The translations under genes and the position numbers were made by a program. A stretch of 64,000 nt of DNA, taken from an uncultured delta proteobacterium. Lineage in GTDB: Bacteria > Desulfobacterota > Desulfomonilia > Desulfomonilales > Desulfomonilaceae. The notes beneath the pieces are model-generated. The model searched no databases and was not told the origin of the DNA. It saw only the letters and a program-made list of their open reading frames with translations. The stretch lies in NCBI GenBank assembly GCA_963789265.1, contig CAWBKB010000001.1, forward strand, positions 96,001 through 160,000. Direction: 5' to 3'. This document shows positions 1 to 64,000 of this stretch, in pieces (position 1 is the first letter of the stretch; the number at the start of each line of letters is the position of its first letter).

Positions 1-209
1 AGTTAAAGTTCGTAGGCTATTAGTGATGTCAGATGCCTCCCTGAAGAGGCAGATAGTCGTCACAATCCGCGATGCCCACCGCGCTACATCCTCAAGATTT
101 CAAGGCTTATCTCTGGTCTTCGTCCTTGGCACGCTCTTTGCTCTTCCTTCTATTTTTTGGACCTTTCATCCGGGGGCAGCGTCTTTCCCGCGTCTCCAAG
201 GAGTTCAAC

Positions 210-1208
210 ATGCGTCTTCCAAGGTTTGAGCTTCTACAGCCAAGGTCAGTGGCAGAAGCTGTCGAGTCTTTGGCACAGCATGGATTGTCAGCCAAAGTGG
301 CCGCCGGCGGTACGGACCTGTTCCCGAGGATGAAATACGGGGTGGCCCGTCCGGAAGTTCTCGTGAGCCTTAAAGGTGTGCCCGTGAGGAGTCCCGCTGT
401 TAGTCCCGACGGTTACCTGTCTATCAGTGCCTTGATGAGGCTGACCGATGTCATAGGCTCTGATGTGGTGCGGGAGAAGGCTCCGTTACTGGTTCAGGCT
501 GCACTTGCTGTGGGATCTAATCAGATTCGCCACATGGGGACTTTGGGCGGCAATCTTTGTCTGGAGAACCGTTGCGTCTACTACAATCAGAGCCACCAGT
601 ACCAGTTTGTCGAGCCTTGTTTCAAACGGAACGGCAAGCTCTGCTATTTGATGCCTCAGGGCAAGAAGTGCTGGGCTGTTTCTGCTGCGGACACGGTTCC
701 GGCCCTGATATCACTGAACGCTCAGTTGGTCATTGAAGGTCCGGGAAATAACCGCTGTCTACCCCTGGACGCACTCTATGGAGGTGATCCTTTGCGTCCT
801 CTCACTCTTGGTCCCGCTGAGGTGGTGACGGACGTTAGAATCCCTCTGGCTCCAAACGGTCGTCGAGCAGCTTTCGCCAAATTCTCTCAACGCGGAGGGC
901 TCGAATTTGCTCTGGTGAACGTAGCCGTCGTAATGGACCTCGCTGACGACAGACAAACATGCCTTGACGCGAGGATAACCGTTAGCGGAGTCTCTTCCGG
1001 GCCGATCAGGGCAAAGAAAGCGGAGGCTGCCCTTCTTGGACAAAAGATCTCGCCGGACCTTTTCCAGGCGGCGGCGGCAACGACGGCAAACGAAATCGTA
1101 CCCATGCCGCGTTTTGAATTCTCTATGCCGTACCTGAGGAAGTGCGTTGAGGTTCAATCACGGGACGCCTTGGCGTTAGCCATAGATGAGTCGATCAGTA
1201 ATCAGTGA
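210..1208 (+). CDS. Xanthine-dehydrogenase-family FAD subunit, 4-hydroxybenzoyl-CoA reductase beta (HcrB)-like
   Basis: AAGGTDL and GTLGGNLC FAD motifs; Cys-rich insertion RCVYYNQ...CFK..GKLC....KCWA typical of the [4Fe-4S] insert of HcrB; ATG at 210 follows AAGGAG. Confidence 0.85.
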   Translation: MRLPRFELLQPRSVAEAVESLAQHGLSAKVAAGGTDLFPRMKYGVARPEVLVSLKGVPVRSPAVSPDGYLSISALMRLTDVIGSDVVREKAPLLVQAALAVGSNQIRHMGTLGGNLCLENRCVYYNQSHQYQFVEPCFKRNGKLCYLMPQGKKCWAVSAADTVPALISLNAQLVIEGPGNNRCLPLDALYGGDPLRPLTLGPAEVVTDVRIPLAPNGRRAAFAKFSQRGGLEFALVNVAVVMDLADDRQTCLDARITVSGVSSGPIRAKKAEAALLGQKISPDLFQAAAATTANEIVPMPRFEFSMPYLRKCVEVQSRDALALAIDESISNQ

Positions 1209-1242
1209 CAGCGGGCCGCACCCCGGCTGAGGGAGATGGAGT

Positions 1243-1739
1243 ATGAAAAAGCTAATAGAGCTTTCTATTAACGGTGAACGCTACGAATTGGCCGTGAACT
1301 CTCAGGTTACTTTACTGGAGGTGCTCCGGGAGCACCTTGGGTTAACGGGGACGAAAGAGGGATGCGGTACCGGAGAATGTGGTTCCTGTACGGGTACTAG
1401 CGGACGGAAAGCCCATCCTCTCATGTCTGACCTTGGCCGCGGAATGCCAGGGCATGGCCATTACCACCATAGAAGGACTTTCGCAGGAAAACGTACTCAC
1501 ACCTGTCCAGGAAACATTCTTGGAAAAAGGAGCCGTTCAGTGCGGGTTCTGCACTCCGGGCATGGTGACTCTCTGTGACCGCGCTGCTCCAGGAGATCAA
1601 CAATCCTACCGAGATAGACATAAGAAAAGCGCTGGAAGGAAATCTCTGCAGGTGCACAGGGTACAACAAAATCATAGAGGCGGTGAACGAGGTGGTCCAG
1701 CAGTCTTGTTGTCAGGCCCACGAGGAAAATCAGACATGA
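1243..1739 (+). CDS. 2Fe-2S subunit (HcrC/CoxS-like), split by two apparent frameshifts
   Basis: [15 protein letters not shown] in one frame, [11 protein letters not shown] in a second, GNLCRCTGY in a third; stop overlaps next ATG (ATGA 1736-1739). Confidence 0.8.
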
Positions 1740-4070
1740 AAGAACTCGATTACGTCGGCAAACGCGTTCTTCGCAAAGACGGCCCTGAGAAAGTCACCGG
1801 GAAGGCCCTATATACCGCGGACATCCACCTGCCCGGAACTCTGGTGGGTCGGATACTTCGCAGCCCGCATCCGCACGCCCGCATCATAAATGTTGACGCC
1901 TCCAGGGCCCGCGGCGTGCCCGGAGTCAAGGCCATCATCACAGGGCAGGACACGCACGGGGCAATGCACGGATTCGTGGAAACCCCCAGGTACCCTCCTG
2001 ATCAGGTACTGTCTGGCCCTAGACAGGGTTCGATATGTCGGTGAGGAAGTGGCCGCTGTTGCAGCCACCGATGAATACGCCGCTGAGGAAGCTATCCGCC
2101 TGATAGACGTGGAGTATGAGCCTTTACCGGCAGTATTCGATCCCTTTGAAGCTATGGAACCGGGTGCTCCCGAGATTCATCCGCGACATCCCAAAATCAC
2201 CGACCCCTTTCCCAACATTGCGGGGAAGACTGAGTCATCATGGGGCAACGTAGAAGAGGGCTTCGCGCGTTCGGATTATGTGACGGAGGGACGTTTCGAG
2301 AGCCACCTCCGGACACACGGGTACCTTGAGCCTCAGTGTACACTGGCGAGCTTCGAGCCTAGCGGCAAGCTCAACGTGTGGACATCATCCCAAGGGCCTT
2401 TCATCAAGCGTGCCAAGCTCGCCAGAGCCCTGAGGTTGCCCCAGTCGACCGTCTGGGTACACAAAGCATATGTGGGCGGGGCCTTTGGCGGGAAAATCGA
2501 TCTGTTTGCTCACGAGTATTGTGCCTGCCTGCTCTCCATGAAAGCCGGCCGTCCGGTGCTGATCGTGGCCTCGCGAGAAGAGATCTTCTCAGTGTACCGT
2601 CATGGCCAACCACTCTGGACAGAGGTCAAGACTGGGGTGAAAAAGGATGGGACAATTGTGGCCCAGCAATTCAAGGTAGTCAATAGCTGCGGTGCTTACC
2701 GCGGCAGCGGAGTGGTAGTCATCTTCCTGACCTGGGGATTCGCTATGCTTCCCTACCGCGTAGCTAACCTCAAATGGGACGCATACACGGTATACACGAA
2801 CAACCCGGTCAGATGTCCCCAGCGAGGCCACGGCGCTCCGCAACTACGCTTCGCCGTCGAGTCGCAGTTGGACATGATTGCGCAAGAGCTTGGCTTGGAT
2901 CCCATTGAAATACGACTCAAGAACGCTCGTCAGCCTGGAGAGCAGCTTCCAAACGGCGACAATGTTCATAACAGTGGGCTTGCTGAGTGCGTTCAGAAGG
3001 CAGCCGAGCATACTCGTTTCAAGGAGACATACACTGAAAACCGGTCGAAGTCCTCTTCGACGGACCGATACCGCAGAGGCATTGGCATAGGGGTAAGCGC
3101 CTATTTCAGTGGCTCTCTCATTTATCCGAACAGTTCGTCCGTGGTTGTGAAAATGAACGACGACGGTACCGTGACGGTGTTGACCGGATCCATGGATGTC
3201 GGGCAGGGTGCGGAGACGATTGTTTCTCAGATCGTGGCCGAAGAACTCAAAATTCCTGTGAACGAGATAGAGGTGATCGCTGGCGATACGGAGACCACGC
3301 CTGTGGATATCGGCTCATGGATAAGCGGCCATGCGTACGTATCCGGCAATGCTGCGAGGGAGGCCGGGACTCAGGTGCGCAAGAAGCTCTTGGAGATCGC
3401 GGCAGACGAGATGGAAGCCAATGTCAAAGATCTCATTGTGGAAAACAAGAGCGTCCACGTCGTGGGATCTCCAGACAGACGGCTCACCTATTCGCAATTG
3501 GTGGCTGCGAGCATCCGCAAGAACCGAGGTGAGCCGATTTCTGCCGAGGGCCACTGGCGGACCATGCGGGACGAACCCATGCATCCGAGTTTGGCCACGA
3601 CCAAAGGCCGGTGGAGCGAAAACTACGCGTTCGACGCCCAAGTAGCCGAAGTGGAAGTCGACACTGAAACGGGCCTGGTAAGCCTTCTGCGCGCGGTGAC
3701 GGCCCACGACTGCGGCTTTCCGATAAATCCCTTGCTGGTCGAAGGACAAGTTGATGGCCAGGTGTCCATGGCTCTTGGACATGCGTTCATGGAACAGGTG
3801 GTCATGAAGGAAGGTCGAACCGTTAACCCGAATTGGCTCGATTACCACATGCCATGTATCCACAATATGGCCGTTTCGGAACACATCGATGTGATCACCG
3901 AGAGTTACCAGGTAGGAGAACCGTATCGGACCAAAGAGGTAGGAGAGGGTCTCGTCTCAGCTATATTGGCGGCTATCGCCAATGCGGTTTACAACGCGGT
4001 GGGAGTGAGGCTTGATTCCACCCCCTTCACCCCGGAGAAGATCTTACGAGGGCTGGGTAAGATCAAGTGA
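1736..4070 (+). CDS. Molybdopterin-binding large subunit (HcrA-like), one frameshift near 2003
   Basis: [12 protein letters not shown]...[10 protein letters not shown]-terminus joins frame of ORF 1890-4070; [33 protein letters not shown] motifs. Confidence 0.85.
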
Positions 4071-4155
4071 CATGGGTCAACGTTGATGTCTTGATGTTAA
4101 GCGATATTTCTCAGATGTCACCCCACTGCATGAATACACTTACAAGAGGTCAAAG

Positions 4156-5475
4156 ATGGAAGAGGTTACCTACTGGCGCAAAGAAATGGAAACCCTCGCA
4201 AGAGAAAAACTTGCCGAACTGCAGCTCAAACGCTTCAAGGAGCGCATGCAGTACGTCTACGAGCGCAGTCCGATGTACCGGCGCAAGTTTGACCTGGCGG
4301 GAATTAAACCGGATGACATCCGCACCCTGGATGAAATTGAGAACGTTCCATTTACCGTGAAAGAAGAGCTTCGGGAGAGTCAAGCCGAGCATCCTCCGTG
4401 GGGAGATTTCATCTGCATTGACCCTGAACAAGGAGTCAGAGTATTTCAGACCTCCGGCACGACCGGGATTCCGGTGAAAGCCATTCTGAACAAGAAAGAT
4501 TGGACCGTTCATTACTACGAAGAGTTCATGCATTTTATGTACGGTTACGGCATAAAGACGTCAGATATTCTTTTTGTTCCGTTCAATTTTGGACTGCACA
4601 TTGCCTGGTGGGGATTTTCAGCCGCTTTAGAACAGGAAGGAGTCATGATCGTTCCCGGAGGAGGGCAATCTTCACAGGACCGCGTCAGGAACATTTTCGA
4701 GTGGGGAGCTACCGTCGTGTGCGGTACACCCACCTATATGCTGCACCTCGGAGAAACGGCCGCAAAAATGGGGCAACCATTAACCGAGTCCAAGGTGCGC
4801 ATCGTGGTCACGGCCGGGGAACCGGGTGCAAATGTGTCCGCAACGAAGAGAGCCATTGAAGCGCTCTGGGGAGCCAAGTGCTATGATGATCTGGGATCGA
4901 CGGAGGCCGCCAATTTTGGCTTTGAGTGCATTGCCCAAAGGGGAACTCACTTGATCGAAAGCCAGTTCTATGCGGAATGCTTGGACGTGGAGACGCTACA
5001 GCCGGTGAGCCCGGGAGAAGTGGGAGAACTGGTGATCTCGAACTTGTGCTGCGAAAGTATGCCACTCTTGAGGTATCGGATAAAAGATCTCGTGCGCTTC
5101 AATCTCGAGCCGTGTGAGTGCGGAAGAACCTTCCTGAGACTGGACGGTGGAGTGCTCGGAAGATCTGACGATATGTTCCAATACGTCGGCGTGAACATCT
5201 TTCCCTCTGCTATTGAAAATCTTGTTCGCGAAGTTGATGAATTCTCCAACGACTACCAACTGGTGGTTCCCAGGATGGGTAGCGGCAAGCGCCTGACGAT
5301 CCGTGTAGAACCGGCCCAATCTGACATTCCCGTAAAAAAGCTCGAGGAAGCAGCCAACAGACTTGTCGACACAGTGAAATTCCGTATCAGCATCACCCCG
5401 GCAGTGGAAATCGCAGTTATAGGTGAGCTCCCCAGATTTGAGGGCAAGGCAAGACGGGTGATCAGGGAGGAGTAA
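4156..5475 (+). CDS. Phenylacetate-CoA ligase (PaaK) family aryl/acyl-CoA ligase
   Basis: TSGTTG P-loop, AGEPG, PLLRYRIKD, GRSDDM, GKARRV. Confidence 0.85.
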   Translation: MEEVTYWRKEMETLAREKLAELQLKRFKERMQYVYERSPMYRRKFDLAGIKPDDIRTLDEIENVPFTVKEELRESQAEHPPWGDFICIDPEQGVRVFQTSGTTGIPVKAILNKKDWTVHYYEEFMHFMYGYGIKTSDILFVPFNFGLHIAWWGFSAALEQEGVMIVPGGGQSSQDRVRNIFEWGATVVCGTPTYMLHLGETAAKMGQPLTESKVRIVVTAGEPGANVSATKRAIEALWGAKCYDDLGSTEAANFGFECIAQRGTHLIESQFYAECLDVETLQPVSPGEVGELVISNLCCESMPLLRYRIKDLVRFNLEPCECGRTFLRLDGGVLGRSDDMFQYVGVNIFPSAIENLVREVDEFSNDYQLVVPRMGSGKRLTIRVEPAQSDIPVKKLEEAANRLVDTVKFRISITPAVEIAVIGELPRFEGKARRVIREE

Positions 5476-5584
5476 CGGTTCCGCTGTTGCCGAAGAAAAG
5501 GTTCCAGTTGCCGGCGAATGTCACCTGCATGAGGAAAACGGACGAACCGAAGTTCGGAAAGCATCTAAAACAGAGGAGGTTAAA

Positions 5585-6784
5585 ATGAGCCGCAGATTTT
5601 TAGCGATTGTGCCATTGTGCCTTGGGTTGATCCTTTCTTGGGCTGCGCTACCGGCGGTAGCCGCCGATGTGCCCGAAGCCATCGTAATTGGAGCAACTGT
5701 TTCTCAAACCGGGCACTTCTCCTCGGAGGTAGGGCCATTCAAACGACTCATGGAGGCATGGGCCAAAGTGGTCAACGAAAAGGGCGGTATCAAACTGAAA
5801 CAATACGGCAAGAGCCTACCCGTGAAATTCGTGATTTATGACGACGCTAGCAATGAAGCCACCACCAAGAAGTATTACGAGCGTCTGGCAACGGTTGACA
5901 AGGCAAACCTCCTCCTGGGGCCTTACAGTAGTCCTTTAACCTTTGCGGCCAGCACGGCCGGTGAAAATCACAAGATCCCATTCATCGCGGTGTGCGCAAA
6001 TTCCCAAAAGATCTATGCCAGAGGGTTTAAATGGCTGGTGGGCGTCATAGATCTCGGCCCTCGTTACACCTACCGTTACTGGGAGATGATCAAGGCGGAA
6101 GGCAAGGCCAAGACCGTTTCCTTCGTCGTCGAGGACACGCTTCATCCTCTCGACGTCTTCGAGGGCTCGAAGAAGCTTGCCGAAGCAGCCGGCCTGAAGG
6201 TTCTTACGAGTGATGTAATCCCAGCCGACGCTCGAGATTTCACCCCGGTCATCACGAAGGTCAAGAAAAGTGATCCCGACATCGTGTACGTATCCTCCAA
6301 CATCCCCTTCGCTATTAACTTCATGAAACAAGCCAAGGAGATGAAGCTCAATCCTAGGGAGTTTCACTGTATTCATCACAGCGGGGTTTTCCGAGACCCG
6401 CTTGGCGATGTGGCGGACTTTGTTGTCGGGCAATCGTATTGGGTAGAGGGGATGAAGCTGGGTGATTCCGCGCTCATCGTTGATCTGCTCAAGAGAGCGA
6501 ACATCTCGGAACCTATGTACCCATGGGCACCTGCGTATGTAGCAGGCTTCCAGATAATCCAGGCCGCTCTCGAGAAAGCAGGGACTCTCGACAACGAGGC
6601 CGTTATGGCTGCTCTGAAGAGTCTCAAGTTGGAAACGGTGCTTGGGCCGGAACGATTCCACGAGACAGGTTATGGCTCGATCAACACGTACCCTTCACAG
6701 ATACAAGGCAAGAAGTGGGTGGTGATCTGGCCGAAAGCCGTTGCCACAGGCCAACACGTCTACCCCCGACCGATGTGGAAATAG
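5585..6784 (+). CDS. LIV-type ABC transporter substrate-binding protein
   Basis: Signal peptide; VNEKGGI, YDDAS, LLGPYSS motifs; upstream GGAGG. Confidence 0.9.
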   Translation: MSRRFLAIVPLCLGLILSWAALPAVAADVPEAIVIGATVSQTGHFSSEVGPFKRLMEAWAKVVNEKGGIKLKQYGKSLPVKFVIYDDASNEATTKKYYERLATVDKANLLLGPYSSPLTFAASTAGENHKIPFIAVCANSQKIYARGFKWLVGVIDLGPRYTYRYWEMIKAEGKAKTVSFVVEDTLHPLDVFEGSKKLAEAAGLKVLTSDVIPADARDFTPVITKVKKSDPDIVYVSSNIPFAINFMKQAKEMKLNPREFHCIHHSGVFRDPLGDVADFVVGQSYWVEGMKLGDSALIVDLLKRANISEPMYPWAPAYVAGFQIIQAALEKAGTLDNEAVMAALKSLKLETVLGPERFHETGYGSINTYPSQIQGKKWVVIWPKAVATGQHVYPRPMWK

Positions 6785-6816
6785 GTAGGGTTCACCAAGA
6801 ACGGGAAGGGGCGACA

Positions 6817-7690
6817 ATGCTGTCCGACGTAATTCAGCTTTTGGTCGGGGGCCTGTTGCTGGGCGGCATCTACGGGCTTGCCGCCTTCGGACTGTCCATA
6901 AGCTTTGGGGTTTTGAATATCCTGAACCTGGCTCATGGAGAGTTTCTGATGCTCGGTTCTCTGGCTGGCTATTCAGCATTTGTGACCTTAGGCACAAACC
7001 CCTTCCTGGCGGCCGTGCTAATTATTCCTCTCTTTGTGCTGATCGGGGCGGGCTTTTACGTCCTTCTGTTGAGACCCATAAGTGACAAGCCCCCCCACCA
7101 ATTGCTGGTGTCTTCCATACTGGTTACTCTAGGGGCTTCTCTCGCCATCGAAGACTTGACGGCATTCTTCTGGCAACGACCAATCACGGGTATTGAATAC
7201 TCTTTGCCTCCTTTAGAGATGGGCGGGGTAGTCGTGTCTTCGCTCAGGCTTCTGATTCTGTTGTTCATTTGTGTTTTGGCTGTGGTCCTCCAGGTTTACC
7301 TGAGGCGAACCTTTATCGGTCGGGCCATCCAGGCCCTTACACAGTGTCGCGAGGGTGCCAAGGTTGTGGGTGTTCCCATCGCGCGGGTTTCAGCGGTCAC
7401 CTTTGGCCTCGGGGCAGCACTTGCAGCTTCTGCCGGCGTCTTCTATGCGACGCTGTTCACGGTCACTCCGGTGATCGGAATTCCTCTTACGGTCAAGTAT
7501 CTTTGCGTGGTGGTGCTGGGTGGCCTGGGAAGTCTGGTGGGATCGGTGGTCGGGGGTCTCATATTGGGCCTGGCTGAAGCGTTTACAGCCTACTACGTGG
7601 GATCCGAATGGTCGCCCTGTGTCCCGTTTGTCCTGTTGATATCAGTACCTGATTATCAGGCCTTCCGGGCTGTTCGGATCGAGTGTATGA
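6817..7690 (+). CDS. LIV-type ABC permease (LivH-like); 1-bp indel near 7645 artificially fuses it to the next gene
   Basis: GLSISFGVLNILNLAHGEF, VVLGGLGS; the alternate frame restores IRPSGLFG and a TGA overlapping the next ATG. Confidence 0.85.
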
Positions 7691-8652
7691 ACACGGGGCG
7701 GTACCGAATATCTCTCCTTGTGGGCGCATGTCTTGCCCTGGCGATTCCCGCTGTCCTGCCGTGGCTGGCAGGGTCTTATCTTCTCGTGTGGGTGTTCCTC
7801 CTTGCGGTATACCTTACGCTGGCTGTGAGCTACGACATCGTGGGCGGTTCCATGGGATACATGAACTTAGGGCACTCCACCTTCTTTGGTCTAGGCGCCT
7901 ATACGACCGTCATACTGCTTAACCAAGGCCACCATCTGGGGTTGTGTCTTGCGGCTGCTGCTGTCGTGGCCGCGGTCTTCGCTGCGCTGGTGAGTTACCC
8001 CATTTTTCGCCTGAGGGGCGCTTATTTTGCCTTAGCCACCTTTGGTCTCATCAGCCTGATGGGCATTCTGGCAAACAATCTCAGGGATCTAACAGGAGGA
8101 GCGGGTGGAATTTCAACTCCTTCCGGAGATCACACCGTCACGTCATATTACCTCTCTGTGGCAGTTTCCATAGCGACGGTGGTCCTAAACCTGGGACTCT
8201 CACGATCTCGGTTTGGGCTCGCACTGCTAAGCATTCGCGAAGACGAAGAGGTTGCCCGTGCCCTGGGTACTCCTACGAATTTCTACAAGAGTCTCGCCCT
8301 CGTTGTAAGCTCCGTACCCGCCGGCTTGATAGGGGGGGTATATGTCTGGAATGTGACATACATCAGCCCTTCGGCGGTTTTCGGGCTCGACATAGCGTTG
8401 AGTCCCATCGTTATGGCTATGTTGGGAGGAACGGGAACCGTAATGGGCCCGATCCTCGGCGCGTTTTCCCTCACCCTACTACAGGAATTGCTGTGGACAC
8501 AGATTCCTTACCTCCATTTAACCATGTATGGGATGGTTATGGTCCTGGTGGGTCTGTTTATGCCGGGCGGTTTGGTGAGAACCCGACTGTTCGAACTCTT
8601 CATTCAGCGCTTTGTGCCCGGAGGCAAGGCGCATTACCAGGGAGAACCCTGA
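7687..8652 (+). CDS. LIV-type ABC permease (LivM-like)
   Basis: GYMNLGHSTFFGLGAY, RLRGAYFALAT, SIREDEEVA, MLGGTGT. Confidence 0.88.
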   Translation: MNTGRYRISLLVGACLALAIPAVLPWLAGSYLLVWVFLLAVYLTLAVSYDIVGGSMGYMNLGHSTFFGLGAYTTVILLNQGHHLGLCLAAAAVVAAVFAALVSYPIFRLRGAYFALATFGLISLMGILANNLRDLTGGAGGISTPSGDHTVTSYYLSVAVSIATVVLNLGLSRSRFGLALLSIREDEEVARALGTPTNFYKSLALVVSSVPAGLIGGVYVWNVTYISPSAVFGLDIALSPIVMAMLGGTGTVMGPILGAFSLTLLQELLWTQIPYLHLTMYGMVMVLVGLFMPGGLVRTRLFELFIQRFVPGGKAHYQGEP

Positions 8653-8677
8653 ACCGGCAGAGAGTTGTGTAGCAACA

Positions 8678-9430
8678 ATGGCGACTGTCCTGGAATGTCA
8701 GAACGTATTTAAACTGTTCGGCGGGGTCGTAGCTCTGTCAGACATAAACCTCCGGGTAGAGGAGGGTCGGATACTCGGTATCATCGGTCCCAACGGTGCG
8801 GGCAAGACTACTCTCTTCAACATAATTTCCGGAGCGCTTACGCCCACCAAGGGCAGGGTTTTCTTTCATGGTCGAGACATCTCCGGGATCGGAGCGAATC
8901 GGATCTGCAGGCTGGGAATCGCTCGAACTTACCAACTCGTGAGACCTTTTGCTTCCCTGACGGCTTTGCAAAACGTTCTCATCGGCGTCAGCTTCGGCCG
9001 AGGTTCTAGAGCACGTCGCGGCCAGCGGGTGCCTTTGGCCATGACCGAGTTGGAGTTCGTAGGATTGGCGGCAAAAGCGAACCAACCAGCCGCAAACCTT
9101 ACGTTGGTCGAGAAGAAACACCTGGAAATTGCTCGAGCCCTCGGCACAGATCCCTCAGTAATTTTACTGGACGAAGTGGTCTCAGGCTTGTCCCCGGGTG
9201 AAGCGGCGCACGTCATTGACACGATTCGGGAGATTCAGCGGCGAGGGATCACCGTTGTCATGATAGAGCACGTCCTGAGAGTGGTGATGGAGCTGTGTCA
9301 TTCCGTATTGGTATTACATTTTGGTGTACAACTCGCCTATGATCGCCCGGAAGCCGTAGTCAAAGACAAACAGGTTATTGAGGCTTATCTTGGCCGTGAC
9401 GAACCCACATCCGGAGGACCGAGTGCTTGA
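8678..9430 (+). CDS. LIV-type ABC ATPase (LivG-like)
   Basis: GPNGAGKTT, ARTYQ, LLDE, IEH, VIEAYLG. Confidence 0.92.
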   Translation: MATVLECQNVFKLFGGVVALSDINLRVEEGRILGIIGPNGAGKTTLFNIISGALTPTKGRVFFHGRDISGIGANRICRLGIARTYQLVRPFASLTALQNVLIGVSFGRGSRARRGQRVPLAMTELEFVGLAAKANQPAANLTLVEKKHLEIARALGTDPSVILLDEVVSGLSPGEAAHVIDTIREIQRRGITVVMIEHVLRVVMELCHSVLVLHFGVQLAYDRPEAVVKDKQVIEAYLGRDEPTSGGPSA

Positions 9431-10127
9431 TGTCGTCAATCTGAACGTTAGCTATGGGCCGCTACACGTCTTGTGGGACGTGTCGTTGACGGTGAAGGAG
9501 CGGGAAATAGTTGCGCTCCTCGGCTCCAATGGCGCGGGTAAAACCACGACACTCAAGACGATTCAGGGACTTCTTCGCCCATCCTCCGGCCAGGTACACT
9601 TCATGGGTGAAAGCGTTCATCAATTGGCCTCACACCAGGTGGTAGCGCGCGGTTTGTCCCTTGTGCCTGAAGATCGGTTGCTATTCCCGGAAATGACCGT
9701 TCTCGATAATCTGGAACTCGGTGCCTTTCCCGCTGGAGCACGTCAGAAACGTCAAGATACGCTTGACTGGGTGTACCAATTGTTCCCGCCCGTTTTCCAT
9801 CGTGCGAAGCAGAAGGTTAAGACCCTCTCGGGTGGCGAGCAACAGATGGTGGCCATTGGACGGGCCCTCATGGCGAAACCTAAGTTGCTTTTGCTGGATG
9901 AGCCGTCGCTGGGCTTGGCTCCATTAGTGGTAGCCGAACTCTTCCGGACGGTGAAACAAATCAATCGCCAGGGCATCTCGGTCCTCCTCGTGGAACAGAA
10001 CGTGAAAAAGAGTCTCGAACTGGCGCACCGTGCATACGTGCTGGAAACGGGTAAAGTAATACAGGATGGTCCGGCAAGAGACCTCTTGAACGATCCCAGA
10101 GTCCGAGAAGCGTATCTAGGCGTGTGA
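9423..10127 (+). CDS. LIV-type ABC ATPase (LivF-like)
   Basis: GSNGAGKTT, LSGGEQQM, LLLDEPSLGLAP, VEQN. Confidence 0.92.
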   Translation: MLDVVNLNVSYGPLHVLWDVSLTVKEREIVALLGSNGAGKTTTLKTIQGLLRPSSGQVHFMGESVHQLASHQVVARGLSLVPEDRLLFPEMTVLDNLELGAFPAGARQKRQDTLDWVYQLFPPVFHRAKQKVKTLSGGEQQMVAIGRALMAKPKLLLLDEPSLGLAPLVVAELFRTVKQINRQGISVLLVEQNVKKSLELAHRAYVLETGKVIQDGPARDLLNDPRVREAYLGV

Positions 10128-10928
10128 TGCTATAGTATGCAGTTCTGAGAATTTCGACAGGGCCAAAGGTGCAGAATCCCGACGGCATCGATGATCCCGT
10201 ACATCAATGGTCGCGGGGTCAGGGGACATCAGTGATAACCGGGATGATTCTAGGTAGTTGGATCGCTCACGCGTGTCGGCTAATGTCGAGGGCCATTGCA
10301 GCGACTTGTCTTGTCGGCCCAATATGGGCTTCAAAACGCCCCGCGAATTGTGAAGCCTGCTGCGGGTCTATGACCTCGAACTAGGGTCTATCTTTTCCCG
10401 CGAATATTTAAGATAAGATCCCTCTCTTTTGACTCCCAGCTTATTGTGTCCCACCGAGCCACAGATCTTAATTTCTTCGGGACGAAGCTGATAGTATTAA
10501 CTTTAAAGTGTATGCTATTGATATACCAGTATAATTTGCCCACAGCTACAGGCCGGGGAAAAGCCCAAGGCGTGTTACGGCGCTTTAGAAGCCTCCCCTC
10601 AAGCCTTCGACAATGAAAATCGACACCGTAGTCGAGAGCTGCTCATACGATTCCTCCGGGGTGCCTCCAAACCATAGGCGCCAATGGTACAACACATTTA
10701 CGCCCTACAGCGAGTATGAGTTGGCTACAGTCCATGTTTAAAAGGAAATGTGATCTATCCAGTGCACCACGGCTGGGGTTAGAAGGGGCCGTCGTGCACT
10801 GGATCGACCTTTAACCTGGATGAGTACAAATTGGACGAAGAACCCACGAGGACGTTAAGGGTCATATGACAAGAGGAATATTCTGGTTATGGACCGCCGC
10901 ATCACTTTGGTAAACCATAAAGGGAGGA

Positions 10929-11247
10929 ATGAACATGAGATTCTTGTTTAAAGCTTCAATTCCTGTTGAAGCAGGGAACAAGGCAGCAAAAGAAGGCCGC
11001 CTGGCTAAAATTATCGAGTCAATTCTCGGAGATTTGAAGCCCGAAGCTGCCTATTTTCTGGGTGATAATGGGGAGAGAACGGCTTATATCTTTTTCCAGA
11101 TGGAGGATGGTTCCGAAATTCCGAAGGTGACAGAAACCTTGGATGCTTGCGTTAGATGCCAGCATCGAGATGCATCCGGTAATGGCACTCGAGGATCTGA
11201 TGAAAGCTGCGCCTTATATAGATGAAGCCGTTAGAAAATATACCTGA
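10929..11247 (+). CDS. Small conserved hypothetical protein (DUF3303/GYD-like), frameshift near 11135
   Basis: Strong GGGAGG RBS; KPEAAYF..DNGERTA; the alternate frame continues PWMLALDASIEMHPVMALEDL to a stop at 11247. Confidence 0.6.
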
Positions 11248-11744
11248 ACCAGAATTAGACGGCGGTCTTGCCATTGCGGGGGTGTTTGGGCCGATGCCCG
11301 GTCGCGGGAAGGTTCATCGGACCCCGAAAAGGCTCCGCATCTGATCTCTCAAGGCCCGACAGATAGAAAACCGTCGTCAAGTCTATACAGTTGACATCGG
11401 AGCCACATGCGCTAGAAAGTAGCCGTGGCACGTGTTTGTGAATCAACACGCCATTCTCGGTATCATCGCTGAAGCGATGCGATCAGCGGGATACTGAGGG
11501 AGAATGGCAAAAACGGACCAATGCCAAGAAAATAGACGTGACCCCACGCATCGTGTGTTGGAATTGCGTATAAGGACAGGGGTGGTCTTGAAGTGCCGCC
11601 AAGCGCTTGCTATTTTCAATGCACGACCGTATCGACGCGACTTCAATGCCCTGAACCCACGTGTCTGGAGGGAAGGGCGAGAACTGACAGTGTCAAGCCC
11701 GGACACTATACATAGTGCACAGGCCGCACTGCATGGAGGTGAAG

Positions 11745-11972
11745 ATGTCGGACCTGGACGAGGCTCTAAAACATGCCTTGAGCCTAAACGTTCGTGATCG
11801 TGCAACCCTGGCGGAAAGGCTTCTAGCCAGCCTGGAAGAGTTGCCTGAAGAGGAGGCGGAGCGTCTTTGGGCAGACGAAGCTCAAAGGCGTTTAGAGACT
11901 TACCGAACGGGTCGCGCAAGAGCGGTTCGAGCGGAAGAGGTTCACGAGAAGGCTGAAAGACTGTTGCGGTGA
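11745..11972 (+). CDS. Addiction-module antitoxin (TIGR02574-type)
   Basis: ALSL..RDRATLAERLLASL...WADEAQRR; GTGA overlap with toxin. Confidence 0.8.
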   Translation: MSDLDEALKHALSLNVRDRATLAERLLASLEELPEEEAERLWADEAQRRLETYRTGRARAVRAEEVHEKAERLLR

Positions 11973-12276
11973 CGCCCATAAGGTATCACGAGGCAGCAGA
12001 GGCTGAATTATTGGATGAGATCGGCTACCTTGAGTTTAGGGCCAAGGGGCTCGGGCGACGCTTCTTCGCAGAAATTCGTCGGGCCGAGAGCGTCATCGCG
12101 CAGTTCCCGGAATCCGGCGAGGAGATTCGCCCAGGCATCCGCAAGATGATGGTTCGGAAGTTCCGGTACTCGCTCATCTACGCAATCGAAAAGATGGATT
12201 ACTCATCTTAGCCGTGGCGCACCAGAGCGGTCGGGCTGGGTATTGGGTTGGTCGCATCGGCGGCGGCAAAAGATAA
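11969..12276 (+). CDS. RelE/ParE-family toxin, frameshift near 12190
   Basis: HEAAEAEL, GLGRRFFAEI, FPESG, KFRYSLIY; alternate frame gives LILAVAHQSGRAGYW. Confidence 0.8.
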
Positions 12277-12312
12277 GTAAGGACCGAGGCTGGTGTCATA
12301 AATGAGGAAAAG

Positions 12313-12454
12313 GCCGGCCTGTCACGCCGGAGATCGCGAGTTCGAGTCTCGTCGCTCCCGCCACTTAACAGACTGAAATCACAGGGAAGCCTAAACAAGC
12401 AGGCATCCCTGTTTTCGTTTAACGGGATGATCCAGGGCCCCCAAAGGGCTCCCA
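12313..12454 (+). mobile_element. att-like site 1: tRNA-Asp(GTC) 3' half (12313-12363) plus terminator-like hairpin and GGCTCCCA-type direct repeats
   Basis: CCGGC-CTGTCAC-GCCGG anticodon arm, GTTCGAGTC T-loop, ends CCGCCA; no D-arm or 5' acceptor strand upstream; similar ~140 bp at 33541. Confidence 0.85.
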
Positions 12455-12497
12455 GGGTAATGAAGGACGTCGTCGCTTCGCCATCAATAAGGGGTGG

Positions 12498-12704
12498 TTG
12501 CCCATGAGAGTCTTGGGCCACAGTTTCCTCCACATACTCCGCCAATGCTACCTCGCGGGCGAAGAAGTCAAACGGTCAATGGAGTGGCTCGTCAAACGTC
12601 TGATCAAGGTCGGAGCGAAAGTGTCGTATCACGGTCGGAGGAGGTATGTCCATGTGGCGTCGGGCTTTCCTTTGGCCCGACATTACCGTGCAGTGTTCGG
12701 GTGA
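12498..12704 (+). mobile_element. C-terminal remnant of an IS1380-family transposase
   Basis: RSMEWLVKRLIKVGAKVSYHGRRRYVHVASGFPL resembles IS1380 C-termini; no N-terminal part. Confidence 0.6.
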
Positions 12705-12936
12705 CGAGCGTAGTGGCAAAAATCCTTGACGGAGTGGCGGAAGGTGAAGTACGCTCAGAAACAGGAAAAAAGGGGCTTTTATATCAAAATGACGACTTTT
12801 CTGCCGTGCTCCTGTCTTCTAAGGGACCATCGGGGGTCTTATTGGTTGTCAGGAGACTCTGACGAGACCAGATTCCGAGGCAAACAGCCCCGATATGGCA
12901 AGACCGCCGCATAATTCCCGCTAAGGAGGATTGACC

Positions 12937-14052
12937 ATGATTTCCAGAGAGCTGAAGTTTTCATTAATCGCCCTTGTCTTGCTCTTCGGTTTGACCGCCG
13001 TATGGATTCAGCCGTCGGCACAGGCTTGCACAGGCATTATGTTGCGTAACGCGGACGGCAGCTTTGTCCATGGTCGCACGCTCGAGTTCGGTGTCACCAT
13101 TGAGGTTACCCAAGCAATTGTTCCTAGAGGTTACGAATTTGTGGGCAAGGCGCCGGGCGGACCGGGAATGAAGTACAAGGCGAAATATGGTTGTGTAGGG
13201 TCTTACGCCTTTAAGGATCTCGCCATTTGTGACGGACTTAATGAAAAAGGTCTGGCGGTCCATGTTTTTTACTTTCCCACTTTCGCCAAATATGCGGAAA
13301 TCACCAACGAAAACCGCGGCAAAGCGCTCTCCCCGCTCGACTTTTCCAACTGGCTCCTGGTGCAATTCGCGACGGTTGCTGAAGTGCGTGAAGCTCTCGA
13401 ACGCGGGGATGCCGTCATTGCACCGACTGTTCTGGAAGCTTGGGGTCCTGAGCCGCTGCCTTTGCACTATGTTGTGTATGATAAGACAGGGGGCTGCATC
13501 GTGATTGAACCCATCGAGGGAAAGCTGAAAATTTTCAACAACCCGCTCGGCGTCCTCACCAACTCGCCCGCCCTCGATTGGCACATCACGAACCTGCGCA
13601 ATTACATTGCCCTGAATCCCCTCGATGTACCTCCGGTGGAGCTAAATGGGGTCAAGTTGCGGGCGACGGGCATAGGAAGCGGCATGCTGGGACTTCCCGG
13701 CGACTTTACACCGCCCTCGCGATTCGTGCGTGCCGCGGTTTTCGGCGCCGCTGCAATTCCCTCGCCGAATGCGGACAAGGGTATCCTGCAGGTCTTTCAC
13801 ATCCTCAACAACTTCGACATCCCGGTGGGACTGATACGCGAGAAGGGCCAGCAGGGAGCTGTCTACAAGGACTACACCCAACTTACTACGGCCACTGACC
13901 CGCAAAACCTCAGGTACTATTACAAGACGTACGAGGACCAGACTATCAGGATGCTGGATCTGCGGAAATTCGACTTGAACGCCAAAGAGGTGAGGACACT
14001 AAGCCCGAAGACCACCCAGCCGATTGTAGACATGTCTGCTGAGATGAAGTGA
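12937..14052 (+). CDS. Secreted choloylglycine hydrolase / penicillin V acylase family Ntn-hydrolase
   Basis: Signal peptide then catalytic CTG; GRTLEF, DGLNEKGL, LTNSP, GLPGDFTPPSRFVRA. Confidence 0.9.
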   Translation: MISRELKFSLIALVLLFGLTAVWIQPSAQACTGIMLRNADGSFVHGRTLEFGVTIEVTQAIVPRGYEFVGKAPGGPGMKYKAKYGCVGSYAFKDLAICDGLNEKGLAVHVFYFPTFAKYAEITNENRGKALSPLDFSNWLLVQFATVAEVREALERGDAVIAPTVLEAWGPEPLPLHYVVYDKTGGCIVIEPIEGKLKIFNNPLGVLTNSPALDWHITNLRNYIALNPLDVPPVELNGVKLRATGIGSGMLGLPGDFTPPSRFVRAAVFGAAAIPSPNADKGILQVFHILNNFDIPVGLIREKGQQGAVYKDYTQLTTATDPQNLRYYYKTYEDQTIRMLDLRKFDLNAKEVRTLSPKTTQPIVDMSAEMK

Positions 14053-14122
14053 GCCCTATGTCTGCTGCCCATATCGGCGGCTATTTGCAATCAACAAGTT
14101 TGGAAAGGAATTAGGATCGCAC

Positions 14123-14692
14123 ATGAACAAAGTAGGATTGTTTCTGGCCTTGGCAGCAGCCGGTCTGGGCCTTTACGCCGCAACCGCTCAAGGAGACAAA
14201 GCAATTGATGTGGACAAGTTAGTTACTGCGGAAGGAAGAATCATCTTGCCCAAAGACTATCGTGGCAGTTGGGTACATCTCGGTTCATGGGCAGTCGCGG
14301 AAGAAGGGGCTAAGGGAGGGGGATTCCATGATGTCTATACTCAAGCGGGGACAGCGGAAGCCTACCGCAAGTCCGGCGAGTTTCCCGACGGAGCCTGCCT
14401 GATCAAAGAGATCCGAACCGTCAAGTCTGACAAATTGGCTTCGGGACACGTCATGTGGGCCGGGGACGTAAAGAAGTGGTTCATGATGATCAAGGACGCA
14501 AAGGGCAGATTTAAAGACAACCCCAATTGGGGTGAAGGATGGGGTTGGGCTCTGTTCTTGGCGGACGATCCCGGTAAGAACGTGTCGACGGATTTCAAGA
14601 AAGACTGCCTCGGTTGCCACGCACAAGCAAAGAAGACCGACTGGGTCTACGTGTTCGGCTACCCGACGCTCCGGGAAAGCAAAGGTCGATAG
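14123..14692 (+). CDS. Cytochrome P460 / c'-beta family protein
   Basis: Signal peptide; PKDYR..WVHLGS, FHDVY, FPDGACLIKE, GWGWALF, C-terminal CLGCH. Confidence 0.85.
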   Translation: MNKVGLFLALAAAGLGLYAATAQGDKAIDVDKLVTAEGRIILPKDYRGSWVHLGSWAVAEEGAKGGGFHDVYTQAGTAEAYRKSGEFPDGACLIKEIRTVKSDKLASGHVMWAGDVKKWFMMIKDAKGRFKDNPNWGEGWGWALFLADDPGKNVSTDFKKDCLGCHAQAKKTDWVYVFGYPTLRESKGR

Positions 14693-14945
14693 CTCGACGC
14701 GTCAATAAGCACGGTGGTCAGGGGGAGGCTCCGACCTCTCGTGCTGAACCGCCTTCTCCGACACGGTCGACGTGTTTGCTAATCACAGCGGCAAGTGGGA
14801 CGAAATAACAAATTCGTCCCGCTCTCCCTGGCATAAAGACCTCAATATTTGAGGACCGGAACTCCAATGGGGCAAGTGTTGTCCCATGTGACAATGGATC
14901 GGAACACCGATACGGGGCGTTGTTGAATTGATAAGGAGGGATCCG

Positions 14946-15968
14946 ATGAAATTGAAAGTTGGTTCTACGATGATACTAGCGATCCTATTGGGGGTTATTG
15001 TCCCGCTCTCGGCCGCTGCACGACAGGAAACCTCCCAACTCGCAACGCGAACGGGCGATCAGAGCTTCAAGTGTTCCCCGACCGGGGCGCCGCCCATTCG
15101 AACAGTCCCTCCCATAACAGAACGTCCGTCCTGTCATCCTCGGGGGCAAGTCGTCTCGTTCGATCAGAACGGTGTTACTCGCTATGCTTGCCTCTATCCT
15201 CCGCAGCAGGCCGCAGAAACTCAGATAGGCAAGAATGGCTACAAATGGCCTCTGCTCATCTATCTCCATGCTTCACTCACGACCCCGGAAAGTCTCCATT
15301 GGCTCGGCAGGGATTTACTTGACCTTGCTGACGCTTTCCCTCTTTCCGGCGATGAGAAAGTGAAGGGTTTCTTTGTTCTCGCTCCTGAAAGTAGAATAGC
15401 CGACCCGTGGCCTTCGAATGCGCCAGGGGCAGCGGAGACCGGTAGCGGCACTTACTGGGACGAATGGTACCGCGATCCGTCCCGTAACCTCGACGCGCTG
15501 GCCGTAGACCATTTCGTGGACCAACTTATTGCATCGGAAAAAGTGGACACGAGCAGAATATATGTATTTGGCTGGAGCAATGGAGCTTACATGGCAGCGC
15601 TGTATGGAATGTGGCGGAGTGACCGGATTGCTGCGATTGGCCAATACGCTGGAGCTGACCCCTATTCGCGTCCTCCATGCCCTGTTCCCATGGAGTACCA
15701 CCGGCAAGTTCCGTTGATATTGCTGCGAAACTTATGTGACGGCCGAGTTTCTTGCGAGACGACCGGCGCTTGGATCGACACTCTCACGAAAGAGCAATGG
15801 CCCTACAAGCTGGTTAACCTCGACCTCAGCGGCGAGGTAACTTCCAGCGATCAGGAATGTTATCGGAGATGCTCCAAAATCATCGGGCTTTTCGAACATA
15901 TCCGTTGGCCGAGGGACGCGGCGCTGAAGGAGATGCTGAGGTTCTTCAACCAGCATGTCCAGCCGTAA
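14946..15968 (+). CDS. Secreted alpha/beta hydrolase (esterase/PHB-depolymerase-like)
   Basis: Signal peptide; PLLIYLH, VDTSRIYVFGWSNGA nucleophile elbow. Confidence 0.65.
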   Translation: MKLKVGSTMILAILLGVIVPLSAAARQETSQLATRTGDQSFKCSPTGAPPIRTVPPITERPSCHPRGQVVSFDQNGVTRYACLYPPQQAAETQIGKNGYKWPLLIYLHASLTTPESLHWLGRDLLDLADAFPLSGDEKVKGFFVLAPESRIADPWPSNAPGAAETGSGTYWDEWYRDPSRNLDALAVDHFVDQLIASEKVDTSRIYVFGWSNGAYMAALYGMWRSDRIAAIGQYAGADPYSRPPCPVPMEYHRQVPLILLRNLCDGRVSCETTGAWIDTLTKEQWPYKLVNLDLSGEVTSSDQECYRRCSKIIGLFEHIRWPRDAALKEMLRFFNQHVQP

Positions 15969-16126
15969 GCCAGCATTATGCCTCACTAATTCGGAATGTA
16001 ATTTGGCAACATACTTTGCGGAATCCGGCTACACTATACTTTATTCCCGTGGTTGGAGACTGTCTGGAGCAGCATCCGGTATGCTGGGACAATCTCTGCA
16101 CGGATTGCGGCTCCAGCTCATCCGAA

Positions 16127-16202
16127 TCACGTCACCTAGAGAGTCAATCGGCGCAACTGAGCTTCCTATGCTCACGACGCCCAATTCATGCCTGCCGTCT
16201 AA
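16127..16202. repeat. ~75-bp dispersed repeat R2, copy 1 (copy 2 at 17378-17453)
   Basis: Shared GTCAC..AGAGTCAATCGGCG..CTTCCT..ACGCCCAATTCATGCCTGCC. Confidence 0.75.
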
Positions 16203-16288
16203 TGTCCTCAGGGGGGGGCCGAGGACACCATACTTAATTCTTGAAATGACATCGGGGAGTGCCAAGCCCTCACGCCCAGAGCCACCAG

Positions 16289-16537
16289 TCACTTTGATCC
16301 CCAAATCTCCGTCCTCCCGTGGTCAAAGGTCAGCCGGTCAATTTCTCGTACCAAGTCCGCGTCATTAATGGCTAGATACAAGCTCTTCACGTTCTTTTTC
16401 CTGTCTCCATTTTCCACAATCGCGTCGGCTATGAGAGGATGCAGGCCACTTCTCATGGCGTTGGTCTTGCAGCAATGACGGAGATCAGGAATTCGGGACA
16501 GCGGACCGAATTCAAGGCTTTCTAAGGCTTTTGTCAA
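16289..16537 (-). pseudogene. Tyrosine-integrase C-terminal tail, copy 1
   Basis: PDLRHCCKTNAMRSGLHPLIADAIVENGDRKKNVKSLY...EIWGSK* (box II region with catalytic Tyr); no N-terminal part. Confidence 0.85.
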
Positions 16538-16684
16538 ACCTTCTTCGAAAATTCAGTCACACACTCCCGACTTCGACTGCGTAGAATGTGATGACCAGCG
16601 GTAAGCGCCCCGGCGGCGTCATTTCCCTGTGTTGACGTTGCGTCTCCATTGAGTTTGGGGACCTTATTACATACAATCAGAGAC

Positions 16685-16968
16685 ATGAGAATTCACGAGC
16701 TAGTCTGGCCGGAGGCCGGATTGAACACATTGCCCGTCATGGGGTGAACCCTGAAGAAGTCGAAGAAGTGTGCTTTGGCCATGCTTGGCTGCGGCGGGCC
16801 AAGTGTGCGGGGGCCAACCCAGTGTATTACGTACTCGGCCAGACGGCAGCAGGCCGGTATCTGTTCTGCGTTGTCATACAGTTTCCAGACAGCAAAGGCT
16901 TCCCAGTCACCGCGCGCCCCACGACAGAGCGGGAACAACGGCGATTCAATCAATGGAGAAACACATGA
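16685..16968 (+). CDS. BrnT-like toxin, frameshift near 16710
   Basis: MRIHELVW..RIEHIARHGVNPEEVEE, LGQTAAGRYL, PVTARP.TEREQRRF. Confidence 0.75.
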
Positions 16969-17222
16969 AGGCTACGAACATTCCCAACACGGATTCAATT
17001 TCAGAACTCGCAACTTTTTGGAATACACACGACCTTACCGATTTTGAAGACGAGTTAGAAGATGTGCATGAGGCGGTATTTGAGCGTCCTCCGGAAGAGA
17101 CAGTGACGATACATTTGCCCGCTGGGGACGTCGAGGTGGTGAAACGAATGGCCCAGGCGAAGGGGGTTGGATATGCGGTATTAATCCGGGAATGGGTACT
17201 TGAAAAACTACATCGCGTCTGA
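16965..17222 (+). CDS. CopG/BrnA-like antitoxin
   Basis: ELATFWNTHDLTDFEDELE; C-terminal RHH-like VKRMAQAKGVGYAVLIREWV; ATGA overlap. Confidence 0.8.
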   Translation: MKATNIPNTDSISELATFWNTHDLTDFEDELEDVHEAVFERPPEETVTIHLPAGDVEVVKRMAQAKGVGYAVLIREWVLEKLHRV

Positions 17223-17271
17223 AATCCGGGAACGTTTCAATTTCGACAACTGACAGTGGCATGGCGTCTCC

Positions 17272-17336
17272 AGGAGTTCAGGGTACACCATACCTAATTT
17301 TTGACGTGGAAAGTTGACAGGAATATGGAGCGGCCC
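17272..17336. repeat. Dispersed repeat R3 (GG[G/T]ACACCATACNTAATT core); other copies at 16221-16244, 37919-37983, partial 38590-38620
   Basis: gggtacaccatacctaatttttgacgtggaaagttgacaggaatatggagcggc aligns with ggggacaccttttgtaattcttcaagggggaagctgccacaagtacggagtggc. Confidence 0.65.
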
Positions 17337-17377
17337 GCCGGGGCAACTTGCCCGAGGAACTTGTCCAGCCTAGCTGG

Positions 17378-17453
17378 ATCGCGTCACGCGCAGAGTCAAT
17401 CGGCGGCGACAGACCTTCCTCTGGTCAACGCCCAATTCATGCCTGCCTGCTAA
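17378..17453. repeat. Dispersed repeat R2, copy 2
   Basis: Matches 16127-16202; lies just left of integrase tail copy 2. Confidence 0.75.
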
Positions 17454-17462
17454 GGATTTCAA

Positions 17463-17660
17463 TCATCTCTGCCCCCAAATCTCAGTCTTCCGGTGATCAA
17501 AGGTGAGCCGATCAATTTCACGTAATAAATCCGCGGCACTGATCGTCAAATACAGACTTTTCACATCGTTCTTCCTGTCCCCGTGGCCGACAATTGCATC
17601 AGATACGAGTGGATGCCGGTCGCGCACATCCCGTTGGTCTTGCAGCAGTCCCGGAGATCC
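17463..17660 (-). pseudogene. Tyrosine-integrase C-terminal tail, copy 2
   Basis: Translates DLRDCCKTN...DAIVGHGDRKNDVKSLYLTISAADLLREIDRLTFDHRKTEIWGQR*. Confidence 0.85.
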
Positions 17661-17943
17661 TATTCAAGGCCCACCCGCCCCTTTCGCTATACTGATCGCA
17701 TGTATCCTACATACTACTCCCGGTGATCCTATCCCTATACTAGGAAGTCAAGGCACTATACCTCCGACTCAACAAGTGGTAGATACGCTGGGGGCAAGTT
17801 ACTCAGTGTATCGATCAAGGTCGTCAAAACTCTGAAGCAGAATCCGGTTCAAAACAGAGGGGATGACGTCCTGTCGGCTTTCAGTCTATCGAGATCTGAA
17901 CTTTCTCACATCTGAAGAATTCACTCCTTAAAGTCAGGAGGTT

Positions 17944-19341
17944 TTGGTGGTCCAAGACCAATCCGTCAAATCGCTCTTTCTGTCTCCTCGGTCGGTAGTG
18001 TTTATCGGCGTTCCTCGTAAAAGTGGCCCGGGCACTTTAAATTCGATAGATAATCTCAGAAACTGGGGCTACGAGGGACGAGTCGCAATTGTCCATCCCC
18101 ACGTACGAGAAATAGCGGGAATTCCCGTATTGCCATCCGCCTCCGAATTAAATTCTAAGATTGATCTGGCCATCGTTTCGACTCCAAGAGAAACGGTTCC
18201 TGCGATTATAAGAGAATGCGGCCAAAAGGGCATCAAAGCTGTGATTGTTACCAATCAAGGTTTTGCCGAGTCAGATGGAAGGGGCCAGGAGTTGCAAAGA
18301 GAAATGCTCGCAGAGGCCGATGAGTTCGATATGCGCATTCTCGGGCCCAATACACTCGGCGTATCCAACGCATTCCACCGGTTCAATTCTTCGTTCATGC
18401 CGCTCCATCGGGAAGAGGCCCCCATCGGGCTTATTTGTCAATCCGGCGTCTTCTTTGTGGGCGTGAATCAGCTTCTAGGCGGCATGGGCCTCGCAATAGA
18501 CGTAGGGAACGCCTGCGACGTGACCGCGGTGGACGCTCTGGAATGGTTGGGTGAAGATGAAAGAATACGCGTGATTGCCCTTCATGCCGAGGAAATTCGA
18601 GACGGCAAACGTTTCCTTGAAGTTGCCGAAAGAGTTGGTCGCCGAATTCCCATAATCGCCCTGAAAACGGGGAGGTCTCAAGAAGGGGCTACCGCGGCGG
18701 CCTCGCACACTGGCTCCCTGTCAGTTGATGACAGAATGGTTGATGCTGCTTTTCAAAAGGCTGGGGTGCTTCGCGCTGACGAGACTCAAGACCAGGCGGA
18801 TTTGGTTCGAGGCTTCGTGCGGCTGCCGCCTATGAAAGGCCCCAGAGTAGCCGTGGTGACTCTTACCGGCGCTGGTGGAATTATCCTCCTCGATGCGATG
18901 GAAAGATACGGCCTGGAGTTATCAAGGTTTTCTCCAAAAACCATTAATGGCATTCAGAGATTGTCCCCCGACTGGATGTCGCTCACGAATCCAACGGACA
19001 TTTGGCCGGCCGTAATGAAAAACGGAATGCGCAAGGCCTATACCACCGCCTTGCGAGATGTTTTGTCCGACCCCAACGTGGACGGCGTCCTCTGCGTGGC
19101 TCTTGGCCTTGCAGATGCGGAACAGCAGCACCTGGGGGCCGAGGACGTGATTCAGCAATTATCGGAAAACTCGAGCAAACCAGTCGTGACCTGGGTTTAC
19201 GGACCGCAAGCTGAAGAAACTGCCAGGAGACTGGAGCGATACGGTCGAGTTCTGTCGGTGCGCAGTCTCGAAAGAGGCGTTCGGGTTTTGGCTTCTATGG
19301 CGCGCTATGAGAAATGGAAAGAATCGCAAGCCAGCGAATGA
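17944..19341 (+). CDS. Acyl-CoA ligase (ADP-forming) alpha-type CoA-binding protein
   Basis: FLSPRSVVFIG, GFAE, RILGPNTLG, ICQSG, KTGRS...AASHTG. Confidence 0.85.
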   Translation: MVVQDQSVKSLFLSPRSVVFIGVPRKSGPGTLNSIDNLRNWGYEGRVAIVHPHVREIAGIPVLPSASELNSKIDLAIVSTPRETVPAIIRECGQKGIKAVIVTNQGFAESDGRGQELQREMLAEADEFDMRILGPNTLGVSNAFHRFNSSFMPLHREEAPIGLICQSGVFFVGVNQLLGGMGLAIDVGNACDVTAVDALEWLGEDERIRVIALHAEEIRDGKRFLEVAERVGRRIPIIALKTGRSQEGATAAASHTGSLSVDDRMVDAAFQKAGVLRADETQDQADLVRGFVRLPPMKGPRVAVVTLTGAGGIILLDAMERYGLELSRFSPKTINGIQRLSPDWMSLTNPTDIWPAVMKNGMRKAYTTALRDVLSDPNVDGVLCVALGLADAEQQHLGAEDVIQQLSENSSKPVVTWVYGPQAEETARRLERYGRVLSVRSLERGVRVLASMARYEKWKESQASE

Positions 19342-19749
19342 ACGATATATCATGAGGGGGCCTTTCTTCAGAGCAAAAAGACTTCTACAGCATCACTCTT
19401 GCTCGATTCCTCAGCCATCGTTAACGTTAAGAACGTAGCTGCCGGTCATTGTAACAGCAGTCCTGCCCGTGCAAGCATTCCTGCAAAGTTTAACGGACCC
19501 TGAGAGAAGGTAATCAACGGAGGTCCTGCACGGATCGTCCGCATTGCTGAGGTCGCGGCCGTCACCAATGGACAGTTTCAGAATCAGGATTCTATGAAAT
19601 TCGACGCGTCAGGAGCGCTAGGTTACTAAAATCGGAAAAAAGAGACAGCGATGTTGCGATTTTATCTTGACTTTGGTTCTGCTATCCCTTAGTCTACGAT
19701 TCACGTAGTCATGAGGTTGAAACGTTACGATTCCCGGAGGGTCGATGGG

Positions 19750-20235
19750 ATGAACGGTGAGGGTCCAATTGACAGCACCGACAGGGAGATCATGTCGATC
19801 CTGCAAAAGAATTCTCGGGTTACGAATACCGAAATCGCCAGGCGCCTGGACATCTCCGAAGGAACGGTACGCAACCGGATCAAAAGACTGGTGGACGAGC
19901 GCATCATTCGGAATATTACAGTGGTCAACCCTGAGACTCTTGGGTACCAGGTTCATGTAATTGTTGGCGTCCAAGTTGAGTACAAGAAACTGCCGGAAGT
20001 CACGAAACAGCTTAAGGAAAAGGAGGCGGTCCACTTCCTGGGAATTGCTGCGGGGAGGTATGACCTGATGGTGATAGCCTTTTTCCGTAATACCGAAGAG
20101 CAGCTTGCCTTTTTTACCAATGAGCTGGCTTCCATAGACGGCATAGTGCGATTGGAGACCTTCACAGTACTACAGATGCTCAAGACAAAGTATCTCTGGG
20201 GTGTTTCGGTGGCCGAGTCCAAAGCGGCCGACTAA
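19750..20235 (+). CDS. Lrp/AsnC family transcriptional regulator
   Basis: DSTDREIMSILQKNSR, EIARRLDISEGTVRNRIKRL, GRYDL. Confidence 0.92.
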   Translation: MNGEGPIDSTDREIMSILQKNSRVTNTEIARRLDISEGTVRNRIKRLVDERIIRNITVVNPETLGYQVHVIVGVQVEYKKLPEVTKQLKEKEAVHFLGIAAGRYDLMVIAFFRNTEEQLAFFTNELASIDGIVRLETFTVLQMLKTKYLWGVSVAESKAAD

Positions 20236-20293
20236 ATTGGAACGGAGACTGCAAAGTTGACCGCGGTGGTAAAGCTGGAGTCGGAGAGGGTGC

Positions 20294-20698
20294 ATGATCA
20301 AGAAAATTAAACACATAGGTTTGGCGGTGGAGAACCTTGCCGAAGCCAGCGATTTTTTCCGGAAGCACTTCCAAGTCTCGGTTTCGGAACGTGAACATTT
20401 CGGAGAGCTGATTTTCTCTTTCATCCCTGTAGAAGGCGCCCACCTGGAGCTTCTCCAGTCCACTTCAGGCGACGGGCAAATCGCGAAGTTCATTCAGAAA
20501 AAGGGTCAAGGTGTTCACCACATTGCCTTTGAGGTAGACGATATTCAGGCCGAATTGGACCGTTTGAAGAGCGAAGGCCTAACCATGATAAATGAAAAGC
20601 CTTACCTGAACGCACACCAAGACTTGGTGGCCTTTCTTCACCCGAAGTGTACGTACGGTGTTCTTATAGAGCTTATACAGACCAAGAAAAACGCATGA
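20294..20698 (+). CDS. mce: Methylmalonyl-CoA epimerase family
   Basis: IKHIGLAV, LELLQ, IAKFIQKKGQGVHHIAFEVDDI, AFLHPK, GVLIEL. Confidence 0.88.
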   Translation: MIKKIKHIGLAVENLAEASDFFRKHFQVSVSEREHFGELIFSFIPVEGAHLELLQSTSGDGQIAKFIQKKGQGVHHIAFEVDDIQAELDRLKSEGLTMINEKPYLNAHQDLVAFLHPKCTYGVLIELIQTKKNA

Positions 20699-20761
20699 CG
20701 GAACAGCTCGGAAATCATCTGAATCCATCACTTGGCGCCGGCCAAACGGGATAGAGGTATC

Positions 20762-22327
20762 ATGGGAATCACCAAGACCTGGGATAGCGAACTGGCCAAA
20801 CTGCAATCCAAGGATTCTGAAGCTCGGCTGGGAGGAGGAGAAGACCGGCTTCAGAAACAGCGGGACATGGGAAAAATGACGGCCAGGGAACGCATTGACC
20901 ACATTTTGGATCCGGATAGCTTCGTCGAACTCAATATGTTGGCCGAACATCAGTGCCGCGATTTTGGCATGGACAGAAAGAAATTTGTCGGTGACGGCGT
21001 GGTAACAGGCTATGGAACTATAGAAGGTCGCAAGATCTACATTTATTCCGAAGACGACACGGTCTTAGGCGGATCCACCGGTAAGGTCCATGGAGCCAAG
21101 ATCCATTACGTTCTGCGGTTGGCGCGCGAGCACATGGTGCCGGTGATCGGGTTAAACGATTCCGCTGGGGCACGCATCCAGGAAGGGATGGACAATGTGT
21201 ACGGTATCACTGGTATGTTTTACCAGAACACTCTCAATTCCGGCATTGTCCCCCAGATCGCTGCCATCATGGGAGCATGCACGGGCGGAGCGGCCTATTC
21301 AGCCGCTTTGTGCGACTTCATCGTTCAAGTAGAAAAAACTTCGCACATGTTCATCACCGGACCTGCTGTGGTCAAGGTGGTGACAGGCGAGAATGTGGCA
21401 TTTGAAGATTTGGGCGGAGCGAAAGTTCATGCCACGAAATCCGGAGTAACCCATCTGACAGCCAAGGACGACCAACAATGCCTCGACCTGATAAAGCGGC
21501 TGCTGTCCTATCTTCCCCAAAACAACCTCGAAAAACCTGAAAAGAAGCCAACGAACGATCCCGTGGATCGAAGCACCTCGGAATTGGTCGAGATCGTTCC
21601 GATCCAAATGTCTCAGACTTATGACATGAAGAAGGTCATTCTGACCATCGTGGACGACAAAGACTTCTTTGAAATTCAACCTGCTTTCGCCAAAAACATA
21701 GTGATCGGCTTTGCCCGCATGGGAGGGCGGACGATCGGCATCGTAGCCAACAACCCCAGGGTTCTAGGCGGTTGTTTGGACATAGATTCCTCTGACAAAG
21801 CATCGCGTTTCATACGGACGTGCGACGTCTTCAATATCCCTATGGTCACTCTCGTAGATGTGCCTGGATTTCTGCCGGGAGTCCACCAGGAGCACGGCGG
21901 CATCATACGCCACGGAGCGAAGCTGCTCCACGCTTGGACCGAGGCCACAGTGCCCAAGATTTCCTGCATCCTCCGAAAAATGTACGGCGGCGCAATCCCG
22001 GCCATGGGAGTACACCAAATCGGCTTCGATCAGGTATTTGCTTGGCCGTGCGCGGAGATGCAGATGCTTGGCGCCGAGCCGTCCGTCAAAATCCTGTACC
22101 GCCGCGAGCTCGGGGAGGCAGAAGATTCAGAGGCGTTTTTGCAGCAGAAGATCGAAGAATATCAAAACCTCTATTTAACGCCTTACCATGCCGCGTCACT
22201 TGCGGTCATCGACGCTGTTATTCATCCCGCGGACACCCGCAAGAGAATCATTTCCGCTTTGGAGATTCTGGAAGACAAGGTCGCCGAAAAAAGGCCGTTT
22301 CGGAAACACACAAATATTCCGCTGTGA
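20762..22327 (+). CDS. Acyl-CoA carboxyltransferase beta subunit (PccB/MmdA-like)
   Basis: GKMTARERI, GDGVVTG, DSAGARIQEG, MFITGP, DVPGFLPG, GIIRHGAKLL, KHTNIPL. Confidence 0.92.
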   Translation: MGITKTWDSELAKLQSKDSEARLGGGEDRLQKQRDMGKMTARERIDHILDPDSFVELNMLAEHQCRDFGMDRKKFVGDGVVTGYGTIEGRKIYIYSEDDTVLGGSTGKVHGAKIHYVLRLAREHMVPVIGLNDSAGARIQEGMDNVYGITGMFYQNTLNSGIVPQIAAIMGACTGGAAYSAALCDFIVQVEKTSHMFITGPAVVKVVTGENVAFEDLGGAKVHATKSGVTHLTAKDDQQCLDLIKRLLSYLPQNNLEKPEKKPTNDPVDRSTSELVEIVPIQMSQTYDMKKVILTIVDDKDFFEIQPAFAKNIVIGFARMGGRTIGIVANNPRVLGGCLDIDSSDKASRFIRTCDVFNIPMVTLVDVPGFLPGVHQEHGGIIRHGAKLLHAWTEATVPKISCILRKMYGGAIPAMGVHQIGFDQVFAWPCAEMQMLGAEPSVKILYRRELGEAEDSEAFLQQKIEEYQNLYLTPYHAASLAVIDAVIHPADTRKRIISALEILEDKVAEKRPFRKHTNIPL

Positions 22328-22363
22328 GCTCTGGAAAAGAAGTCACGGGCAAGGTGGAGACGT

Positions 22364-24031
22364 ATGGACAAGATTAGGGAAAAACTGGCGTTTTGGGAGG
22401 AGTCCACATTGAAAAAAGCTGTGGACGGCTCCGGTGAAAAGAAAGAGATCTTCACTACAGACAGCGGGATCCCGGTCAAGAATTTGTATACGCCCCTGGA
22501 CTTGGAAGGTATGGACTACAACCAAGACTTAAGTTTTCCCGGAGACTATCCCTACACTCGAGGGGTCTATCCTTCGATGTATAGGGGCCGCCTCTGGACC
22601 ATGAGGCAATACGCGGGCTTTGGAACAGCCGAAGAAACGAACAAAAGATTCCGTTATCTTCTGAACCAAGGGTCCACGGGCTTGTCCATGGCTTTCGATC
22701 TGCCCACTCAACTCGGATATGACTCGACCGACCCCTTGGCAGAAGGCTCTGTAGGCCGGGTAGGCGTTGCCGTAGACACTCTGGCGGATATGGAAACGAT
22801 ATTTCAAGGCATTCCTTTGGATAAGGTGTCTACGTCGATGACCATAAACGCCACTGCTCCGATTCTTTTGGCCATGTACATTGCAGTTGGGGAAAAACAG
22901 GGTGTGTCGCGGAATCAGTTGATGGGAACTACCCAAAACGACATTCTCAAGGAATTCATTGCACGAGGAGCATACATCTTTCCGCCCGAGCCAAGTCTCA
23001 GATTGACGCTGGATATCATCGAGTATTGTTTTCAGCACGTTCCAAGGTGGAACACGCTCAATATCGCCGGGTATCACATCCGAGAAGCGGGTGCTAGTGC
23101 AGTTCAGGAGCTAGCTTTCACACTGGCCGATGCCATCACGTATATCGAAAAAGCGCAGGAGAGAGGGCTGGAGGTTGACGATTTTGCCCCGAGGCTCTCG
23201 TATAGCCTGGGCTGTTATCGAGATTTGTTTGAAGAGGTAGCGAAATTTAGGGCTGCCAGACGTCTATTTGCCAAAATCATGAAAGACCGCTTTGGAGCCA
23301 AAGACCCGAGGAGCTGCCTCTTCCGGACGTTCAGTGGCTCCTGCGGCTCCACGCTTGTCTCCCAACAGCCAATAAATAACATTGTCAGGGTTACCATGCA
23401 CGCCCTCATGTCGATTCTCGGCGGACATCAGGCTATTCACACTGCCTGTTGGGATGAGGGTTACGCAATCCCCAGCCAGGATTCCGCAACGATTGCACTG
23501 AGGACACAGCAGATACTTGCCTACGAATCCGGCTTGACTAGCACAATCGACCCGTTAGGGGGCTCCTACTACGTGGAAGCGCTGACCAACGAAATCGAAG
23601 AGAAAAGCCAGGAGTATCTGGACAAAATCGACAATATGGGTGGAATGCTCTCGGCCATCGAGGACGGTTACATTCAACGGGAGATCCAGGAATCCAGCGT
23701 TCGGTCTCAACAAGAGATCTATAGCGGTGAGAAAGTCTTTGTAGGGGTGAACAAGTTTAGGGACTCCGAAGAAGCGACGGAAGACCATGATTTCTTTGAA
23801 CTGGATTCCGGTGTGGAGGATCGGCAGAAAGCCAAACTCGTCCAGCTCAGGGCCGAACGGAGCACTGCGAAAGTGGGGGCTGCGCTTACGGCCCTCAATG
23901 AAGCCGTCGACCGCAAAGAAAACCTCATGCCTTTCATACTGGAAGCGGTCAGGAGCTATGCCACGGTAGGAGAGATTTGCGGGCTCATGCGGGAAGCCTG
24001 GGGCGAGTTTAAGGCCCCGATTTACATCTAA
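22364..24031 (+). CDS. B12-dependent acyl-CoA mutase large subunit (methylmalonyl-CoA-mutase family, divergent)
   Basis: PYTRGVY, WTMRQYAGFG, GLSMAFDLPT, QNDILKE, GYHIREAG, DPLGGSYYVE. Confidence 0.92.
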   Translation: MDKIREKLAFWEESTLKKAVDGSGEKKEIFTTDSGIPVKNLYTPLDLEGMDYNQDLSFPGDYPYTRGVYPSMYRGRLWTMRQYAGFGTAEETNKRFRYLLNQGSTGLSMAFDLPTQLGYDSTDPLAEGSVGRVGVAVDTLADMETIFQGIPLDKVSTSMTINATAPILLAMYIAVGEKQGVSRNQLMGTTQNDILKEFIARGAYIFPPEPSLRLTLDIIEYCFQHVPRWNTLNIAGYHIREAGASAVQELAFTLADAITYIEKAQERGLEVDDFAPRLSYSLGCYRDLFEEVAKFRAARRLFAKIMKDRFGAKDPRSCLFRTFSGSCGSTLVSQQPINNIVRVTMHALMSILGGHQAIHTACWDEGYAIPSQDSATIALRTQQILAYESGLTSTIDPLGGSYYVEALTNEIEEKSQEYLDKIDNMGGMLSAIEDGYIQREIQESSVRSQQEIYSGEKVFVGVNKFRDSEEATEDHDFFELDSGVEDRQKAKLVQLRAERSTAKVGAALTALNEAVDRKENLMPFILEAVRSYATVGEICGLMREAWGEFKAPIYI

Positions 24032-24059
24032 AGATTTGAGACGTCGAAAGGTCGCTCCT

Positions 24060-24449
24060 GTGGAACGAAAGATTCGAGTGTTGCTCGGTAAGGTCGGACT
24101 GGATTCTCATGACCGCGGTATCAAGATTGTGGCCCGTTTCCTACGCGATGCCGGCATGGAAGTCATATATGTCGGGCTACGGACCAAGGTGGAGGAGCTG
24201 GTCAATGCAGCAGTTCAAGAGGATGTCGATGTGGTAGGCCTGAGTTTCTTAGCCGGTGACCACATGGTTCTGGTGCCCAAGGTGCTAACCGGTTTGAAAG
24301 ACAAAGGGAAAAACGATGCTCTGGTCCTTGTGGGCGGCATCATCCCGAAAAAGCACATACCGGACCTGTTGGCGTTAGGAGTGACAAAGGTCTTCTTGTC
24401 GGGAAGGCCCCCGACGGAGATCGTTGAGTGCATACAGGAGCATGTTTGA
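24060..24449 (+). CDS. Cobalamin-binding small subunit of the mutase
   Basis: GLDSHDRG (DxHxxG), LRDAGMEVIY, VGGIIP. Confidence 0.92.
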   Translation: MERKIRVLLGKVGLDSHDRGIKIVARFLRDAGMEVIYVGLRTKVEELVNAAVQEDVDVVGLSFLAGDHMVLVPKVLTGLKDKGKNDALVLVGGIIPKKHIPDLLALGVTKVFLSGRPPTEIVECIQEHV

Positions 24450-24564
24450 TGCCGTACGCCCAGTCGCGGGGGCATGACTTTGTGGCCTCGCAAACCATCA
24501 CTCAGTCTCTGACCATCACAGTACTTTTACACAGTCCAGAATTGGAAAGGGAGGAAAAACAAGG

Positions 24565-25494
24565 ATGATCATCGACGTTCACAGACACTTGGTGGCGAAA
24601 GACACCGTGCAAGGGGCTTACATAAAAGGGGCTTCCTTGAGCTTCAGCATGATGTATCGCAAAGCACACAATCTCGATATCAGCCCCCGAGACTTTGTGG
24701 AGAAGGTAGTCCGGCCACTTCTTGACCCTCAGGGTGACAAGGTCATCGAAGAGATGGACGCTGCCGGCGTGGACATGACCGTGATTTTTCCGGTGGATTA
24801 CGGATTGATCTTCGGCGAGGCGCCCATGCACATATTCGATCAGAACAAATTGTATGCCGAGACGGCTAAGAGGCACGAAGGTCGCCTGATGGCCTTCATG
24901 GCAATCGATCCTCGCCGCAAAGGGGCCCTGAAGCACTGCGAACAGGCTTACCATGAATGGGGAATGAAAGGCTTCAAGCTTCACGCCGGAGTCGGCTACA
25001 TGCCAGACGATCCCGTCTGTTACTGGGTTTACGAAAAAGCGGCGCAATGGAACATACCGGTCATGTGCCACACAGGAGGCGCACCTTCGGTGGGCCTTCA
25101 CTGGGAGAATTCACGGCCGTCCTTTTTCGCAACGGCCGCTTCACGATTTCCTGAAGTAGATTTCATTTTTGCGCATGCCGGCGACCTGGCTTGGTGGCAT
25201 GAGGCCATGCAAGCCGCGGTTTGGCTTCCGAACGTCTATCTGGATCTGTCGCTGTGGCAGAAACCATTTAAGAAAATGCCGCCCGAAAAGTTCTATCAAT
25301 GGCTGCGCCACATGGTCGACATGACCGGGCCTGAGAAGCTTCTGTTTGCGACCGATGCACCTTATCCAAACCTTTTCTATCCTCTGAAGGACTGGGTGAA
25401 AGTCTTCAGCAGCCCCAACGGGGACGTCAAGTTTTCTGGAGAGGAAATGAAGCTGATCCTCGGTGAGGCGGCCCGCAAGGTCCTCAGGCTGTAG
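24565..25494 (+). CDS. Amidohydrolase_2 family protein
   Basis: IIDVHRH, KGFKLH, VMCHTG, FAHAG, LFATDAP. Confidence 0.85.
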   Translation: MIIDVHRHLVAKDTVQGAYIKGASLSFSMMYRKAHNLDISPRDFVEKVVRPLLDPQGDKVIEEMDAAGVDMTVIFPVDYGLIFGEAPMHIFDQNKLYAETAKRHEGRLMAFMAIDPRRKGALKHCEQAYHEWGMKGFKLHAGVGYMPDDPVCYWVYEKAAQWNIPVMCHTGGAPSVGLHWENSRPSFFATAASRFPEVDFIFAHAGDLAWWHEAMQAAVWLPNVYLDLSLWQKPFKKMPPEKFYQWLRHMVDMTGPEKLLFATDAPYPNLFYPLKDWVKVFSSPNGDVKFSGEEMKLILGEAARKVLRL

Positions 25495-25506
25495 AGAGGG
25501 ATTTTC

Positions 25507-26178
25507 ATGCCCGACATCATAGACGTCATCACGAGCAGAAAGAGTATTCGCCGGTACAAAGCCGACGCTGTGCCGGACGATATGATCGACAGGATCCTCG
25601 AGGCGGCCAGATGGGCACCGACAGGAGAGAACTATCAACCTTGGCGATTCATCGTGGTCCGGGACCCGGAGACGAAGAACAAAATAGGCGATTTGGCGAA
25701 GATTGGGAGCGGCTCCCGGATGACCGCTTGGTATTGTCAAGGCCACATGCAAAAGAGGTTCGAAAAGATTCAGGATCCTCAAAAAAGAGCCGAAGTCCTG
25801 CGGCTCATGTATTCGGGACAAGTCTCGGAGTTTGCCAAGCAGGCGCCCGTGGTGATCGCAGTGATCGGCAGCCTGATGGAAGGCTCGGTCGATGTGCCCT
25901 ACGACCTTTCGGCCGCCATTGAAAACATGCTTTTGGAGGCACACTCTTTAGGCTTGGGCGCCTGCTGGGTGCACGGCCCTGTGGCCACCACAAGAGACGC
26001 TAAGAAATTTAAAGAGATACTTGGGATTCCCACGGGAATGGGAGAATACAAGGTCATTGCCTACGTAGCGTTTGGCTGGCCGGCTGAACAGCGAAGACAT
26101 CCAAGGCCGAAAAAGGAACTACAGGATATCGTTTATTGGGAGAAGTTCGGCCGGAGAGAGAGGCCGCAGTATGGATAA
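25507..26178 (+). CDS. Nitroreductase family protein
   Basis: RKSIRRY, EAARWAPTGENYQPWRF, NMLLEAHSLGLGACW. Confidence 0.9.
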   Translation: MPDIIDVITSRKSIRRYKADAVPDDMIDRILEAARWAPTGENYQPWRFIVVRDPETKNKIGDLAKIGSGSRMTAWYCQGHMQKRFEKIQDPQKRAEVLRLMYSGQVSEFAKQAPVVIAVIGSLMEGSVDVPYDLSAAIENMLLEAHSLGLGACWVHGPVATTRDAKKFKEILGIPTGMGEYKVIAYVAFGWPAEQRRHPRPKKELQDIVYWEKFGRRERPQYG

Positions 26179-26652
26179 TACACAATACTATAATGAACTC
26201 CTTTACCGGCTGGAAAACTCTTCTACCACGAACTGTCGGATTGTGCCCCGTGGAAAACCGAATACATAGGCATTGACTTCATTCAGGCCAAGAATGTCAG
26301 CGGAACCACTGAGGATGACATCATCTCAGCTTGCATCACGGAAATCGTCGGTGCTGACCTGGTCAAAGTCATGTCCTACTCCATCGAGGGGCGCGGCATT
26401 CTCCTTAAACTGAAGATCCAAGGGTGCAGGCACCTGCCAAAAGAAACTATGCTGCGGAGAAGCGGCATCAAACCTTACAATTGTCCGATCACCAACATGA
26501 TTTTGGATCAACTCATAGAGAAGTTAAGTTACACCACCACGTATTTGGCTGACCTGAGCGTTGATGAGGAAAGCGGGGAATGCAGCATCAGGGCCGCAAT
26601 TTATGCAACTCCGGACCAAATAGGAGTAGTGTCTGACTGGTCGAAAGTATAA
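26171..26652 (+). CDS. Hypothetical protein, frameshift near 26220
   Basis: ATG overlaps the nitroreductase end; continues in the frame of ORF 26371-26652 (GCRH, NCPITNM). Confidence 0.55.
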
Positions 26653-26849
26653 CTCCTCTTAGCTGGGTCCATCTTCACCAAAGTATGTGCTGGACTTCGG
26701 CCTCTATCACCAACAATCAGGCGAGTGGAGCACAAATGGCAACACCACTCTGCCCGCCGACAGGGATGGACCGCGTGCCGCATGGCTGGGTAGGCTTTTT
26801 GAAGTGAACTAAATCCTGATCCCAAGAATCACAGAGAGGAGGATACAAC

Positions 26850-28517
26850 ATGGCCCTATTGGCGGGATGTCGGCCCTATGAAAAAGAAGATGCCGAGTTA
26901 TATGTTCGCCGTCGGTGGTGGCCGGGACTGACGTTCGGCGATCTCCTGGATAGAGCCGCGGACATATATCCGGAAAGATTGGCGGTGGTGGATGGTCAAA
27001 GGCGCCTCACCTACAGTGAATTGAGAGACACCGCCGATAGGCTGGCCATCGCGTTGCTGAACTTAGGGATAGAGCCTCTGGACCGGGTCCTGGTGCAACT
27101 GCCCAACTGGCATGAATTTGCCTTCATCTATTTCGCTCTGCAAAAGATCGGTGCGATTCCTGTCATATTGATAGATCGATATCGGCAATACGAAGCAAAC
27201 CATCTCTGTAAGGTCGTGCAGGCATCCGCATGGATAGCTCCCGAAGCTGTAGGCAAGGTCGATTATCGCTCCGTCATACATGATGTGTTGAAGAATAATC
27301 CGCAAACCAGGCACGTCATTATGGTTCGGGCCAGTGAGACCTGCTCTTATCACAGGCTGGAGGACTTAATAGCTCCGGTGGTCCGAACCAAGGAGAGCAT
27401 TCGGAGGTTGGACGCTCTCCGGCCGGATCCCGCCCAGGTAGCACACATGGGCCCCACCGGAGGCAGCACCGGCATCCCCAAGGTCGCTCCTCGCACGCAC
27501 AATGATCTCATCTGCAACACTAAGTACTGCGCCGCAGCGTGGGAACTGACTGTTCACGACCGAACCCTGCTGGCAAGCCCCATAGGGCACGACCTGACGT
27601 TTACAAAAGGCTTCTTGGGTGCCATGACTACGTACGGGCAAGCAGTCATGCTCGACTCAACGGACCCCGAGCGCATCTGTGCTACCATTGAGAATGAAAA
27701 AGTGACGGCGGTTGTCTGGGTGCCAACGCTGGCAGCACGGCTTCTCGATTATGACCGGTTGAAAGAGTATGACCTCAGTTCCTTGAAAAAGATGCACTGC
27801 GGCGGGGGAAAAAGCCAGCCCGAACTTATCAGAGGGGTGTGGGAGACATTGAACTGCATTTACTTTAATGCTTGCGGCTCCACTGAGGGACTGACTTGCA
27901 TTACTCGGCCCCATTACGATCTGGACCGAGTGTGCCGGACTGTGGGGCGACCGACCTGCCCGTATGATGTCTACAAAGTAGTCGATCTGGAGGGCAATGA
28001 AGTGGGGTCCAATGCCAAGGGCGAACTGCTCATCAAAGGCCCGGGGATTTTCACCGGTTACTACAACAATCCGGAAGAGAATGAGATCGCCTTCACGGCC
28101 GATGGTTTTTTCCGCACCGGTGATCGGGCCGTGATTGACGATAATGGAGACGTTACCCTCTCGGGCCGACTGAAGGATACTATCAAGAGAGGTGGGGAAA
28201 GCATTAGTGCGCCGGAGATAGAAACTTTGATCGGTGGGCACCCCGATGTAGTACTCGTAGCCGTTGTAGCAATGCCGGATACACAGATGGGCGAACGGGT
28301 GTGCGCTTATATTCAGCCTCGGACCGGAGCGAAACTGGATTTCACAACGGTCATCTCATACCTGCGGAGCTTGGGAGCCTCAGTCCTGCAGCTTCCCGAG
28401 AGAATCGAATTCGTCGACAAAATGCCTCTGACCCAGTCGGAAAAAGTGGATAAGCGTAGCTTGCGGGAGGATATCGAGAGGAAACTTTCCACGAACATAC
28501 CGCAAGGCGGCCGGTAA
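26850..28517 (+). CDS. AMP-binding ligase (2,3-dihydroxybenzoate-AMP/aryl-CoA ligase-like)
   Basis: TGGSTGIPK, GSTEG, GFFRTGD, GRLKDTIKRGGE, MGERVCA. Confidence 0.88.
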   Translation: MALLAGCRPYEKEDAELYVRRRWWPGLTFGDLLDRAADIYPERLAVVDGQRRLTYSELRDTADRLAIALLNLGIEPLDRVLVQLPNWHEFAFIYFALQKIGAIPVILIDRYRQYEANHLCKVVQASAWIAPEAVGKVDYRSVIHDVLKNNPQTRHVIMVRASETCSYHRLEDLIAPVVRTKESIRRLDALRPDPAQVAHMGPTGGSTGIPKVAPRTHNDLICNTKYCAAAWELTVHDRTLLASPIGHDLTFTKGFLGAMTTYGQAVMLDSTDPERICATIENEKVTAVVWVPTLAARLLDYDRLKEYDLSSLKKMHCGGGKSQPELIRGVWETLNCIYFNACGSTEGLTCITRPHYDLDRVCRTVGRPTCPYDVYKVVDLEGNEVGSNAKGELLIKGPGIFTGYYNNPEENEIAFTADGFFRTGDRAVIDDNGDVTLSGRLKDTIKRGGESISAPEIETLIGGHPDVVLVAVVAMPDTQMGERVCAYIQPRTGAKLDFTTVISYLRSLGASVLQLPERIEFVDKMPLTQSEKVDKRSLREDIERKLSTNIPQGGR

Positions 28518-28580
28518 GTGTGGCCAGGTGACCTCCAACATTGATCTCCGTTTTGCCGTTTAGAGGAGTATAGAACGACC

Positions 28581-28715
28581 ATGTTCTTGCAGTAACTGAT
28601 CAACGGCATCATGCTTGGAAGCACCTATTCAGTAGTGGCTATCGGCTACGCTCTTATCTTCCGGGCGCTCAGCGTCCTCCATTTTGCTCATGGTGAAGTC
28701 TTCATGCTCGGCGCC
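28581..28715 (+). pseudogene. 5' remnant of a LivH-like permease
   Basis: MFLQ*LINGIMLGSTYSVVAIGYALIFRALSVLHFAHGEVFMLGA: in-frame stop, then similarity ends. Confidence 0.7.
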
Positions 28716-28941
28716 ATCAACAAGTGGAGAGCGAAAGCGACCTGTTTGCAACGCGCGCCAAGTCCTTTGTGTTGCACAGTGTTGCCACCGACTGTGACGA
28801 ACCGTGGGAGCATGAAGACCGGAATGATATGCCCTGGAACGTTCCACGGGCAGGTGCGTGGGTTGTCCTTGTTTGGGCAGCCGCAGGCATCGAGCGACCC
28901 CGGCCTGGATCATTGGCCGTTACAAGGGAGAGCCAACCGTT

Positions 28942-30747
28942 ATGGCAGATAAGTTCGTCAGTCAGCGAAACATGGAGTTTATGGTTCATGAGGTTCTGAA
29001 TACCGAGGGCCTGACCCAATATTCGTACTTCGAGGACCACGGTCGCGAAGCCTTCGATCTGGTTTTGGACACTGCCGTGAAGATCGCCCAGGGGCTGCTC
29101 AGGCCGAGCCTTAAGATAATGGACCAGGATCCGCCGAAACTGGTTAACGGTCGAGTGAGAGTGCAGGCTATCGTGAGAGACTTCATGAAAGAATTCGGCG
29201 AAGGGGGATGGATATCCGCCACGGCGCCGTACGAGCTTGAAGGACAACAACTGCCCCAGGTCATGAAGGCTTCTTCTTCGTTTATCTTCGCCGCGGCCAA
29301 TTATTCAGCCAGCGTTTACCCGATGCTGACCACAGGCGCGGCCCATCTAATCGAATCCTTTGGCTCTGAAGAGTTGAAACGGACATATATTCCCAAAATG
29401 TTCTCAGGCGAGTGGCAGGGAACAATGGCCATGACGGAGCCCCAAGCAGGTAGTTCCCTTTCAGATATCATTACCCAGGCCGAACCCACCCCTGATGGCT
29501 ATTACAAAATTTGGGGTCAGAAGATATTCATTTCGGCTGGTGACCACGACGGTGTGGACAATGTTGTCAATCTTATGCTTGCCAAAATTAAAGGAGCTCC
29601 GCCAGGAGTCAAAGGTATCTCGTTGTTCGTAGTCCCCAGGCTGCGTCCCGACAAGAACGGCGGTTTGGAACCCAATGACGTTAACATAGCCGGGATTTTC
29701 CACAAATTGGGCTATCGCGGCTGTCCTATTACTCAGCTCAGTCTGGGCGAGAGCGGCGACTGTCGCGGTTGGTTGGTCGGAGTACCTCACCAGGGCCTGG
29801 CCTATATGTTTCAAATGATGAATGAAGCCCGCATAGAAGTAGGAATCGGCGCGGCGGGCATCGCTTCAGCCGCTTACTATGCTGCTCTTGAGTATGCCAA
29901 AGCAAGGCCTCAAGGCCGTAAGCCTGGGACCAAAAACCCGTCGTTGCCTCCCGTTCCCATCATTCAACATGCCGACGTCAAACGCATGCTGCTTTTTCAA
30001 AGGGCCGTAGTCGAGGGCTCTCTTGCCCTTCTCCTCCAATGTGCATTGTATTCCGATTACACAAAGGTCACTGAGGGGCAAGAGCGGGAGAAGTACGGTC
30101 AACTCTTGGATCTATTGACACCAATAGCCAAGACCTATCCGTCGGAAATGGGCATTCTCTCCTGTAGCCAGGGCCTCCAGGTCCTGGGGGGATACGGATA
30201 TTGCGATGAATTTCCCTTGGAACAATTCTATCGCGATTGCCGGATTCATCCTATTCACGAAGGGACCACGGGCATCCACGGTCTGGATCTTCTGGGTCGA
30301 AAAATAGTGATGAAGAACGGGCAGGCCTATCAGAGCTATTTAAGAGAAGTCCAGCAGACAATCCAATTGAGCAGGAGCAACCCGCTGATCGAGCCCTACG
30401 CCATCCGGCTTGACCAAACCATACTTAGACTCGAAGACGTCACACACCATCTCCTTGAAATCTCTAGAAACCATGGACCAGAACTCTTTTTAGCGGATTC
30501 GACTCTTTATCTGGAAGTTTTTGGGATCATTGCCGTCGCTTGGCAGTGGCTTGTCATGGGACTGGCAGCGTCCAAGGCATTAGATCAGGCGCCGTCCGAA
30601 GTGGAAGCCTCCTTCTATGAGGGAAAGCTTCAGACGATGAAATACTTTTTTCATTACGAACTTGTGAAATCACACGGGCTTTTTGAGCGGCTTTTGAATG
30701 GGGATGGCCTGACCGTAGAAACCAATGAAAACCATTTCATGGACTGA
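28942..30747 (+). CDS. Acyl-CoA dehydrogenase (long, ~600 aa type)
   Basis: GTMAMTEPQAGS, GQKIFISAGDHD, KGISLFVVP, MFQMMNEAR, GGYGY, IHEGTTGI. Confidence 0.92.
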   Translation: MADKFVSQRNMEFMVHEVLNTEGLTQYSYFEDHGREAFDLVLDTAVKIAQGLLRPSLKIMDQDPPKLVNGRVRVQAIVRDFMKEFGEGGWISATAPYELEGQQLPQVMKASSSFIFAAANYSASVYPMLTTGAAHLIESFGSEELKRTYIPKMFSGEWQGTMAMTEPQAGSSLSDIITQAEPTPDGYYKIWGQKIFISAGDHDGVDNVVNLMLAKIKGAPPGVKGISLFVVPRLRPDKNGGLEPNDVNIAGIFHKLGYRGCPITQLSLGESGDCRGWLVGVPHQGLAYMFQMMNEARIEVGIGAAGIASAAYYAALEYAKARPQGRKPGTKNPSLPPVPIIQHADVKRMLLFQRAVVEGSLALLLQCALYSDYTKVTEGQEREKYGQLLDLLTPIAKTYPSEMGILSCSQGLQVLGGYGYCDEFPLEQFYRDCRIHPIHEGTTGIHGLDLLGRKIVMKNGQAYQSYLREVQQTIQLSRSNPLIEPYAIRLDQTILRLEDVTHHLLEISRNHGPELFLADSTLYLEVFGIIAVAWQWLVMGLAASKALDQAPSEVEASFYEGKLQTMKYFFHYELVKSHGLFERLLNGDGLTVETNENHFMD

Positions 30748-30774
30748 GACTCACCTTCCTTTGACGGAGGCTTC

Positions 30775-31546
30775 ATGTTTACATCCAAATTCGATCTGAC
30801 TGGAAAAGTCGCCTTAGTCACTGGCGGAAACGGCGGCATCGGCCTGGGCATGGCTAGCGCTCTGGCCGAGTCGGGCGCGGACGTCTGCATCTGGGGTCGC
30901 AGCGAGACCAAGAATCACACGGCAGAAAACGTATTGAAAGCATATGGCCGACGAACACTTGCCTTGAAGTGCGACATCACCGACGAATGCCAGGTTAAAG
31001 AGTGCTTCGCCAGGACGACGGATGTCTTGGGAGGAGTCGACGCGTGTTTCGCCAATGCAGGCTTGCATAGAATGTCCACGCCTTTCCATGAGATGGATGC
31101 TGAGGAATGGAGACTCATATTTCGGACCAATATGGACGGCACATTCTTTACTCTTCGGGCCGCGGTACGACACATGTTGGAACGAGGGAAGGGCGGCTCG
31201 CTTGTGGCAACCAGCAGCCTCTCGGGGATTTCCGCTATGCCTAGAGGTGAACATTACGCAGCAACCAAGGCCGGCGTAATTGCCATGATACGTTCCGTGG
31301 CAGTGGAGTATGCCCGATACGGGATACGAGCGAACGCCATCTTACCCGGATGGGTCGAATCGGAGATGACCGGAGATTTGCTGGCCTGGGACAAGTTTCA
31401 GGCCGCGGGTACTTCCTAGGGTGCCCATGCGCCGTTGGGGAACACCGGAAGATTACGGGGCGATAGCCGTGTACTTCGCCAGCGATGCGAGCACGTACCA
31501 CACTGGCGACATCGTGGTCATCGACGGGGGGTACCACTGCTTTTGA
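30775..31546 (+). CDS. SDR oxidoreductase, frameshift near 31410
   Basis: TGGNGGIG, NAG, YAATK; alternate frame gives PRVPMRRWG..YHTGDIVVIDGGY. Confidence 0.85.
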
Positions 31547-31722
31547 CATTCCTCAGGCGGTCATTTGAGAGAAGAGGGCTGCCTTGTGAGCTCCGTATTG
31601 GGCGTATCCAGGTTCTTTCTGTGCTTGGGTGACATCTATGTGATCCGAAGCGCAACGCACTTTCCGGGTTGCCAACCTTGGTTCGATCAACTTTTCTTTC
31701 AGGTTCACAGGAGGAAAGGGAT

Positions 31723-31842
31723 ATGCTCCTGCCAAAATTTGACTATCACGAACCCTCGACTCTTGAGGAAGCCTTGCACCTTCTCTCGGAGTTCGGAGGC
31801 AATGCCAAGGTACTGGCGGGCGGGACTGACCTTCTCGTCAAG
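31723..31842 (+). pseudogene. 5' fragment of a xanthine-dehydrogenase-family FAD subunit, truncated at a palindrome
   Basis: MLLPKFDYHEPSTLEEAL...AKVLAGGTDLLVK with AGGAGG RBS; similarity stops at the inverted repeat. Confidence 0.75.
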
Positions 31843-31898
31843 CTCATCTTCGACAGTGCCCCAAAATGGAGCACTGTCGAAGATGAGTGTGACGAGAA
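31832..31898. repeat. 67-bp near-perfect palindrome
   Basis: ttctcgtca-ag-ctcatcttcgacagtgcccca / aaa / tggagcactgtcgaagatgag-tg-tgacgagaa; one arm recurs at 44070-44094. Confidence 0.9.
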
Positions 31899-31972
31899 CG
31901 CCTGTCAATCGTTCAATGGTCCAAACGCAATTTTTCATTTTCTCTGTGTAACAAGACTGCAGGGAGGACACC

Positions 31973-33169
31973 GTGCAAAAGGTATCTACCGCAACCGTCG
32001 AGAAGCTTCCATACCGGTGGGTCATCCTGGGGCTGATGACCGCATCTTTCCTGTTTACCTTCATCGTCAGATTCTCTTGGCCGCCTCTCATCCCGGTAGT
32101 AGTCCCACTGTTGAAGATAAATATGGCTCAGGCTGGCGCTTATATGAGCGCCTTTTACTTCGGGTATATTATCACACAGATACCGGGAGGGTTGTTGGCT
32201 GATCGTTTTGGGCCGCGCCTGATTCTGACAGCCAGCCTCATCATCGAAGGCATCGCTACGTTTGGAATGGGGTACGTCAATACGTTCGATGTCGGTTTTG
32301 CGCTGCGGGTTGCGACCGGCTTGGGGGCCGGAGCGCTCTACGGGGCCTGTACCCGTAGTCTTTTTGAATGGTTCCCGCCGGAAGAAAGAGGCACAGCTTT
32401 CGGAATAATGCTGGCCGGTCCTTCGGGCGGCATTCTCGTGTCCAGCTTCATCATGCCTCCATTGAACGCGGCCTTCGGCTGGCAGGGTGCATTTCAAGCG
32501 GTCGGACTGCTGACCATCGTGGTGGGCATAATCGTTTTCCTGCTGGTGCGTTCTTCAGATCAGACCAAAAGCAGCGGGAGCATGTTCGGCGGTTTCAAGA
32601 TCGTGTTTGGCAATAAGGACATCATGCTCACGTCTCTGTCGTGTTTCTGCTTGATGTGGGTGGAGCTGGGAACTGCTACTTGGGCGTTTGCCCACATCAA
32701 ACATTTGGGGCTAGAACTCAAATTGGCCGGCACGGTAATGATGTTCTACGGCGTTGGAGGACTCCTTTCACCGGTGATATCCGGGATCGTTTCCGATCGC
32801 ATAGGGCACAGGAAATGGATCTACATTATCGCTCTTCTCTTCATTGCGCCCATGACAATTGTTTTTGGCGCTCAAACGGATGTCAAAATGTTGTGCATTG
32901 TAGGATTTCTGTTCGGCTTTTGTTCATATTTCGCCAATCCTCATGTGAGCATCATGATTTCCGAATTCGCAGGGAAACAGTTCGCTGGACTAGCCAATGG
33001 AAGCTCCAACGTTATCTTCCAGACTGCATCCATGATCGGACCCTTTGTCATGGGGTGGGGGATAGATCTCACCGGCCATTTTTCCACAGTCTGGTGGATC
33101 ATGGCAGCCGGCCCGTTGGTGGGGATCCTCATCATGTTGCCGGTGAATCCCGAAAACAAGGGAGACTAA
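31973..33169 (+). CDS. MFS transporter
   Basis: Multiple hydrophobic helices; GLLADRFGPR, WFPPEERGTA, GIVSDRIGHRK. Confidence 0.92.
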   Translation: MQKVSTATVEKLPYRWVILGLMTASFLFTFIVRFSWPPLIPVVVPLLKINMAQAGAYMSAFYFGYIITQIPGGLLADRFGPRLILTASLIIEGIATFGMGYVNTFDVGFALRVATGLGAGALYGACTRSLFEWFPPEERGTAFGIMLAGPSGGILVSSFIMPPLNAAFGWQGAFQAVGLLTIVVGIIVFLLVRSSDQTKSSGSMFGGFKIVFGNKDIMLTSLSCFCLMWVELGTATWAFAHIKHLGLELKLAGTVMMFYGVGGLLSPVISGIVSDRIGHRKWIYIIALLFIAPMTIVFGAQTDVKMLCIVGFLFGFCSYFANPHVSIMISEFAGKQFAGLANGSSNVIFQTASMIGPFVMGWGIDLTGHFSTVWWIMAAGPLVGILIMLPVNPENKGD

Positions 33170-33540
33170 GCCAACCAACATACAGCGGAGGTCTCCGATA
33201 TTATGTCCGACTGTATAACAATGCGTCTCCGAACAGTCGTTATCCGGGCAAGAATTTAATGCCCCAAGAGATCTCCGGCGGCTACTGCGTTAAGCGCATC
33301 TATTCTTGCCTCGGCTCTCTGAAAGAGTGAGGACATCGTGATTTGTTTTACGAATACCGACTGGTGACCTAGGGAACGGGGGTAGGGCGGCAAGAAGAAT
33401 TCTAGAACTACATGATCAACAAGGGCAATTGCCCCCGTTTTCCTTGACAATGGGCTTTCACAAGATCTAATATGCCGTCATATGTCGCGATATCACGCCG
33501 TCTTTTTCGTAACCTATTGAATTGATTAGCATACGAAAAT

Positions 33541-33678
33541 GCCTGTCACGCCGGAGGTCGCGAGTTCGAGTCTCGTCGCTCCCGCCACTTAACCGCCTGT
33601 AATCACAGGGAAGCCTAGACAAACAGGCTTCCCTGCTTTCGTTTATTGGGATGATTCAGGGCTCCCAAAGGGCTCCCA
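33541..33678 (+). mobile_element. att-like site 2: tRNA-Asp(GTC) 3' half (33541-33587) plus the same hairpin and direct repeats as site 1
   Basis: 47-bp core differs from 12317-12363 at one base; downstream ~90 bp similar; no tRNA 5' half. Confidence 0.85.
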
Positions 33679-33890
33679 CAAGAAAATAAACACGCGTTCG
33701 CGAGGCACCCTTTGAAAACGTTGCCAAAATTGGAAGACTGAACTCTCGGGAGAACCTTATATGTGGGGTCGGACTCAGGCACTCTCGTTCGAAGGCAGTG
33801 CAGGATAATGTCTGAAAGTTTGAAACGTAAACGTTGCACCGTGACCGTAAGGAATTTCTGAGCATTGCTTTTTGAAGAATCTCCACGAAG

Positions 33891-35615
33891 ATGTTGAAGA
33901 ACTCGGAGTCCTTTAAATTGAATCATATCCAGCAACCCGCGGTGCTAACTATGGCGACGGTTGAAGCTGTCCTAGATCAGCTTTTCGACAAGGGAGTTTT
34001 ATTCCACCTTGATGATGAAGGCCTCACCAGACATTTGGCAGCGAGCTTTTTTGGGAGAAATGTGTGGCATTTGCCATTGGAAGAGATCCGCGAATTAATC
34101 TTCAACTTGGACGGCTGCCCTCCCAATATTCCTTCTGATATGCAGAAATTTCCTGAATGGGTCCGAAAAGAATTATTCCTTTTTGAGTGGCTTCCAAGAA
34201 AATCCCTGGCAGAGCTTTACGACTGGGCATCAAAGGATTTGCGAGATATTGAAAACAATATTGCCAATTGCAACCGCGCTATTCATGAATTAGAGCATCG
34301 TGAGTCCAAAGCGGATGCGGACGATTACGAAGTCAGATTCCATAAATATTTTCTGGAATTGAACAAGACGGCAAAGGACGAAATAGTTGATGTCTTGGCA
34401 CATAGCATCCATGAAAAAGCGCTCCGAAATTCCTATTGGGCGGATCGAATTTACAAAGCGCTAGTCAACTTTGCCGTCTGGACGTTCCACTTAAACCCAC
34501 CGATGTTCGACCCCGCCGCCTTCTCCACTATCAGACATAACTTTCGTGATTTGGCGATCCCGGAATGGCGTGAAATGGAGCGACTGTACAAAGAACCGGA
34601 TAAGACGGAATTTGATCAACGCCTCGAAACGTATATTTCGGAAATAAGACCAGCAGACCAGATTCGGTGTTTGATTGACGAGCACCATCTGCTCGCTGCA
34701 CGCAAAACTATTCTCCAACAAATGCTGGGGGCTTACGAGCGAAAGGAATTTGCGTTATTCATGAATGCCGCGGCTACACAGGTCGAGGGAATCATTGAAG
34801 ACTGTTGCCTGCTCTCGGGGTTATCTCTTGATAAACTCCGAAAGAGCGGCAGCATCAGCAGCAAGGTTTACGAGCTCGTCAATGATCCAAGTGTTCGGAT
34901 TGATAATGTCTATTATGCCTTCAAGTTTCCTGTGGTAAGAAACCGAGTTGCCCATGGTCAAACGGTCCCGACGGAAATGCGTGATACTCATTTGCTGTTA
35001 CTGGACCTATATGATTGTTGCAGGATGGTGTGCGAACACCCTGGTACCACGAATGCCTTAGTGAAGTTGCTGCGGCGAGCGACACCTGGCAAAGCAACTA
35101 TTGCTGATGTAGTTGAGTTCGCAACCATTTATGCAGAAACCAATGGAGAGTCTCCGAATCAGTTCTATGGCCTAGATGAGGAATTTACAGAATTCACCTT
35201 GCTTTTGGACGATCAAGTCCTGTGGAGTTTTATGCAGGCATTACTTAATGGTCGCCAGTTTGACGAAATTGACAATGGATTACGTTTGATCGGAAGGAAA
35301 CTTAAGAAGATTATCCATACTCGAAGCACCTCGTGTGTTCGTTTGCTCGCAGGATTGGGTGAGAGGGGTAAAGGTAAATTTAGGTGTGATCGGTTCATGA
35401 CCGCTGTCCGTAGCTGGCAAGGTCACGATCATTTGGTGAAAAACCTCGATGAACTTCGTCGTTTATTTGTCCGTTTGCTTCAGGCACGTGAGAAGTGGCT
35501 GAGGACTTCCGAAATCGCTTATGCCCGGTGGGAGGAACGAGGTCGCACTCACGGGCGAGATTGGGAGGACTGGTTCGCTGCAGAAAAGAAGCTTGGGGTC
35601 GGTAACAAGAGGTAG
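33891..35615 (+). CDS. Hypothetical protein with HEPN-like RxxxxH motif and C-terminal DUF2934-like segment (start may be 33951)
   Basis: 574-aa ORF, AT-richer than neighbours; RNRVAHG; C-terminal EIAYARWEERGRTHGRDWEDWFAAE. Confidence 0.6.
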   Translation: MLKNSESFKLNHIQQPAVLTMATVEAVLDQLFDKGVLFHLDDEGLTRHLAASFFGRNVWHLPLEEIRELIFNLDGCPPNIPSDMQKFPEWVRKELFLFEWLPRKSLAELYDWASKDLRDIENNIANCNRAIHELEHRESKADADDYEVRFHKYFLELNKTAKDEIVDVLAHSIHEKALRNSYWADRIYKALVNFAVWTFHLNPPMFDPAAFSTIRHNFRDLAIPEWREMERLYKEPDKTEFDQRLETYISEIRPADQIRCLIDEHHLLAARKTILQQMLGAYERKEFALFMNAAATQVEGIIEDCCLLSGLSLDKLRKSGSISSKVYELVNDPSVRIDNVYYAFKFPVVRNRVAHGQTVPTEMRDTHLLLLDLYDCCRMVCEHPGTTNALVKLLRRATPGKATIADVVEFATIYAETNGESPNQFYGLDEEFTEFTLLLDDQVLWSFMQALLNGRQFDEIDNGLRLIGRKLKKIIHTRSTSCVRLLAGLGERGKGKFRCDRFMTAVRSWQGHDHLVKNLDELRRLFVRLLQAREKWLRTSEIAYARWEERGRTHGRDWEDWFAAEKKLGVGNKR

Positions 35616-35823
35616 AATTTGGCTATACCCACCCTGATCACGGACAATTCGACGGAGCGGCGCACCCGTGTGCTCTCGCCCGATCACAGACCTCTTCGAT
35701 AACAGCAGTTAGCCATTGTATACTGCATCGCATTGCGCTTAGGGATTGAAAGGCTTCACAAAACCAATGCAATCGTCTCTTGTGTTGAATTCTTCAATCT
35801 TCCTGTCATCGAAGGAGAACCCT

Positions 35824-35887
35824 TCAATTTCTCCCCCCAAATCTGCGTCTATGATCGTCACTTACACGGTTTTCACGTCCTTTTTCC
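35824..35887 (-). pseudogene. Tyrosine-integrase tail, copy 3 (short, degenerate)
   Basis: tcaatttctccccccaaatctgcgtc...ttttcacgtcctttttcc aligns with the other tails. Confidence 0.55.
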
Positions 35888-36035
35888 AGTAACCCAACGG
35901 CGGAGTTCAAGAATTGGGGCATCGGTTGTGGGCATGAGCGTGCCAATACAGAGTTCACGAACTGTGCTATAGTGGAAATTCGCAGGGAATCAGTGGGGAA
36001 CTTTGTTTTTGGAGTTAAAAGGAGGATTTGGTTCC

Positions 36036-36398
36036 ATGCCCCAAAATGCAGATACTGGGCGGCGGGGTCTTGAGAATGGTTACCGCAGAGCTGACGAAAT
36101 AGGTGCTTTGCTGGGAGCAGTTCGAATTAACCGGAGCAGTAACGAATTTCGCTGGGAAAACCGGATTGTCCTGATTAAGACCGGACCGTCCATTGTAGCG
36201 ATTCGTGATACACTACGCCGTGTTACTGCCATTATTTGCGGCAAAGAGACGCGTAACGGGTGGGAGCTATACGAGATGGATCCGACTACTTTCGAGCAGT
36301 TATCTGTGCAGTCGCAGAGCAGCGGACATAACGAGAATTACCGGCTTGTTCGACAGGGGCAAATCAGAGACCACGGCAGAAGAATCGCTGTGGCCTGA
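36036..36398 (+). CDS. Hypothetical protein
   Basis: AAGGAGG RBS, 120-aa ORF abutting the next gene. Confidence 0.6.
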   Translation: MPQNADTGRRGLENGYRRADEIGALLGAVRINRSSNEFRWENRIVLIKTGPSIVAIRDTLRRVTAIICGKETRNGWELYEMDPTTFEQLSVQSQSSGHNENYRLVRQGQIRDHGRRIAVA

Positions 36399-37738
36399 GT
36401 GCACCCAGATGTTAAGGATATGGTGAGCAACGCAAAGCGGATCTCCGGAGAAGATGGAGTTGGCGAAACGCTCCTGACCGTGGACTTTGAAACTTTCGCA
36501 GCGCATCTATTCGAAAGCGGCTTGTGCCTGGAGTATCAAAACAGAGGCCTCGATAATTCGTTGAGATCATCGGGAGTGGTCATATGTTTAACCCTGTATC
36601 TGATTTCGGAGCCGAATTGCGTCAAGGACGAGTCCTTTGCCTGATGCCTATTGAGCGCATTCGTTTCGATGAACAGCTTGAAGGGCCAAACGGCGCAATG
36701 TTCTATCCCGCGGAAACCATCGATTTCCGCACGCTTCGAGTGGTATCAGACCCAGATAGGGAGCTGGAGGATTTCCGGCATCGACAAAACCCGTGGGACG
36801 AAGACGATATTACATCGGGCATTTCAGGGTTAAATGCAACGGTGTTGCAATCTTGTCCTCTAATTGCTCGGCCGATCGACCTGAACTGGTCATCCTTTCT
36901 GAGCATGCACCCTGCTGAACACAAGGACCTTCTGCCAGGGTTAGTGGGCAACTTCGAAGAATCGATGGACCTCGTGCGGTATCATGGCGCACGGCTCGAT
37001 CTTCCTGAAACTCTCCCAGGTCGCGTGGGCCTCATCTCACTGCCCGAGTGGTTCTCGGCTGCTCTACTCTACAATCTGCAAGACCACGAGAGCTATATTT
37101 TGGGCGGACGTCATTTCATAACCGCCGTAATCACAGGAGTTGGGCTAGAGTTGGAAGACTGGGCACCCTATCCAGTCTTGAACTGTGGGGAAGTAGGGAA
37201 TATTGTCAGGTGCGCTTTGTCACTTTACACTCGAGCGCTTGAAGGCAGCGACAATACCGTCAAGTTCATCCAGATAATGTCGCTCCTTGAATTCCTCGCC
37301 ACACCTGGAGAATACAGGGGCTCCGATGCCACCCGGCAAGCAGTCGGTTTACACGTTGCGAATACTAAGCGAGAATATCATCAACTGAGTGAAAGACTCA
37401 GAAATCTTCAAGGAGCGAAATCGCCCGAGGGGCGCCACGTAGGATACCGCACACGGGTGGTGCATTGTGGCGAAAGTGTCGAGAATGTCCTGGCTCCTGG
37501 AGAGAGTTTGGGGGCCTTGTTTGGTGAACTAGACCGCTATATTCATATAATCATAGACTTGTTAATCTCGAAAGCAAACGACCCATGGGCAAAAGTGGTG
37601 GAGTGGAGGGATGACCGTAAGAGAAACCCTCGGTTTGTGACAGTGAACACTGAGGCGGGTTGGCGCTCACGCTCAGGCATATGCCCCCACGCCCAAAGGC
37701 CTTATTATCTTTATCCCCAAATCTCCGTCTTCCCGTGA
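36399..37738 (+). CDS. Apea-like HEPN-domain protein; apparent frameshift near 36600, true end possibly near 37640
   Basis: ALSLYTRAL, KFIQIMSLLEFL, YRTRVVHCG (RxxxxH); ORFs 36399-36644 and 36584-37738 overlap. Confidence 0.55.
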
Positions 37739-37912
37739 TCAAAAGTCAGCCGGTCAATTTCTCGCACCAAGTCTTCGTCGTTGATTGTGAGATACAGGCT
37801 TTTCACGTCCTTTTTCCTATCTCCATCGCCTGCAATCGCATCGGCTATAAGCGGATGCAGGCCGCTTCTCATGGCGTTGGTCTTCCAGCAATGTCGGAGA
37901 TCATGGAATCCC
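37705..37912 (-). pseudogene. Tyrosine-integrase C-terminal tail, copy 4
   Basis: GFHDLRHCWKTNAMRSGLHPLIADAIAGDGDRKKDVKSLYLTINDEDLVREIDRLTFDHGKTEIWG*. Confidence 0.9.
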
Positions 37913-38113
37913 GAAGTTCCGAGTTCCGGGGACACCTTTTGTAATTCTTCAAGGGGGAAGCTGCCACAAGTACGGAGTGGCACATAGCCCACGTCGGTGG
38001 TTGTTCCGGCCTATCCTCACGACATCACACGGAAAGACAATCTGTATCTCCTGCCCTATGGATACTGTATAATTATACTTAGGCGTTAAGGCCGCACGCA
38101 TAGGAGAGTCAAA

Positions 38114-38302
38114 ATGAATACAGCAAAGAGTGAAGTCGAATCTCTGCTACGGAGACTCCCGGATGACTGTACGTTGGAGGATGTCCAATACCACCTATAC
38201 GTGGTGGAAAAAATCCGTAGAGGGATTGAGTTAGCCGACACCCGAGGCACACTTACTCAAGAAGAAATTGAGAGGCGGCTGAACAAGTGGACTACGACGT
38301 AG
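38114..38302 (+). CDS. Putative antitoxin
   Basis: LPDDCTLEDVQYHLYVVEKIRRG; overlaps a ParE-like gene. Confidence 0.75.
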   Translation: MNTAKSEVESLLRRLPDDCTLEDVQYHLYVVEKIRRGIELADTRGTLTQEEIERRLNKWTTT

Positions 38303-38562
38303 CTTGGGCACCGGCGGCATTGGAGGATGTCGAGTCCCTGGCCGACTTCATAGCACGGGATTCCGAATTCTACGCCAGAGCCGTAGTAGAGAAGATACTT
38401 GATAGGCAAGAAAACCCAAAGACTTTCCGTCCGCCGGACGCATCGTGCCTGAGCTTGAGGATGAAACCGTCCGCGAGCGCTTTGTGTACAGCTACCGAGT
38501 GGAGGGCAATAGGATCGCGATCCTGGCAATCATTCATGGCAAACGGCTTGCTGATTTACTGA
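38287..38562 (+). pseudogene. RelE/ParE toxin, frameshifted and internally shortened
   Basis: WAPAALEDVESLADFIARDSEFYA; other frame GRIVPELEDETVRERFVYSYR..ILAIIHGKR. Confidence 0.7.
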
Positions 38563-38693
38563 GTGACAGAATCAAGTACTCGTGAACGTGGAGTTCGGGG
38601 TGAACTTCAGGGTACACCACTTGCACTGTTGACGAGCAATCCCTTCAGATCCCAGGGTGGCATATGGGACAATCTGCGCGCGTAGACTTGCTG

Positions 38694-38790
38694 CATGGTC
38701 TACAATCGCATCGGCTATGAGAGGATGCAGGCCGCTTCTCATCGCGTTGGTTTTTGCAACAATGCCGGAGATCGTGACTTCGAGGCTTAG
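38694..38790 (-). pseudogene. Tyrosine-integrase tail, copy 5 (box II segment only)
   Basis: PKPRSHDLRHCC / KTNAMRSGLHPLIADAIVDH. Confidence 0.8.
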
Positions 38791-38932
38791 GCACGTCTTC
38801 TTGCGGGTAAATCCGACGAACTCAGCGACCATCACAAGGAGAATCTTTAAAATCCGAAAACATTTCGGCCAAGTCTTGACTGCCTGAAAGTGGCGGATTA
38901 GCATCGGACTTGTTTGACAGGAGAAACCGCAA

Positions 38933-39163
38933 ATGGCCCCTGATTTTCACGACATTGAAGAACAAGCAAAGAGCCTTCCGCCTGAAGAAAGGGCTCGCCT
39001 GGCCGAGTCTCTCCTTGAATCGCTTCAGCAGGAAGGTATCGCTGAAGTCGAGGTTGCCTGGGCGCAGGAAATTGAGGCGCGAGTTGCAGCACTGCGCCGC
39101 GGCGAAGAAGAACTGATCGATGGCGAAACCGTCTTGGCCGAGCTGCGACAAATCGCTCGATGA
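38933..39163 (+). CDS. Addiction-module antitoxin (same family as 11745-11972)
   Basis: LPPEERARLAESLLESL...AWAQEIEARV. Confidence 0.8.
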   Translation: MAPDFHDIEEQAKSLPPEERARLAESLLESLQQEGIAEVEVAWAQEIEARVAALRRGEEELIDGETVLAELRQIAR

Positions 39164-39399
39164 AAACCATTCGGTTCTTGGCTGCATCTCGCCTTGAGTT
39201 GCTGGCCGAGGTTCTGCGCTATAATGAGATAGAGGCGGGTTTAGGCATCAAATTCGCCCACGCTTTTGAACGGGCTCTCGCGATAGCGGTCCAATTCCCG
39301 CTTGCCGGTTCCCCAGGCCCTGCGGCAACACGAAAGGTCATTCTCAAAGGCTTCCCATTTTCCGTGTACTACCTGGGAGGAGAGAGAATCGGATCGTAA
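39160..39399 (+). pseudogene. RelE/ParE toxin, 3'-truncated where it meets the convergent DUF89 gene
   Basis: GLGIKF, FPLAG, GFPFSVYY, then runs antisense into the next gene without the AVAH..YW C-terminus. Confidence 0.7.
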
Positions 39400-40253
39400 A
39401 TTTTGGTCTCAAAATAGTTGCTTATGGGCACACACTTGCTCATGAGCATGAACAGGATTTTGTCATGAAGATGAGTTTCTTCCCCGATAGAGTCGAAGTT
39501 TCCCACGCCCTTGGACAGTATCAGGTCGGCTTCTTCCGTAAGCTTCTTCATTTTGTCTGAACATCTGGCCGACACCGTACCCGGCAGAGGCCCGTTAATT
39601 CCGTTCTCTACAATCTCGGCGACTTTATCCATTTCGACAATGGTGGCTTCCTGCGCTGTGGCATCATTCAGGGTCGGGACGTTTCTCACTGCAAAGATGA
39701 CTTCCAGGTCGAAGATGCTCTTCACTGTCTCGATAAACAACCGGTCAAAAACTATTTCACCGGAATTGTCCCCGAGAATGAGTACAACACGGCTGCTTTG
39801 GAGCCTGCGCTCCAAATCCGCAAGGCTTTCGGAGAGGATCGGTTTGCGGAGTTGCTGCCGTATGAGCGGCTCAACCTCGATGGAACCTCCGGACCACATG
39901 ACATCGAGAGAATTTCCGATGATGGCAAGATGGGCAGCCGTGTACAGTCTGTCTTTCGATTCCTCGACCAACTCCTTGAGCCACGGATAAAGCTCCATAG
40001 CCCTTGCATTTTGCCTATCTTTCATGGCTTGAAAGGGATCGGAGGTGCCCAAAAACTGGGAGATCTTCACCAATGCGGTTTCGATGACATCTGGACTGGT
40101 CACATCCCACGCAGGGCCTCTTAGGCTCGGCAATTGCATTAACTCTGAAAGCAGTCCCTTGATTTGCGCTTCGTCAGAGGTCAGCTCTCTGATTGCTGAC
40201 AGAAGTGCCTTGTGGATGCATGAGATACAGTCCGGCTGTAGGAGCACGTTCAC
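39369..40253 (-). CDS. DUF89 / ARMT1-like damage-control phosphatase
   Basis: DCISC, DPFQAMK, IIGNSLD, GDNSGEIVFD, PTLNDAT, ILSKGVGNFD, KC. Confidence 0.85.
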   Translation of the reverse strand: MNVLLQPDCISCIHKALLSAIRELTSDEAQIKGLLSELMQLPSLRGPAWDVTSPDVIETALVKISQFLGTSDPFQAMKDRQNARAMELYPWLKELVEESKDRLYTAAHLAIIGNSLDVMWSGGSIEVEPLIRQQLRKPILSESLADLERRLQSSRVVLILGDNSGEIVFDRLFIETVKSIFDLEVIFAVRNVPTLNDATAQEATIVEMDKVAEIVENGINGPLPGTVSARCSDKMKKLTEEADLILSKGVGNFDSIGEETHLHDKILFMLMSKCVPISNYFETKIYDPILSPPR

Positions 40254-40582
40254 CTCTTACAAGTTCAACGCAACATGGGTGCGAAACGTCTGAAGCATCC
40301 TCTCCAAGCCCAATCAGCGGTCGAAAAGTCCACGAGAGCTCCGCATACGGCTGCCACTTTCTTAAAATCGCCTTTATGCTTGGAGCAGAAACTCACGTAT
40401 TTCTCGCGCGGTATCGAGACTTGTGCTCAACTCTCTCTCCCAATTATTTTCACAGTTTCGTCGCTGGGACTACCCGTGTCAAGCCATTGGGTTAACGGAG
40501 CAATCTTCTGCAATGACGTGGACACGGTGAATATTGGCACCCACACTCGCAGCATGGTCGCCCCTGCGAGAAATGAACCTCA

Positions 40583-40718
40583 TCACTTTTGTCCCCAAAT
40601 TTCCGTCCTCCCGTGGTCAAAGGTCAGTCGGTCAATTTCTCCCACCAGGTCCGCATAGTTGATCGCAAGATACAAGCTTTTCACATCCTTCTTCCTACCT
40701 CCATGCCCTTCAATCGCG
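40583..40718 (-). pseudogene. Tyrosine-integrase C-terminal tail, copy 6
   Basis: AIEGHGGRKKDVKSLYLAINYADLVGEIDRLTFDHGRTEIWGQK*. Confidence 0.85.
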
Positions 40719-40869
40719 GCTACCGATCCGACAAAGTGTTATGCGTAGATCGCCTTCTGGTTTGAGACGCTTACAGTTGAACAGCCGTTCTCAACCTGTG
40801 CTTGACTAATTAACTCAAGTGTGATTGCCTTCCAATGAAGAAAACCTCCTAACTAAGAAGAGATCTAGC

Positions 40870-41331
40870 GTGAAACACGAGAAAAACCGTGAATTGCCGG
40901 AACACGAATTTGATGCTTTTAGAAGAGTCTGCAAAGATCGAGGAATCAAGTTTACCCCGCAGCGATTCGAGATCTTTCTCGAAGTAATGAAAGCCGGCGA
41001 TCATCCATCTGCCGAGGACATTTACAGGAGGGTAAGGGATCGCCTCCCGTCCATCTCTCTTGATACTATTTATAGGACCCTTACTACGCTCGAAAGCTAC
41101 GGACTCATCGGACGAGTCCAGGTTGTTGACAAAACACGGTTCGATCCAAACCTCAAAATTCACCACCATCTGATCTGCACTGTGTGCAAAAGTCTCACAG
41201 ATTTTTATTGGCCTGATTTCGACGATCTGAAGCCTCCGCCTGGAATAGAGAAGTGGGGGCATCCTGAAGCAAAGCATGTGCAAATCGTGGGGATATGTTC
41301 CAAGTGTGCCCAAAAAAGACGTAAGCGATAA
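40870..41331 (+). CDS. Fur-family regulator (PerR-like by context)
   Basis: TPQR, HPSAEDIY, SLDTIYRTL, HHHLICTVC, C-terminal CSKC; precedes katG. Confidence 0.88.
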   Translation: MKHEKNRELPEHEFDAFRRVCKDRGIKFTPQRFEIFLEVMKAGDHPSAEDIYRRVRDRLPSISLDTIYRTLTTLESYGLIGRVQVVDKTRFDPNLKIHHHLICTVCKSLTDFYWPDFDDLKPPPGIEKWGHPEAKHVQIVGICSKCAQKRRKR

Positions 41332-41436
41332 TTTGTTCCAGAAATCTGTTGGGAATGGGTCTAATTTGCACCAGTTAGTTATCCCAATAATTTAATTACG
41401 CTTTTAATTTACTCGCCAGAGGCGCCGAGATAGTGC

Positions 41437-41490
41437 TTGACATGCGCTTCACATCAGGTAAACCTACAACATAGGATGAGTTCTTAATTA
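41437..41490 (+). promoter_or_regulatory. Possible katG promoter with imperfect palindrome (candidate Fur/PerR box)
   Basis: TTGACA at 41437; ATAGGATGAGTTCTTAAT at 41471-41488; weak -10 match. Confidence 0.3.
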
Positions 41491-41587
41491 GTGTTATCCG
41501 TAGACTTAACTAAGCCAGGGGTTGATCCCTAATCAAAGGAGGTTTCAATTAATTAGACAGATGGGCACCAAAGCACGACATTTATAG

Positions 41588-43840
<2,253 letters not shown>

Positions 43841-43968
43841 TCGTAGCATAAACGTCTTGGAGGGCTTCTGAAGCGTATTCTGAACTGCAAATCGTATGAT
43901 CGGGAAGCGATACCCGCCACGAATTGACGGATGTTTTGAACGCTCACGGAGGCTATTGGCAAGATATG

Positions 43969-44010
43969 AGGGCGGCGTTTCAATATAATCTGAAACGCCG
44001 CCCTTTCTTT
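43969..44010 (+). terminator. Rho-independent terminator
   Basis: 14-bp stem agggcggcgtttca / tgaaacgccgccct followed by ttcttt. Confidence 0.7.
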
Positions 44011-44069
44011 AGGCCCTTACAGGTTGCCGGTCACGGAATCCGAGTCGGAAACACATAACAAGCGATAAT

Positions 44070-44269
44070 ACTCATCTTCGACAGTGCTCCATTTGTGGGG
44101 CGGACTTTCTAGTCCGTCGAATTTGGAAGAGAAATCGCAGACTGGAAAGTCTGCGCCACAGAAGTAGACCCCCCAAACCGCCGCGCACCCCAAAAAACTT
44201 GGGATTTGTTCCCCCCTTTCGCAAAGGGAGGCTAGGGGGGATCTCCGAATAACACATTGAAAATCCTCC
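44070..44269. repeat. Cluster of REP-like hairpins
   Basis: Arm of the 31832 palindrome; gcggactttctagtccg / cagactggaaagtctgcg; ccccctttcgcaaagggagg. Confidence 0.7.
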
Positions 44270-44436
44270 TATAGCCATTGCCAAAAGTAATGACCTGTTC
44301 ACCACCCGTCACCCCGGTGAAAGCCGGGGTCCGGTCCCGCGAGGAACGCGAGATTGAAAAGACTGAATTCCGGCCTCCGCCGGAATGACGGTGTGAGGCT
44401 AACTTCAATTGGACAAAACTTTTGGCAACGGGTATA
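44270..44436. mobile_element. 167-bp MITE-like element with 19-bp terminal inverted repeats
   Basis: tatagccattgccaaaagt ... acttttggcaacgggtata; internal hairpins gtcaccccggtgaaagccggggtc and attccggcctccgccggaatgac. Confidence 0.65.
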
Positions 44437-44460
44437 CAGGCTAAAGCAAGAGAAGCCCAC

Positions 44461-45228
44461 TCACTTGGGCGTGAACCGTTCATACTGGTCTTCGATAATC
44501 GTTCCTCTCGGTTTCGACTGCTGCAGTATTTCAACCACGGATTTGTGACCACGTGCTTTTGCCCAGTCTAGTGCAGTTTTTCCATCCCTGGCTCTGACTT
44601 TGGTATTAGCTCCTTTCTGTAAGAGAATCTTAACAATCTCGGCCCTCCCAAAGCCCGCGGCCAAAATCAGTGGGGTCCATCCGTCATTTGATTTTGCTTC
44701 CACATTTGCGCCGGCCTTGAGAAGAGCTTCCACACATGGAACGTGGTTGGCCCTGATGGCGAGATGCAGAGCCGTCATCCCGTATTTGTCGGCCAAGTTT
44801 AGTAGCGTGCGGTTCTGTATCAGCAGTTCCGTGACGCCCGGCTGGCCGTACCACGAAGCTTGATGCAGAGCCGTTTCACCGGAATTATCCCGGATTTGAA
44901 GGTTTGCGCCTTTCTTGACGAGGAGATCGACCATCTTGACGTAGCCCCATTGCGATGCCTTGATCAGGGCCGTTGCACCATACTTATCTTTGGCATTTAT
45001 CGATGCACCTTTCCCTAAGAGCTGAGCCACTGCCTCGAGATTGTTGTTATCTGCTGCGAGCAACAGCTCATCTTCCAACTGTCCTTTGCCAAGAGCTGGT
45101 TGAGGTGCGTTCATCAATCCTCTCTGAGGTGGAGCCGAGTGTCGCATCTCCGGTCGGCCCTGGGCAAAAATGGAAACAGTCTGACCGACCAAAGACAGCA
45201 TAAGGACTACAAGCAAAACGTGCCTCAT
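44461..45228 (-). CDS. Secreted ankyrin-repeat protein
   Basis: Signal peptide MRHVLLVVLMLSL; repeats GATALIKA, GETALHQA, GMTALHLA, GWTPLILA. Confidence 0.9.
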   Translation of the reverse strand: MRHVLLVVLMLSLVGQTVSIFAQGRPEMRHSAPPQRGLMNAPQPALGKGQLEDELLLAADNNNLEAVAQLLGKGASINAKDKYGATALIKASQWGYVKMVDLLVKKGANLQIRDNSGETALHQASWYGQPGVTELLIQNRTLLNLADKYGMTALHLAIRANHVPCVEALLKAGANVEAKSNDGWTPLILAAGFGRAEIVKILLQKGANTKVRARDGKTALDWAKARGHKSVVEILQQSKPRGTIIEDQYERFTPK

Positions 45229-45272
45229 ATCATGACTCCCTTCGCGCGACTGGGTTGGCAGTTGGAGCAAGC

Positions 45273-46040
45273 TTATTTGGGTACGAACCGATTACCGCTC
45301 CGAGGTGAGAAAGTATTCATGCCCTTGGTCGCTTGCTCCAGTATTTTCACAATATCCGTATGGCCGGCTTGTCTGGCGTGATCCATTGCGGTTAAGCCCT
45401 GGTTATCCTGACTTTTCGGATTTGCTCCTTTCTTCAGGAGCAAGCGGACGATTTCCGGCTGCCCCCACGCGGCGGCGCAAATCAACGGTGTCCATCCATT
45501 TTGGGTTTTCGCCTCCAAGTCAGCTTGTTTTTCTATCATCAAGTTGGCGATCTGCGACCTGCTCGTGCTAATGGCACTCATGAGAGGGGTCAGCCCCGAT
45601 TGGTTAGGAGCATTCACGTCAGCGCCACGGTCCAACAATATCTGGGCAATGTCCAGATGGCCCATTTCCGCACTCGTATGAAGGCAGCACCAACCCCCGT
45701 CATCTCGAGCATTCACATCTGCTCCCTTTTCCAAAAGGAGCTTCGCCATTTCGGGAAATCCTCCGTACGCAGCCCACTTAAGCGGCCACCAGCCGTCTTT
45801 ATCGCGGGCATCAACTTGAGCGCCTGCTTTCAGTGCCCGAAGCGCCCCTGTCAAATCATCGAATTGCGACGCTTCCAGCAAGCGGGCATCTTCATTAGCG
45901 CCCTTGGTGACAAGGCTGTTCTCGACGAGGCTGTGTTGCCTCTCGGGACTTGTTTGCTTGAAAAGCTCACCGGGCTGTTGCGGGAAGGCTTGCCCGACGC
46001 CCAGAAAAGTCAATAAGGCCACTAAAATTGCGTTACGCAT
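45273..46040 (-). CDS. Secreted ankyrin-repeat protein
   Basis: Signal peptide; GADVNA repeats, GLTPLMSA, GWTPLICA. Confidence 0.9.
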   Translation of the reverse strand: MRNAILVALLTFLGVGQAFPQQPGELFKQTSPERQHSLVENSLVTKGANEDARLLEASQFDDLTGALRALKAGAQVDARDKDGWWPLKWAAYGGFPEMAKLLLEKGADVNARDDGGWCCLHTSAEMGHLDIAQILLDRGADVNAPNQSGLTPLMSAISTSRSQIANLMIEKQADLEAKTQNGWTPLICAAAWGQPEIVRLLLKKGANPKSQDNQGLTAMDHARQAGHTDIVKILEQATKGMNTFSPRSGNRFVPK

Positions 46041-46185
46041 TGCGTTCTCCCTGTCCGATTATTGCGACAAAACCCGGTGACGTACGCCTTGCATGGGTGA
46101 GATCAGGTGAAGCTCGCCACCCTCATTTGAAGATCTACCGGAGAAAGTGTCAATCTGTTTCCTCCACCGGAATGAACGGATTTGC

Positions 46186-46310
46186 TCACCACAGAGGCAC
46201 AGAGTTCACGGAGAAGACCTTTAATTTCACCACAGAGACACGGAGGACACTGAGAAAGAAAAATAAAGGAAAAATAATGGCTTTCTCTGTGAACTCTGTG
46301 TCTCTGTGGT
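46186..46310. repeat. CACCACAGAG..AC.GAG direct and inverted intergenic repeats
   Basis: Two direct copies (46186, 46227) and an inverted copy ctctgtgaactctgtgtctctgtgg. Confidence 0.75.
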
Positions 46311-46326
46311 TATTTTTGTCTTTCTA

Positions 46327-49200
46327 TCACTTCACTTCCCCCACCAAAATAAACGGAGCCCAGTAAAACGGATGCTCATACCCTTCCGACCTGATCTCTT
46401 TCCGGGCCATTTGAAGGGCCTCTAGCCGGTTCTTGCCCTGTTTGATGTAAGACAAGAATTTCTCAGTCATCTTTGTGGTAGATACCTCAGAGACGCTCCA
46501 CAGGCTCATGAGCACGGATTTTGCGCCCGCATATTGAAAGGCCCTGCCCATTCCCATCGTTCCTTCGCCCTTGACCTCACGTCCAAGACCTGTCTGGCAA
46601 GCGGTCAGCGCGACAACATCCGCGCTCAGGTCCAAGGACATCACCTCGGACATTCTCAGGAAGCCATCCTTATCTTTTGGCTGGCCCACAAGAGTCAAGA
46701 TCAGCACCGGCTCCATGATCCCCGGCAAGCTTTCACCCACATAGCCGTGAGTTGCAAATACGACAGTCCGGTACCTATCAAGCTTTTCCTTGAACAAAAG
46801 CGGCTTGGAGGCATGCATTCCCGTAAATAAATCGGTCAGATCGGGCTGCAGCTTCTTCAGCGCCGTACCCAGATCTCCGGTAAGCGGGAGCCTGTTGAAA
46901 ACAAGTCCTGTTTCATTCTTGATGGACATCAGCTTGCCCGAAACGGACGCGAGAAGCTTCTGACGGCGTTTACGCTCCGCTTGAAGAAGACGAGGATCAT
47001 CGGATTGAAATACCGGATCGGCCATCACAAGGGTCCGGGGACCGGTTTTCTTGGTGTGTCCCAGGGTTCTGGCCAGGGTAAGTGCTGTCAGTGACTGATA
47101 ATAGGATATGGGGTTTCTATCCCCAAAATAGGCTACACCTTCAGGGTACGGCCGCGGTCCTGAAGTATTCCAGCCTGTCCCTTCCTTTATGACCAGCATC
47201 TCAAACGGGAGCACTCCGAGCATCCCGTCCGGGAGAATGATGAGGGGTTGACCCTCCGGAATGGATGCCAGAAAATCACCCACGAGCATATCAAACAGCT
47301 TCTTTCCGGTTCCCAGGGCATCCTTGAAGGCCAGGAGATTTTTTGGCGTAATTTCATCCATGTCCAGAGGCTTGCGGAAGGACCGGACGAGTTGATTAAG
47401 CTCTTTCCTGGCAATGGGTTTGAAAAGGGACTTGACCAGGGTTTTCCCTTTGAGAAGCCACATACAGATCCCCGTGTCCGTGACCTGATAGGCAAGAGTC
47501 CACTCATCGGGTTTTACCGCGGTCTGCTCCACATCCATGGGCTGGGGATACTTTGTCGCGGCAAAGAGGGGGTATTCCTTGCGAAGCATATCAATGTGAG
47601 ATTGAAGCTCGCTTTTGACTTGTTTTATTTGGGGTTCAACCGAGTCAATGACCTCGCGGTTCCCCTTTTCGTACCCGGCCTGCCTTTTCTTGATGAGAGA
47701 TGCCAGGTGGTCGTTCAGTTGCAGGTCCTCCTTCAGGACATCTCCCGGGACCTTTACGGTTGCTTCGGAGGAGCGCCTGGACATGGATTCGGCAAAGATC
47801 CTTGCTTTGGTGTATTCCGATTGCTTGAGAGCCTCGACCGGCTTGTTCAGCTTCATGAGGACCCGGGTGAGTCCTTCATAAGGTTCGGTCCTCGCAAATC
47901 CCATTACCTTCACGTCGAAGAACCTGGCCCGTTCAGCCGCGGAGAGACCAGCCCTCATCTCCTCGGATTGATCCACGGCCTTGGTGAAATATTCCGCAGC
48001 CTTGGGATAGTCTTGCATGCCTTCGTACGCGAGTGCGAGACCGACCCATGAAACGAAAAGTGCGGTGGTGTCTTTTCGTTTCTCAGCAAATTTCAGAAGC
48101 CCTTCAGAACCCTCCTTTGCTTTTTGGTAGTCTCCTTCGAGGAGATGATCTCGGACGTACAAGGGGAAGTAGAGCGGCCCGCCGATAATGGATTTGGCGT
48201 ACGACTCGGCTCTCTCAATGTCGCCTAGGTCAAAATATACGTTTGCAATTTCGAATCGTAGGCGAGGGTGAAAGAACCCTGTTCTCTTCCATGCTGCAAC
48301 GGCTTTTTGCAGCATGTCCAAGGCCGCCTTGTAGTCACCTCGCTCAGCCTGTACACGTCCAATCTCTCTCAGCCCAAACCCTTCGCCCTGTGCGTCACCA
48401 ATCTGCTTGGCCAAATCAGCGCTCTTTTGGCAGCATTCAGTTGCCCGGTCGTACTGACCAATCTCGCGGTACACCCTTCCCAGCATAAGAAACGCACTGG
48501 ATTCCTCTCTTGGGCTCCCCGTTTTGTGGGCTATTTCCAAGGACCCCCGGTACGATTCGATTGCTTCGTGGTATTGCCCTCTATCCTGGTAAAGCGCTCC
48601 CAGCATAAGAAGAGCGTCGCCTTCATCCCCCACCTTCCCACTGCTTTTGTAGATGGCCAATGCCTTTGCGCAGAACTGAGCCGCCTTGTCCTCTTCGCCG
48701 ATGTCCCGGTATACGTGCGCCAGTCGCACAAGGGCGTCTGCTTCAATCTCCGAATCCATCAACTTCAGAGCCACACCGAGAGCTTTGTCTAGGTATTCAG
48801 CGGCCTTGCGACTCTGTCCCCAATTCGCGTACGTTGATCCCATGCCCAAAAGACTCTCGGCTTCATTTCTTTTGTCACCGAGCTTCCTTCTGATTACGAT
48901 GGCCTTCTCATAATATTTCGCCGCCTTATTCCATTGACTCAAGCGCTCATGAGAGCACCCCAAGTCATGGTTTGCATCCCCGATTCCTTTGACGAATCCT
49001 ACCCTCTCGAAGATTCTCAAAGTTCGCTCCACCCTCCCCATAGCCCTGTCCAAGTCGTCTTTGGAGTGAGTTTTACTCTCTATCGCCAAACCTTCCCTAT
49101 AAAGCCTCATTCCTTCTTCTTTGGACTGCGCCCACACCGGGCAACTCAGAAAGGTGAAAACATAGCAAAGAGCGGCAAGGACTGGAATTATCTTCTTCAT
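46327..49200 (-). CDS. Signal-peptide TPR-CHAT (caspase-like) protease
   Basis: N-terminal TPRs; ILPDGMLGVLPFEML, FATHG and LTACQTG catalytic dyad, SLWSV, HPFYWAPF. Confidence 0.92.
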   Translation of the reverse strand: MKKIIPVLAALCYVFTFLSCPVWAQSKEEGMRLYREGLAIESKTHSKDDLDRAMGRVERTLRIFERVGFVKGIGDANHDLGCSHERLSQWNKAAKYYEKAIVIRRKLGDKRNEAESLLGMGSTYANWGQSRKAAEYLDKALGVALKLMDSEIEADALVRLAHVYRDIGEEDKAAQFCAKALAIYKSSGKVGDEGDALLMLGALYQDRGQYHEAIESYRGSLEIAHKTGSPREESSAFLMLGRVYREIGQYDRATECCQKSADLAKQIGDAQGEGFGLREIGRVQAERGDYKAALDMLQKAVAAWKRTGFFHPRLRFEIANVYFDLGDIERAESYAKSIIGGPLYFPLYVRDHLLEGDYQKAKEGSEGLLKFAEKRKDTTALFVSWVGLALAYEGMQDYPKAAEYFTKAVDQSEEMRAGLSAAERARFFDVKVMGFARTEPYEGLTRVLMKLNKPVEALKQSEYTKARIFAESMSRRSSEATVKVPGDVLKEDLQLNDHLASLIKKRQAGYEKGNREVIDSVEPQIKQVKSELQSHIDMLRKEYPLFAATKYPQPMDVEQTAVKPDEWTLAYQVTDTGICMWLLKGKTLVKSLFKPIARKELNQLVRSFRKPLDMDEITPKNLLAFKDALGTGKKLFDMLVGDFLASIPEGQPLIILPDGMLGVLPFEMLVIKEGTGWNTSGPRPYPEGVAYFGDRNPISYYQSLTALTLARTLGHTKKTGPRTLVMADPVFQSDDPRLLQAERKRRQKLLASVSGKLMSIKNETGLVFNRLPLTGDLGTALKKLQPDLTDLFTGMHASKPLLFKEKLDRYRTVVFATHGYVGESLPGIMEPVLILTLVGQPKDKDGFLRMSEVMSLDLSADVVALTACQTGLGREVKGEGTMGMGRAFQYAGAKSVLMSLWSVSEVSTTKMTEKFLSYIKQGKNRLEALQMARKEIRSEGYEHPFYWAPFILVGEVK

Positions 49201-49373
49201 GACTCCTCCAGGCAGGACTCGAAGCGGAACGATTCCCTCAAAATGTTAGTGGCAAAAGACTGTTCAAGATGACACCTGTAAACGATTATACGGGCTTCAT
49301 CGTGAAGTAGGTAAAGAATCCCGTGAAATAATACCAGTGCGCCGTCAAACAAGTAACAATCTTAGACAAGATA

Positions 49374-49532
49374 TGGTGGGATAGTCCCGCCCAGGCGGGA
49401 TTGCCTGTCGTCATGCCCGCGTACGCGGCTGTAGGGGCGAATGGCATTCGCCCTGGGCGACCGCCGGTCGCCCCTACCATCCCCGAATTGGAGTACGGGG
49501 CGACGAATGGCAGGCAGGATGCCTGCCCCACC
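49374..49532. repeat. REP-like hairpin cluster
   Basis: gtaggggcgaatggcattcgccc, gggcgaccgccggtcgcccctac, ggcaggatgcctgcc. Confidence 0.75.
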
Positions 49533-49575
49533 AGAAACTCGGTGTCACTTACTTGAAAGCGAATTCGTATAACCC

Positions 49576-50226
49576 CTACTCCACGCCCAATCTCTTTGCC
49601 GGGGCTTTCTTTAACATCTCGGCTATTTCCGTGTACCCGAATAAATTGGCAAATTTTGCCGCATCAACACCTTGACGATCCTTGAGCGCGGGATTTGCCC
49701 CTTTTGCCAGCAGCTCTCTGACTACCGCCACCCTGCCGCTCGTGGCCGCGAACATCAAGGCCGACCAACCCGATTTCTGGGTCGCGTTCACGTCTGCCCC
49801 TTTTTCCAAAAGGAGTTTGACCACATCCGGGTAACCTTCTCGACTGGCCGCCATAAGAGCCGTAATGGCATCTTTGGTCTTAAGATTGGTATCTGCCCCT
49901 TTGTCCAAGAGAAGTTGGACTATCTGGATGAAACCCCGTTGAGAAGCATGAATCAGCGCGGTCGCTCCATTCCTGTCCCTGGCATCGACGCGGGCCCCTT
50001 GGTCCAATGCAGCGCCCACACCCGAGAAGAAGCCGGATGCGGCGTGCCTTATCATCTTATTTTCAGCTTGTCCCTTACTTATCAACCCGGAGAGGATTTC
50101 GGTCATATCCTGCTGGAGCTGGTCATAGGGCAGGGGAAGAGGATCTTCTCCGTGAGAGGGGAGCGCACCAACGAAGACGAACAATATCGCAGCCAACCAA
50201 AGAGCCTGTCTGGCCATGAGGATCAC
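49576..50226 (-). CDS. Secreted ankyrin-repeat protein
   Basis: Signal peptide; GATALIHA, ITALMAAS, GWSALMFA. Confidence 0.9.
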   Translation of the reverse strand: MILMARQALWLAAILFVFVGALPSHGEDPLPLPYDQLQQDMTEILSGLISKGQAENKMIRHAASGFFSGVGAALDQGARVDARDRNGATALIHASQRGFIQIVQLLLDKGADTNLKTKDAITALMAASREGYPDVVKLLLEKGADVNATQKSGWSALMFAATSGRVAVVRELLAKGANPALKDRQGVDAAKFANLFGYTEIAEMLKKAPAKRLGVE

Positions 50227-50279
50227 TCCTTCGGACGTTGTGTGTATTTATCGGCACCCTCCGATAGGTGCTAGCTTAA

Positions 50280-50672
50280 CCCCGCGGGACGCGGGGTTCC
50301 CCCCTTTTGTAAAGGGGGGCAGGGGGGATTTTTGGATAACCTATTGAAAATCCCCCTAAATCCCCCTTTAGAAAAGGGGGACTTTGATCGCCCTCGGCCT
50401 GCATGGACCTCCTGGAAAGGAACGAAATTGCCTTAAGTAAACGCGAATGCGCGGGACGCTGGAATCCGCTGTAGGGGCAGACCCATGTGTCTGCCCCTAC
50501 ATGCGCCGGTTCAAGTCCGGGGTGACGAATGACCGGCAATCCCGCGTTCCGCGCGGGACGGTCCCACCAAGGAGATTGCTTCGCTTCGCTCGCAATGACA
50601 ATCTCTTGCCGGCAGGGACGCCGGCACTACCGTGCAACCGGCACCGTACCTTGTGAAACGCGGTAGTAAGGG
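50280..50672. repeat. Multi-family REP-like hairpin cluster
   Basis: Two CCCCCTTT..AAAGGGGG hairpins, gtaggggcagacccatgtgtctgcccctac, gagattgcttcgcttcgctcgcaatgac. Confidence 0.8.
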
Positions 50673-50673
50673 C

Positions 50674-53600
50674 TTACCTTTTGTGCTTCTTCCACTTCTC
50701 TTTGAGCAACTTCCAACTGGCTTCTGTGGGAGTCATTGATTCCCCTTTCCCGAGAAATGCAGCAGGGTCGACGGTATCCAACACAACCAGCCTGGTAATG
50801 TAATTCGCGGCCGGGGTTGGTGCCTTTTTCTTCTGAGGTAGGATCCCGAGGTCGTCCGCCAGAGCTACCACCGGTCCGGGTCCTTCTACTCCTTTGGGAA
50901 TCGATTGTTTCAACGGTCGATGGGTCGCGACGAGGAGCATTCTTTCAGATCCCGGTTTTCCCGTAGCTTTGAGCGTCAGCCGGCACCACTCGTCGCTATG
51001 CACGAGCTTCGGCTGAGCCCGATCGACGGGAAAAAGCAATTGCAACGCACCGGACGCATCCATCTTGAAAGCATACAGATAAACATCGCGCGACGGCCGA
51101 ACTCGCACCTCGAACGGCTTTCCCAGCGCAAATTCGGGTAATCCGGTAATGTCCGGGCTATATTTGACCTCCAGCGAGGCTGAGCCCCGCTTTGTGAGTC
51201 CTCGGATGCGGCTCAATACGCCAACTGTTTTTATGGATTCGCTGATTTGTTGCGCCAGCGCCTGCGTATTTGTACCGGCGTCCAGCTTGAACCTTCCGTA
51301 GACCTCGTTCCTGTGGTTCATGACAAGGATCTCATTCCCGTCTGTGGTGTCGCCGAAATTGACGGTAACGTCGTCGAGCTGGTTGAAAGAGGTCACAGTT
51401 CTGAACAAGTTGCTTGAGGCAATGTTCCGGTCCACAAGTTTTGCGACAGCCATCATAGATTCGTTGCCCATAGCCTTTACGAGAAGTCTAACGGGAGTCT
51501 TGTCCAGGGACTTTGTTACGGGATGTTTGCCTACCCTGGTCTTGTACATTCCTCTTCCAAACGTCGAAGCGTACAGAGTGTCACCTTTCATGATCAGGTG
51601 CGTCACCGGCGCAAAAGCCAATCCTCTGTTCATGGGTTCCCAGTGCTCGCCGAGGTCGGCGGTGGTATATACTCCTAAATCGGTTCCCAGATAGAGCCTC
51701 TTGGGATCTCTGGGATCGAATATCACAGAGTTGACGGGCAGGTTCGTCGGCAGATCCGAGGTTACGGCCTTCCAGCTTTTCCCACCATCTGTGGTTCGCC
51801 AGGCCTGTTTCACTCCTTGCCTCGTATAAGTGACAAACACGCAATTCGGATCTTTCGGCCTTACCGAAATGCAGCTTATCCACGCACCGCGCGGAAGCGC
51901 ATCCTGCCCGACACGCTCAAATTTGGCTTCCTGAGCATCCGTATCCCGGCACACGAACAAAGCCCCGTCTGAGGACCCAACCCAGACTGTCCTGCTATTG
52001 GAGGGGTCCAACGCGATCCACGATATTGCCACCCAGGGAGAAGGCGCTCCCGCTGTGAGGTTTCCCGAGATGGCTTGCCAGGGGGCCGGAAGCTGTTTTC
52101 CATACGCTCTGAATTTGGTGTTGCGGTAGAGTCGGGTGGTCCCAGCCAGGGCATGATTTCCATCTTTGGGGTCTACGATGAACGGCGCAATAAACAGCCT
52201 GTAGTCCCTCTTATCAATTCCATTGGTGACAAACGCGAATTGATTTCCGTGAAGCCGCCAAATTTGGAGGTGATAGATCGATCCATACTTCAAGCTAGGG
52301 ACCTGCTGATCCCAAGCGCAAAATCCTCCGTCACCTCCGCCTGCCAACGCCCAGTCTTTAGGGTCTCCGCCCAGCCAAACAGGTGTGGCATTGTCCTGTG
52401 CACCGGCAATGATGCTCTCTTTTTGGGGATGCAGCGCAAAATTATAGAATTGGGTAATCGGTAACTGGGCTTTGGACTGGTTCCAGGTGCGGCCCGAGTC
52501 CCGACTTACAAACAGGCCGCCATCCGTGCATGCATAGACTGTCGAGGGCTTGAAAGGCGAGAATTGGATCTTGTGTATGTCCGCGTGAACATAGGAAAGA
52601 TTCCGGCTGTCGAAAAAATGGACATTCCATCTGGACACCTTTTCTACTGTTTTCCCTCCATCTTCGCTCCTGAACAAGTCTATCCCCCCAAGGATTATGA
52701 GGTTCGAATTCTTCGGGTCCACACCAATTGCATGTGCATACCATTGCTGTCCCCCAGTGTACTTTGTTTGCTGCTTCTCGTCGAAATAGGCTAGATAATC
52801 GAGCCCACCCGGAACTCGCCTGTACATTTGCTGCCAGGATGCCCCTCGATCTTTGGACCGGTATAGCGCAAGAGCGCCGCCTGTTTCCGCTTGGCCGGGA
52901 ACTTGCGGATTTCCTATCGAGGCGTATATTGTGCCGTCGCTTGCCCCGATTCCGAGAGCAATCCTTCCCGGCTGCACCGTGAGGTCCGGAAATTGGACCT
53001 TCTTCCAGGAACTTTCGGCGCCGTCCTTGTGACTCACAATGACCGTACCCGGAAGATGAGCCCACCCCTGGCCATAGGAGACGTAAAGCACGTCCGGATG
53101 CGTAGGATCGATGACCATGTCGGTTACCATCCCGCCTTTGCCCTCGATGGTGAAAGTGCGCTCCCAGGTTCTTCCGTCATCGGTCGAGCGCAGAATGCCA
53201 TAGTGATCTCCGACCAGAACAACTCCGGGCCGGGCCGGGTTCGTTACTATCTGATAGATCGGGATCGAGACCAAGGCGGGACCGCCCCCCGCGGTCTTCA
53301 CCGGTTCCCAAGTCTCGCCCGCGTCTTCGCTCAGGAGAATCCCCGCACCAATCGGTCGGGTCGTTCCCGAGCCAAACACATCTCCGCTGCCGGCAAACAT
53401 CTTTGACTGGTTTTTAGTTGACAAAGCCAGGGTATCAACAGTGAGCACGGAGAGAAAATCCCGACTTATGTTCCAGGTCTTCCCTCCATCACCGGTTTTC
53501 CAGATCCCCCCGCCCGGCAAAGCTATCCACATCACGGAGGGATCTTTCGGACGAAAGAGCAGGTCGGTGATTCGCCCCCCCACAAACGCCGGCCCCAACG

Positions 53601-53989
53601 AGGTCCACTGAGGATCGGGGGTTTTTCTGAAATCCTTTATCCTTTTGTCGAGGAGAATCGTGGACTCTTTGGCCTGAAGATAGGCAACGGGATCGAACTT
53701 GCCATTTGCGCCAACCCTTTGTCTGAATCTCAATTCAGCCAATTCCTCAGGGAACATGCCGCGTTGCAGGCGATTCCATTTGGCCTCGGCCTCCTCGCTC
53801 TCGTCCTCGACACCCGGAAGACGAATATGCACTTTTTGGGCCGATTGATTTTCAATATCTCTCGAAGGGAGATTTGAAATAGCAAAATGTTTCAATTTCA
53901 ATTCGGCTGAGCATTCAGATTGCATAAGTGCCGGCGCTAAGAGGACAAGAAACAGCCAGGAATAAGTTCAAGCGAAGGCTCGTGCTCAT
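50674..53989 (-). CDS. Secreted BNR/Asp-box beta-propeller protein with C-terminal DUF4384-like domain; frameshift in the signal peptide
   Basis: Many S/T-x-D-x-G-x-T/S-W boxes; YVHADIH, GAQDN, GGDGG, STFGRG; C-terminal DVYLYAF..GALQLLFP..GSERM; ATG 53989 with GAGG RBS. Confidence 0.8.
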
Positions 53990-54026
53990 GTTTTATGACC
54001 TCTGCATGGCAAAAAAGCAGCAAATT

Positions 54027-55031
54027 CTAACGGCTCTTGGGCTTGCCTGCTGCGCATGGGGATTCGGGAATAAGGCCTTCCACTCTTATGTCCTTTTCAC
54101 CACTTGTCTGACCCATGTTCCAGATCACGACTCTGCGGTTGAACCGATCTATTTTGGGCCAGTTTTGTCGGGCATTCCCTTCCCTGGGAATGGTGGGACT
54201 GAATTTCCCATAACTTACAGGCACAAATTGAATATCAGTAATGCCCCATCTGTTTTTCAAGTAATCTGTAACAGCTTTGGCCCGCTCACCTCCGAGCCTG
54301 CAATTGTACTGTGCGCCTCCTGCCTCGTCGGTATGGCCTTCGACAATGATGGTTGAACCCGAGAAGTCAGAGCCCTTCAAGCCTTTGCCTATTGCGTCCA
54401 GACGCTTCTTGGACCCATTGCCCAGGACGGACTTTGCGATATCAAAGTAGACTTCAAGACGGTTCAATTTCACGCGATCTTTTCTCGCGATGGCCTTATC
54501 CACCGTGAGAGTCTTTTTGACCGTTCCAGGTGAATAGACCACGGAAAAAAATGCTTCGGCGTTGTCAATGAGGCTTTGCTCCAGACCTTTGTTCCGCCGG
54601 TTGCTCAGCGCGCGGTAGATGTTCAAATGGATCAGGGCCTGTTCGGCATTTCCTTTGTCTCTGTAAAGATTGCTCAGCAGCAAATTGGTCTGGGCAAGGT
54701 CCGCCACAGAATCCTCAATTAGCGCACTTCTAAATCGATTGGCCTGAAGGAGCCATTCAAAGGCTTTGTCCGGTTCTTTGCGATCATAGTAGAGCTTACC
54801 GAGCTTATAGTAGCCGTCCGCATGATTTCCGTGCGATGGACAGGTCGCGAACGCTCGCTCGAAAAGATCTATCTTCTCCTGGGGCGAGGATGCCTTAAGA
54901 GCCTTGCGATACATCGCGTCGGCTTCCAGGTATTTCCGGTCGGAACAACCAGCTTGAGCGCAATCCCCGTAAAAAGCAAAGCAGATAAGTGTCACGGCAA
55001 CGATGTTAACGATTCGTAAAAAGGATCTCAT
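54027..55031 (-). CDS. Signal-peptide TPR + OmpA-like peptidoglycan-binding protein
   Basis: VEGHTD, NCRLGGERAKAV, SYGK, NRRV. Confidence 0.88.
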   Translation of the reverse strand: MRSFLRIVNIVAVTLICFAFYGDCAQAGCSDRKYLEADAMYRKALKASSPQEKIDLFERAFATCPSHGNHADGYYKLGKLYYDRKEPDKAFEWLLQANRFRSALIEDSVADLAQTNLLLSNLYRDKGNAEQALIHLNIYRALSNRRNKGLEQSLIDNAEAFFSVVYSPGTVKKTLTVDKAIARKDRVKLNRLEVYFDIAKSVLGNGSKKRLDAIGKGLKGSDFSGSTIIVEGHTDEAGGAQYNCRLGGERAKAVTDYLKNRWGITDIQFVPVSYGKFSPTIPREGNARQNWPKIDRFNRRVVIWNMGQTSGEKDIRVEGLIPESPCAAGKPKSR

Positions 55032-55041
55032 GGAGAACTGC

Positions 55042-56837
55042 CTATTTTGGGAACGATCTCAGCACCAAGCCCTTGGCACGCCAATCTCCTTTTGGTTTAC
55101 CCGAGGCCACGAGCTGCGACCAAAGCGTATCCAGGAATTGCTGCTGCTCGGATATGCCGGGATCTTGCATACTGCCGATGTCGTCTTTGTCCCAGAAATG
55201 GGTAAGTGCATCATACGGATGCGCCATCAGAAACGCAAAAATCATGTCCCGGCCAAATGGCTCCTGAACCGTAAAAGAATTGTCAGCTCCGATGACTATG
55301 GAGCGATTGGCTTCCAGCTTAAGCGGCCTTGATTGCGGCATTGGATAGAGAGGATGCAAGACGCCCACGGTGTCTACGCTGAAAATGTAGAGATAACCGG
55401 GGGTCTTTGTCTTGGCGTCCAGCAGGATCGTGTCCCCTTTCACCACTTCGCCTTGTGCTCTGGAAATGTTGCCTTTTATCTTGTAGTCAATATCGAAATC
55501 CGTCCTCGAAGCGGGATTTCGGAGTGCCGAAATACTCGCCTGAACGTACAGGGCTCTCAGATTTCCCACCAGGCCTCCCAGGGTCTCCTCAAGAGTCGAT
55601 CCTTGTTGGCTCTCCCAAACAGCTCCGGTGGAGTCGGAAATTTGCGCGAAGTACCGATGGTCTCGTTTCTCTATCACAACGAAAGCAGAGGCTTGTTCCC
55701 GCTTTTCCGTTAATTGGAGCCCCGGAATGTACCGATGAATCATGGAGCGAGTCTTCTCCATATCGGCCGGCGTGATCCCGCTTTCTGCTCTCAGCACATA
55801 GCCTATTCGTTGAGGCCTCTGGATCGACTCCTCGGCTTTAGCTACTCTGGTCTCCAAAGTCTCGTTCGCTATGTCTTTCGGCTGAAACTCGTATTGAGGG
55901 ACCTGGGGATAGCCGTCCCGTTTCACCGATTCCTGGAGGTACTTGGCCAAATTGGAGAAAGAGATCTTGCCGTCATGATTCAGATCAGCTTCTCCTTCCA
56001 GGCCGTGATAGAGGTACCACGTGAACACGCTATGCGGTCCCTTGGGATCTTTAGTAAAGGAAACGACTTGAGCAACTTGGGAATTCTCGCAAGCGGTGAA
56101 AGCAGCCAGTCGAATACCAAAAACCGTGAGATCCCCTCCAATGTAGGGCTTATTCGGTTCCAACGACTTGGGCTCGCTGAATCGCTTTTCCAGAATGCCC
56201 TTGAAGAAAGTAGGCTTCTGAAAGTTTTTGTTTTTCACGAGTCGGAAATTCAAGGCTTTGTACACGGACCCCGAATGGCACGAGTCACTTATGAAGATTA
56301 CCGACCTACCTTTAAGCTCACTGAGCAACTTATGAATTTCATCGCCAAGAAGAGCGTTGACTGTATCTTTTACATCGAATGCATGGCTGTTTCTGCCCTT
56401 AAAGGTTCTCTGAACCATGTCCTTGATGACGTTGCCATCATGAGGGATGAGGGCTTTTCCTTTTCCGTCCTGAATTTCGTGACCGTTCTCATCCCAGAAC
56501 CTGGATTCCGTGCCCGCTGAAATAGAACAAAGCGATATCTCCGGGGGCTGTCCCTTCGATAAGCCACTTATTGAAGCTTTTTACTATGTTCTCTTTGGTG
56601 GCCTCGGAATTGAGCAGGACCTTTACGTCCTTTTCTTGAAAGCCGCCCTTTGCGGTAAGGGCCTTCTTCAGGAGCCTTACATCATCCGAAACTCCTTCGA
56701 GATTCTGGTTCGGATCTCTGTATTGTTCCACCCCCACAAGAAGAGCCCTTTTTCGCGGCAAGGGCCGGGAGGGCGCAGGCGGCAAAAATCACCGCCAGGC
56801 CCATAAGAACAGCGATTGGATGGATGCTCGTTTTCAC
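55042..56837 (-). CDS. Signal-peptide caspase-family (C14) protease with C-terminal DUF4384; frameshifts near 56750 and 56495
   Basis: GTG 56837 then signal peptide; KRALLVGVEQY, ATKENI, FYFSGHG, ISDSCHSG, ADLNHDGKI; GYLYIF..GVLHPLYP..PFGRD. Confidence 0.82.
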
Positions 56838-56838
56838 G

Positions 56839-57822
56839 TTAACGACACCTTTCATCGCTACGATAGTCGGCCGGTCCAATGGTATCGCCGTTCAGGACTT
56901 CCACGCGACGGTTCAACAAACGTCCCAATCCCGTGGCATTGGAAGCAATCGGACGATTTTGGCCGAAACTTTCAGGTACCAGGCGACCGGGGCGCACATT
57001 CCATTTTTCGGCAAGATACTGAATCACACTCTTGGCACGCCGATAACCAAGGTGGCAATTCCTTTCCGAGGTGCCAATGCTGTCGGTGTGGCCGTCGACA
57101 TAAAACTTCTCCACATCAGCCAGTTGAGTGGAATTTAGCGCCATGCCAAGCTGGTCCAACTGGTCACGCGAACTCGGCGTAAGTTTGGCCGAACCGGTTT
57201 CAAAAAGTATGCTGTGAAAAACGACTCTGGACTCATTCTCTTCGTCACGATCGTATCTGCCGTGTCGCGAAGATTCACCGTGCTCATGACGCGGACGACG
57301 CCCAGCCCGGAGAGATTCGACAATGACATCTTTACTTATCAGATCCTTGCGCCCCTTTGACTCAGTAGAGGACGGAGTTTCCCTGACAAGATTTTGGTAC
57401 TCCTTCAGCGCCTTTTTGTCGTGGCAGAAGCTCAGTCCGGTCTCGTAATAAGCCCGCGCGAGGGCGGGTCGATTCCGCTTGGTCAGATCTCGCGCGGCCT
57501 TCAGAACCTTCGGGCAGGTTGATGCGGTACCAAACTCCACCGCTTTCTGATATTGAGCCAGGGCTTCGGAGAACTTTCGTTGAGAATACAACGCATCTGC
57601 CTTCTTAAGAGCGGATACCGGGTCCCCTTTTTCAGGACAGAGCCTGGAGGCCTTGTACAACAATTCCGCTTTGATTTCGGATGGCATTGCGTTAGAGCCG
57701 CGAACGTCTTTGCGTATGGACGCAGCTCTGTCGCAATCGGAAGCATAGGCTTCCACGCCTCCCGAGGCCGTCAGGACAACCATGACGACCAGAAATGCCG
57801 ATGCAAAGGCATGTAATCTCAT
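56839..57822 (-). CDS. Signal-peptide TPR + OmpA-like protein
   Basis: ILFETGSAKL, VDGHTDSIG, NCHLGYRRAKSV, FGQNRPIASN, NRRVE. Confidence 0.9.
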   Translation of the reverse strand: MRLHAFASAFLVVMVVLTASGGVEAYASDCDRAASIRKDVRGSNAMPSEIKAELLYKASRLCPEKGDPVSALKKADALYSQRKFSEALAQYQKAVEFGTASTCPKVLKAARDLTKRNRPALARAYYETGLSFCHDKKALKEYQNLVRETPSSTESKGRKDLISKDVIVESLRAGRRPRHEHGESSRHGRYDRDEENESRVVFHSILFETGSAKLTPSSRDQLDQLGMALNSTQLADVEKFYVDGHTDSIGTSERNCHLGYRRAKSVIQYLAEKWNVRPGRLVPESFGQNRPIASNATGLGRLLNRRVEVLNGDTIGPADYRSDERCR

Positions 57823-58907
57823 GGCACCACCTTAAAGGAGGTCTTTGCCCTCGTGTACACTTTCCGAGGAAGGTCGTTTAACTGGACATCAATATCTTTG
57901 TCTATCTTGTCGCCCTTTTCTTCCCACGGTTGATACACGTATTTGTCAAAGTCGTATGAGCCTCGATACAGTTGGAGCTTTTGTTTCGTGAAAACCGCCT
58001 TCACAACTTCCACCCCTTTGGGGCCCTTGACCCTGAAGCGAAACTCATCGTCTTTTACAGTAGGAATCGCGACGACTTCGCCGCCTTTGACAAAATTGTC
58101 GCGTTGGAACCGGTTCGGGAAAATGACCTGAACTTTGTCACTGGTACCATAGTCGATGAGATTCAGGTATCCATCTCGCTCGGCATAAAAGTATAGTGTT
58201 ACGGGTTCGCCGATCTGGAAAACCTTCCTTTCGGTCCACAGTTTCGCGATCGGTCTCTCCTTGTCCGATTCACGCGTTGATTCCTCTACGGCCTCTTCTG
58301 TGTCTTCTTCCGCTTCAGCCCGGCGTGATACGATGGTGAAGTGCGTCTCTGCCTCAGTCCAGCCCTTCTTGTCCTGCTTGGCCAGTTCCACGCCAATGTC
58401 CTTTATGGCCTTTTCCGGATTTTTCACTTCAAAGAAAGGTCCCTCAGATTCCAGGAGTGCTTCTTTCCGGAAGCATCTGTAAGGCTTCAGAGTAGCTATT
58501 GCCTTCACGTAATTGACTCCGGTCGGGCCCTTCACCCTGAACACGTAGTCCGAATCTTTCGCGGGGATGGTGTAAACGCGACCCTTCACCACTCTGTTGG
58601 ATTTGTGATGCTTGGTGGGAAAAATCACGTGAACCTTGCCGCTCGTACCGATATCCACTATGGTAACGTACGCGTCCCGATTGGAAGTGAACCGAAATGC
58701 AACTCGGTCCCCAATACCAAATTTCCCACTCTTCCTTGCCGGCTTGATTTTTACTTTGAAATCGGGGTTGTCGGAATGGATCTTGGAAGCCTCCTGGATC
58801 ACGATGTCCTTGGCTTCCTTTTCCGCCGCCAGTGCTGCGCCGCTCCAAAGCAGCAATGAAAACATGGCCATTGCGATAAACACTGTGGATTTAAAATTCC
58901 TGTTCAT
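57819..58907 (-). CDS. Secreted tandem DUF4384 protein
   Basis: Signal peptide; two internal repeats IGD/E..F..RDA/GY...D.GTS.KV.VIFP...FRVKGP.G...VKA. Confidence 0.8.
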   Translation of the reverse strand: MNRNFKSTVFIAMAMFSLLLWSGAALAAEKEAKDIVIQEASKIHSDNPDFKVKIKPARKSGKFGIGDRVAFRFTSNRDAYVTIVDIGTSGKVHVIFPTKHHKSNRVVKGRVYTIPAKDSDYVFRVKGPTGVNYVKAIATLKPYRCFRKEALLESEGPFFEVKNPEKAIKDIGVELAKQDKKGWTEAETHFTIVSRRAEAEEDTEEAVEESTRESDKERPIAKLWTERKVFQIGEPVTLYFYAERDGYLNLIDYGTSDKVQVIFPNRFQRDNFVKGGEVVAIPTVKDDEFRFRVKGPKGVEVVKAVFTKQKLQLYRGSYDFDKYVYQPWEEKGDKIDKDIDVQLNDLPRKVYTRAKTSFKVVP

Positions 58908-58925
58908 GGATGCCTCTCCTTTCGC

Positions 58926-60368
58926 TCAGAATTTGATATCACGGGCCAAGCCGTACTCGTCTGTGATTTGGGGTGTCTGATGCTCAACCAATGAAGAAGT
59001 CTCTTCCATCACGTTCTGGCGAGTCTTCTCAAAGGCGACCTGAAGATTCGGCGCACGATCTTTTATATTGGTTACAAGCCAGTAAGTGAACAATCCTGCG
59101 TGCTTAGCTTTATCCTCGTACGAGGATTCAGGTTTGGCGCACGCGGCCAGAAGCGACTCCTTCTCCGTCAATGTGTCGCCGTATGCAGCACGGGTTGTAC
59201 CACTGGCCACGAACTGGAGTTCCTTTTGTTTCTCACGATGAATCCTGTGGATTTCTGCCGGGCTGAGCAGCGGAAGATACTTTAAGACGAACCTTGAGGA
59301 AAGCTCTTTAGTAATGGAGCCGCTGTGGCAGGAATCTACGGAGATCAATTTTCGCCTTGCCGGGATCTTTTTCAATAAGTCGGCGAAATCGGTGCCGACA
59401 AAGAGTATGTTCTTCAGGTCAGGATCGCTCAGGCGAAGTCGCTTCTTACGGCTAAAGCAAACAAATGCCGCGGACAGACCATCAGGGTGCTTTACAGGCG
59501 GCACATCCGGAATCAGGGTCCCGTGTCCACTGAAATAGATGAGCACGAGATCTTCCGGTTGGGTCCTGGACGCAAGCCCCTTCAATGCCTCGACAAATCC
59601 TGCTCGCGTAGCCTGAGGGCCGATAAGGACTCGTGTGTTTCCCGCTGGAATGCTGAGCTTGTCGGCCATCAGCCGGGCAAATCCCTTGGCATCCTCGTCG
59701 CAGTAACGCAGCCCTAGAGTTGCGGCTCCCACGCTTACTAGGAACACATTCCGGCTGGTGATACTTCCGCCCTCAGGCACGTTCCCGATCACCAGTCTGG
59801 TTTCGGCTGTGCCCCATTTCACATTCTGTGAGAGGCCGTCCGTCCTACTTGCGGCTTCAACTACCAGATCCTTCAGATTCTTCTGATAAGACTTGAAGCC
59901 TCCACGGTACTCACCGAACTCGTCATCTCTCAAAATCGCGTTTTTCTTTGTGGTAGCGACGGCCACGATTCTCTCGATCCCCACCGGTCCGGAAACCCTG
60001 AACACAAATTTGTCTGAGGCGCCTGGGAAAGAGTGTCGCTTGTGCGCTTTGACAAAATTGTCGCTTCCCGAAAACTCATTTGGCCAAAGCCGCGTAATTT
60101 TCCCCGATGTCCCAACATCGATCAGGGTCAGGTAGCAATCCTTATCCGGTTCAAAGTGAACAGTAACCGTGTCGCCCGGTTTGATCTTCGTCTTATCGAC
60201 AGAGAGATTTACGTTAATTCTTGTCTTGCTTTTCCCGTTAGTCGGCACCACTTGTATGTCTTTGTTAAATGAAAACTCCTTGTCCTTGGCGCCGGCCTGT
60301 GCGAACGACATTAAAACGCACATCACCGCGGCCAAAACGGCCAAGAACATTTTGTCGATGCGAGCCAT
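58926..60368 (-). CDS. Secreted DUF4384 + caspase-family (C14) protease
   Basis: Signal peptide; DCYLTLIDVGTSGKITRLWPN...GPVGIERI; IYFSGHG, VDSCHSG, GLFTYWL, QTPQ. Confidence 0.87.
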   Translation of the reverse strand: MARIDKMFLAVLAAVMCVLMSFAQAGAKDKEFSFNKDIQVVPTNGKSKTRINVNLSVDKTKIKPGDTVTVHFEPDKDCYLTLIDVGTSGKITRLWPNEFSGSDNFVKAHKRHSFPGASDKFVFRVSGPVGIERIVAVATTKKNAILRDDEFGEYRGGFKSYQKNLKDLVVEAASRTDGLSQNVKWGTAETRLVIGNVPEGGSITSRNVFLVSVGAATLGLRYCDEDAKGFARLMADKLSIPAGNTRVLIGPQATRAGFVEALKGLASRTQPEDLVLIYFSGHGTLIPDVPPVKHPDGLSAAFVCFSRKKRLRLSDPDLKNILFVGTDFADLLKKIPARRKLISVDSCHSGSITKELSSRFVLKYLPLLSPAEIHRIHREKQKELQFVASGTTRAAYGDTLTEKESLLAACAKPESSYEDKAKHAGLFTYWLVTNIKDRAPNLQVAFEKTRQNVMEETSSLVEHQTPQITDEYGLARDIKF

Positions 60369-60759
60369 TCGCTGCCTCCCGGCCTATCGGCCTTTGTGCC
60401 AAAACCAATTTGACTCCGCTACTTCCAGTTGGGCTGGTTCAATAGCGTGACACAATTCCTCGGAAGACCTCGCCATTGCCGACAGTCTGCCGGAAATGGA
60501 GCTTGGTCTTGTTCTTCTTATTGCTGGTCTGTGAAACGCTCATCGGAATACTCACAACTCCCTTCGTTTTGCCTCTCATTTCCTCGTTATTGCCATGCTT
60601 ACCTCCTCGTCGAAAACATTAGTGGCAACTCGTTCTCTTTGGTGACAGCACACACCCAAAAACCTCACGAAATTTTGGGGGTCCTGCTATTGCGCCGGAT
60701 ACAGCCCGACCACACGGCGCACTAAATTCTTGGAAGTATTGGGGGCTCCTGAACTGCAA

Positions 60760-60929
60760 CTTAGTACACCTTTTCGCAAATACCGTGACGTTATGAACCC
60801 GGAACGGAAGAAGATTGCTTCGCTGCGCTCGCAATGACAGGTAGTGAGAATGTCATTGCGAGGAGTGAAACGACGAAGCAATCTCCACCGCTACAATACG
60901 TGACCGAACTTGTGGAACATGGTACTTAG
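60760..60929. repeat. MITE-like unit with imperfect terminal inverted repeats enclosing inverted GATTGCTTCG..CTCGCAATGAC hairpins
   Basis: cttagtacaccttttcgcaaat ... acttgtggaacatggtacttag; internal inverted pair at 60813-60884. Confidence 0.55.
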
Positions 60930-61192
60930 GAACGGCGATTCCCCGGTCCTCGTCAACTAATCACAACTCATGCTTTTATGTTTGTGTGTACTTCTTTCAC
61001 AAGCAGACAATCAATCGATGCTTGCGACTAACATGCCTGCCGGTCACACATGAAGGTGGCATTTTCCATTCTGTAAGATCTATCCCGTGGCGTGGCCAAG
61101 GGGTCAAGTGGGCACAAGCAACCTTTCGTCCTAATCCGGGTTGCAGGTTACTGAGGGTTCGGTTGTCTTCGGATAGTCCCATGTCAAAAGCA

Positions 61193-62909
61193 TCATCGTT
61201 TGGGTACTCGAATTATTGGATGAAGTTTGTCCAGATGGCCTTCAAGTATTCGGCCTTCCCATTCGACGTTGTTTACAGGGCCTTCTCTTCCTGAAGCAAT
61301 CTGATCGTTCCACGCTTCGAAGAACACCATTTCAATTCCCTTGGGTTTGAATTTCTGCTTTCTAATGGTGTAGCTCGTTTGAAATGGAGCGATAGCCCAC
61401 TGATAATAGTATACCTTTCCTGATCTTTCCTTTACCTGGAAAACGTCTACGGTCACAGCGGGCTTTCTGGCAAGTTCGAGCAAGTAAGCGCCGTGCGTCT
61501 TCCAGAATGCATCGTTAGTTGTGAGAGGCTGGGATTCACGAGCCAGCTTCGCCAGTCCTTCAAAGAGAGATCTCAAGTCTCTCACTTGTATTTGCTTCCC
61601 AAGTTTCTTCTGGGGCCTTACTAAGAACTCCGCGGCAGATTTCTGAAATGCGGCCGGACGATTTCGCCAGTGCGAGCAAATATTGCTCGGAACCAGGTTC
61701 CAGGTAAAGTTTCACCCCGTCCGGAATCTTCTTCTCCACAGGCACGCTTTTGCGCACAATCATCGAAACTTTGGCCATTAGGGCTGTTTGCTCGGCCAAT
61801 GAAGTGATAGACGCTGCAAAGAAATTCCGACGCATGAGATTCTTTTCCCAGCCTTTTCCTCCGAGCGATATCGCCCGGAGTACGGTTTGGTAGTAGTTGT
61901 CGCCCTTCGAAGAAACCCTTTCTCCTAAGCCCTTGACTTCCCGCCCGCCGGCTCGGGCTCCTTTCAACAGATTGTTGAACCGAAGCACCTCGGCTATTTT
62001 CTTCCTCGGCATGTCGTTGGAGATGAACTGGCGCTTCATCTCATCAATGACCGATTCGTGAAACGTTACACGTTCTCCAAAGGGTTGGATGCCCAGTCCT
62101 CTCTCGGGGTTGATTCGCGGCTGACCTTTTGCCTCGGCCCATTTCTGGACGATTTCTCTAGTTAGTTCCCCATTTTTTGCAATATCCGCTAGATCTGAAA
62201 ACGTGGGGACATCCGAAGGGCCGTTAATCTGAGAATAAAATGAGTGGACCAGCATCCATCCCTTGACTGAATCCTTGTTAGCGGGATCTGCAAAAATCTT
62301 CCGAACGGCAAGAGCGGTTTTAAAAGGGAAGAGCATGTACTTTGGAAATGGGAACGATTCCTTTTTGACCGCAACATTGACCGTTGTTTTGGCCAGATAC
62401 TGCATTGCGATAAAATATTTCTGTAAAGATTCGGTCTCCGTATAATGGCCCCTTGGTTTAAACATCGGATTGGATTTGACCTCCCCGGCCTGTTTAACTG
62501 CCTCCTGGGACAGCTCAAGCCCCGGATCTTTAGCCAGTATCACAAGAGGCACACTGAAAAGCCTTCGGGTGTTTTCGTCAGTGGCTGCGTTGGCCAGGCT
62601 CCGAAGTGCGTGCTCCAAAACGGGGATGAGCACAGCCTCTTCGAGGAGCTTCTGGTTCTCTTGAGCATGCCCCTTCATCACCTGAAATAGGTAGGAATTG
62701 CTCAAAACCACCGGGCGTCCGCGGATGAGTTCCTGTTTCACCCAGTCTTTTTCGGTTGGACTCACTTCGGAAACAAGTCTCGGATTTAATGGTTTCCCGG
62801 AATCTCGAGCGCCGGCCTTTGGAGCACGCCCCTCGACACCCGCAATCATTATCAACGATACCAGGAGGGCCGTAACACATCCAACAAAGTGTTTCATCCC
62901 AGCGCTCAT
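61193..62909 (-). CDS. Secreted DUF3160-like protein, frameshift near 61590
   Basis: Signal peptide; FKPRGHYTETESLQKYFIAMQYL, FGER, YLEP; C-terminal part in ORF 61193-61585. Confidence 0.65.
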
Positions 62910-63410
62910 TGTCGCCTCCCCAGGAAGTGAAAGTCTTTTCCGGCAATGTCCGGACGAATCTCATAAGAATGATTTGGCTTCAAATGATCTGATTCATCTG
63001 CACCGACGCGTCCCGTCAACCGGGACAACGGGAATGAGGAGAGAATTCCTAAAATCAATTTCTTAAGATACATCTGAATTTCAACTCCCCTGTGTCAGGT
63101 CAACCATCTTCGTCAAAGAACTTAGTAGGCAATTCGTCTTTCCGGTGACAAAGTCGCTCCATTTTTCGTACCACGGAGGAGACCCGCCCCCTTGTCCCCC
63201 CATTTTCATCCTTTGAAACGAAATTACGCAATCAGGTCATTGAGGTCAATGAATTTAAGCTGATGGTCTCGAAACCGAAGACAATTTACGCTGAAAAAGA
63301 ATAGGGCCTCACTCTGTCATTTTTTACCACGACCGGCGACATTATAACTTGAAAATGTTTCCCAACAAATCCAAAATTGGATCAGGAGCCAATTGCGAGG
63401 GAGCGTTTCC

Positions 63411-63995
63411 ATGCATAAGCGTTATTTGCACCGCGGTGGTTTTGTAAGATTTTTCCAAAGCTTGAGCCTCATTTTCATCCTGGTTGCGGGCCTCGGCGCG
63501 CTTCATGCGGAGGACAAGAACTCAGCCTTAATAGAGGCCGCGTCGGATGGTCAAACCGAGAAAATCCAAGCTCTTTTGACCCAAGGAACGGATACCAACG
63601 CGCGGGATCAGTATGGTAACACCGCGCTGATGCAAGCTTGCTGGTACGGTCGAGTCGAAGCGGTGAGACTTCTCCTTGGAAAAAAGGTCGATGTCAACGC
63701 CACGAACGCCAGGGGCAGGACCGCCCTGATGTGGGCTTCCCGTAACGGCCCAAGTGAATCGGTTCGACTGCTGCTGGATCACGGAGCAGATGTTAACGCC
63801 AAGGACGCGGACGGCTCCACTGCCTTGATCTGGGCTGCCGGTGAATGGAATGCGGAGATCGTCAAATTGCTCCTTGCTAAAGGCGCGGATGTCAATGTCA
63901 AAGACAAGCAAGGGAGGACAGCCATACAGCTTGCAGCAGCAGCGGGCCACACTAAGACTGTCGAGCTGCTCAAAGCACGCGGTGCGAAGGAGTAG
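63411..63995 (+). CDS. Secreted ankyrin-repeat protein
   Basis: Signal peptide; GNTALMQA, GRTALMWA, GSTALIWA. Confidence 0.9.
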   Translation: MHKRYLHRGGFVRFFQSLSLIFILVAGLGALHAEDKNSALIEAASDGQTEKIQALLTQGTDTNARDQYGNTALMQACWYGRVEAVRLLLGKKVDVNATNARGRTALMWASRNGPSESVRLLLDHGADVNAKDADGSTALIWAAGEWNAEIVKLLLAKGADVNVKDKQGRTAIQLAAAAGHTKTVELLKARGAKE

Positions 63996-64000
63996 ATAAA

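What the first reader, a model, noticed from the sequence alone, without database searches (positions are those of the whole stretch)
16289..40718. Six co-oriented integrase 3' tails alternate with small cargo modules: an integron-like array built from integrase ends
Seen: tails at 16289, 17463, 35824, 37705, 38694 and 40583, all on the minus strand. They encode parts of the same ~65-aa tyrosine-recombinase C-terminus (HDLRH...GH...catalytic Y...EIWG*). Four start at the stop codon and four reach the HDLR motif, three ending there. No N-terminal integrase sequence was recognised anywhere in the window. Copies differ largely at synonymous positions, so they come from different integrase alleles rather than local duplication. 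Single modules sit between them: BrnT/CopG TA; hypothetical+HEPN; ParE TA; ParE TA+DUF89; then Fur-katG. Inference: either the integrase tail itself is a recombination site for serial cassette capture, or related islands repeatedly integrate and collapse to tail-plus-cargo. Either would be an unusual way to stockpile TA and defence genes.
Basis: partly seen in the sequence, partly recalled or inferred. Interest (0 to 1): 0.8.

Follow-up and report, generated by a model that had tools for sequence, protein, structure and literature searches.

The report
Integrase stumps in a tRNA-Asp island graveyard
The repeated integrase ends are real, but they look like the leftover stumps of many mobile islands that entered one tRNA-Asp hotspot and then lost their mobility genes while keeping toxin-antitoxin and other cargo, rather than a new gene-capture machine.

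Summary
The six minus-strand integrase 3' tails are real. Two more lie outside the window on the same contig, all eight co-oriented. They differ mostly at synonymous sites (dN/dS 0.03-0.10) and several carry stops or frameshifts, so they are pseudogene remnants of different integrase alleles.

Two further fragments lie upstream on the contig. The genome's only intact tRNA-Asp sits on another contig, 144 bp from, and convergent with, an intact integrase of the same family.

Desulfomonilaceae relatives show tRNA-Asp followed by fragments and co-oriented tails. In two relatives, four tails are fused at the D-L-R-H codons to the tRNA-Asp 3' end; this coding stretch resembles the att core.

Best reading (0.68): serial integration at tRNA-Asp, then loss of the mobility module and integrase 5' part. 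The stump and cargo (toxin-antitoxin pairs, ARMT1/DUF89, a metabolic cluster) remain.

An integron-like system is not supported:
- there is no head integrase;
- tail boundaries vary;
- the copies are decaying;
- cargo orientation is mixed.

It is not excluded (about 0.12), because a conserved trailer with a 23-nt repeat follows many tails.

The parts
12313..12454 (+). tRNA-Asp(GTC) 3' fragment (12313-12363, tRNA positions 27-77) plus about 90-nt trailer; copy A of a 138-nt repeat
   Evidence: blastn-short to the intact tRNA-Asp of contig C3, 98% over 51 nt; 138-nt repeat 91% identical to copy B; Rfam tRNA hit 12289-12360, 31.5 bits; ARAGORN calls no tRNA here
12931..15968 (+). Cargo between fragment A and tail 1: choloylglycine-hydrolase family, cytochrome P460, S9/esterase-like protein
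   Evidence: Pfam CBAH 4.7e-72, Cytochrome_P460 4.5e-29, Peptidase_S9 1.6e-06
16217..16239 (-). 23-nt dispersed repeat (REP-like) about 45 nt after the stop of tail 1
   Evidence: 3 mismatches to the 23-mer; same spacer plus motif behind tails in G085 and at C1:66351
16289..16550 (-). Tail 1: integrase residues about 322-411 plus stop; conserved His replaced (VENGDRK)
16744..17222 (+). BrnT-like (weak) / CopG-BrnA antitoxin pair
   Evidence: CopG_antitoxin 1.3e-11; BrnT_toxin E 0.03, below cut-off
17277..17299 (-). REP-like 23-mer about 190 nt after the stop of tail 2
17462..17680 (-). Tail 2: residues about 326-411 with a 24-nt internal deletion and frameshift upstream of HPL
17944..33169 (+). 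16-kb metabolic cargo: CoA ligase, Lrp/AsnC-like ORF, epimerase-like ORF, carboxyltransferase, methylmalonyl-CoA mutase subunits, amidohydrolase, nitroreductase, AMP-ligase, acyl-CoA dehydrogenase, split SDR, MFS
   Evidence: ORFs; Pfam run only for 17944-19341, 30775-31419 and 31973-33169; the other names are read from the translations and are not tool results
33541..33678 (+). tRNA-Asp 3' fragment (33541-33587, positions 31-77, 100%) plus trailer; copy B
33891..35615 (+). 574-aa ORF of unknown function with C-terminal DUF2934
   Evidence: Pfam DUF2934 6.5e-08; no NCBIfam or PADLOC family
35793..35890 (-). Tail 3: degenerate, in-frame stops, about the last 35 codons
36003..37738 (+). 131-aa ORF (weak YjhX_toxin-like) and 384-aa ORF without family; the latter overlaps the end of tail 4 by 28 nt
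37700..37923 (-). Tail 4: residues about 340-411 plus stop (37711-37713); conserved His replaced (AGDGDRK)
37924..37946 (-). REP-like 23-mer abutting the 5' end of tail 4
   Evidence: 4 mismatches; 16-nt exact GGTGTCCCCGGAACTC
38114..38562 (+). Antitoxin-like ORF plus ParE toxin
   Evidence: ParE_toxin 3.6e-05, 24.7 bits vs cut-off 23; no family for the 62-aa ORF
38692..38790 (-). Tail 5: frameshifted central piece (residues about 345-376), 3' end missing
38933..40253 (.). Unstab_antitox antitoxin, 79-aa partner ORF without family, ARMT1-like (DUF89) phosphatase
   Evidence: Unstab_antitox 2.7e-15, ARMT1-like 1.1e-48; TIGR02574
40582..40717 (-). Tail 6: last 42 codons plus stop; its counterpart in same-genus genome G001 (95% identical block 39249-40717) reaches back to about residue 323
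40825..43840 (+). PerR/Fur-family regulator and KatG next to the last tail; katG is 85-96% identical in 4 same-genus genomes from window 41567-41608 onward

Best explanation
The window crosses a zone in which integrative islands aimed at tRNA-Asp have piled up and decayed, in a Desulfomonilaceae genome. Each island brought a tyrosine integrase whose 3' end points toward the tRNA. Later deletions removed the mobility genes and the integrase 5' part. What remains is a short 3' stump next to cargo that the cell keeps: toxin-antitoxin pairs that resist loss, an ARMT1/DUF89 phosphatase and a metabolic cluster. Shown: the tails are pseudogene pieces of different integrase alleles; tRNA-Asp 3' fragments are interspersed with them and convergent with them; the same layout follows intact tRNA-Asp genes in relatives. 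Inferred: that the stump survives because it is the edge of the mobility module next to the cargo. One demonstrated truncation route is recombination between a tRNA-Asp att fragment and the D-L-R-H codons of the integrase gene. Those codons (GAYCTCCGGC, preceded by CGAAYTC) resemble the reverse complement of the tRNA-Asp variable loop and T arm. Whether the integrase or plain microhomology makes that joint is not known.
For: (1) Four full tRNA-Asp 3' fragments (47-51 nt, starting in the anticodon stem-loop) lie on the plus strand of C1 at 65255, 69621, 108313 and 129541 (window 12313 and 33541), convergent with all 8 tails. (2) G000 has one tRNA-Asp gene, C3:c16417-16493, 144 bp beyond the stop of an intact convergent integrase at C3:15117-16271, which is 55-56% identical to tail 4 over the last 64 residues. 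(3) In same-genus genomes I paired 12 integrase 3' ends with tRNA-Asp fragments 120-162 nt away, from the coordinates. (4) Relatives show tRNA-Asp followed by tails. G015 has tRNA-Asp, 2 fragments and 3-4 co-oriented tails in 10 kb. G004 has tRNA-Asp, 2 tails and 1 fragment. G085 has tRNA-Asp, 6 fragments and 3 tails in 23 kb. G014 (5 tails) and G023 (3 tails) also have co-oriented runs. These loci were picked because they had tail hits. (5) Four fusions of the tRNA-Asp 3' end to a tail at the DLR codons were found: G004:C29:3226-3263, G085:C1:129302, G085:C1:139473, and L050:1956-1990 with a tail of the other subfamily. (6) dN/dS is 0.03-0.10 with dS 0.6 to above 1.5 among six full DLRH-to-stop sequences (window tails 1 and 4 plus four from relatives), so the copies are not local duplicates. 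All G000 tails fall in one clade (support 99/96) with tails of 8 other genomes and one near-full-length gene of G071. (7) Decay is visible: stops, frameshifts and loss of the conserved His in tails 1 and 4. (8) Tail 6 is shorter than its 95%-identical counterpart in G001, so the 5' side goes on shrinking.
Against: Between fragment A and fragment B there are two tails, and after fragment B four, so there is not one tail per att fragment as simple tandem integration predicts. In the window no tail sits 90-160 nt from a fragment; cargo of 2-4 kb lies between. The clear tRNA-tail fusions occur in only 2 of 122 class genomes, and none is clear in the window; tail 5 matches the T arm at 21 of 27 positions by my own count of the printed sequences, but that stretch also reads as native integrase codons. 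The intact tRNA-Asp is on another contig, and its link to the start of C1 is only inferred from orientation; no contig-end overlap joins C3 to C1. The excess of 3' over 5' remnants is not fully explained. A conserved trailer with a 23-nt repeat after many tails hints at a cis-acting role. Contigs of related strains at 93-96% identity carry the same tail4-TA-tail5-TA-DUF89-tail6 order, so at that depth the array is stable and tells nothing about how it was built.
Confidence: 0.68

Rival explanations
1. Integron-like capture. The tail, with its conserved trailer and the 23-nt REP-like motif, is a cis-acting site. Through it, integrase-less cargo units are inserted one after another by an integrase supplied in trans.
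For: The 3' edge of most tails is constant while the 5' edge varies. A homologous 45-75-nt trailer ending in the 23-mer follows 7 of the 31 distinct tail 3' ends collected, in three genera, and homology stops after the motif. Two full-length genes of G071 have the motif about 150 nt after the stop, again where homology ends. Direct copies of the motif bracket the BrnTA-plus-tail-1 unit (17277 and 16217), and a copy abuts tail 4. Two contigs of one metagenome run join the trailer of fragment B directly to the stop of tail 4 (33679/33687 to 37715/37714), an indel that ends exactly at a tail boundary. Most inter-tail cargo is toxin-antitoxin pairs.
Against: No intact integrase lies at either end of the array or anywhere in C1:50-210 kb. 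Tails 3 and 5 are degenerate, and tail 5 lacks the supposed site. Tails 4 and 6 have no motif behind them. Cargo genes are mostly antisense to the tails. In G023 the near-full-length gene lies 3' of the tails, whereas in G019 and G071 it lies 5'. The 23-mer is a genome-wide repeat of about 35 copies that also brackets truncated Y1-transposase-like ORFs. The metagenome joint rests on sides of only 29 and 31 nt at 90% likeness. The matching pattern was found in 0 of 70 family genomes.
Confidence: 0.12
2. Gene-splitting integration as in phage Mx8 or virus SSV1. The att core lies inside the integrase gene at the HDLRH codons, integration into tRNA-Asp (or a fragment of it) splits the gene, and each tail is the C-terminal half left at one junction.
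For: Four joints of tRNA-Asp 3' end to tail lie exactly in GACCTCCGGC. By my count of the sequences printed, native integrase DNA upstream of and across HDLRH resembles the reverse-complement tRNA at about 17 of 24 positions. Integrases that extend across attP are known for Mx8 and SSV (passages seen in PMC4383910; PMC6070905; PMC5861418).
Against: The reciprocal joint (tRNA 5' part plus the reverse complement of the integrase N-part) was found in 0 of 70 family genomes. No N-terminal halves lie in the region. Full-length genes of the tail clade exist in chromosomes, in G019 and G071. The integrase lacks the acceptor-stem part of the tRNA, so such an integration would destroy the single tRNA-Asp gene. 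There is no sequence similarity to Mx8 Int (blastp E 4.2).
Confidence: 0.07
3. Local tandem duplication of one tail-bearing segment.
For: The copies are co-oriented and clustered.
Against: dS between neighbouring tails is 0.6 to above 1.5 with dN/dS at or below 0.10. Tail 4 is closer to tails of other genera (91% G009, 89% G010, 88% G071) than to its neighbours (78-82%). The cargo between tails is unrelated.
Confidence: 0.02

Closest known systems
Tandem genomic islands at tRNA genes (tDNA plus displaced 3' fragment signature, as catalogued by Islander, PMC4383910; passages seen)
   Same: Co-oriented 3' fragments of one tRNA gene that start at the anticodon loop; tyrosine-integrase genes next to the target; variable cargo; several islands in a row.
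   Different: In the window every integrase is reduced to a 3' stump. There are more stumps than tRNA fragments, and cargo lies between stump and fragment. Islander reports only 4 arrays of three or more islands among 3919 islands (Table 1 passage), whereas this genome has 4 fragments and 8 stumps.
Mx8 intP/intX and SSV1 integrases, whose coding sequence spans attP (PMC6070905 passage; PMC5861418 passage; Tojo 1996 and Magrini 1999 could not be read)
   Same: An integrase coding sequence takes part in recombination with the chromosomal att site, leaving the gene's 3' part at a junction. That Mx8 targets tRNA-Asp is my recollection and was not seen in any text here.
   Different: No reciprocal N-terminal junctions (0 of 70). 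No sequence similarity to Mx8 Int. Here the joint lies inside the catalytic domain at HDLRH and occurs in only 2 of 122 genomes.
Integrons and integrase-less cassette arrays (recalled; not tested against a model)
   Same: A row of small units, many of them toxin-antitoxin pairs, separated by a repeated element.
   Different: No IntI-type integrase, no attI, no attC-like imperfect inverted repeats seen, mixed gene orientation, and the repeated element is a decaying coding fragment.
Accretion and cis-mobilisable elements of streptococcal ICEs (recalled; not read here)
   Same: Elements that have lost their recombination genes stay flanked by att sites next to later arrivals.
   Different: Flanking att sites are not present around each unit here.

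Membership tests
tRNA-targeting genomic island array | Displaced 3' fragment(s) of a tRNA gene, co-oriented, starting at a crossover subsite (anticodon loop) | tested here: met
   Window 12313-12363 and 33541-33587, plus C1:65255 and C1:69621; 98-100% identity to tRNA-Asp positions 27/31-77
tRNA-targeting genomic island array | Intact target tRNA gene at the head of the array | tested here: inconclusive
   The only tRNA-Asp gene is on contig C3, 16.4 kb from its end; its orientation fits a join to C1 but no overlap shows it. Met in relatives G015, G004 and G085
tRNA-targeting genomic island array | A tyrosine integrase gene inside each island | tested here: not met
   Only 3' stumps in C1:50-210 kb; an intact gene is present at the C3 head
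Integron | Intact integrase adjacent to the array with an attI site and a promoter reading into the cassettes | tested here: not met
   No intact integrase in the window; most cargo is antisense to the tails
Integron | attC sites (imperfect inverted repeats) at each cassette boundary | not tested
   No attC model was run. The repeat finder was run for direct repeats only. Rfam at E<=0.1 gave only the tRNA hit
Mx8/SSV-type gene-splitting integrase | C-terminal gene part joined to the target's 3' part at one junction | tested here: inconclusive
   4 such joints in 2 relatives; none clear in the window
Mx8/SSV-type gene-splitting integrase | N-terminal gene part joined to the target's 5' part at the other junction | tested here: not met
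   Pattern search found 0 of 70 family genomes
Tyrosine recombinase (Phage_integrase, PF00589) | HxLRH, GH and catalytic Y motifs in the C-terminal part | tested here: met
   Translations of tails 1 and 4 align with full-length genes that pass PF00589. The tails alone are too short to score (0 families)

The most novel reading that the evidence does not exclude
The integrase stump together with its conserved 45-75-nt trailer and the 23-nt REP-like motif is a working cis-acting site. Integrase-less units, mostly toxin-antitoxin pairs, are captured and stacked behind tRNA-Asp by integrases supplied in trans from elsewhere in the genome. That would be a cassette array built on ordinary island integrases rather than on an integron integrase.
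Probability: 0.12. Interest if true: 0.8.

Novelty: new variant of a known kind. Interest (0 to 1): 0.4.

Why it matters
If the main reading holds, the locus shows how a tRNA hotspot turns mobile islands into fixed chromosomal cargo. The mobility half is shed, the integrase is cut near its catalytic HDLRH codons, and addiction modules and metabolic genes stay. The likeness between the integrase's own HDLRH coding sequence and its tRNA-Asp target suggests that such integrases carry a weak spot for self-truncation, and this can be tested at the bench. For annotation, rows of short integrase 3' ORFs in Desulfomonilaceae should be read as markers of old island boundaries, not as genes.

Tried and rejected
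- Reciprocal tRNA-5'/integrase-N junction: pattern search gave 0 of 70 family genomes.
- Trailer end directly followed by tail end: pattern search gave 0 of 70 family genomes.
- Fusion pattern across the class: only 2 of 122 genomes.
- Synteny of window 11000-19500 and 33400-44000 in same-genus genomes: only katG (85-96%), fur (75-76%) and the ParE-DUF89-tail6 block in G001 (95%) matched over length. No empty-site comparison was possible.
- N-terminal-only integrase pieces in relatives: of 4 checked, 2 were frameshifted full-length genes and 2 ended at residues 298 and 348 without a tRNA joint.
- The search for related loci in genome contigs: returned only the query's own record as a close relative.
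- Phage database protein search: only distant integrases at or below 27% identity. Mx8 Int is unrelated in sequence.
- PADLOC: no defence family for the 574-, 131-, 384- and 294-aa ORFs or the BrnT-like ORF.
- Earlier findings of this scan: nothing for this genome, and one unrelated note on another genome.
- Tail tree: too few columns (64) to resolve relations inside the tail clade.
- Metagenome contigs: parts of the stretch without cover are no evidence.
- Papers: Tojo 1996 and Magrini 1999 are not held.
- Tools not used: structure prediction, complex prediction and the large protein searches. The question was one of DNA anatomy.

Full report
**Observation**

The ORF listing and tblastn confirm minus-strand pieces of one tyrosine-integrase C-terminus (HDLRH ... 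GH ... Y ... TFDHGKTEIWG) at about 16289-16550, 17462-17680, 35793-35890, 37700-37923, 38692-38790 and 40582-40717. The window is G000:C1:96001-160000.

Against the whole 6.06-Mb genome the longest tail finds 8 copies in C1:66-198 kb, all on the minus strand. Only two weak stray fragments lie elsewhere. Two intact genes of the family are at C3:15117-16271 and C5:383400-382093.

No N-terminal integrase remnant was found in the region by any of four searches:
- tblastn with the two own-genome integrases;
- tblastn with a closer 432-aa relative from G019, where the window matched only at residues 336 and above;
- an ad hoc HMM over six-frame ORFs of C1:50-210 kb, which was rough because two of its five input sequences contained stops, and which hit only positions 379-426 at E<1;
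- PF00589, with 12 matches in the genome and none in the region.

**The copies are old and decaying**

- Among six full DLRH-to-stop sequences (tails 1 and 4 plus four from relatives), dN/dS is 0.03-0.10 with dS from 0.62 to saturation.
- In the last 36 codons, pairs among tails 1, 2, 4 and 6 give 0.04-0.09.
- The divergence therefore arose while the sequences were parts of working genes of different alleles. Local duplication is excluded.
- Tail 3 has in-frame stops.
- Tail 5 is a frameshifted middle piece.
- Tail 2 has a 24-nt deletion and a frameshift.
- Tails 1 and 4 have lost the conserved His of the GH motif.

The repeat finder showed a 138-nt direct repeat at 12317-12454 and 33541-33678, 91% identical. 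Its first 47-51 nt are the 3' part of tRNA-Asp(GTC), from the anticodon stem-loop to CCA. Rfam scores the first copy as a tRNA (31.5 bits); ARAGORN calls none. Two more such fragments lie at C1:65255 and C1:69621.

All four fragments are on the plus strand and so convergent with the tails. The genome's single tRNA-Asp gene is C3:c16417-16493. It lies next to tRNA-Val and 144 bp beyond the stop of the intact, convergent C3 integrase. Orientation would allow reverse-complemented C3 to precede C1. This is an inference, since no contig-end overlap shows it.

**Relatives**

A record title places G019, labelled same family, in Desulfomonilaceae. The tail-4 protein matched 21 of 24 same-family genomes and 0 of 16 of the sister family; these matches include full-length genes.

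From the coordinates I paired 12 integrase 3' ends in same-genus genomes with tRNA-Asp fragments 120-162 nt away. tRNA-Asp is therefore a busy target in this genus.

In loci chosen because they had tail hits, the window's layout recurs:

| Genome | Layout |
|---|---|
| G015 | tRNA-Val, tRNA-Asp, two fragments and 3-4 co-oriented tails in 10 kb |
| G004 | tRNA-Asp, two tails, one fragment |
| G085 | tRNA-Asp, six fragments, three tails in 23 kb |
| G014 | five co-oriented tails |
| G023 | three co-oriented tails |

All G000 tails fall in one supported clade (99/96) with tails of eight other genomes and one near-full-length gene of G071. Relations inside the clade are unresolved. Tail 4 is 88-91% identical to sequences of other genera but only 78-82% identical to its neighbours.

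**A demonstrated truncation route**

In G004 the reverse-complement tRNA-Asp 3' end (38 nt, 100%) runs straight into ATTGTTGCAAGACCAAC, the H-C-C-K-T-N codons of a tail. The shared letters at the joint are GACCTCCGGC, which are the D-L-R-(H) codons.

G085 has two more such joints, plus one with a tail of the C3-like subfamily. Native integrase DNA of the tail clade reads CCCCGAATTCAC GAT CTC CGG CAC there. The reverse-complement tRNA reads ACTCGAACTCGC GAC CTC CGG CGT; by my count of the printed sequences about 17 of 24 positions agree.

A deletion between a distal tRNA fragment and this internal look-alike would remove the integrase 5' part and everything upstream. It would leave fragment-tail-cargo, which is the order seen in G085.

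Two results limit this route. The reciprocal joint was not found in 0 of 70 family genomes, which argues for deletion rather than Mx8- or SSV-like splitting. The route is also rare: clear fusions occur in 2 of 122 class genomes, and none is clear in the window. Whether an integrase or microhomology makes the joint cannot be told from sequence.

**Window boundaries**

| Tail | 5' boundary or state |
|---|---|
| 1 and 2 | reach back to about residue 322-330 |
| 4 | stops 22 nt before HDLRH, where a 23-nt dispersed repeat abuts it |
| 5 | begins near HDLRH |
| 3 | about the last 35 codons |
| 6 | the last 42 codons |

The counterpart of tail 6 in G001 lies in a block 95% identical over window 39249-40717 and reaches back to about residue 323. 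Short tails can therefore arise by further loss.

In 25 fragments of the window and relatives, local alignments start between residues 251 and 379. The apparent peak at 344-351 is partly an artefact, because conservation begins at HDLRH.

**Why stumps and not heads?**

In the one full element seen (G019), a serine recombinase, unknown ORFs and an HTH_17 protein lie upstream of the integrase. The cargo lies downstream and is followed by a further tail. If that layout is typical, the integrase 3' end is the edge of the mobility module next to the cargo. Loss of the module then leaves a 3' stump. This step is inferred.

**The trailer and the 23-mer**

Seven of the 31 distinct tail 3' ends collected are followed by a homologous 45-75-nt trailer ending in AATTAAGTATGGTGTCCCCGGAA. 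These are tail 1, C1:66351, two in G085 and three in G014. Homology stops after the motif. Two full-length G071 genes have a like motif about 150 nt after the stop, again at the end of homology.

In the window, copies lie at 16217, 17277 and 37924, with a weaker one at 16023, all in tail orientation. The motif has about 35 copies genome-wide at four or fewer mismatches. Inverted pairs of it bracket truncated ORFs that weakly resemble Y1 transposases (Pfam E 0.047, below cut-off).

I therefore read the motif as a REP-like dispersed repeat. Its fixed place behind the tails keeps the cassette reading alive.

**Strain comparison from metagenome contigs**

Contigs at 93-96% identity cover tail 4 through the antitoxin beyond tail 5 (37715-39305), and the 3' end of the 79-aa ORF through DUF89 up to just short of tail 6 (39332-40568), in the window's order. 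At this depth the array is inherited as a block.

Alignments stop at the stop codon of tail 4. In one run, two contigs join the trailer of fragment B (33679/33687) directly to 37715/37714. This would mean that a relative has the tail right behind the fragment trailer and lacks the 4-kb block holding the 574-aa ORF, tail 3 and the 131- and 384-aa ORFs.

The evidence is weak. The matching sides are only 29 and 31 nt at 90% likeness, and the corresponding pattern was found in 0 of 70 family genomes.

**Cargo**

- CopG/BrnA antitoxin with a weak BrnT partner.
- ParE with a small upstream ORF.
- An Unstab_antitox antitoxin with a 79-aa partner of no family.
- An ARMT1/DUF89 phosphatase.
- A PerR/Fur regulator and KatG.

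HEPN was not confirmed for the 384-aa ORF, and no PADLOC family was hit.

**Comparison with known systems**

The closest known kind is the tandem tRNA-linked island array (Islander paper, passages). Integrases whose coding sequence crosses attP are known for Mx8 and SSV (passages). Mx8 Int is unrelated in sequence, and the original Mx8 papers could not be read.

I searched the library twice for Mx8 integration. I did not search for integrase-stump arrays as such, so I make no claim that they are unpublished.

**Verdict**

This is a real and non-random feature. It is best read as the fossil record of repeated island integration at tRNA-Asp, with a striking bias toward integrase 3' stumps. It is a variant of a known kind and of moderate interest. 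A cassette-capture role for tail plus trailer remains a minority possibility.

Noticed in passing
window 16217-16239, 17277-17299, 37924-37946 (minus); genome-wide, e.g. C7:233182-233594: A 23-nt dispersed repeat (AATTAAGTATGGTGTCCCCGGAA) has about 35 copies at four or fewer mismatches. Inverted pairs 110-170 bp apart, and pairs bracketing truncated ORFs with a weak Y1-transposase likeness, suggest a REP/RAYT-type system in this genome.
   Followed up: partly
G000 C8:107847-107864 and C5:390992-391015: Two further truncated tRNA-Asp pieces lie on other contigs. The C8 piece ends exactly after GCCGGAGGTC, the same 10 nt at which tails are fused to the tRNA in relatives. Both lie near short GGGACCGAAAAGGAC-type direct repeats that could be arm-type sites.
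   Followed up: partly
window 12472-12925, 11245-11383 and 17671-17795: Dispersed repeats with several copies in this genome and tens of copies in same-genus genomes. One sits right after the trailer of fragment A and one at the 5' edge of tail 2. Family not determined.
   Followed up: partly
window 30775-31546: A short-chain dehydrogenase gene appears split into two frames (30775-31419 and 31421-31546), possibly by a frameshift inside the metabolic cluster.
   Followed up: no
window 41567-44057: katG has 0.636 G+C in the 42-43 kb bin against about 0.50-0.53 around it. It is 85-96% identical in four same-genus genomes, while the adjacent fur-family gene is only 75-76% identical or unmatched. 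A boundary of conservation lies at about 41567-41608.
   Followed up: partly
window 44763-45762 and 49694-49920: Direct repeats with 99-nt spacing, as expected of 33-residue protein repeats, occur in two minus-strand regions downstream of katG.
   Followed up: no
window 36584-37738: The 384-aa ORF of no known family runs 28 nt into the reverse complement of the end of tail 4, so its last residues are read from integrase-derived DNA.
   Followed up: no
L015 (G019:C204:16000-34000): The one full-length element of the tail clade examined carries a serine recombinase and an HTH_17 protein upstream of the integrase. Downstream are Fe-S proteins, a reductive-dehalogenase-like protein and an FMN dehydrogenase, followed by a further tail.
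   Followed up: partly

Follow-up and report, generated by a model that had tools for sequence, protein, structure and literature searches.

The closest characterised system to the locus described here is the DdvA/DdvS pair of Myxococcus: in the accessible text, M. xanthus DdvA is a zinc transmembrane anti-sigma factor that carries its TPR–CHAT domain in the periplasm, partnered by the ECF sigma factor DdvS (PMC11506125). Type III-E Craspase, as far as the available part of its description goes, comprises Cas7-11, the TPR–CHAT protein Csx29, Csx30, Csx31 and RpoE; the substrate Csx30 binds RpoE, some Csx30 C-terminal domains are DUF4384, and DUF4384 is said by the authors to be often fused to protease domains (bioRxiv 10.1101/2022.08.17.504292). 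The accessible portion of a 2012 survey by Asplund-Samuelsson et al. records 14 metacaspase operons with OmpA, metacaspases whose N-termini are probable signal peptides, deltaproteobacterial operons that have several metacaspases, and, in Myxococcus and others, metacaspase operons that contain sigma-70-family genes; metacaspase–OmpA and metacaspase–sigma operons have been catalogued since then (PMC3501461).

Here we analyse a 64,000-nucleotide stretch of DNA (the window) from an uncultured soil relative of the sulfate-reducers (Desulfomonilaceae). An earlier note, made from its letters alone, had read part of it as a periplasmic, wall-anchored protease cascade. What that note observed is confirmed, and its interpretation is partly supported. 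Its statement that no characterised system is known to share this architecture agrees with our literature searches, which found none; its description of the characterised caspase/CHAT systems as cytoplasmic is incomplete, given periplasmic DdvA (PMC11506125, in part). It had overlooked frameshifts in the sequence, a 35-kb continuation of the island, and an ECF sigma/anti-sigma pair that heads the operon in relatives.

Exported caspase, DUF4384 and OmpA-like proteins

Pfam upheld every domain call previously made for the six-gene operon and its flanks, with a weak and partial match for DUF3160 (Table 1). Both TPR–OmpA proteins scored well above the Pfam cut-off for OmpA (51.4 and 62.4 bits against 27.2).

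Table 1. Features of the protease region, in window coordinates.
Feature	Position	Strand	Evidence or remark
Ankyrin-repeat protein A, exported	44461..45270	-	Pfam Ank_2 1.6e-40; H12 3.04; likely start ATG 45228, putting the signal peptide at the N-terminus
Ankyrin-repeat protein B, exported	45273..46040	-	Pfam Ank_2 1.1e-57; H12 2.78
TPR-CHAT protease, exported, 957 aa	46327..49200	-	Pfam CHAT 1e-50 (3-289 of 289), TPR_12; H12 2.58
Ankyrin-repeat protein C, exported	49576..50226	-	Pfam Ank 2.3e-27; H12 2.91
Palindromic repeat copy, dispersed type	50575..50610		Directly 3' of operon; 13-base core match from 50587
BNR/sortilin-type beta-propeller, C-terminal DUF4384	50674..53989	-	Pfam Sortilin-Vps10 1.2e-24, DUF4384 6.5e-8
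TPR-OmpA-like protein 2, exported, peptidoglycan-binding type	54027..55031	-	Pfam OmpA 1.4e-13, TPR_12
Caspase (C14)-DUF4384 protein 2	55042..56837	-	Pfam Peptidase_C14 on both pieces, DUF4384 9.3e-9
TPR-OmpA-like protein 1, exported	56839..57822	-	Pfam OmpA 5.4e-17
Tandem-DUF4384 protein, exported	57819..58907	-	Pfam DUF4384 3.4e-47, two copies
DUF4384-caspase (metacaspase-like) protein 1, exported	58926..60368	-	Pfam
Intergenic stretch upstream of six-gene operon	60369..61192		Palindromic repeat copy at 60826; sequence
DUF3160-like exported protein, frameshift-split	61193..62909	-	Weak, partial Pfam DUF3160 4.9e-8
Ankyrin-repeat protein D, exported, divergent, complete	63393..63995	+	Pfam Ank_2 4.7e-69

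The His–Cys dyad is kept in all three clan CD proteases, as had been claimed: both caspases carry FSGHG and DSCHSG, and the TPR–CHAT protein carries ATHG and LTACQ. DUF4384–caspase 1 has 31 full-length relatives (34–79% identity), and across 24 orthologues H282, D226 and D345 were invariant while C347 was present in at least 90%. Its C-x-x-D and DSCHSG motifs align with those of Arabidopsis metacaspase-4, and a Foldseek search with its AF2 model (pLDDT 84.6, pTM 0.83) retrieved GSU0716 (3.4e-13) plus plant metacaspases. From the kept catalytic residues and the modelled fold, the caspases are predicted to be active proteases.

Scored with a hydrophobic-window heuristic (H12), signal-peptide-like N-termini were found in all 12 region proteins, in line with the earlier reading, compared with 5 of 23 other window proteins (H12 above 2.3). 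Eleven of the 12 reached at least 2.5, and the propeller scored 1.74 in its broken frame. Of the five high-scoring controls, one is the window's first ORF and the other four are proteins expected to be exported: cytochrome P460, an S9 peptidase, a CBAH-family hydrolase and a periplasmic binding protein. Database proteins fuse DUF4384 to OmpA, PG_binding_1 or CsgG, one of them (P0083) joining a tandem DUF4384 to OmpA. Because of these signal peptides, OmpA-like domains and fusions, the set fits the extracytoplasmic location that had been proposed for it.

The tandem-DUF4384 protein was modelled by AF2 (pLDDT 86) as two beta-sandwich modules with a disordered acidic linker between them (residues 197–214, pLDDT below 50). 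The top structural match of a single DUF4384 domain was an alpha2-macroglobulin MG domain (Z 8.6, rmsd 1.9, 88 residues), a widespread type of beta-sandwich; this Z lies near the search background. On caspases DUF4384 sits N- or C-terminally; elsewhere it is fused to the propeller (source genome), a trypsin-like protease (L003) and subtilase (L004 and L006). This variety of fusion partners at the same operon positions lends comparative support to the earlier suggestion that DUF4384 is a shared module.

Frameshifts in the assembled sequence

Four frameshifts interrupt three genes in the sequence as it stands. Caspase 2 is spread over three frames (signal peptide from 56837, SGHG N-terminal half at 56492–56788, DSCH C-terminal half at 55042–56418), the propeller has its signal peptide and body in different frames, and the DUF3160 gene is split near 61605–61624, where tblastn with the L003, L005 and L006 homologues carries on in another frame. 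Short-read contigs from run X1, possibly the source sample, differed from window positions 53800–56900 by indels at three places only, with one base fewer at 53950, 56498 and 56749, at a depth of only 2–3.6 and one contig per site. Two of the three extra bases sit in homopolymer runs. A single substitution, not listed as a variant, occurred in one of the eight X1 pieces. By frame arithmetic, deleting the spurious base 53950 in the propeller gene, and 56749 and 56498 in caspase 2, puts each gene in one frame; the caspase 2 orthologues in L003 and L006 also occupy a single frame. Since the X1 contigs lack these bases, the frame is restored and the orthologues are unbroken, sequence comparison indicates that three of the four frameshifts are assembly insertions, not real breaks. 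The gene boundaries given earlier are therefore right, and the gaps of 18, -4, 1, 10 and 37 bp are correct with starts at GTG 56837 for caspase 2 and ATG 53989 for the propeller.

A larger accessory island

The gene island does not stop at the window end but goes on for about another 35 kb. Pfam searches of the window and two stretches beyond it found 5 caspase and 6 TPR–CHAT genes in about 56 kb, and beyond the window also one OmpA, one TPR–OmpA and one ECF sigma gene. All eight DUF4384 matches in the genome (seven above the Pfam cut-off) and six of its seven caspase matches lie within C1:146–196 kb. The region in the window is best explained as the first third of a ~56-kb accessory island that is patchy in Desulfomonilaceae. 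The 13-base core of a dispersed palindromic repeat has 159 matches genome-wide (at most one mismatch), two of them in the window (Table 1).

The patchy, accessory distribution, together with the strong paralogue expansion (11 clan CD protease genes in ~56 kb), would suit a role in envelope defence or programmed death, in which the assembly senses periplasmic phage, predator or toxin proteins and then destroys those proteins or cuts the cell's own envelope tethers, killing the cell; OmpA-like tethers would be plausible self-targets, and the sole characterised periplasmic TPR–CHAT controls a defence island. Against this, PADLOC models returned generic ankyrin, TPR, MotB and caspase matches only, for 16 island proteins; across the 104 kb that was examined Pfam detected neither gasdermin nor nuclease effectors nor any known defence gene; and genes of phages or mobile elements were not noticed. 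The defence role that had been floated is not indicated, and we regard it as improbable.

Conservation of a five-gene core

The neighbourhood is conserved in other genomes, the test by which the earlier note had proposed to be judged. Two Desulfomonilaceae genomes (L003 and L006) have a five-gene core in identical order: DUF4384–caspase, tandem DUF4384, TPR–OmpA, caspase–DUF4384 and TPR–OmpA. Orthologues of TPR–OmpA 2 at the equivalent position in these genomes share 48–55% identity, and those of TPR–OmpA 1 share 41–42%. Eight further loci have smaller or variant versions. L005, L007 and L012 carry a caspase, tandem or single DUF4384 and OmpA core; L004 has DUF4384–caspase and tandem DUF4384 without OmpA; L008 and L009 run TPR–OmpA, caspase–DUF4384, DUF4384, DUF4384–caspase, serpin, OmpA and ankyrin, with TPR–CHAT also in L009; and L010 has the TPR–CHAT-to-ankyrin part. 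Among 69 other family genomes, only 7 had a full-length tandem-DUF4384 orthologue (at least 53% identity), and none of the six from the same genus did, counts that overstate independence as these genomes are kin; the scarcity of the orthologues implies that the module is dispensable.

These comparisons also bear on whether only a core of three to five genes (caspase–DUF4384, DUF4384, OmpA) cooperates, the TPR–CHAT, ankyrin, DUF3160 and propeller genes encoding independent exported proteins that pile up in a variable region. The propeller is outside the conserved core on sequence comparison: no match covered at least 40% of the protein in L003–L013, and in L004 and L006 its slot holds a DUF4384–subtilase. 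The weak Pfam match of DUF3160 points the same way, as do the cores of L003, L005, L006, L007 and L012, which have no ankyrin or TPR–CHAT gene as far as examined. However, in L008, L009 and L010 an ankyrin gene comes after OmpA within one strand run, TPR–CHAT lies inside the strand run in L009 and L010 (where the homologues, at 37% identity, adjoin DUF4384 genes), the anti-sigma gene is followed by TPR–CHAT or ankyrin at 6 of the 30 loci, and the operon is flanked by DUF3160 homologues in L003, L005, L006, L085, L086, L088 and L090. Such loose accretion appears improbable to us. An orthologue of ankyrin protein D (64% identity) adjoins the sigma gene in L083.

Association with an ECF sigma/anti-sigma pair

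Also in the island is an ECF sigma/zinc anti-sigma pair, located some 7 kb on from the six-gene operon, ~6.6 kb after the window ends. It stands in front of a paralogous caspase–DUF4384 gene, and a caspase gene comes next in both of the genome's two pairs of this type. The anti-sigma factor (P0037) shows the HxxxCxxC motif twice, crosses the membrane with one transmembrane helix, has a periplasmic domain of 170 aa and gives weak NCBIfam anti-sigma matches. In relatives, the pair heads the orthologous operon; it follows DUF3160 in L003, L086 (the G042 locus) and G031, and in L003 and L086 it also precedes the caspase gene. Across 30 loci from 30 family genomes, again kin rather than independent samples, the sigma gene lay upstream of the anti-sigma gene in 29. 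Within 1.5 kb downstream of the anti-sigma gene, 15 loci had a caspase or DUF4384 gene, 4 had TPR–CHAT and 2 had only an ankyrin gene; nothing was recognised in 8, and one locus was not assessable. A tight sigma, anti-sigma and caspase unit recurs with differing caspase paralogues. It is probable that the protease cluster is connected to a stress sigma factor.

Some findings speak against this connection: no sigma/anti-sigma pair stands directly upstream of the six-gene operon in the source genome, nor did tblastn (E 1e-3) detect a remnant of one in the upstream intergenic stretch; no conserved ECF-type promoter shared between the sigma upstream regions and the operon upstream region was found. 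The anti-sigma periplasmic domain showed no similarity to DUF4384 (hhalign probability 0.03); no shared docking domain ties the anti-sigma factor to the proteases.

We favour, tentatively and at a probability of roughly 45%, an exported assembly of several proteases that is anchored to the wall and linked to an ECF sigma switch. The metacaspase-like C14 proteases each bear a DUF4384 beta-sandwich, as subtilase- and trypsin-type enzymes do in relatives, and stand-alone DUF4384 and TPR–OmpA-like proteins are encoded alongside them. DUF4384 would most likely be the common assembly or targeting module, gathering different enzyme heads on a scaffold that the OmpA-like domains would fix to peptidoglycan, with the exported TPR–CHAT, ankyrin and propeller proteins as putative interchangeable adaptors or substrates. 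The assembly would be coupled to the ECF sigma factor and its zinc-finger transmembrane anti-sigma factor, whose periplasmic domain the exported clan CD proteases would most likely cut in a signal-dependent manner; the signal would presumably be an envelope event, which cleavage would allow to turn on the sigma regulon.

The same layout suits an alternative arrangement in which the sigma factor regulates the island and the proteases have no control over it, sigma/anti-sigma pairs usually preceding the genes that they regulate. The proteases, scaffolds and, in relatives, serpins would then act on proteins of the envelope or outside the cell, remodelling or degrading them, for instance to turn over a matrix, mature the surface or scavenge protein. 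A mixture of protease classes together with serpins, as seen in relatives' loci, looks like a secreted set for degradation or processing; the matrix scaffold RbmA is a further match of the tandem-DUF4384 model, and the six-gene operon lacks a sigma pair of its own. Yet metacaspase-like and CHAT enzymes with TPR, ankyrin or Sel1 partners typically perform specific regulated cleavage, not bulk digestion, and a protease that was only one regulon member among many would not readily account for the recurring three-gene sigma/anti-sigma/caspase unit. We consider this arrangement rather unlikely.

Comparison with known systems

The island caspases share their fold, His–Cys dyad and acidic pocket residues with AtMC4, AtMC9, Yca1 and GSU0716; those are cytosolic or uncharacterised single proteins, whereas the island caspases are predicted to be exported and are fused to DUF4384. 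In Craspase, as in the proposed assembly, a clan CD protease cuts a protein by which an ECF-type sigma factor is held, and some Csx30 C-terminal domains are DUF4384, but the available text describes a cytoplasmic, RNA-guided system, while the island proteins bear signals for export and CRISPR components were not seen with them (bioRxiv 10.1101/2022.08.17.504292). The 2012 survey already lists metacaspases with signal peptides, OmpA, sigma genes and several metacaspases per operon; its accessible portion is a catalogue without mechanism, describing no DUF4384, TPR–CHAT, ankyrin, serpin, anti-sigma or wall-anchored assembly (PMC3501461).

DdvS/DdvA, from what its accessible description covers (PMC11506125), differs in that its protease fold is fused to the anti-sigma factor, whereas the island proteases are separate exported proteins, those adjoining the anti-sigma gene being C14 metacaspase-like with DUF4384. 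The island further has many paralogues, OmpA-like anchors, ankyrins and DUF4384 scaffolds, and no CBASS or CRISPR regulon was seen with it. Both systems have a periplasmic clan CD (TPR–CHAT) fold with the His–Cys dyad kept, both are linked genetically with an ECF sigma factor and with an anti-sigma factor of the zinc-finger, single-pass kind, and for both it is proposed that periplasmic proteolysis sets off the release of the sigma factor.

Gene content and reading frames

An ORF listing with Pfam annotation placed a set of minus-strand genes at 44461-62909 of the window, together with one divergent gene (Table). The gene list and order described in the earlier note were borne out after correction of frameshifts, and its intergenic distances within the six-gene operon (18, -4, 1, 10 and 37 bp) are right provided that three frame breaks are read through.

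Features of the caspase/DUF4384 island and of related loci. Plain coordinates are positions in the window; L001 and L002 are stretches of the same genome past the window end, C5 is another contig of that genome (G000), and the remaining L loci are in other genomes.
Feature	Location	Strand	Remarks
Xanthine-dehydrogenase-family gene	1379-4070		two overlapping ORFs
Fur-family regulator and catalase-peroxidase (PF00141)	40825-43840		736-aa catalase-peroxidase
Ankyrin genes, two and a third; a fourth	window	minus; fourth divergent	ORFs, Pfam
TPR-CHAT	window	minus	957 aa; ORFs, Pfam
Six-gene run: DUF4384-caspase, tandem DUF4384, TPR-OmpA, caspase-DUF4384, TPR-OmpA, BNR/sortilin-type propeller-DUF4384	60368 to 50674	minus	ORFs, Pfam
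Caspase 1 (DUF4384-caspase)	58926-60368	minus	within six-gene run
Caspase 2 (caspase-DUF4384)	55042-56837	minus	within six-gene run
DUF3160-like gene	window	minus	ORFs, Pfam
Imperfect palindromic repeat	50587 and 60826		either side of six-gene run
TPR-CHAT, split into three ORFs	next 40 kb		Pfam
Caspase-DUF4384	next 40 kb		Pfam
345-aa protein (P0037) and ECF sigma	next 40 kb; sigma L001:8674-9387		Pfam
OmpA and TPR-OmpA	next 40 kb		Pfam
Second TPR-CHAT, then three more further on	next 40 kb		Pfam
VanX-like D-Ala-D-Ala dipeptidase (M15)	L001:15077-15781		Pfam
Caspase-Sel1, split	next 40 kb		Pfam
Caspase-Sel1, single-DUF4384 protein, CHASE2 adenylate/guanylate cyclase (three ORFs), in a row	L002:9394-14149	plus	Pfam
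Chagasin-family inhibitor (I42, exported), exported 139-aa protein, papain-family C1 protease	L002:15721-17658		far end of island
Sigma/anti-sigma/caspase trio	G000:C5:610483-613182		caspase ORF 792 aa
Serpins, full-length	L003:4307-5572; L008:11483-12796; L009:11462-12775; L010:7165-8400		Pfam E 1e-98 to 1e-123
VanX-like M15	L008:4937-5683		
Mur-ligase/alanine-racemase fusion	L005:15655-18252		

As assembled, caspase 2 lies in three frames, with a signal peptide read from GTG 56837, an N-terminal half containing SGHG at 56492-56788 and a C-terminal half containing DSCH and DUF4384 at 55042-56418. The body of the propeller is out of frame with its own signal peptide (ATG 53989), and the DUF3160-like gene is split near 61605-61624, its homologues in three relatives (L003, L005 and L006) running on in another frame to 61193. 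Contigs from three public soil-metagenome runs, all from one study and possibly from the source sample, were compared with positions 53800-56900. The only indels were one base absent from the contigs at each of 53950, 56498 and 56749, the same three sites that had previously been inferred from the frames, and there was a single substitution, not called as a variant, in one of the eight pieces from the short-read run X1 (coverage of 22/30 bins, depth 2-3.6, one contig per site). By frame arithmetic, deleting these three bases, two of which lie in homopolymer runs, restores a single frame in both caspase 2 and the propeller; the caspase 2 orthologues of L003 and L006 are each in one frame.

The three breaks in caspase 2 and the propeller were taken to be assembly errors. 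A reading of the broken genes as genuine pseudogenes was rejected on two grounds: precisely the three surplus bases are missing from the short-read contigs, and splits also affect other genes, housekeeping ones included. Beyond the window, several TPR-CHAT genes and the CHASE2 cyclase are likewise split, and a noisy long-read assembly (6.06 Mb, nine contigs) would explain all of the split genes. In the xanthine-dehydrogenase-family gene, the break falls at profile position 70-72 of the a/b-hammerhead domain; this is probably another assembly indel, and suggests that the whole assembly needs polishing.

The palindromic repeat that flanks the six-gene operon on both sides carries GTCATTGCGAGCG and its reverse complement in its arms, and its 13-base core (up to one mismatch) has 159 copies in the 6.06-Mb genome; it resembles dispersed elements of the REP type. 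The Fur-family regulator and catalase-peroxidase genes are convergent to two exported ankyrin genes. In Pseudomonas, the periplasmic ankyrin protein AnkB is linked to a catalase, KatB.

Clan CD proteases with export signals and a candidate wall anchor

The PF00656 match of the C14 caspase scored 56.8 bits (cut-off 21.4). An AF2 model of caspase 1 (pLDDT 84.6, pTM 0.83) matched GSU0716 (E 3.4e-13), AtMC9, AtMC4, Yca1 and MALT1, and the caspase 1 profile also matched plant metacaspases and GSU0716. Public data held 31 full-length relatives of caspase 1, at 34-79% identity; in an alignment of 24 orthologues, H282, D226 and D345 were invariant, and at least 90% had C347, the Cys being lost in one sequence. 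The TPR-CHAT protein matched CHAT (PF12770) over its full length (profile positions 3-289 of 289; E 1e-50) and TPR_12 at E 2.9e-39; a phmmer search of it against PDB sequences returned TPR proteins only and no CHAT structure. The His-Cys dyad reported for all three clan CD proteases could be read directly in the translations, as FSGHG/DSCHSG in both caspases and ATHG/LTACQ in the TPR-CHAT.

D226 (C-x-x-D) and D345 (DSC) line up with CVND and DSCHSG in AtMC4. By structural work on T. brucei MCA2, positions of this type would form the S1 pocket, which suggests that the enzymes may have Arg/Lys specificity. Cleavage would then be predicted after Arg/Lys at P1, with the linker 197-214 of tandem DUF4384 and the loop 385-401 of the caspase as candidate sites.

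Export was judged by a hydrophobic-window heuristic (H12). Eleven of 12 proteins scored at least 2.5, the hydrophobic stretch being preceded by basic and followed by small residues; the twelfth, the propeller, had an H12 of 1.74 when scored in its broken frame. The earlier claim of signal-peptide-like N-termini on all 12 holds up. Of 23 other window proteins, five exceeded 2.3, four of which are expected exported proteins.

The two OmpA-like domains (PF00691; 51.4 and 62.4 bits, cut-off 27.2) show GHTD, RRAK/ERAK and NRRV in translation, residues that presumably have a role in peptidoglycan binding.

DUF4384 as a candidate shared module

In the AF2 model of the tandem-DUF4384 protein (pLDDT 86), a disordered acidic linker at 197-214 joins two beta-sandwich modules, and behind each module come a helix and a strand. 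By phmmer, the protein had no sequence match in the PDB below E 0.03. Foldseek and a wide structural search matched DUF4384 to MG domains of alpha2-macroglobulin/complement, RbmA, transglutaminase barrels and PKD/CBM domains; the best single-domain match was 2p9r_B (Z 8.6, rmsd 1.9, 88/97 residues), with PKD, CBM and FnIII tied within 1 Z unit. This fold is common, and the structural match says little about function.

Comparative evidence is more telling. DUF4384 occurs on either end of caspases and also on a subtilase, a trypsin and a propeller inside the same operons, and stand-alone copies are always encoded beside the fusions. Fusions of the domain to OmpA (P0083), to Sel1 and PG_binding_1 (P0103) and to CsgG (P0105 and P0107) occur among database proteins. 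A search for longer fused forms of the tandem-DUF4384 protein found none, which is weak evidence. The distribution fits a role for DUF4384 as an assembly or targeting module shared between components, in line with the earlier note.

Conservation of the operon in relatives

One genome per species was scanned with an orthologue profile, followed by tblastn and Pfam. A five-gene core was found in the same order in L003, from a Desulfomonile tiedjei MAG, and in L006, and reduced cores (caspase-DUF4384 and/or DUF4384-caspase, tandem or single DUF4384, and OmpA) in L005, L007 and L012. L004 has DUF4384-caspase, tandem DUF4384 and DUF4384-subtilase, the OmpA gene being absent from the stretch examined. 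A variant in L008 and L009 comprises TPR-OmpA, caspase-DUF4384, DUF4384, DUF4384-caspase, serpin, OmpA and ankyrin genes, with TPR-CHAT also in L009, and L010 retains the part from TPR-CHAT to ankyrin on a contig that begins at TPR-CHAT. In the cultured species Azospirillum agricola (L013), DUF4384-caspase and tandem DUF4384 sequence was called as a single ORF of 911 aa, with a WD40-caspase after it. The operon is flanked by DUF3160 homologues in L003, L005 and L006. Conservation does not extend to the propeller, whose slot holds a DUF4384-subtilase in L004 and L006. In L003 there is also a DUF4384-trypsin, and a serpin lies close by. In relatives, full-length serpins are encoded within or next to the caspase/DUF4384 operons (Table); Pfam found none in the examined parts of the island in the studied genome.

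The conserved co-occurrence anticipated in the earlier note is thus present, as a syntenic core in two loci and as reduced or variant cores elsewhere. Full-length orthologues of the tandem-DUF4384 protein (at least 53% identity) were found in seven of 69 other family genomes and in none of six same-genus genomes, and the DUF4384/caspase module is accessory and patchy. Loose accretion of genes around a small core seems to us unlikely.

A larger island with an ECF sigma/anti-sigma pair

The genome's DUF4384 matches all lie within 146-196 kb of contig C1 (8/8, seven of them above the Pfam cut-off), as do 6/7 of its caspase matches. Examination by Pfam of the next 40 kb past the window gave an island of ~56 kb, with five caspases and six TPR-CHATs by our own count. 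The CHASE2 cyclase beside caspase-Sel1 and DUF4384 genes hints at a second-messenger output. The chagasin and papain genes at the far end are a further protease/inhibitor pair, and peptidoglycan-precursor enzymes recur by the module in this genome and in L008 and L005 (Table).

The ECF sigma factor (TIGR02937, 87.9 bits) and its partner lie outside the region covered by the earlier note (44461..63995), in the order sigma gene, P0037, caspase-DUF4384. P0037, to which Pfam assigned no family, combines a pair of HxxxCxxC zinc motifs with a single transmembrane helix and a periplasmic domain of 170 aa, and gave weak NCBIfam anti-sigma matches. In L003 and L004, its orthologue and the sigma gene immediately precede the DUF4384-caspase operon. 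The studied genome has two sigma/anti-sigma pairs of this type, with a caspase gene after each; the second trio is on another contig.

P0037 homologues were present in 59/70 family genomes. We took the best locus in each of 30 genomes and counted genes on the same strand up to 1.5 kb downstream. The sigma gene was upstream of the anti-sigma gene in 29/30 loci, and in 15 the anti-sigma gene was followed by a gene for a caspase or DUF4384; TPR-CHAT followed in four, nothing recognised in eight and the contig end in one. In two, an ankyrin gene was all that lay downstream, in one case on the opposite strand. The position after the anti-sigma gene is filled by caspase paralogues of three different types.

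Profile comparison found no similarity between the anti-sigma periplasmic domain and tandem DUF4384. In a crude search of 11 sigma upstream regions and the operon upstream region, no -35/-10 pair was shared by more than four of the 12, and a sigma-70 promoter/terminator scan of 60300-61650 gave counts no higher than in shuffled sequence. The sequencing runs listed as carrying this sequence include no RNA run. Complex prediction for DUF4384-caspase residues 27-480 with the anti-sigma periplasmic domain (residues 178-345) scored 0.00 (mark 0.32), which counts neither way.

Together, these results lead us to favour, at a rough probability of 45%, a multi-protease assembly that is exported, anchored to peptidoglycan and coupled to an ECF sigma/anti-sigma switch; the anti-sigma factor would probably be a target of the proteases. 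That the proteins are output effectors only is somewhat improbable. The earlier note's overall reading stood in part: export is supported by the heuristic, conservation by synteny and the modular character of DUF4384 by fusions.

An extended form of the assembly-and-switch reading, which we rate as unlikely, would be a periplasmic cascade resembling animal extracellular ones. Zymogen metacaspases and serine proteases, each with an MG/FnIII-like DUF4384, would sit on a peptidoglycan-anchored scaffold and be restrained by serpins; TPR, ankyrin or propeller receptors would trigger them on sensing foreign or damaged envelope proteins, and the output would be anti-sigma cleavage leading to transcription.

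Comparison with known systems

Bacterial caspase/CHAT biology so far is nearly all cytoplasmic, and the periplasmic DdvA has no known signal or substrate. The island offers a compact, conserved candidate set of partners (protease, DUF4384 scaffold, wall anchor, inhibitor and anti-sigma factor), and makes testable an envelope signalling cascade run by exported caspase-like enzymes, the role of DUF4384 and the connection between proteases and ECF sigma factors. Regulated anti-sigma proteolysis would extend to a new protease clan.

In gasdermin-caspase and SAVED-CHAT (CBASS) systems the protease is cytoplasmic, whereas the island proteases carry export signals. Membership of the gasdermin-caspase group was rejected on those export signals and on the lack of any Pfam match to gasdermin, SAVED or CD-NTase among the island neighbours; membership of the Craspase group was likewise considered and rejected. 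PADLOC and NCBIfam gave only generic or sub-threshold matches to island proteins. A role in envelope defence or death is in our judgement quite improbable.

Literature searches that paired CHAT or metacaspase proteins with OmpA, anti-sigma factors, the periplasm or a signal peptide turned up no account of such a system, in agreement with the earlier note's claim that none with this architecture is characterised. In the literature searched, DUF4384 is named in only seven papers and DUF3160 in one. A 2012 metacaspase survey records OmpA in 14 metacaspase operons, probable signal peptides, sigma-factor/metacaspase operons in Myxococcus and others, and multi-metacaspase operons in Deltaproteobacteria (Asplund-Samuelsson et al., PMC3501461).

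The earlier statement that characterised caspase/CHAT systems are cytoplasmic stands for gasdermin activation, Craspase and CBASS effectors, and fails for M. xanthus DdvA, a zinc anti-sigma factor with a fused periplasmic TPR-CHAT whose self-cleavage is proposed, not demonstrated (PMC11506125). DdvA was the sole characterised periplasmic clan CD case found in our literature searches. Neither Pfam, over 104 kb, nor PADLOC, applied to 16 proteins, turned up CBASS or CRISPR genes such as those of the DdvA/DdvS regulon. Like DdvA/DdvS, the island has an ECF sigma factor and a zinc-finger transmembrane anti-sigma factor; unlike DdvA, its anti-sigma factor has no fused TPR-CHAT, the proteases being encoded by separate genes. 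We group the island with the ECF-linked periplasmic clan CD proteases.
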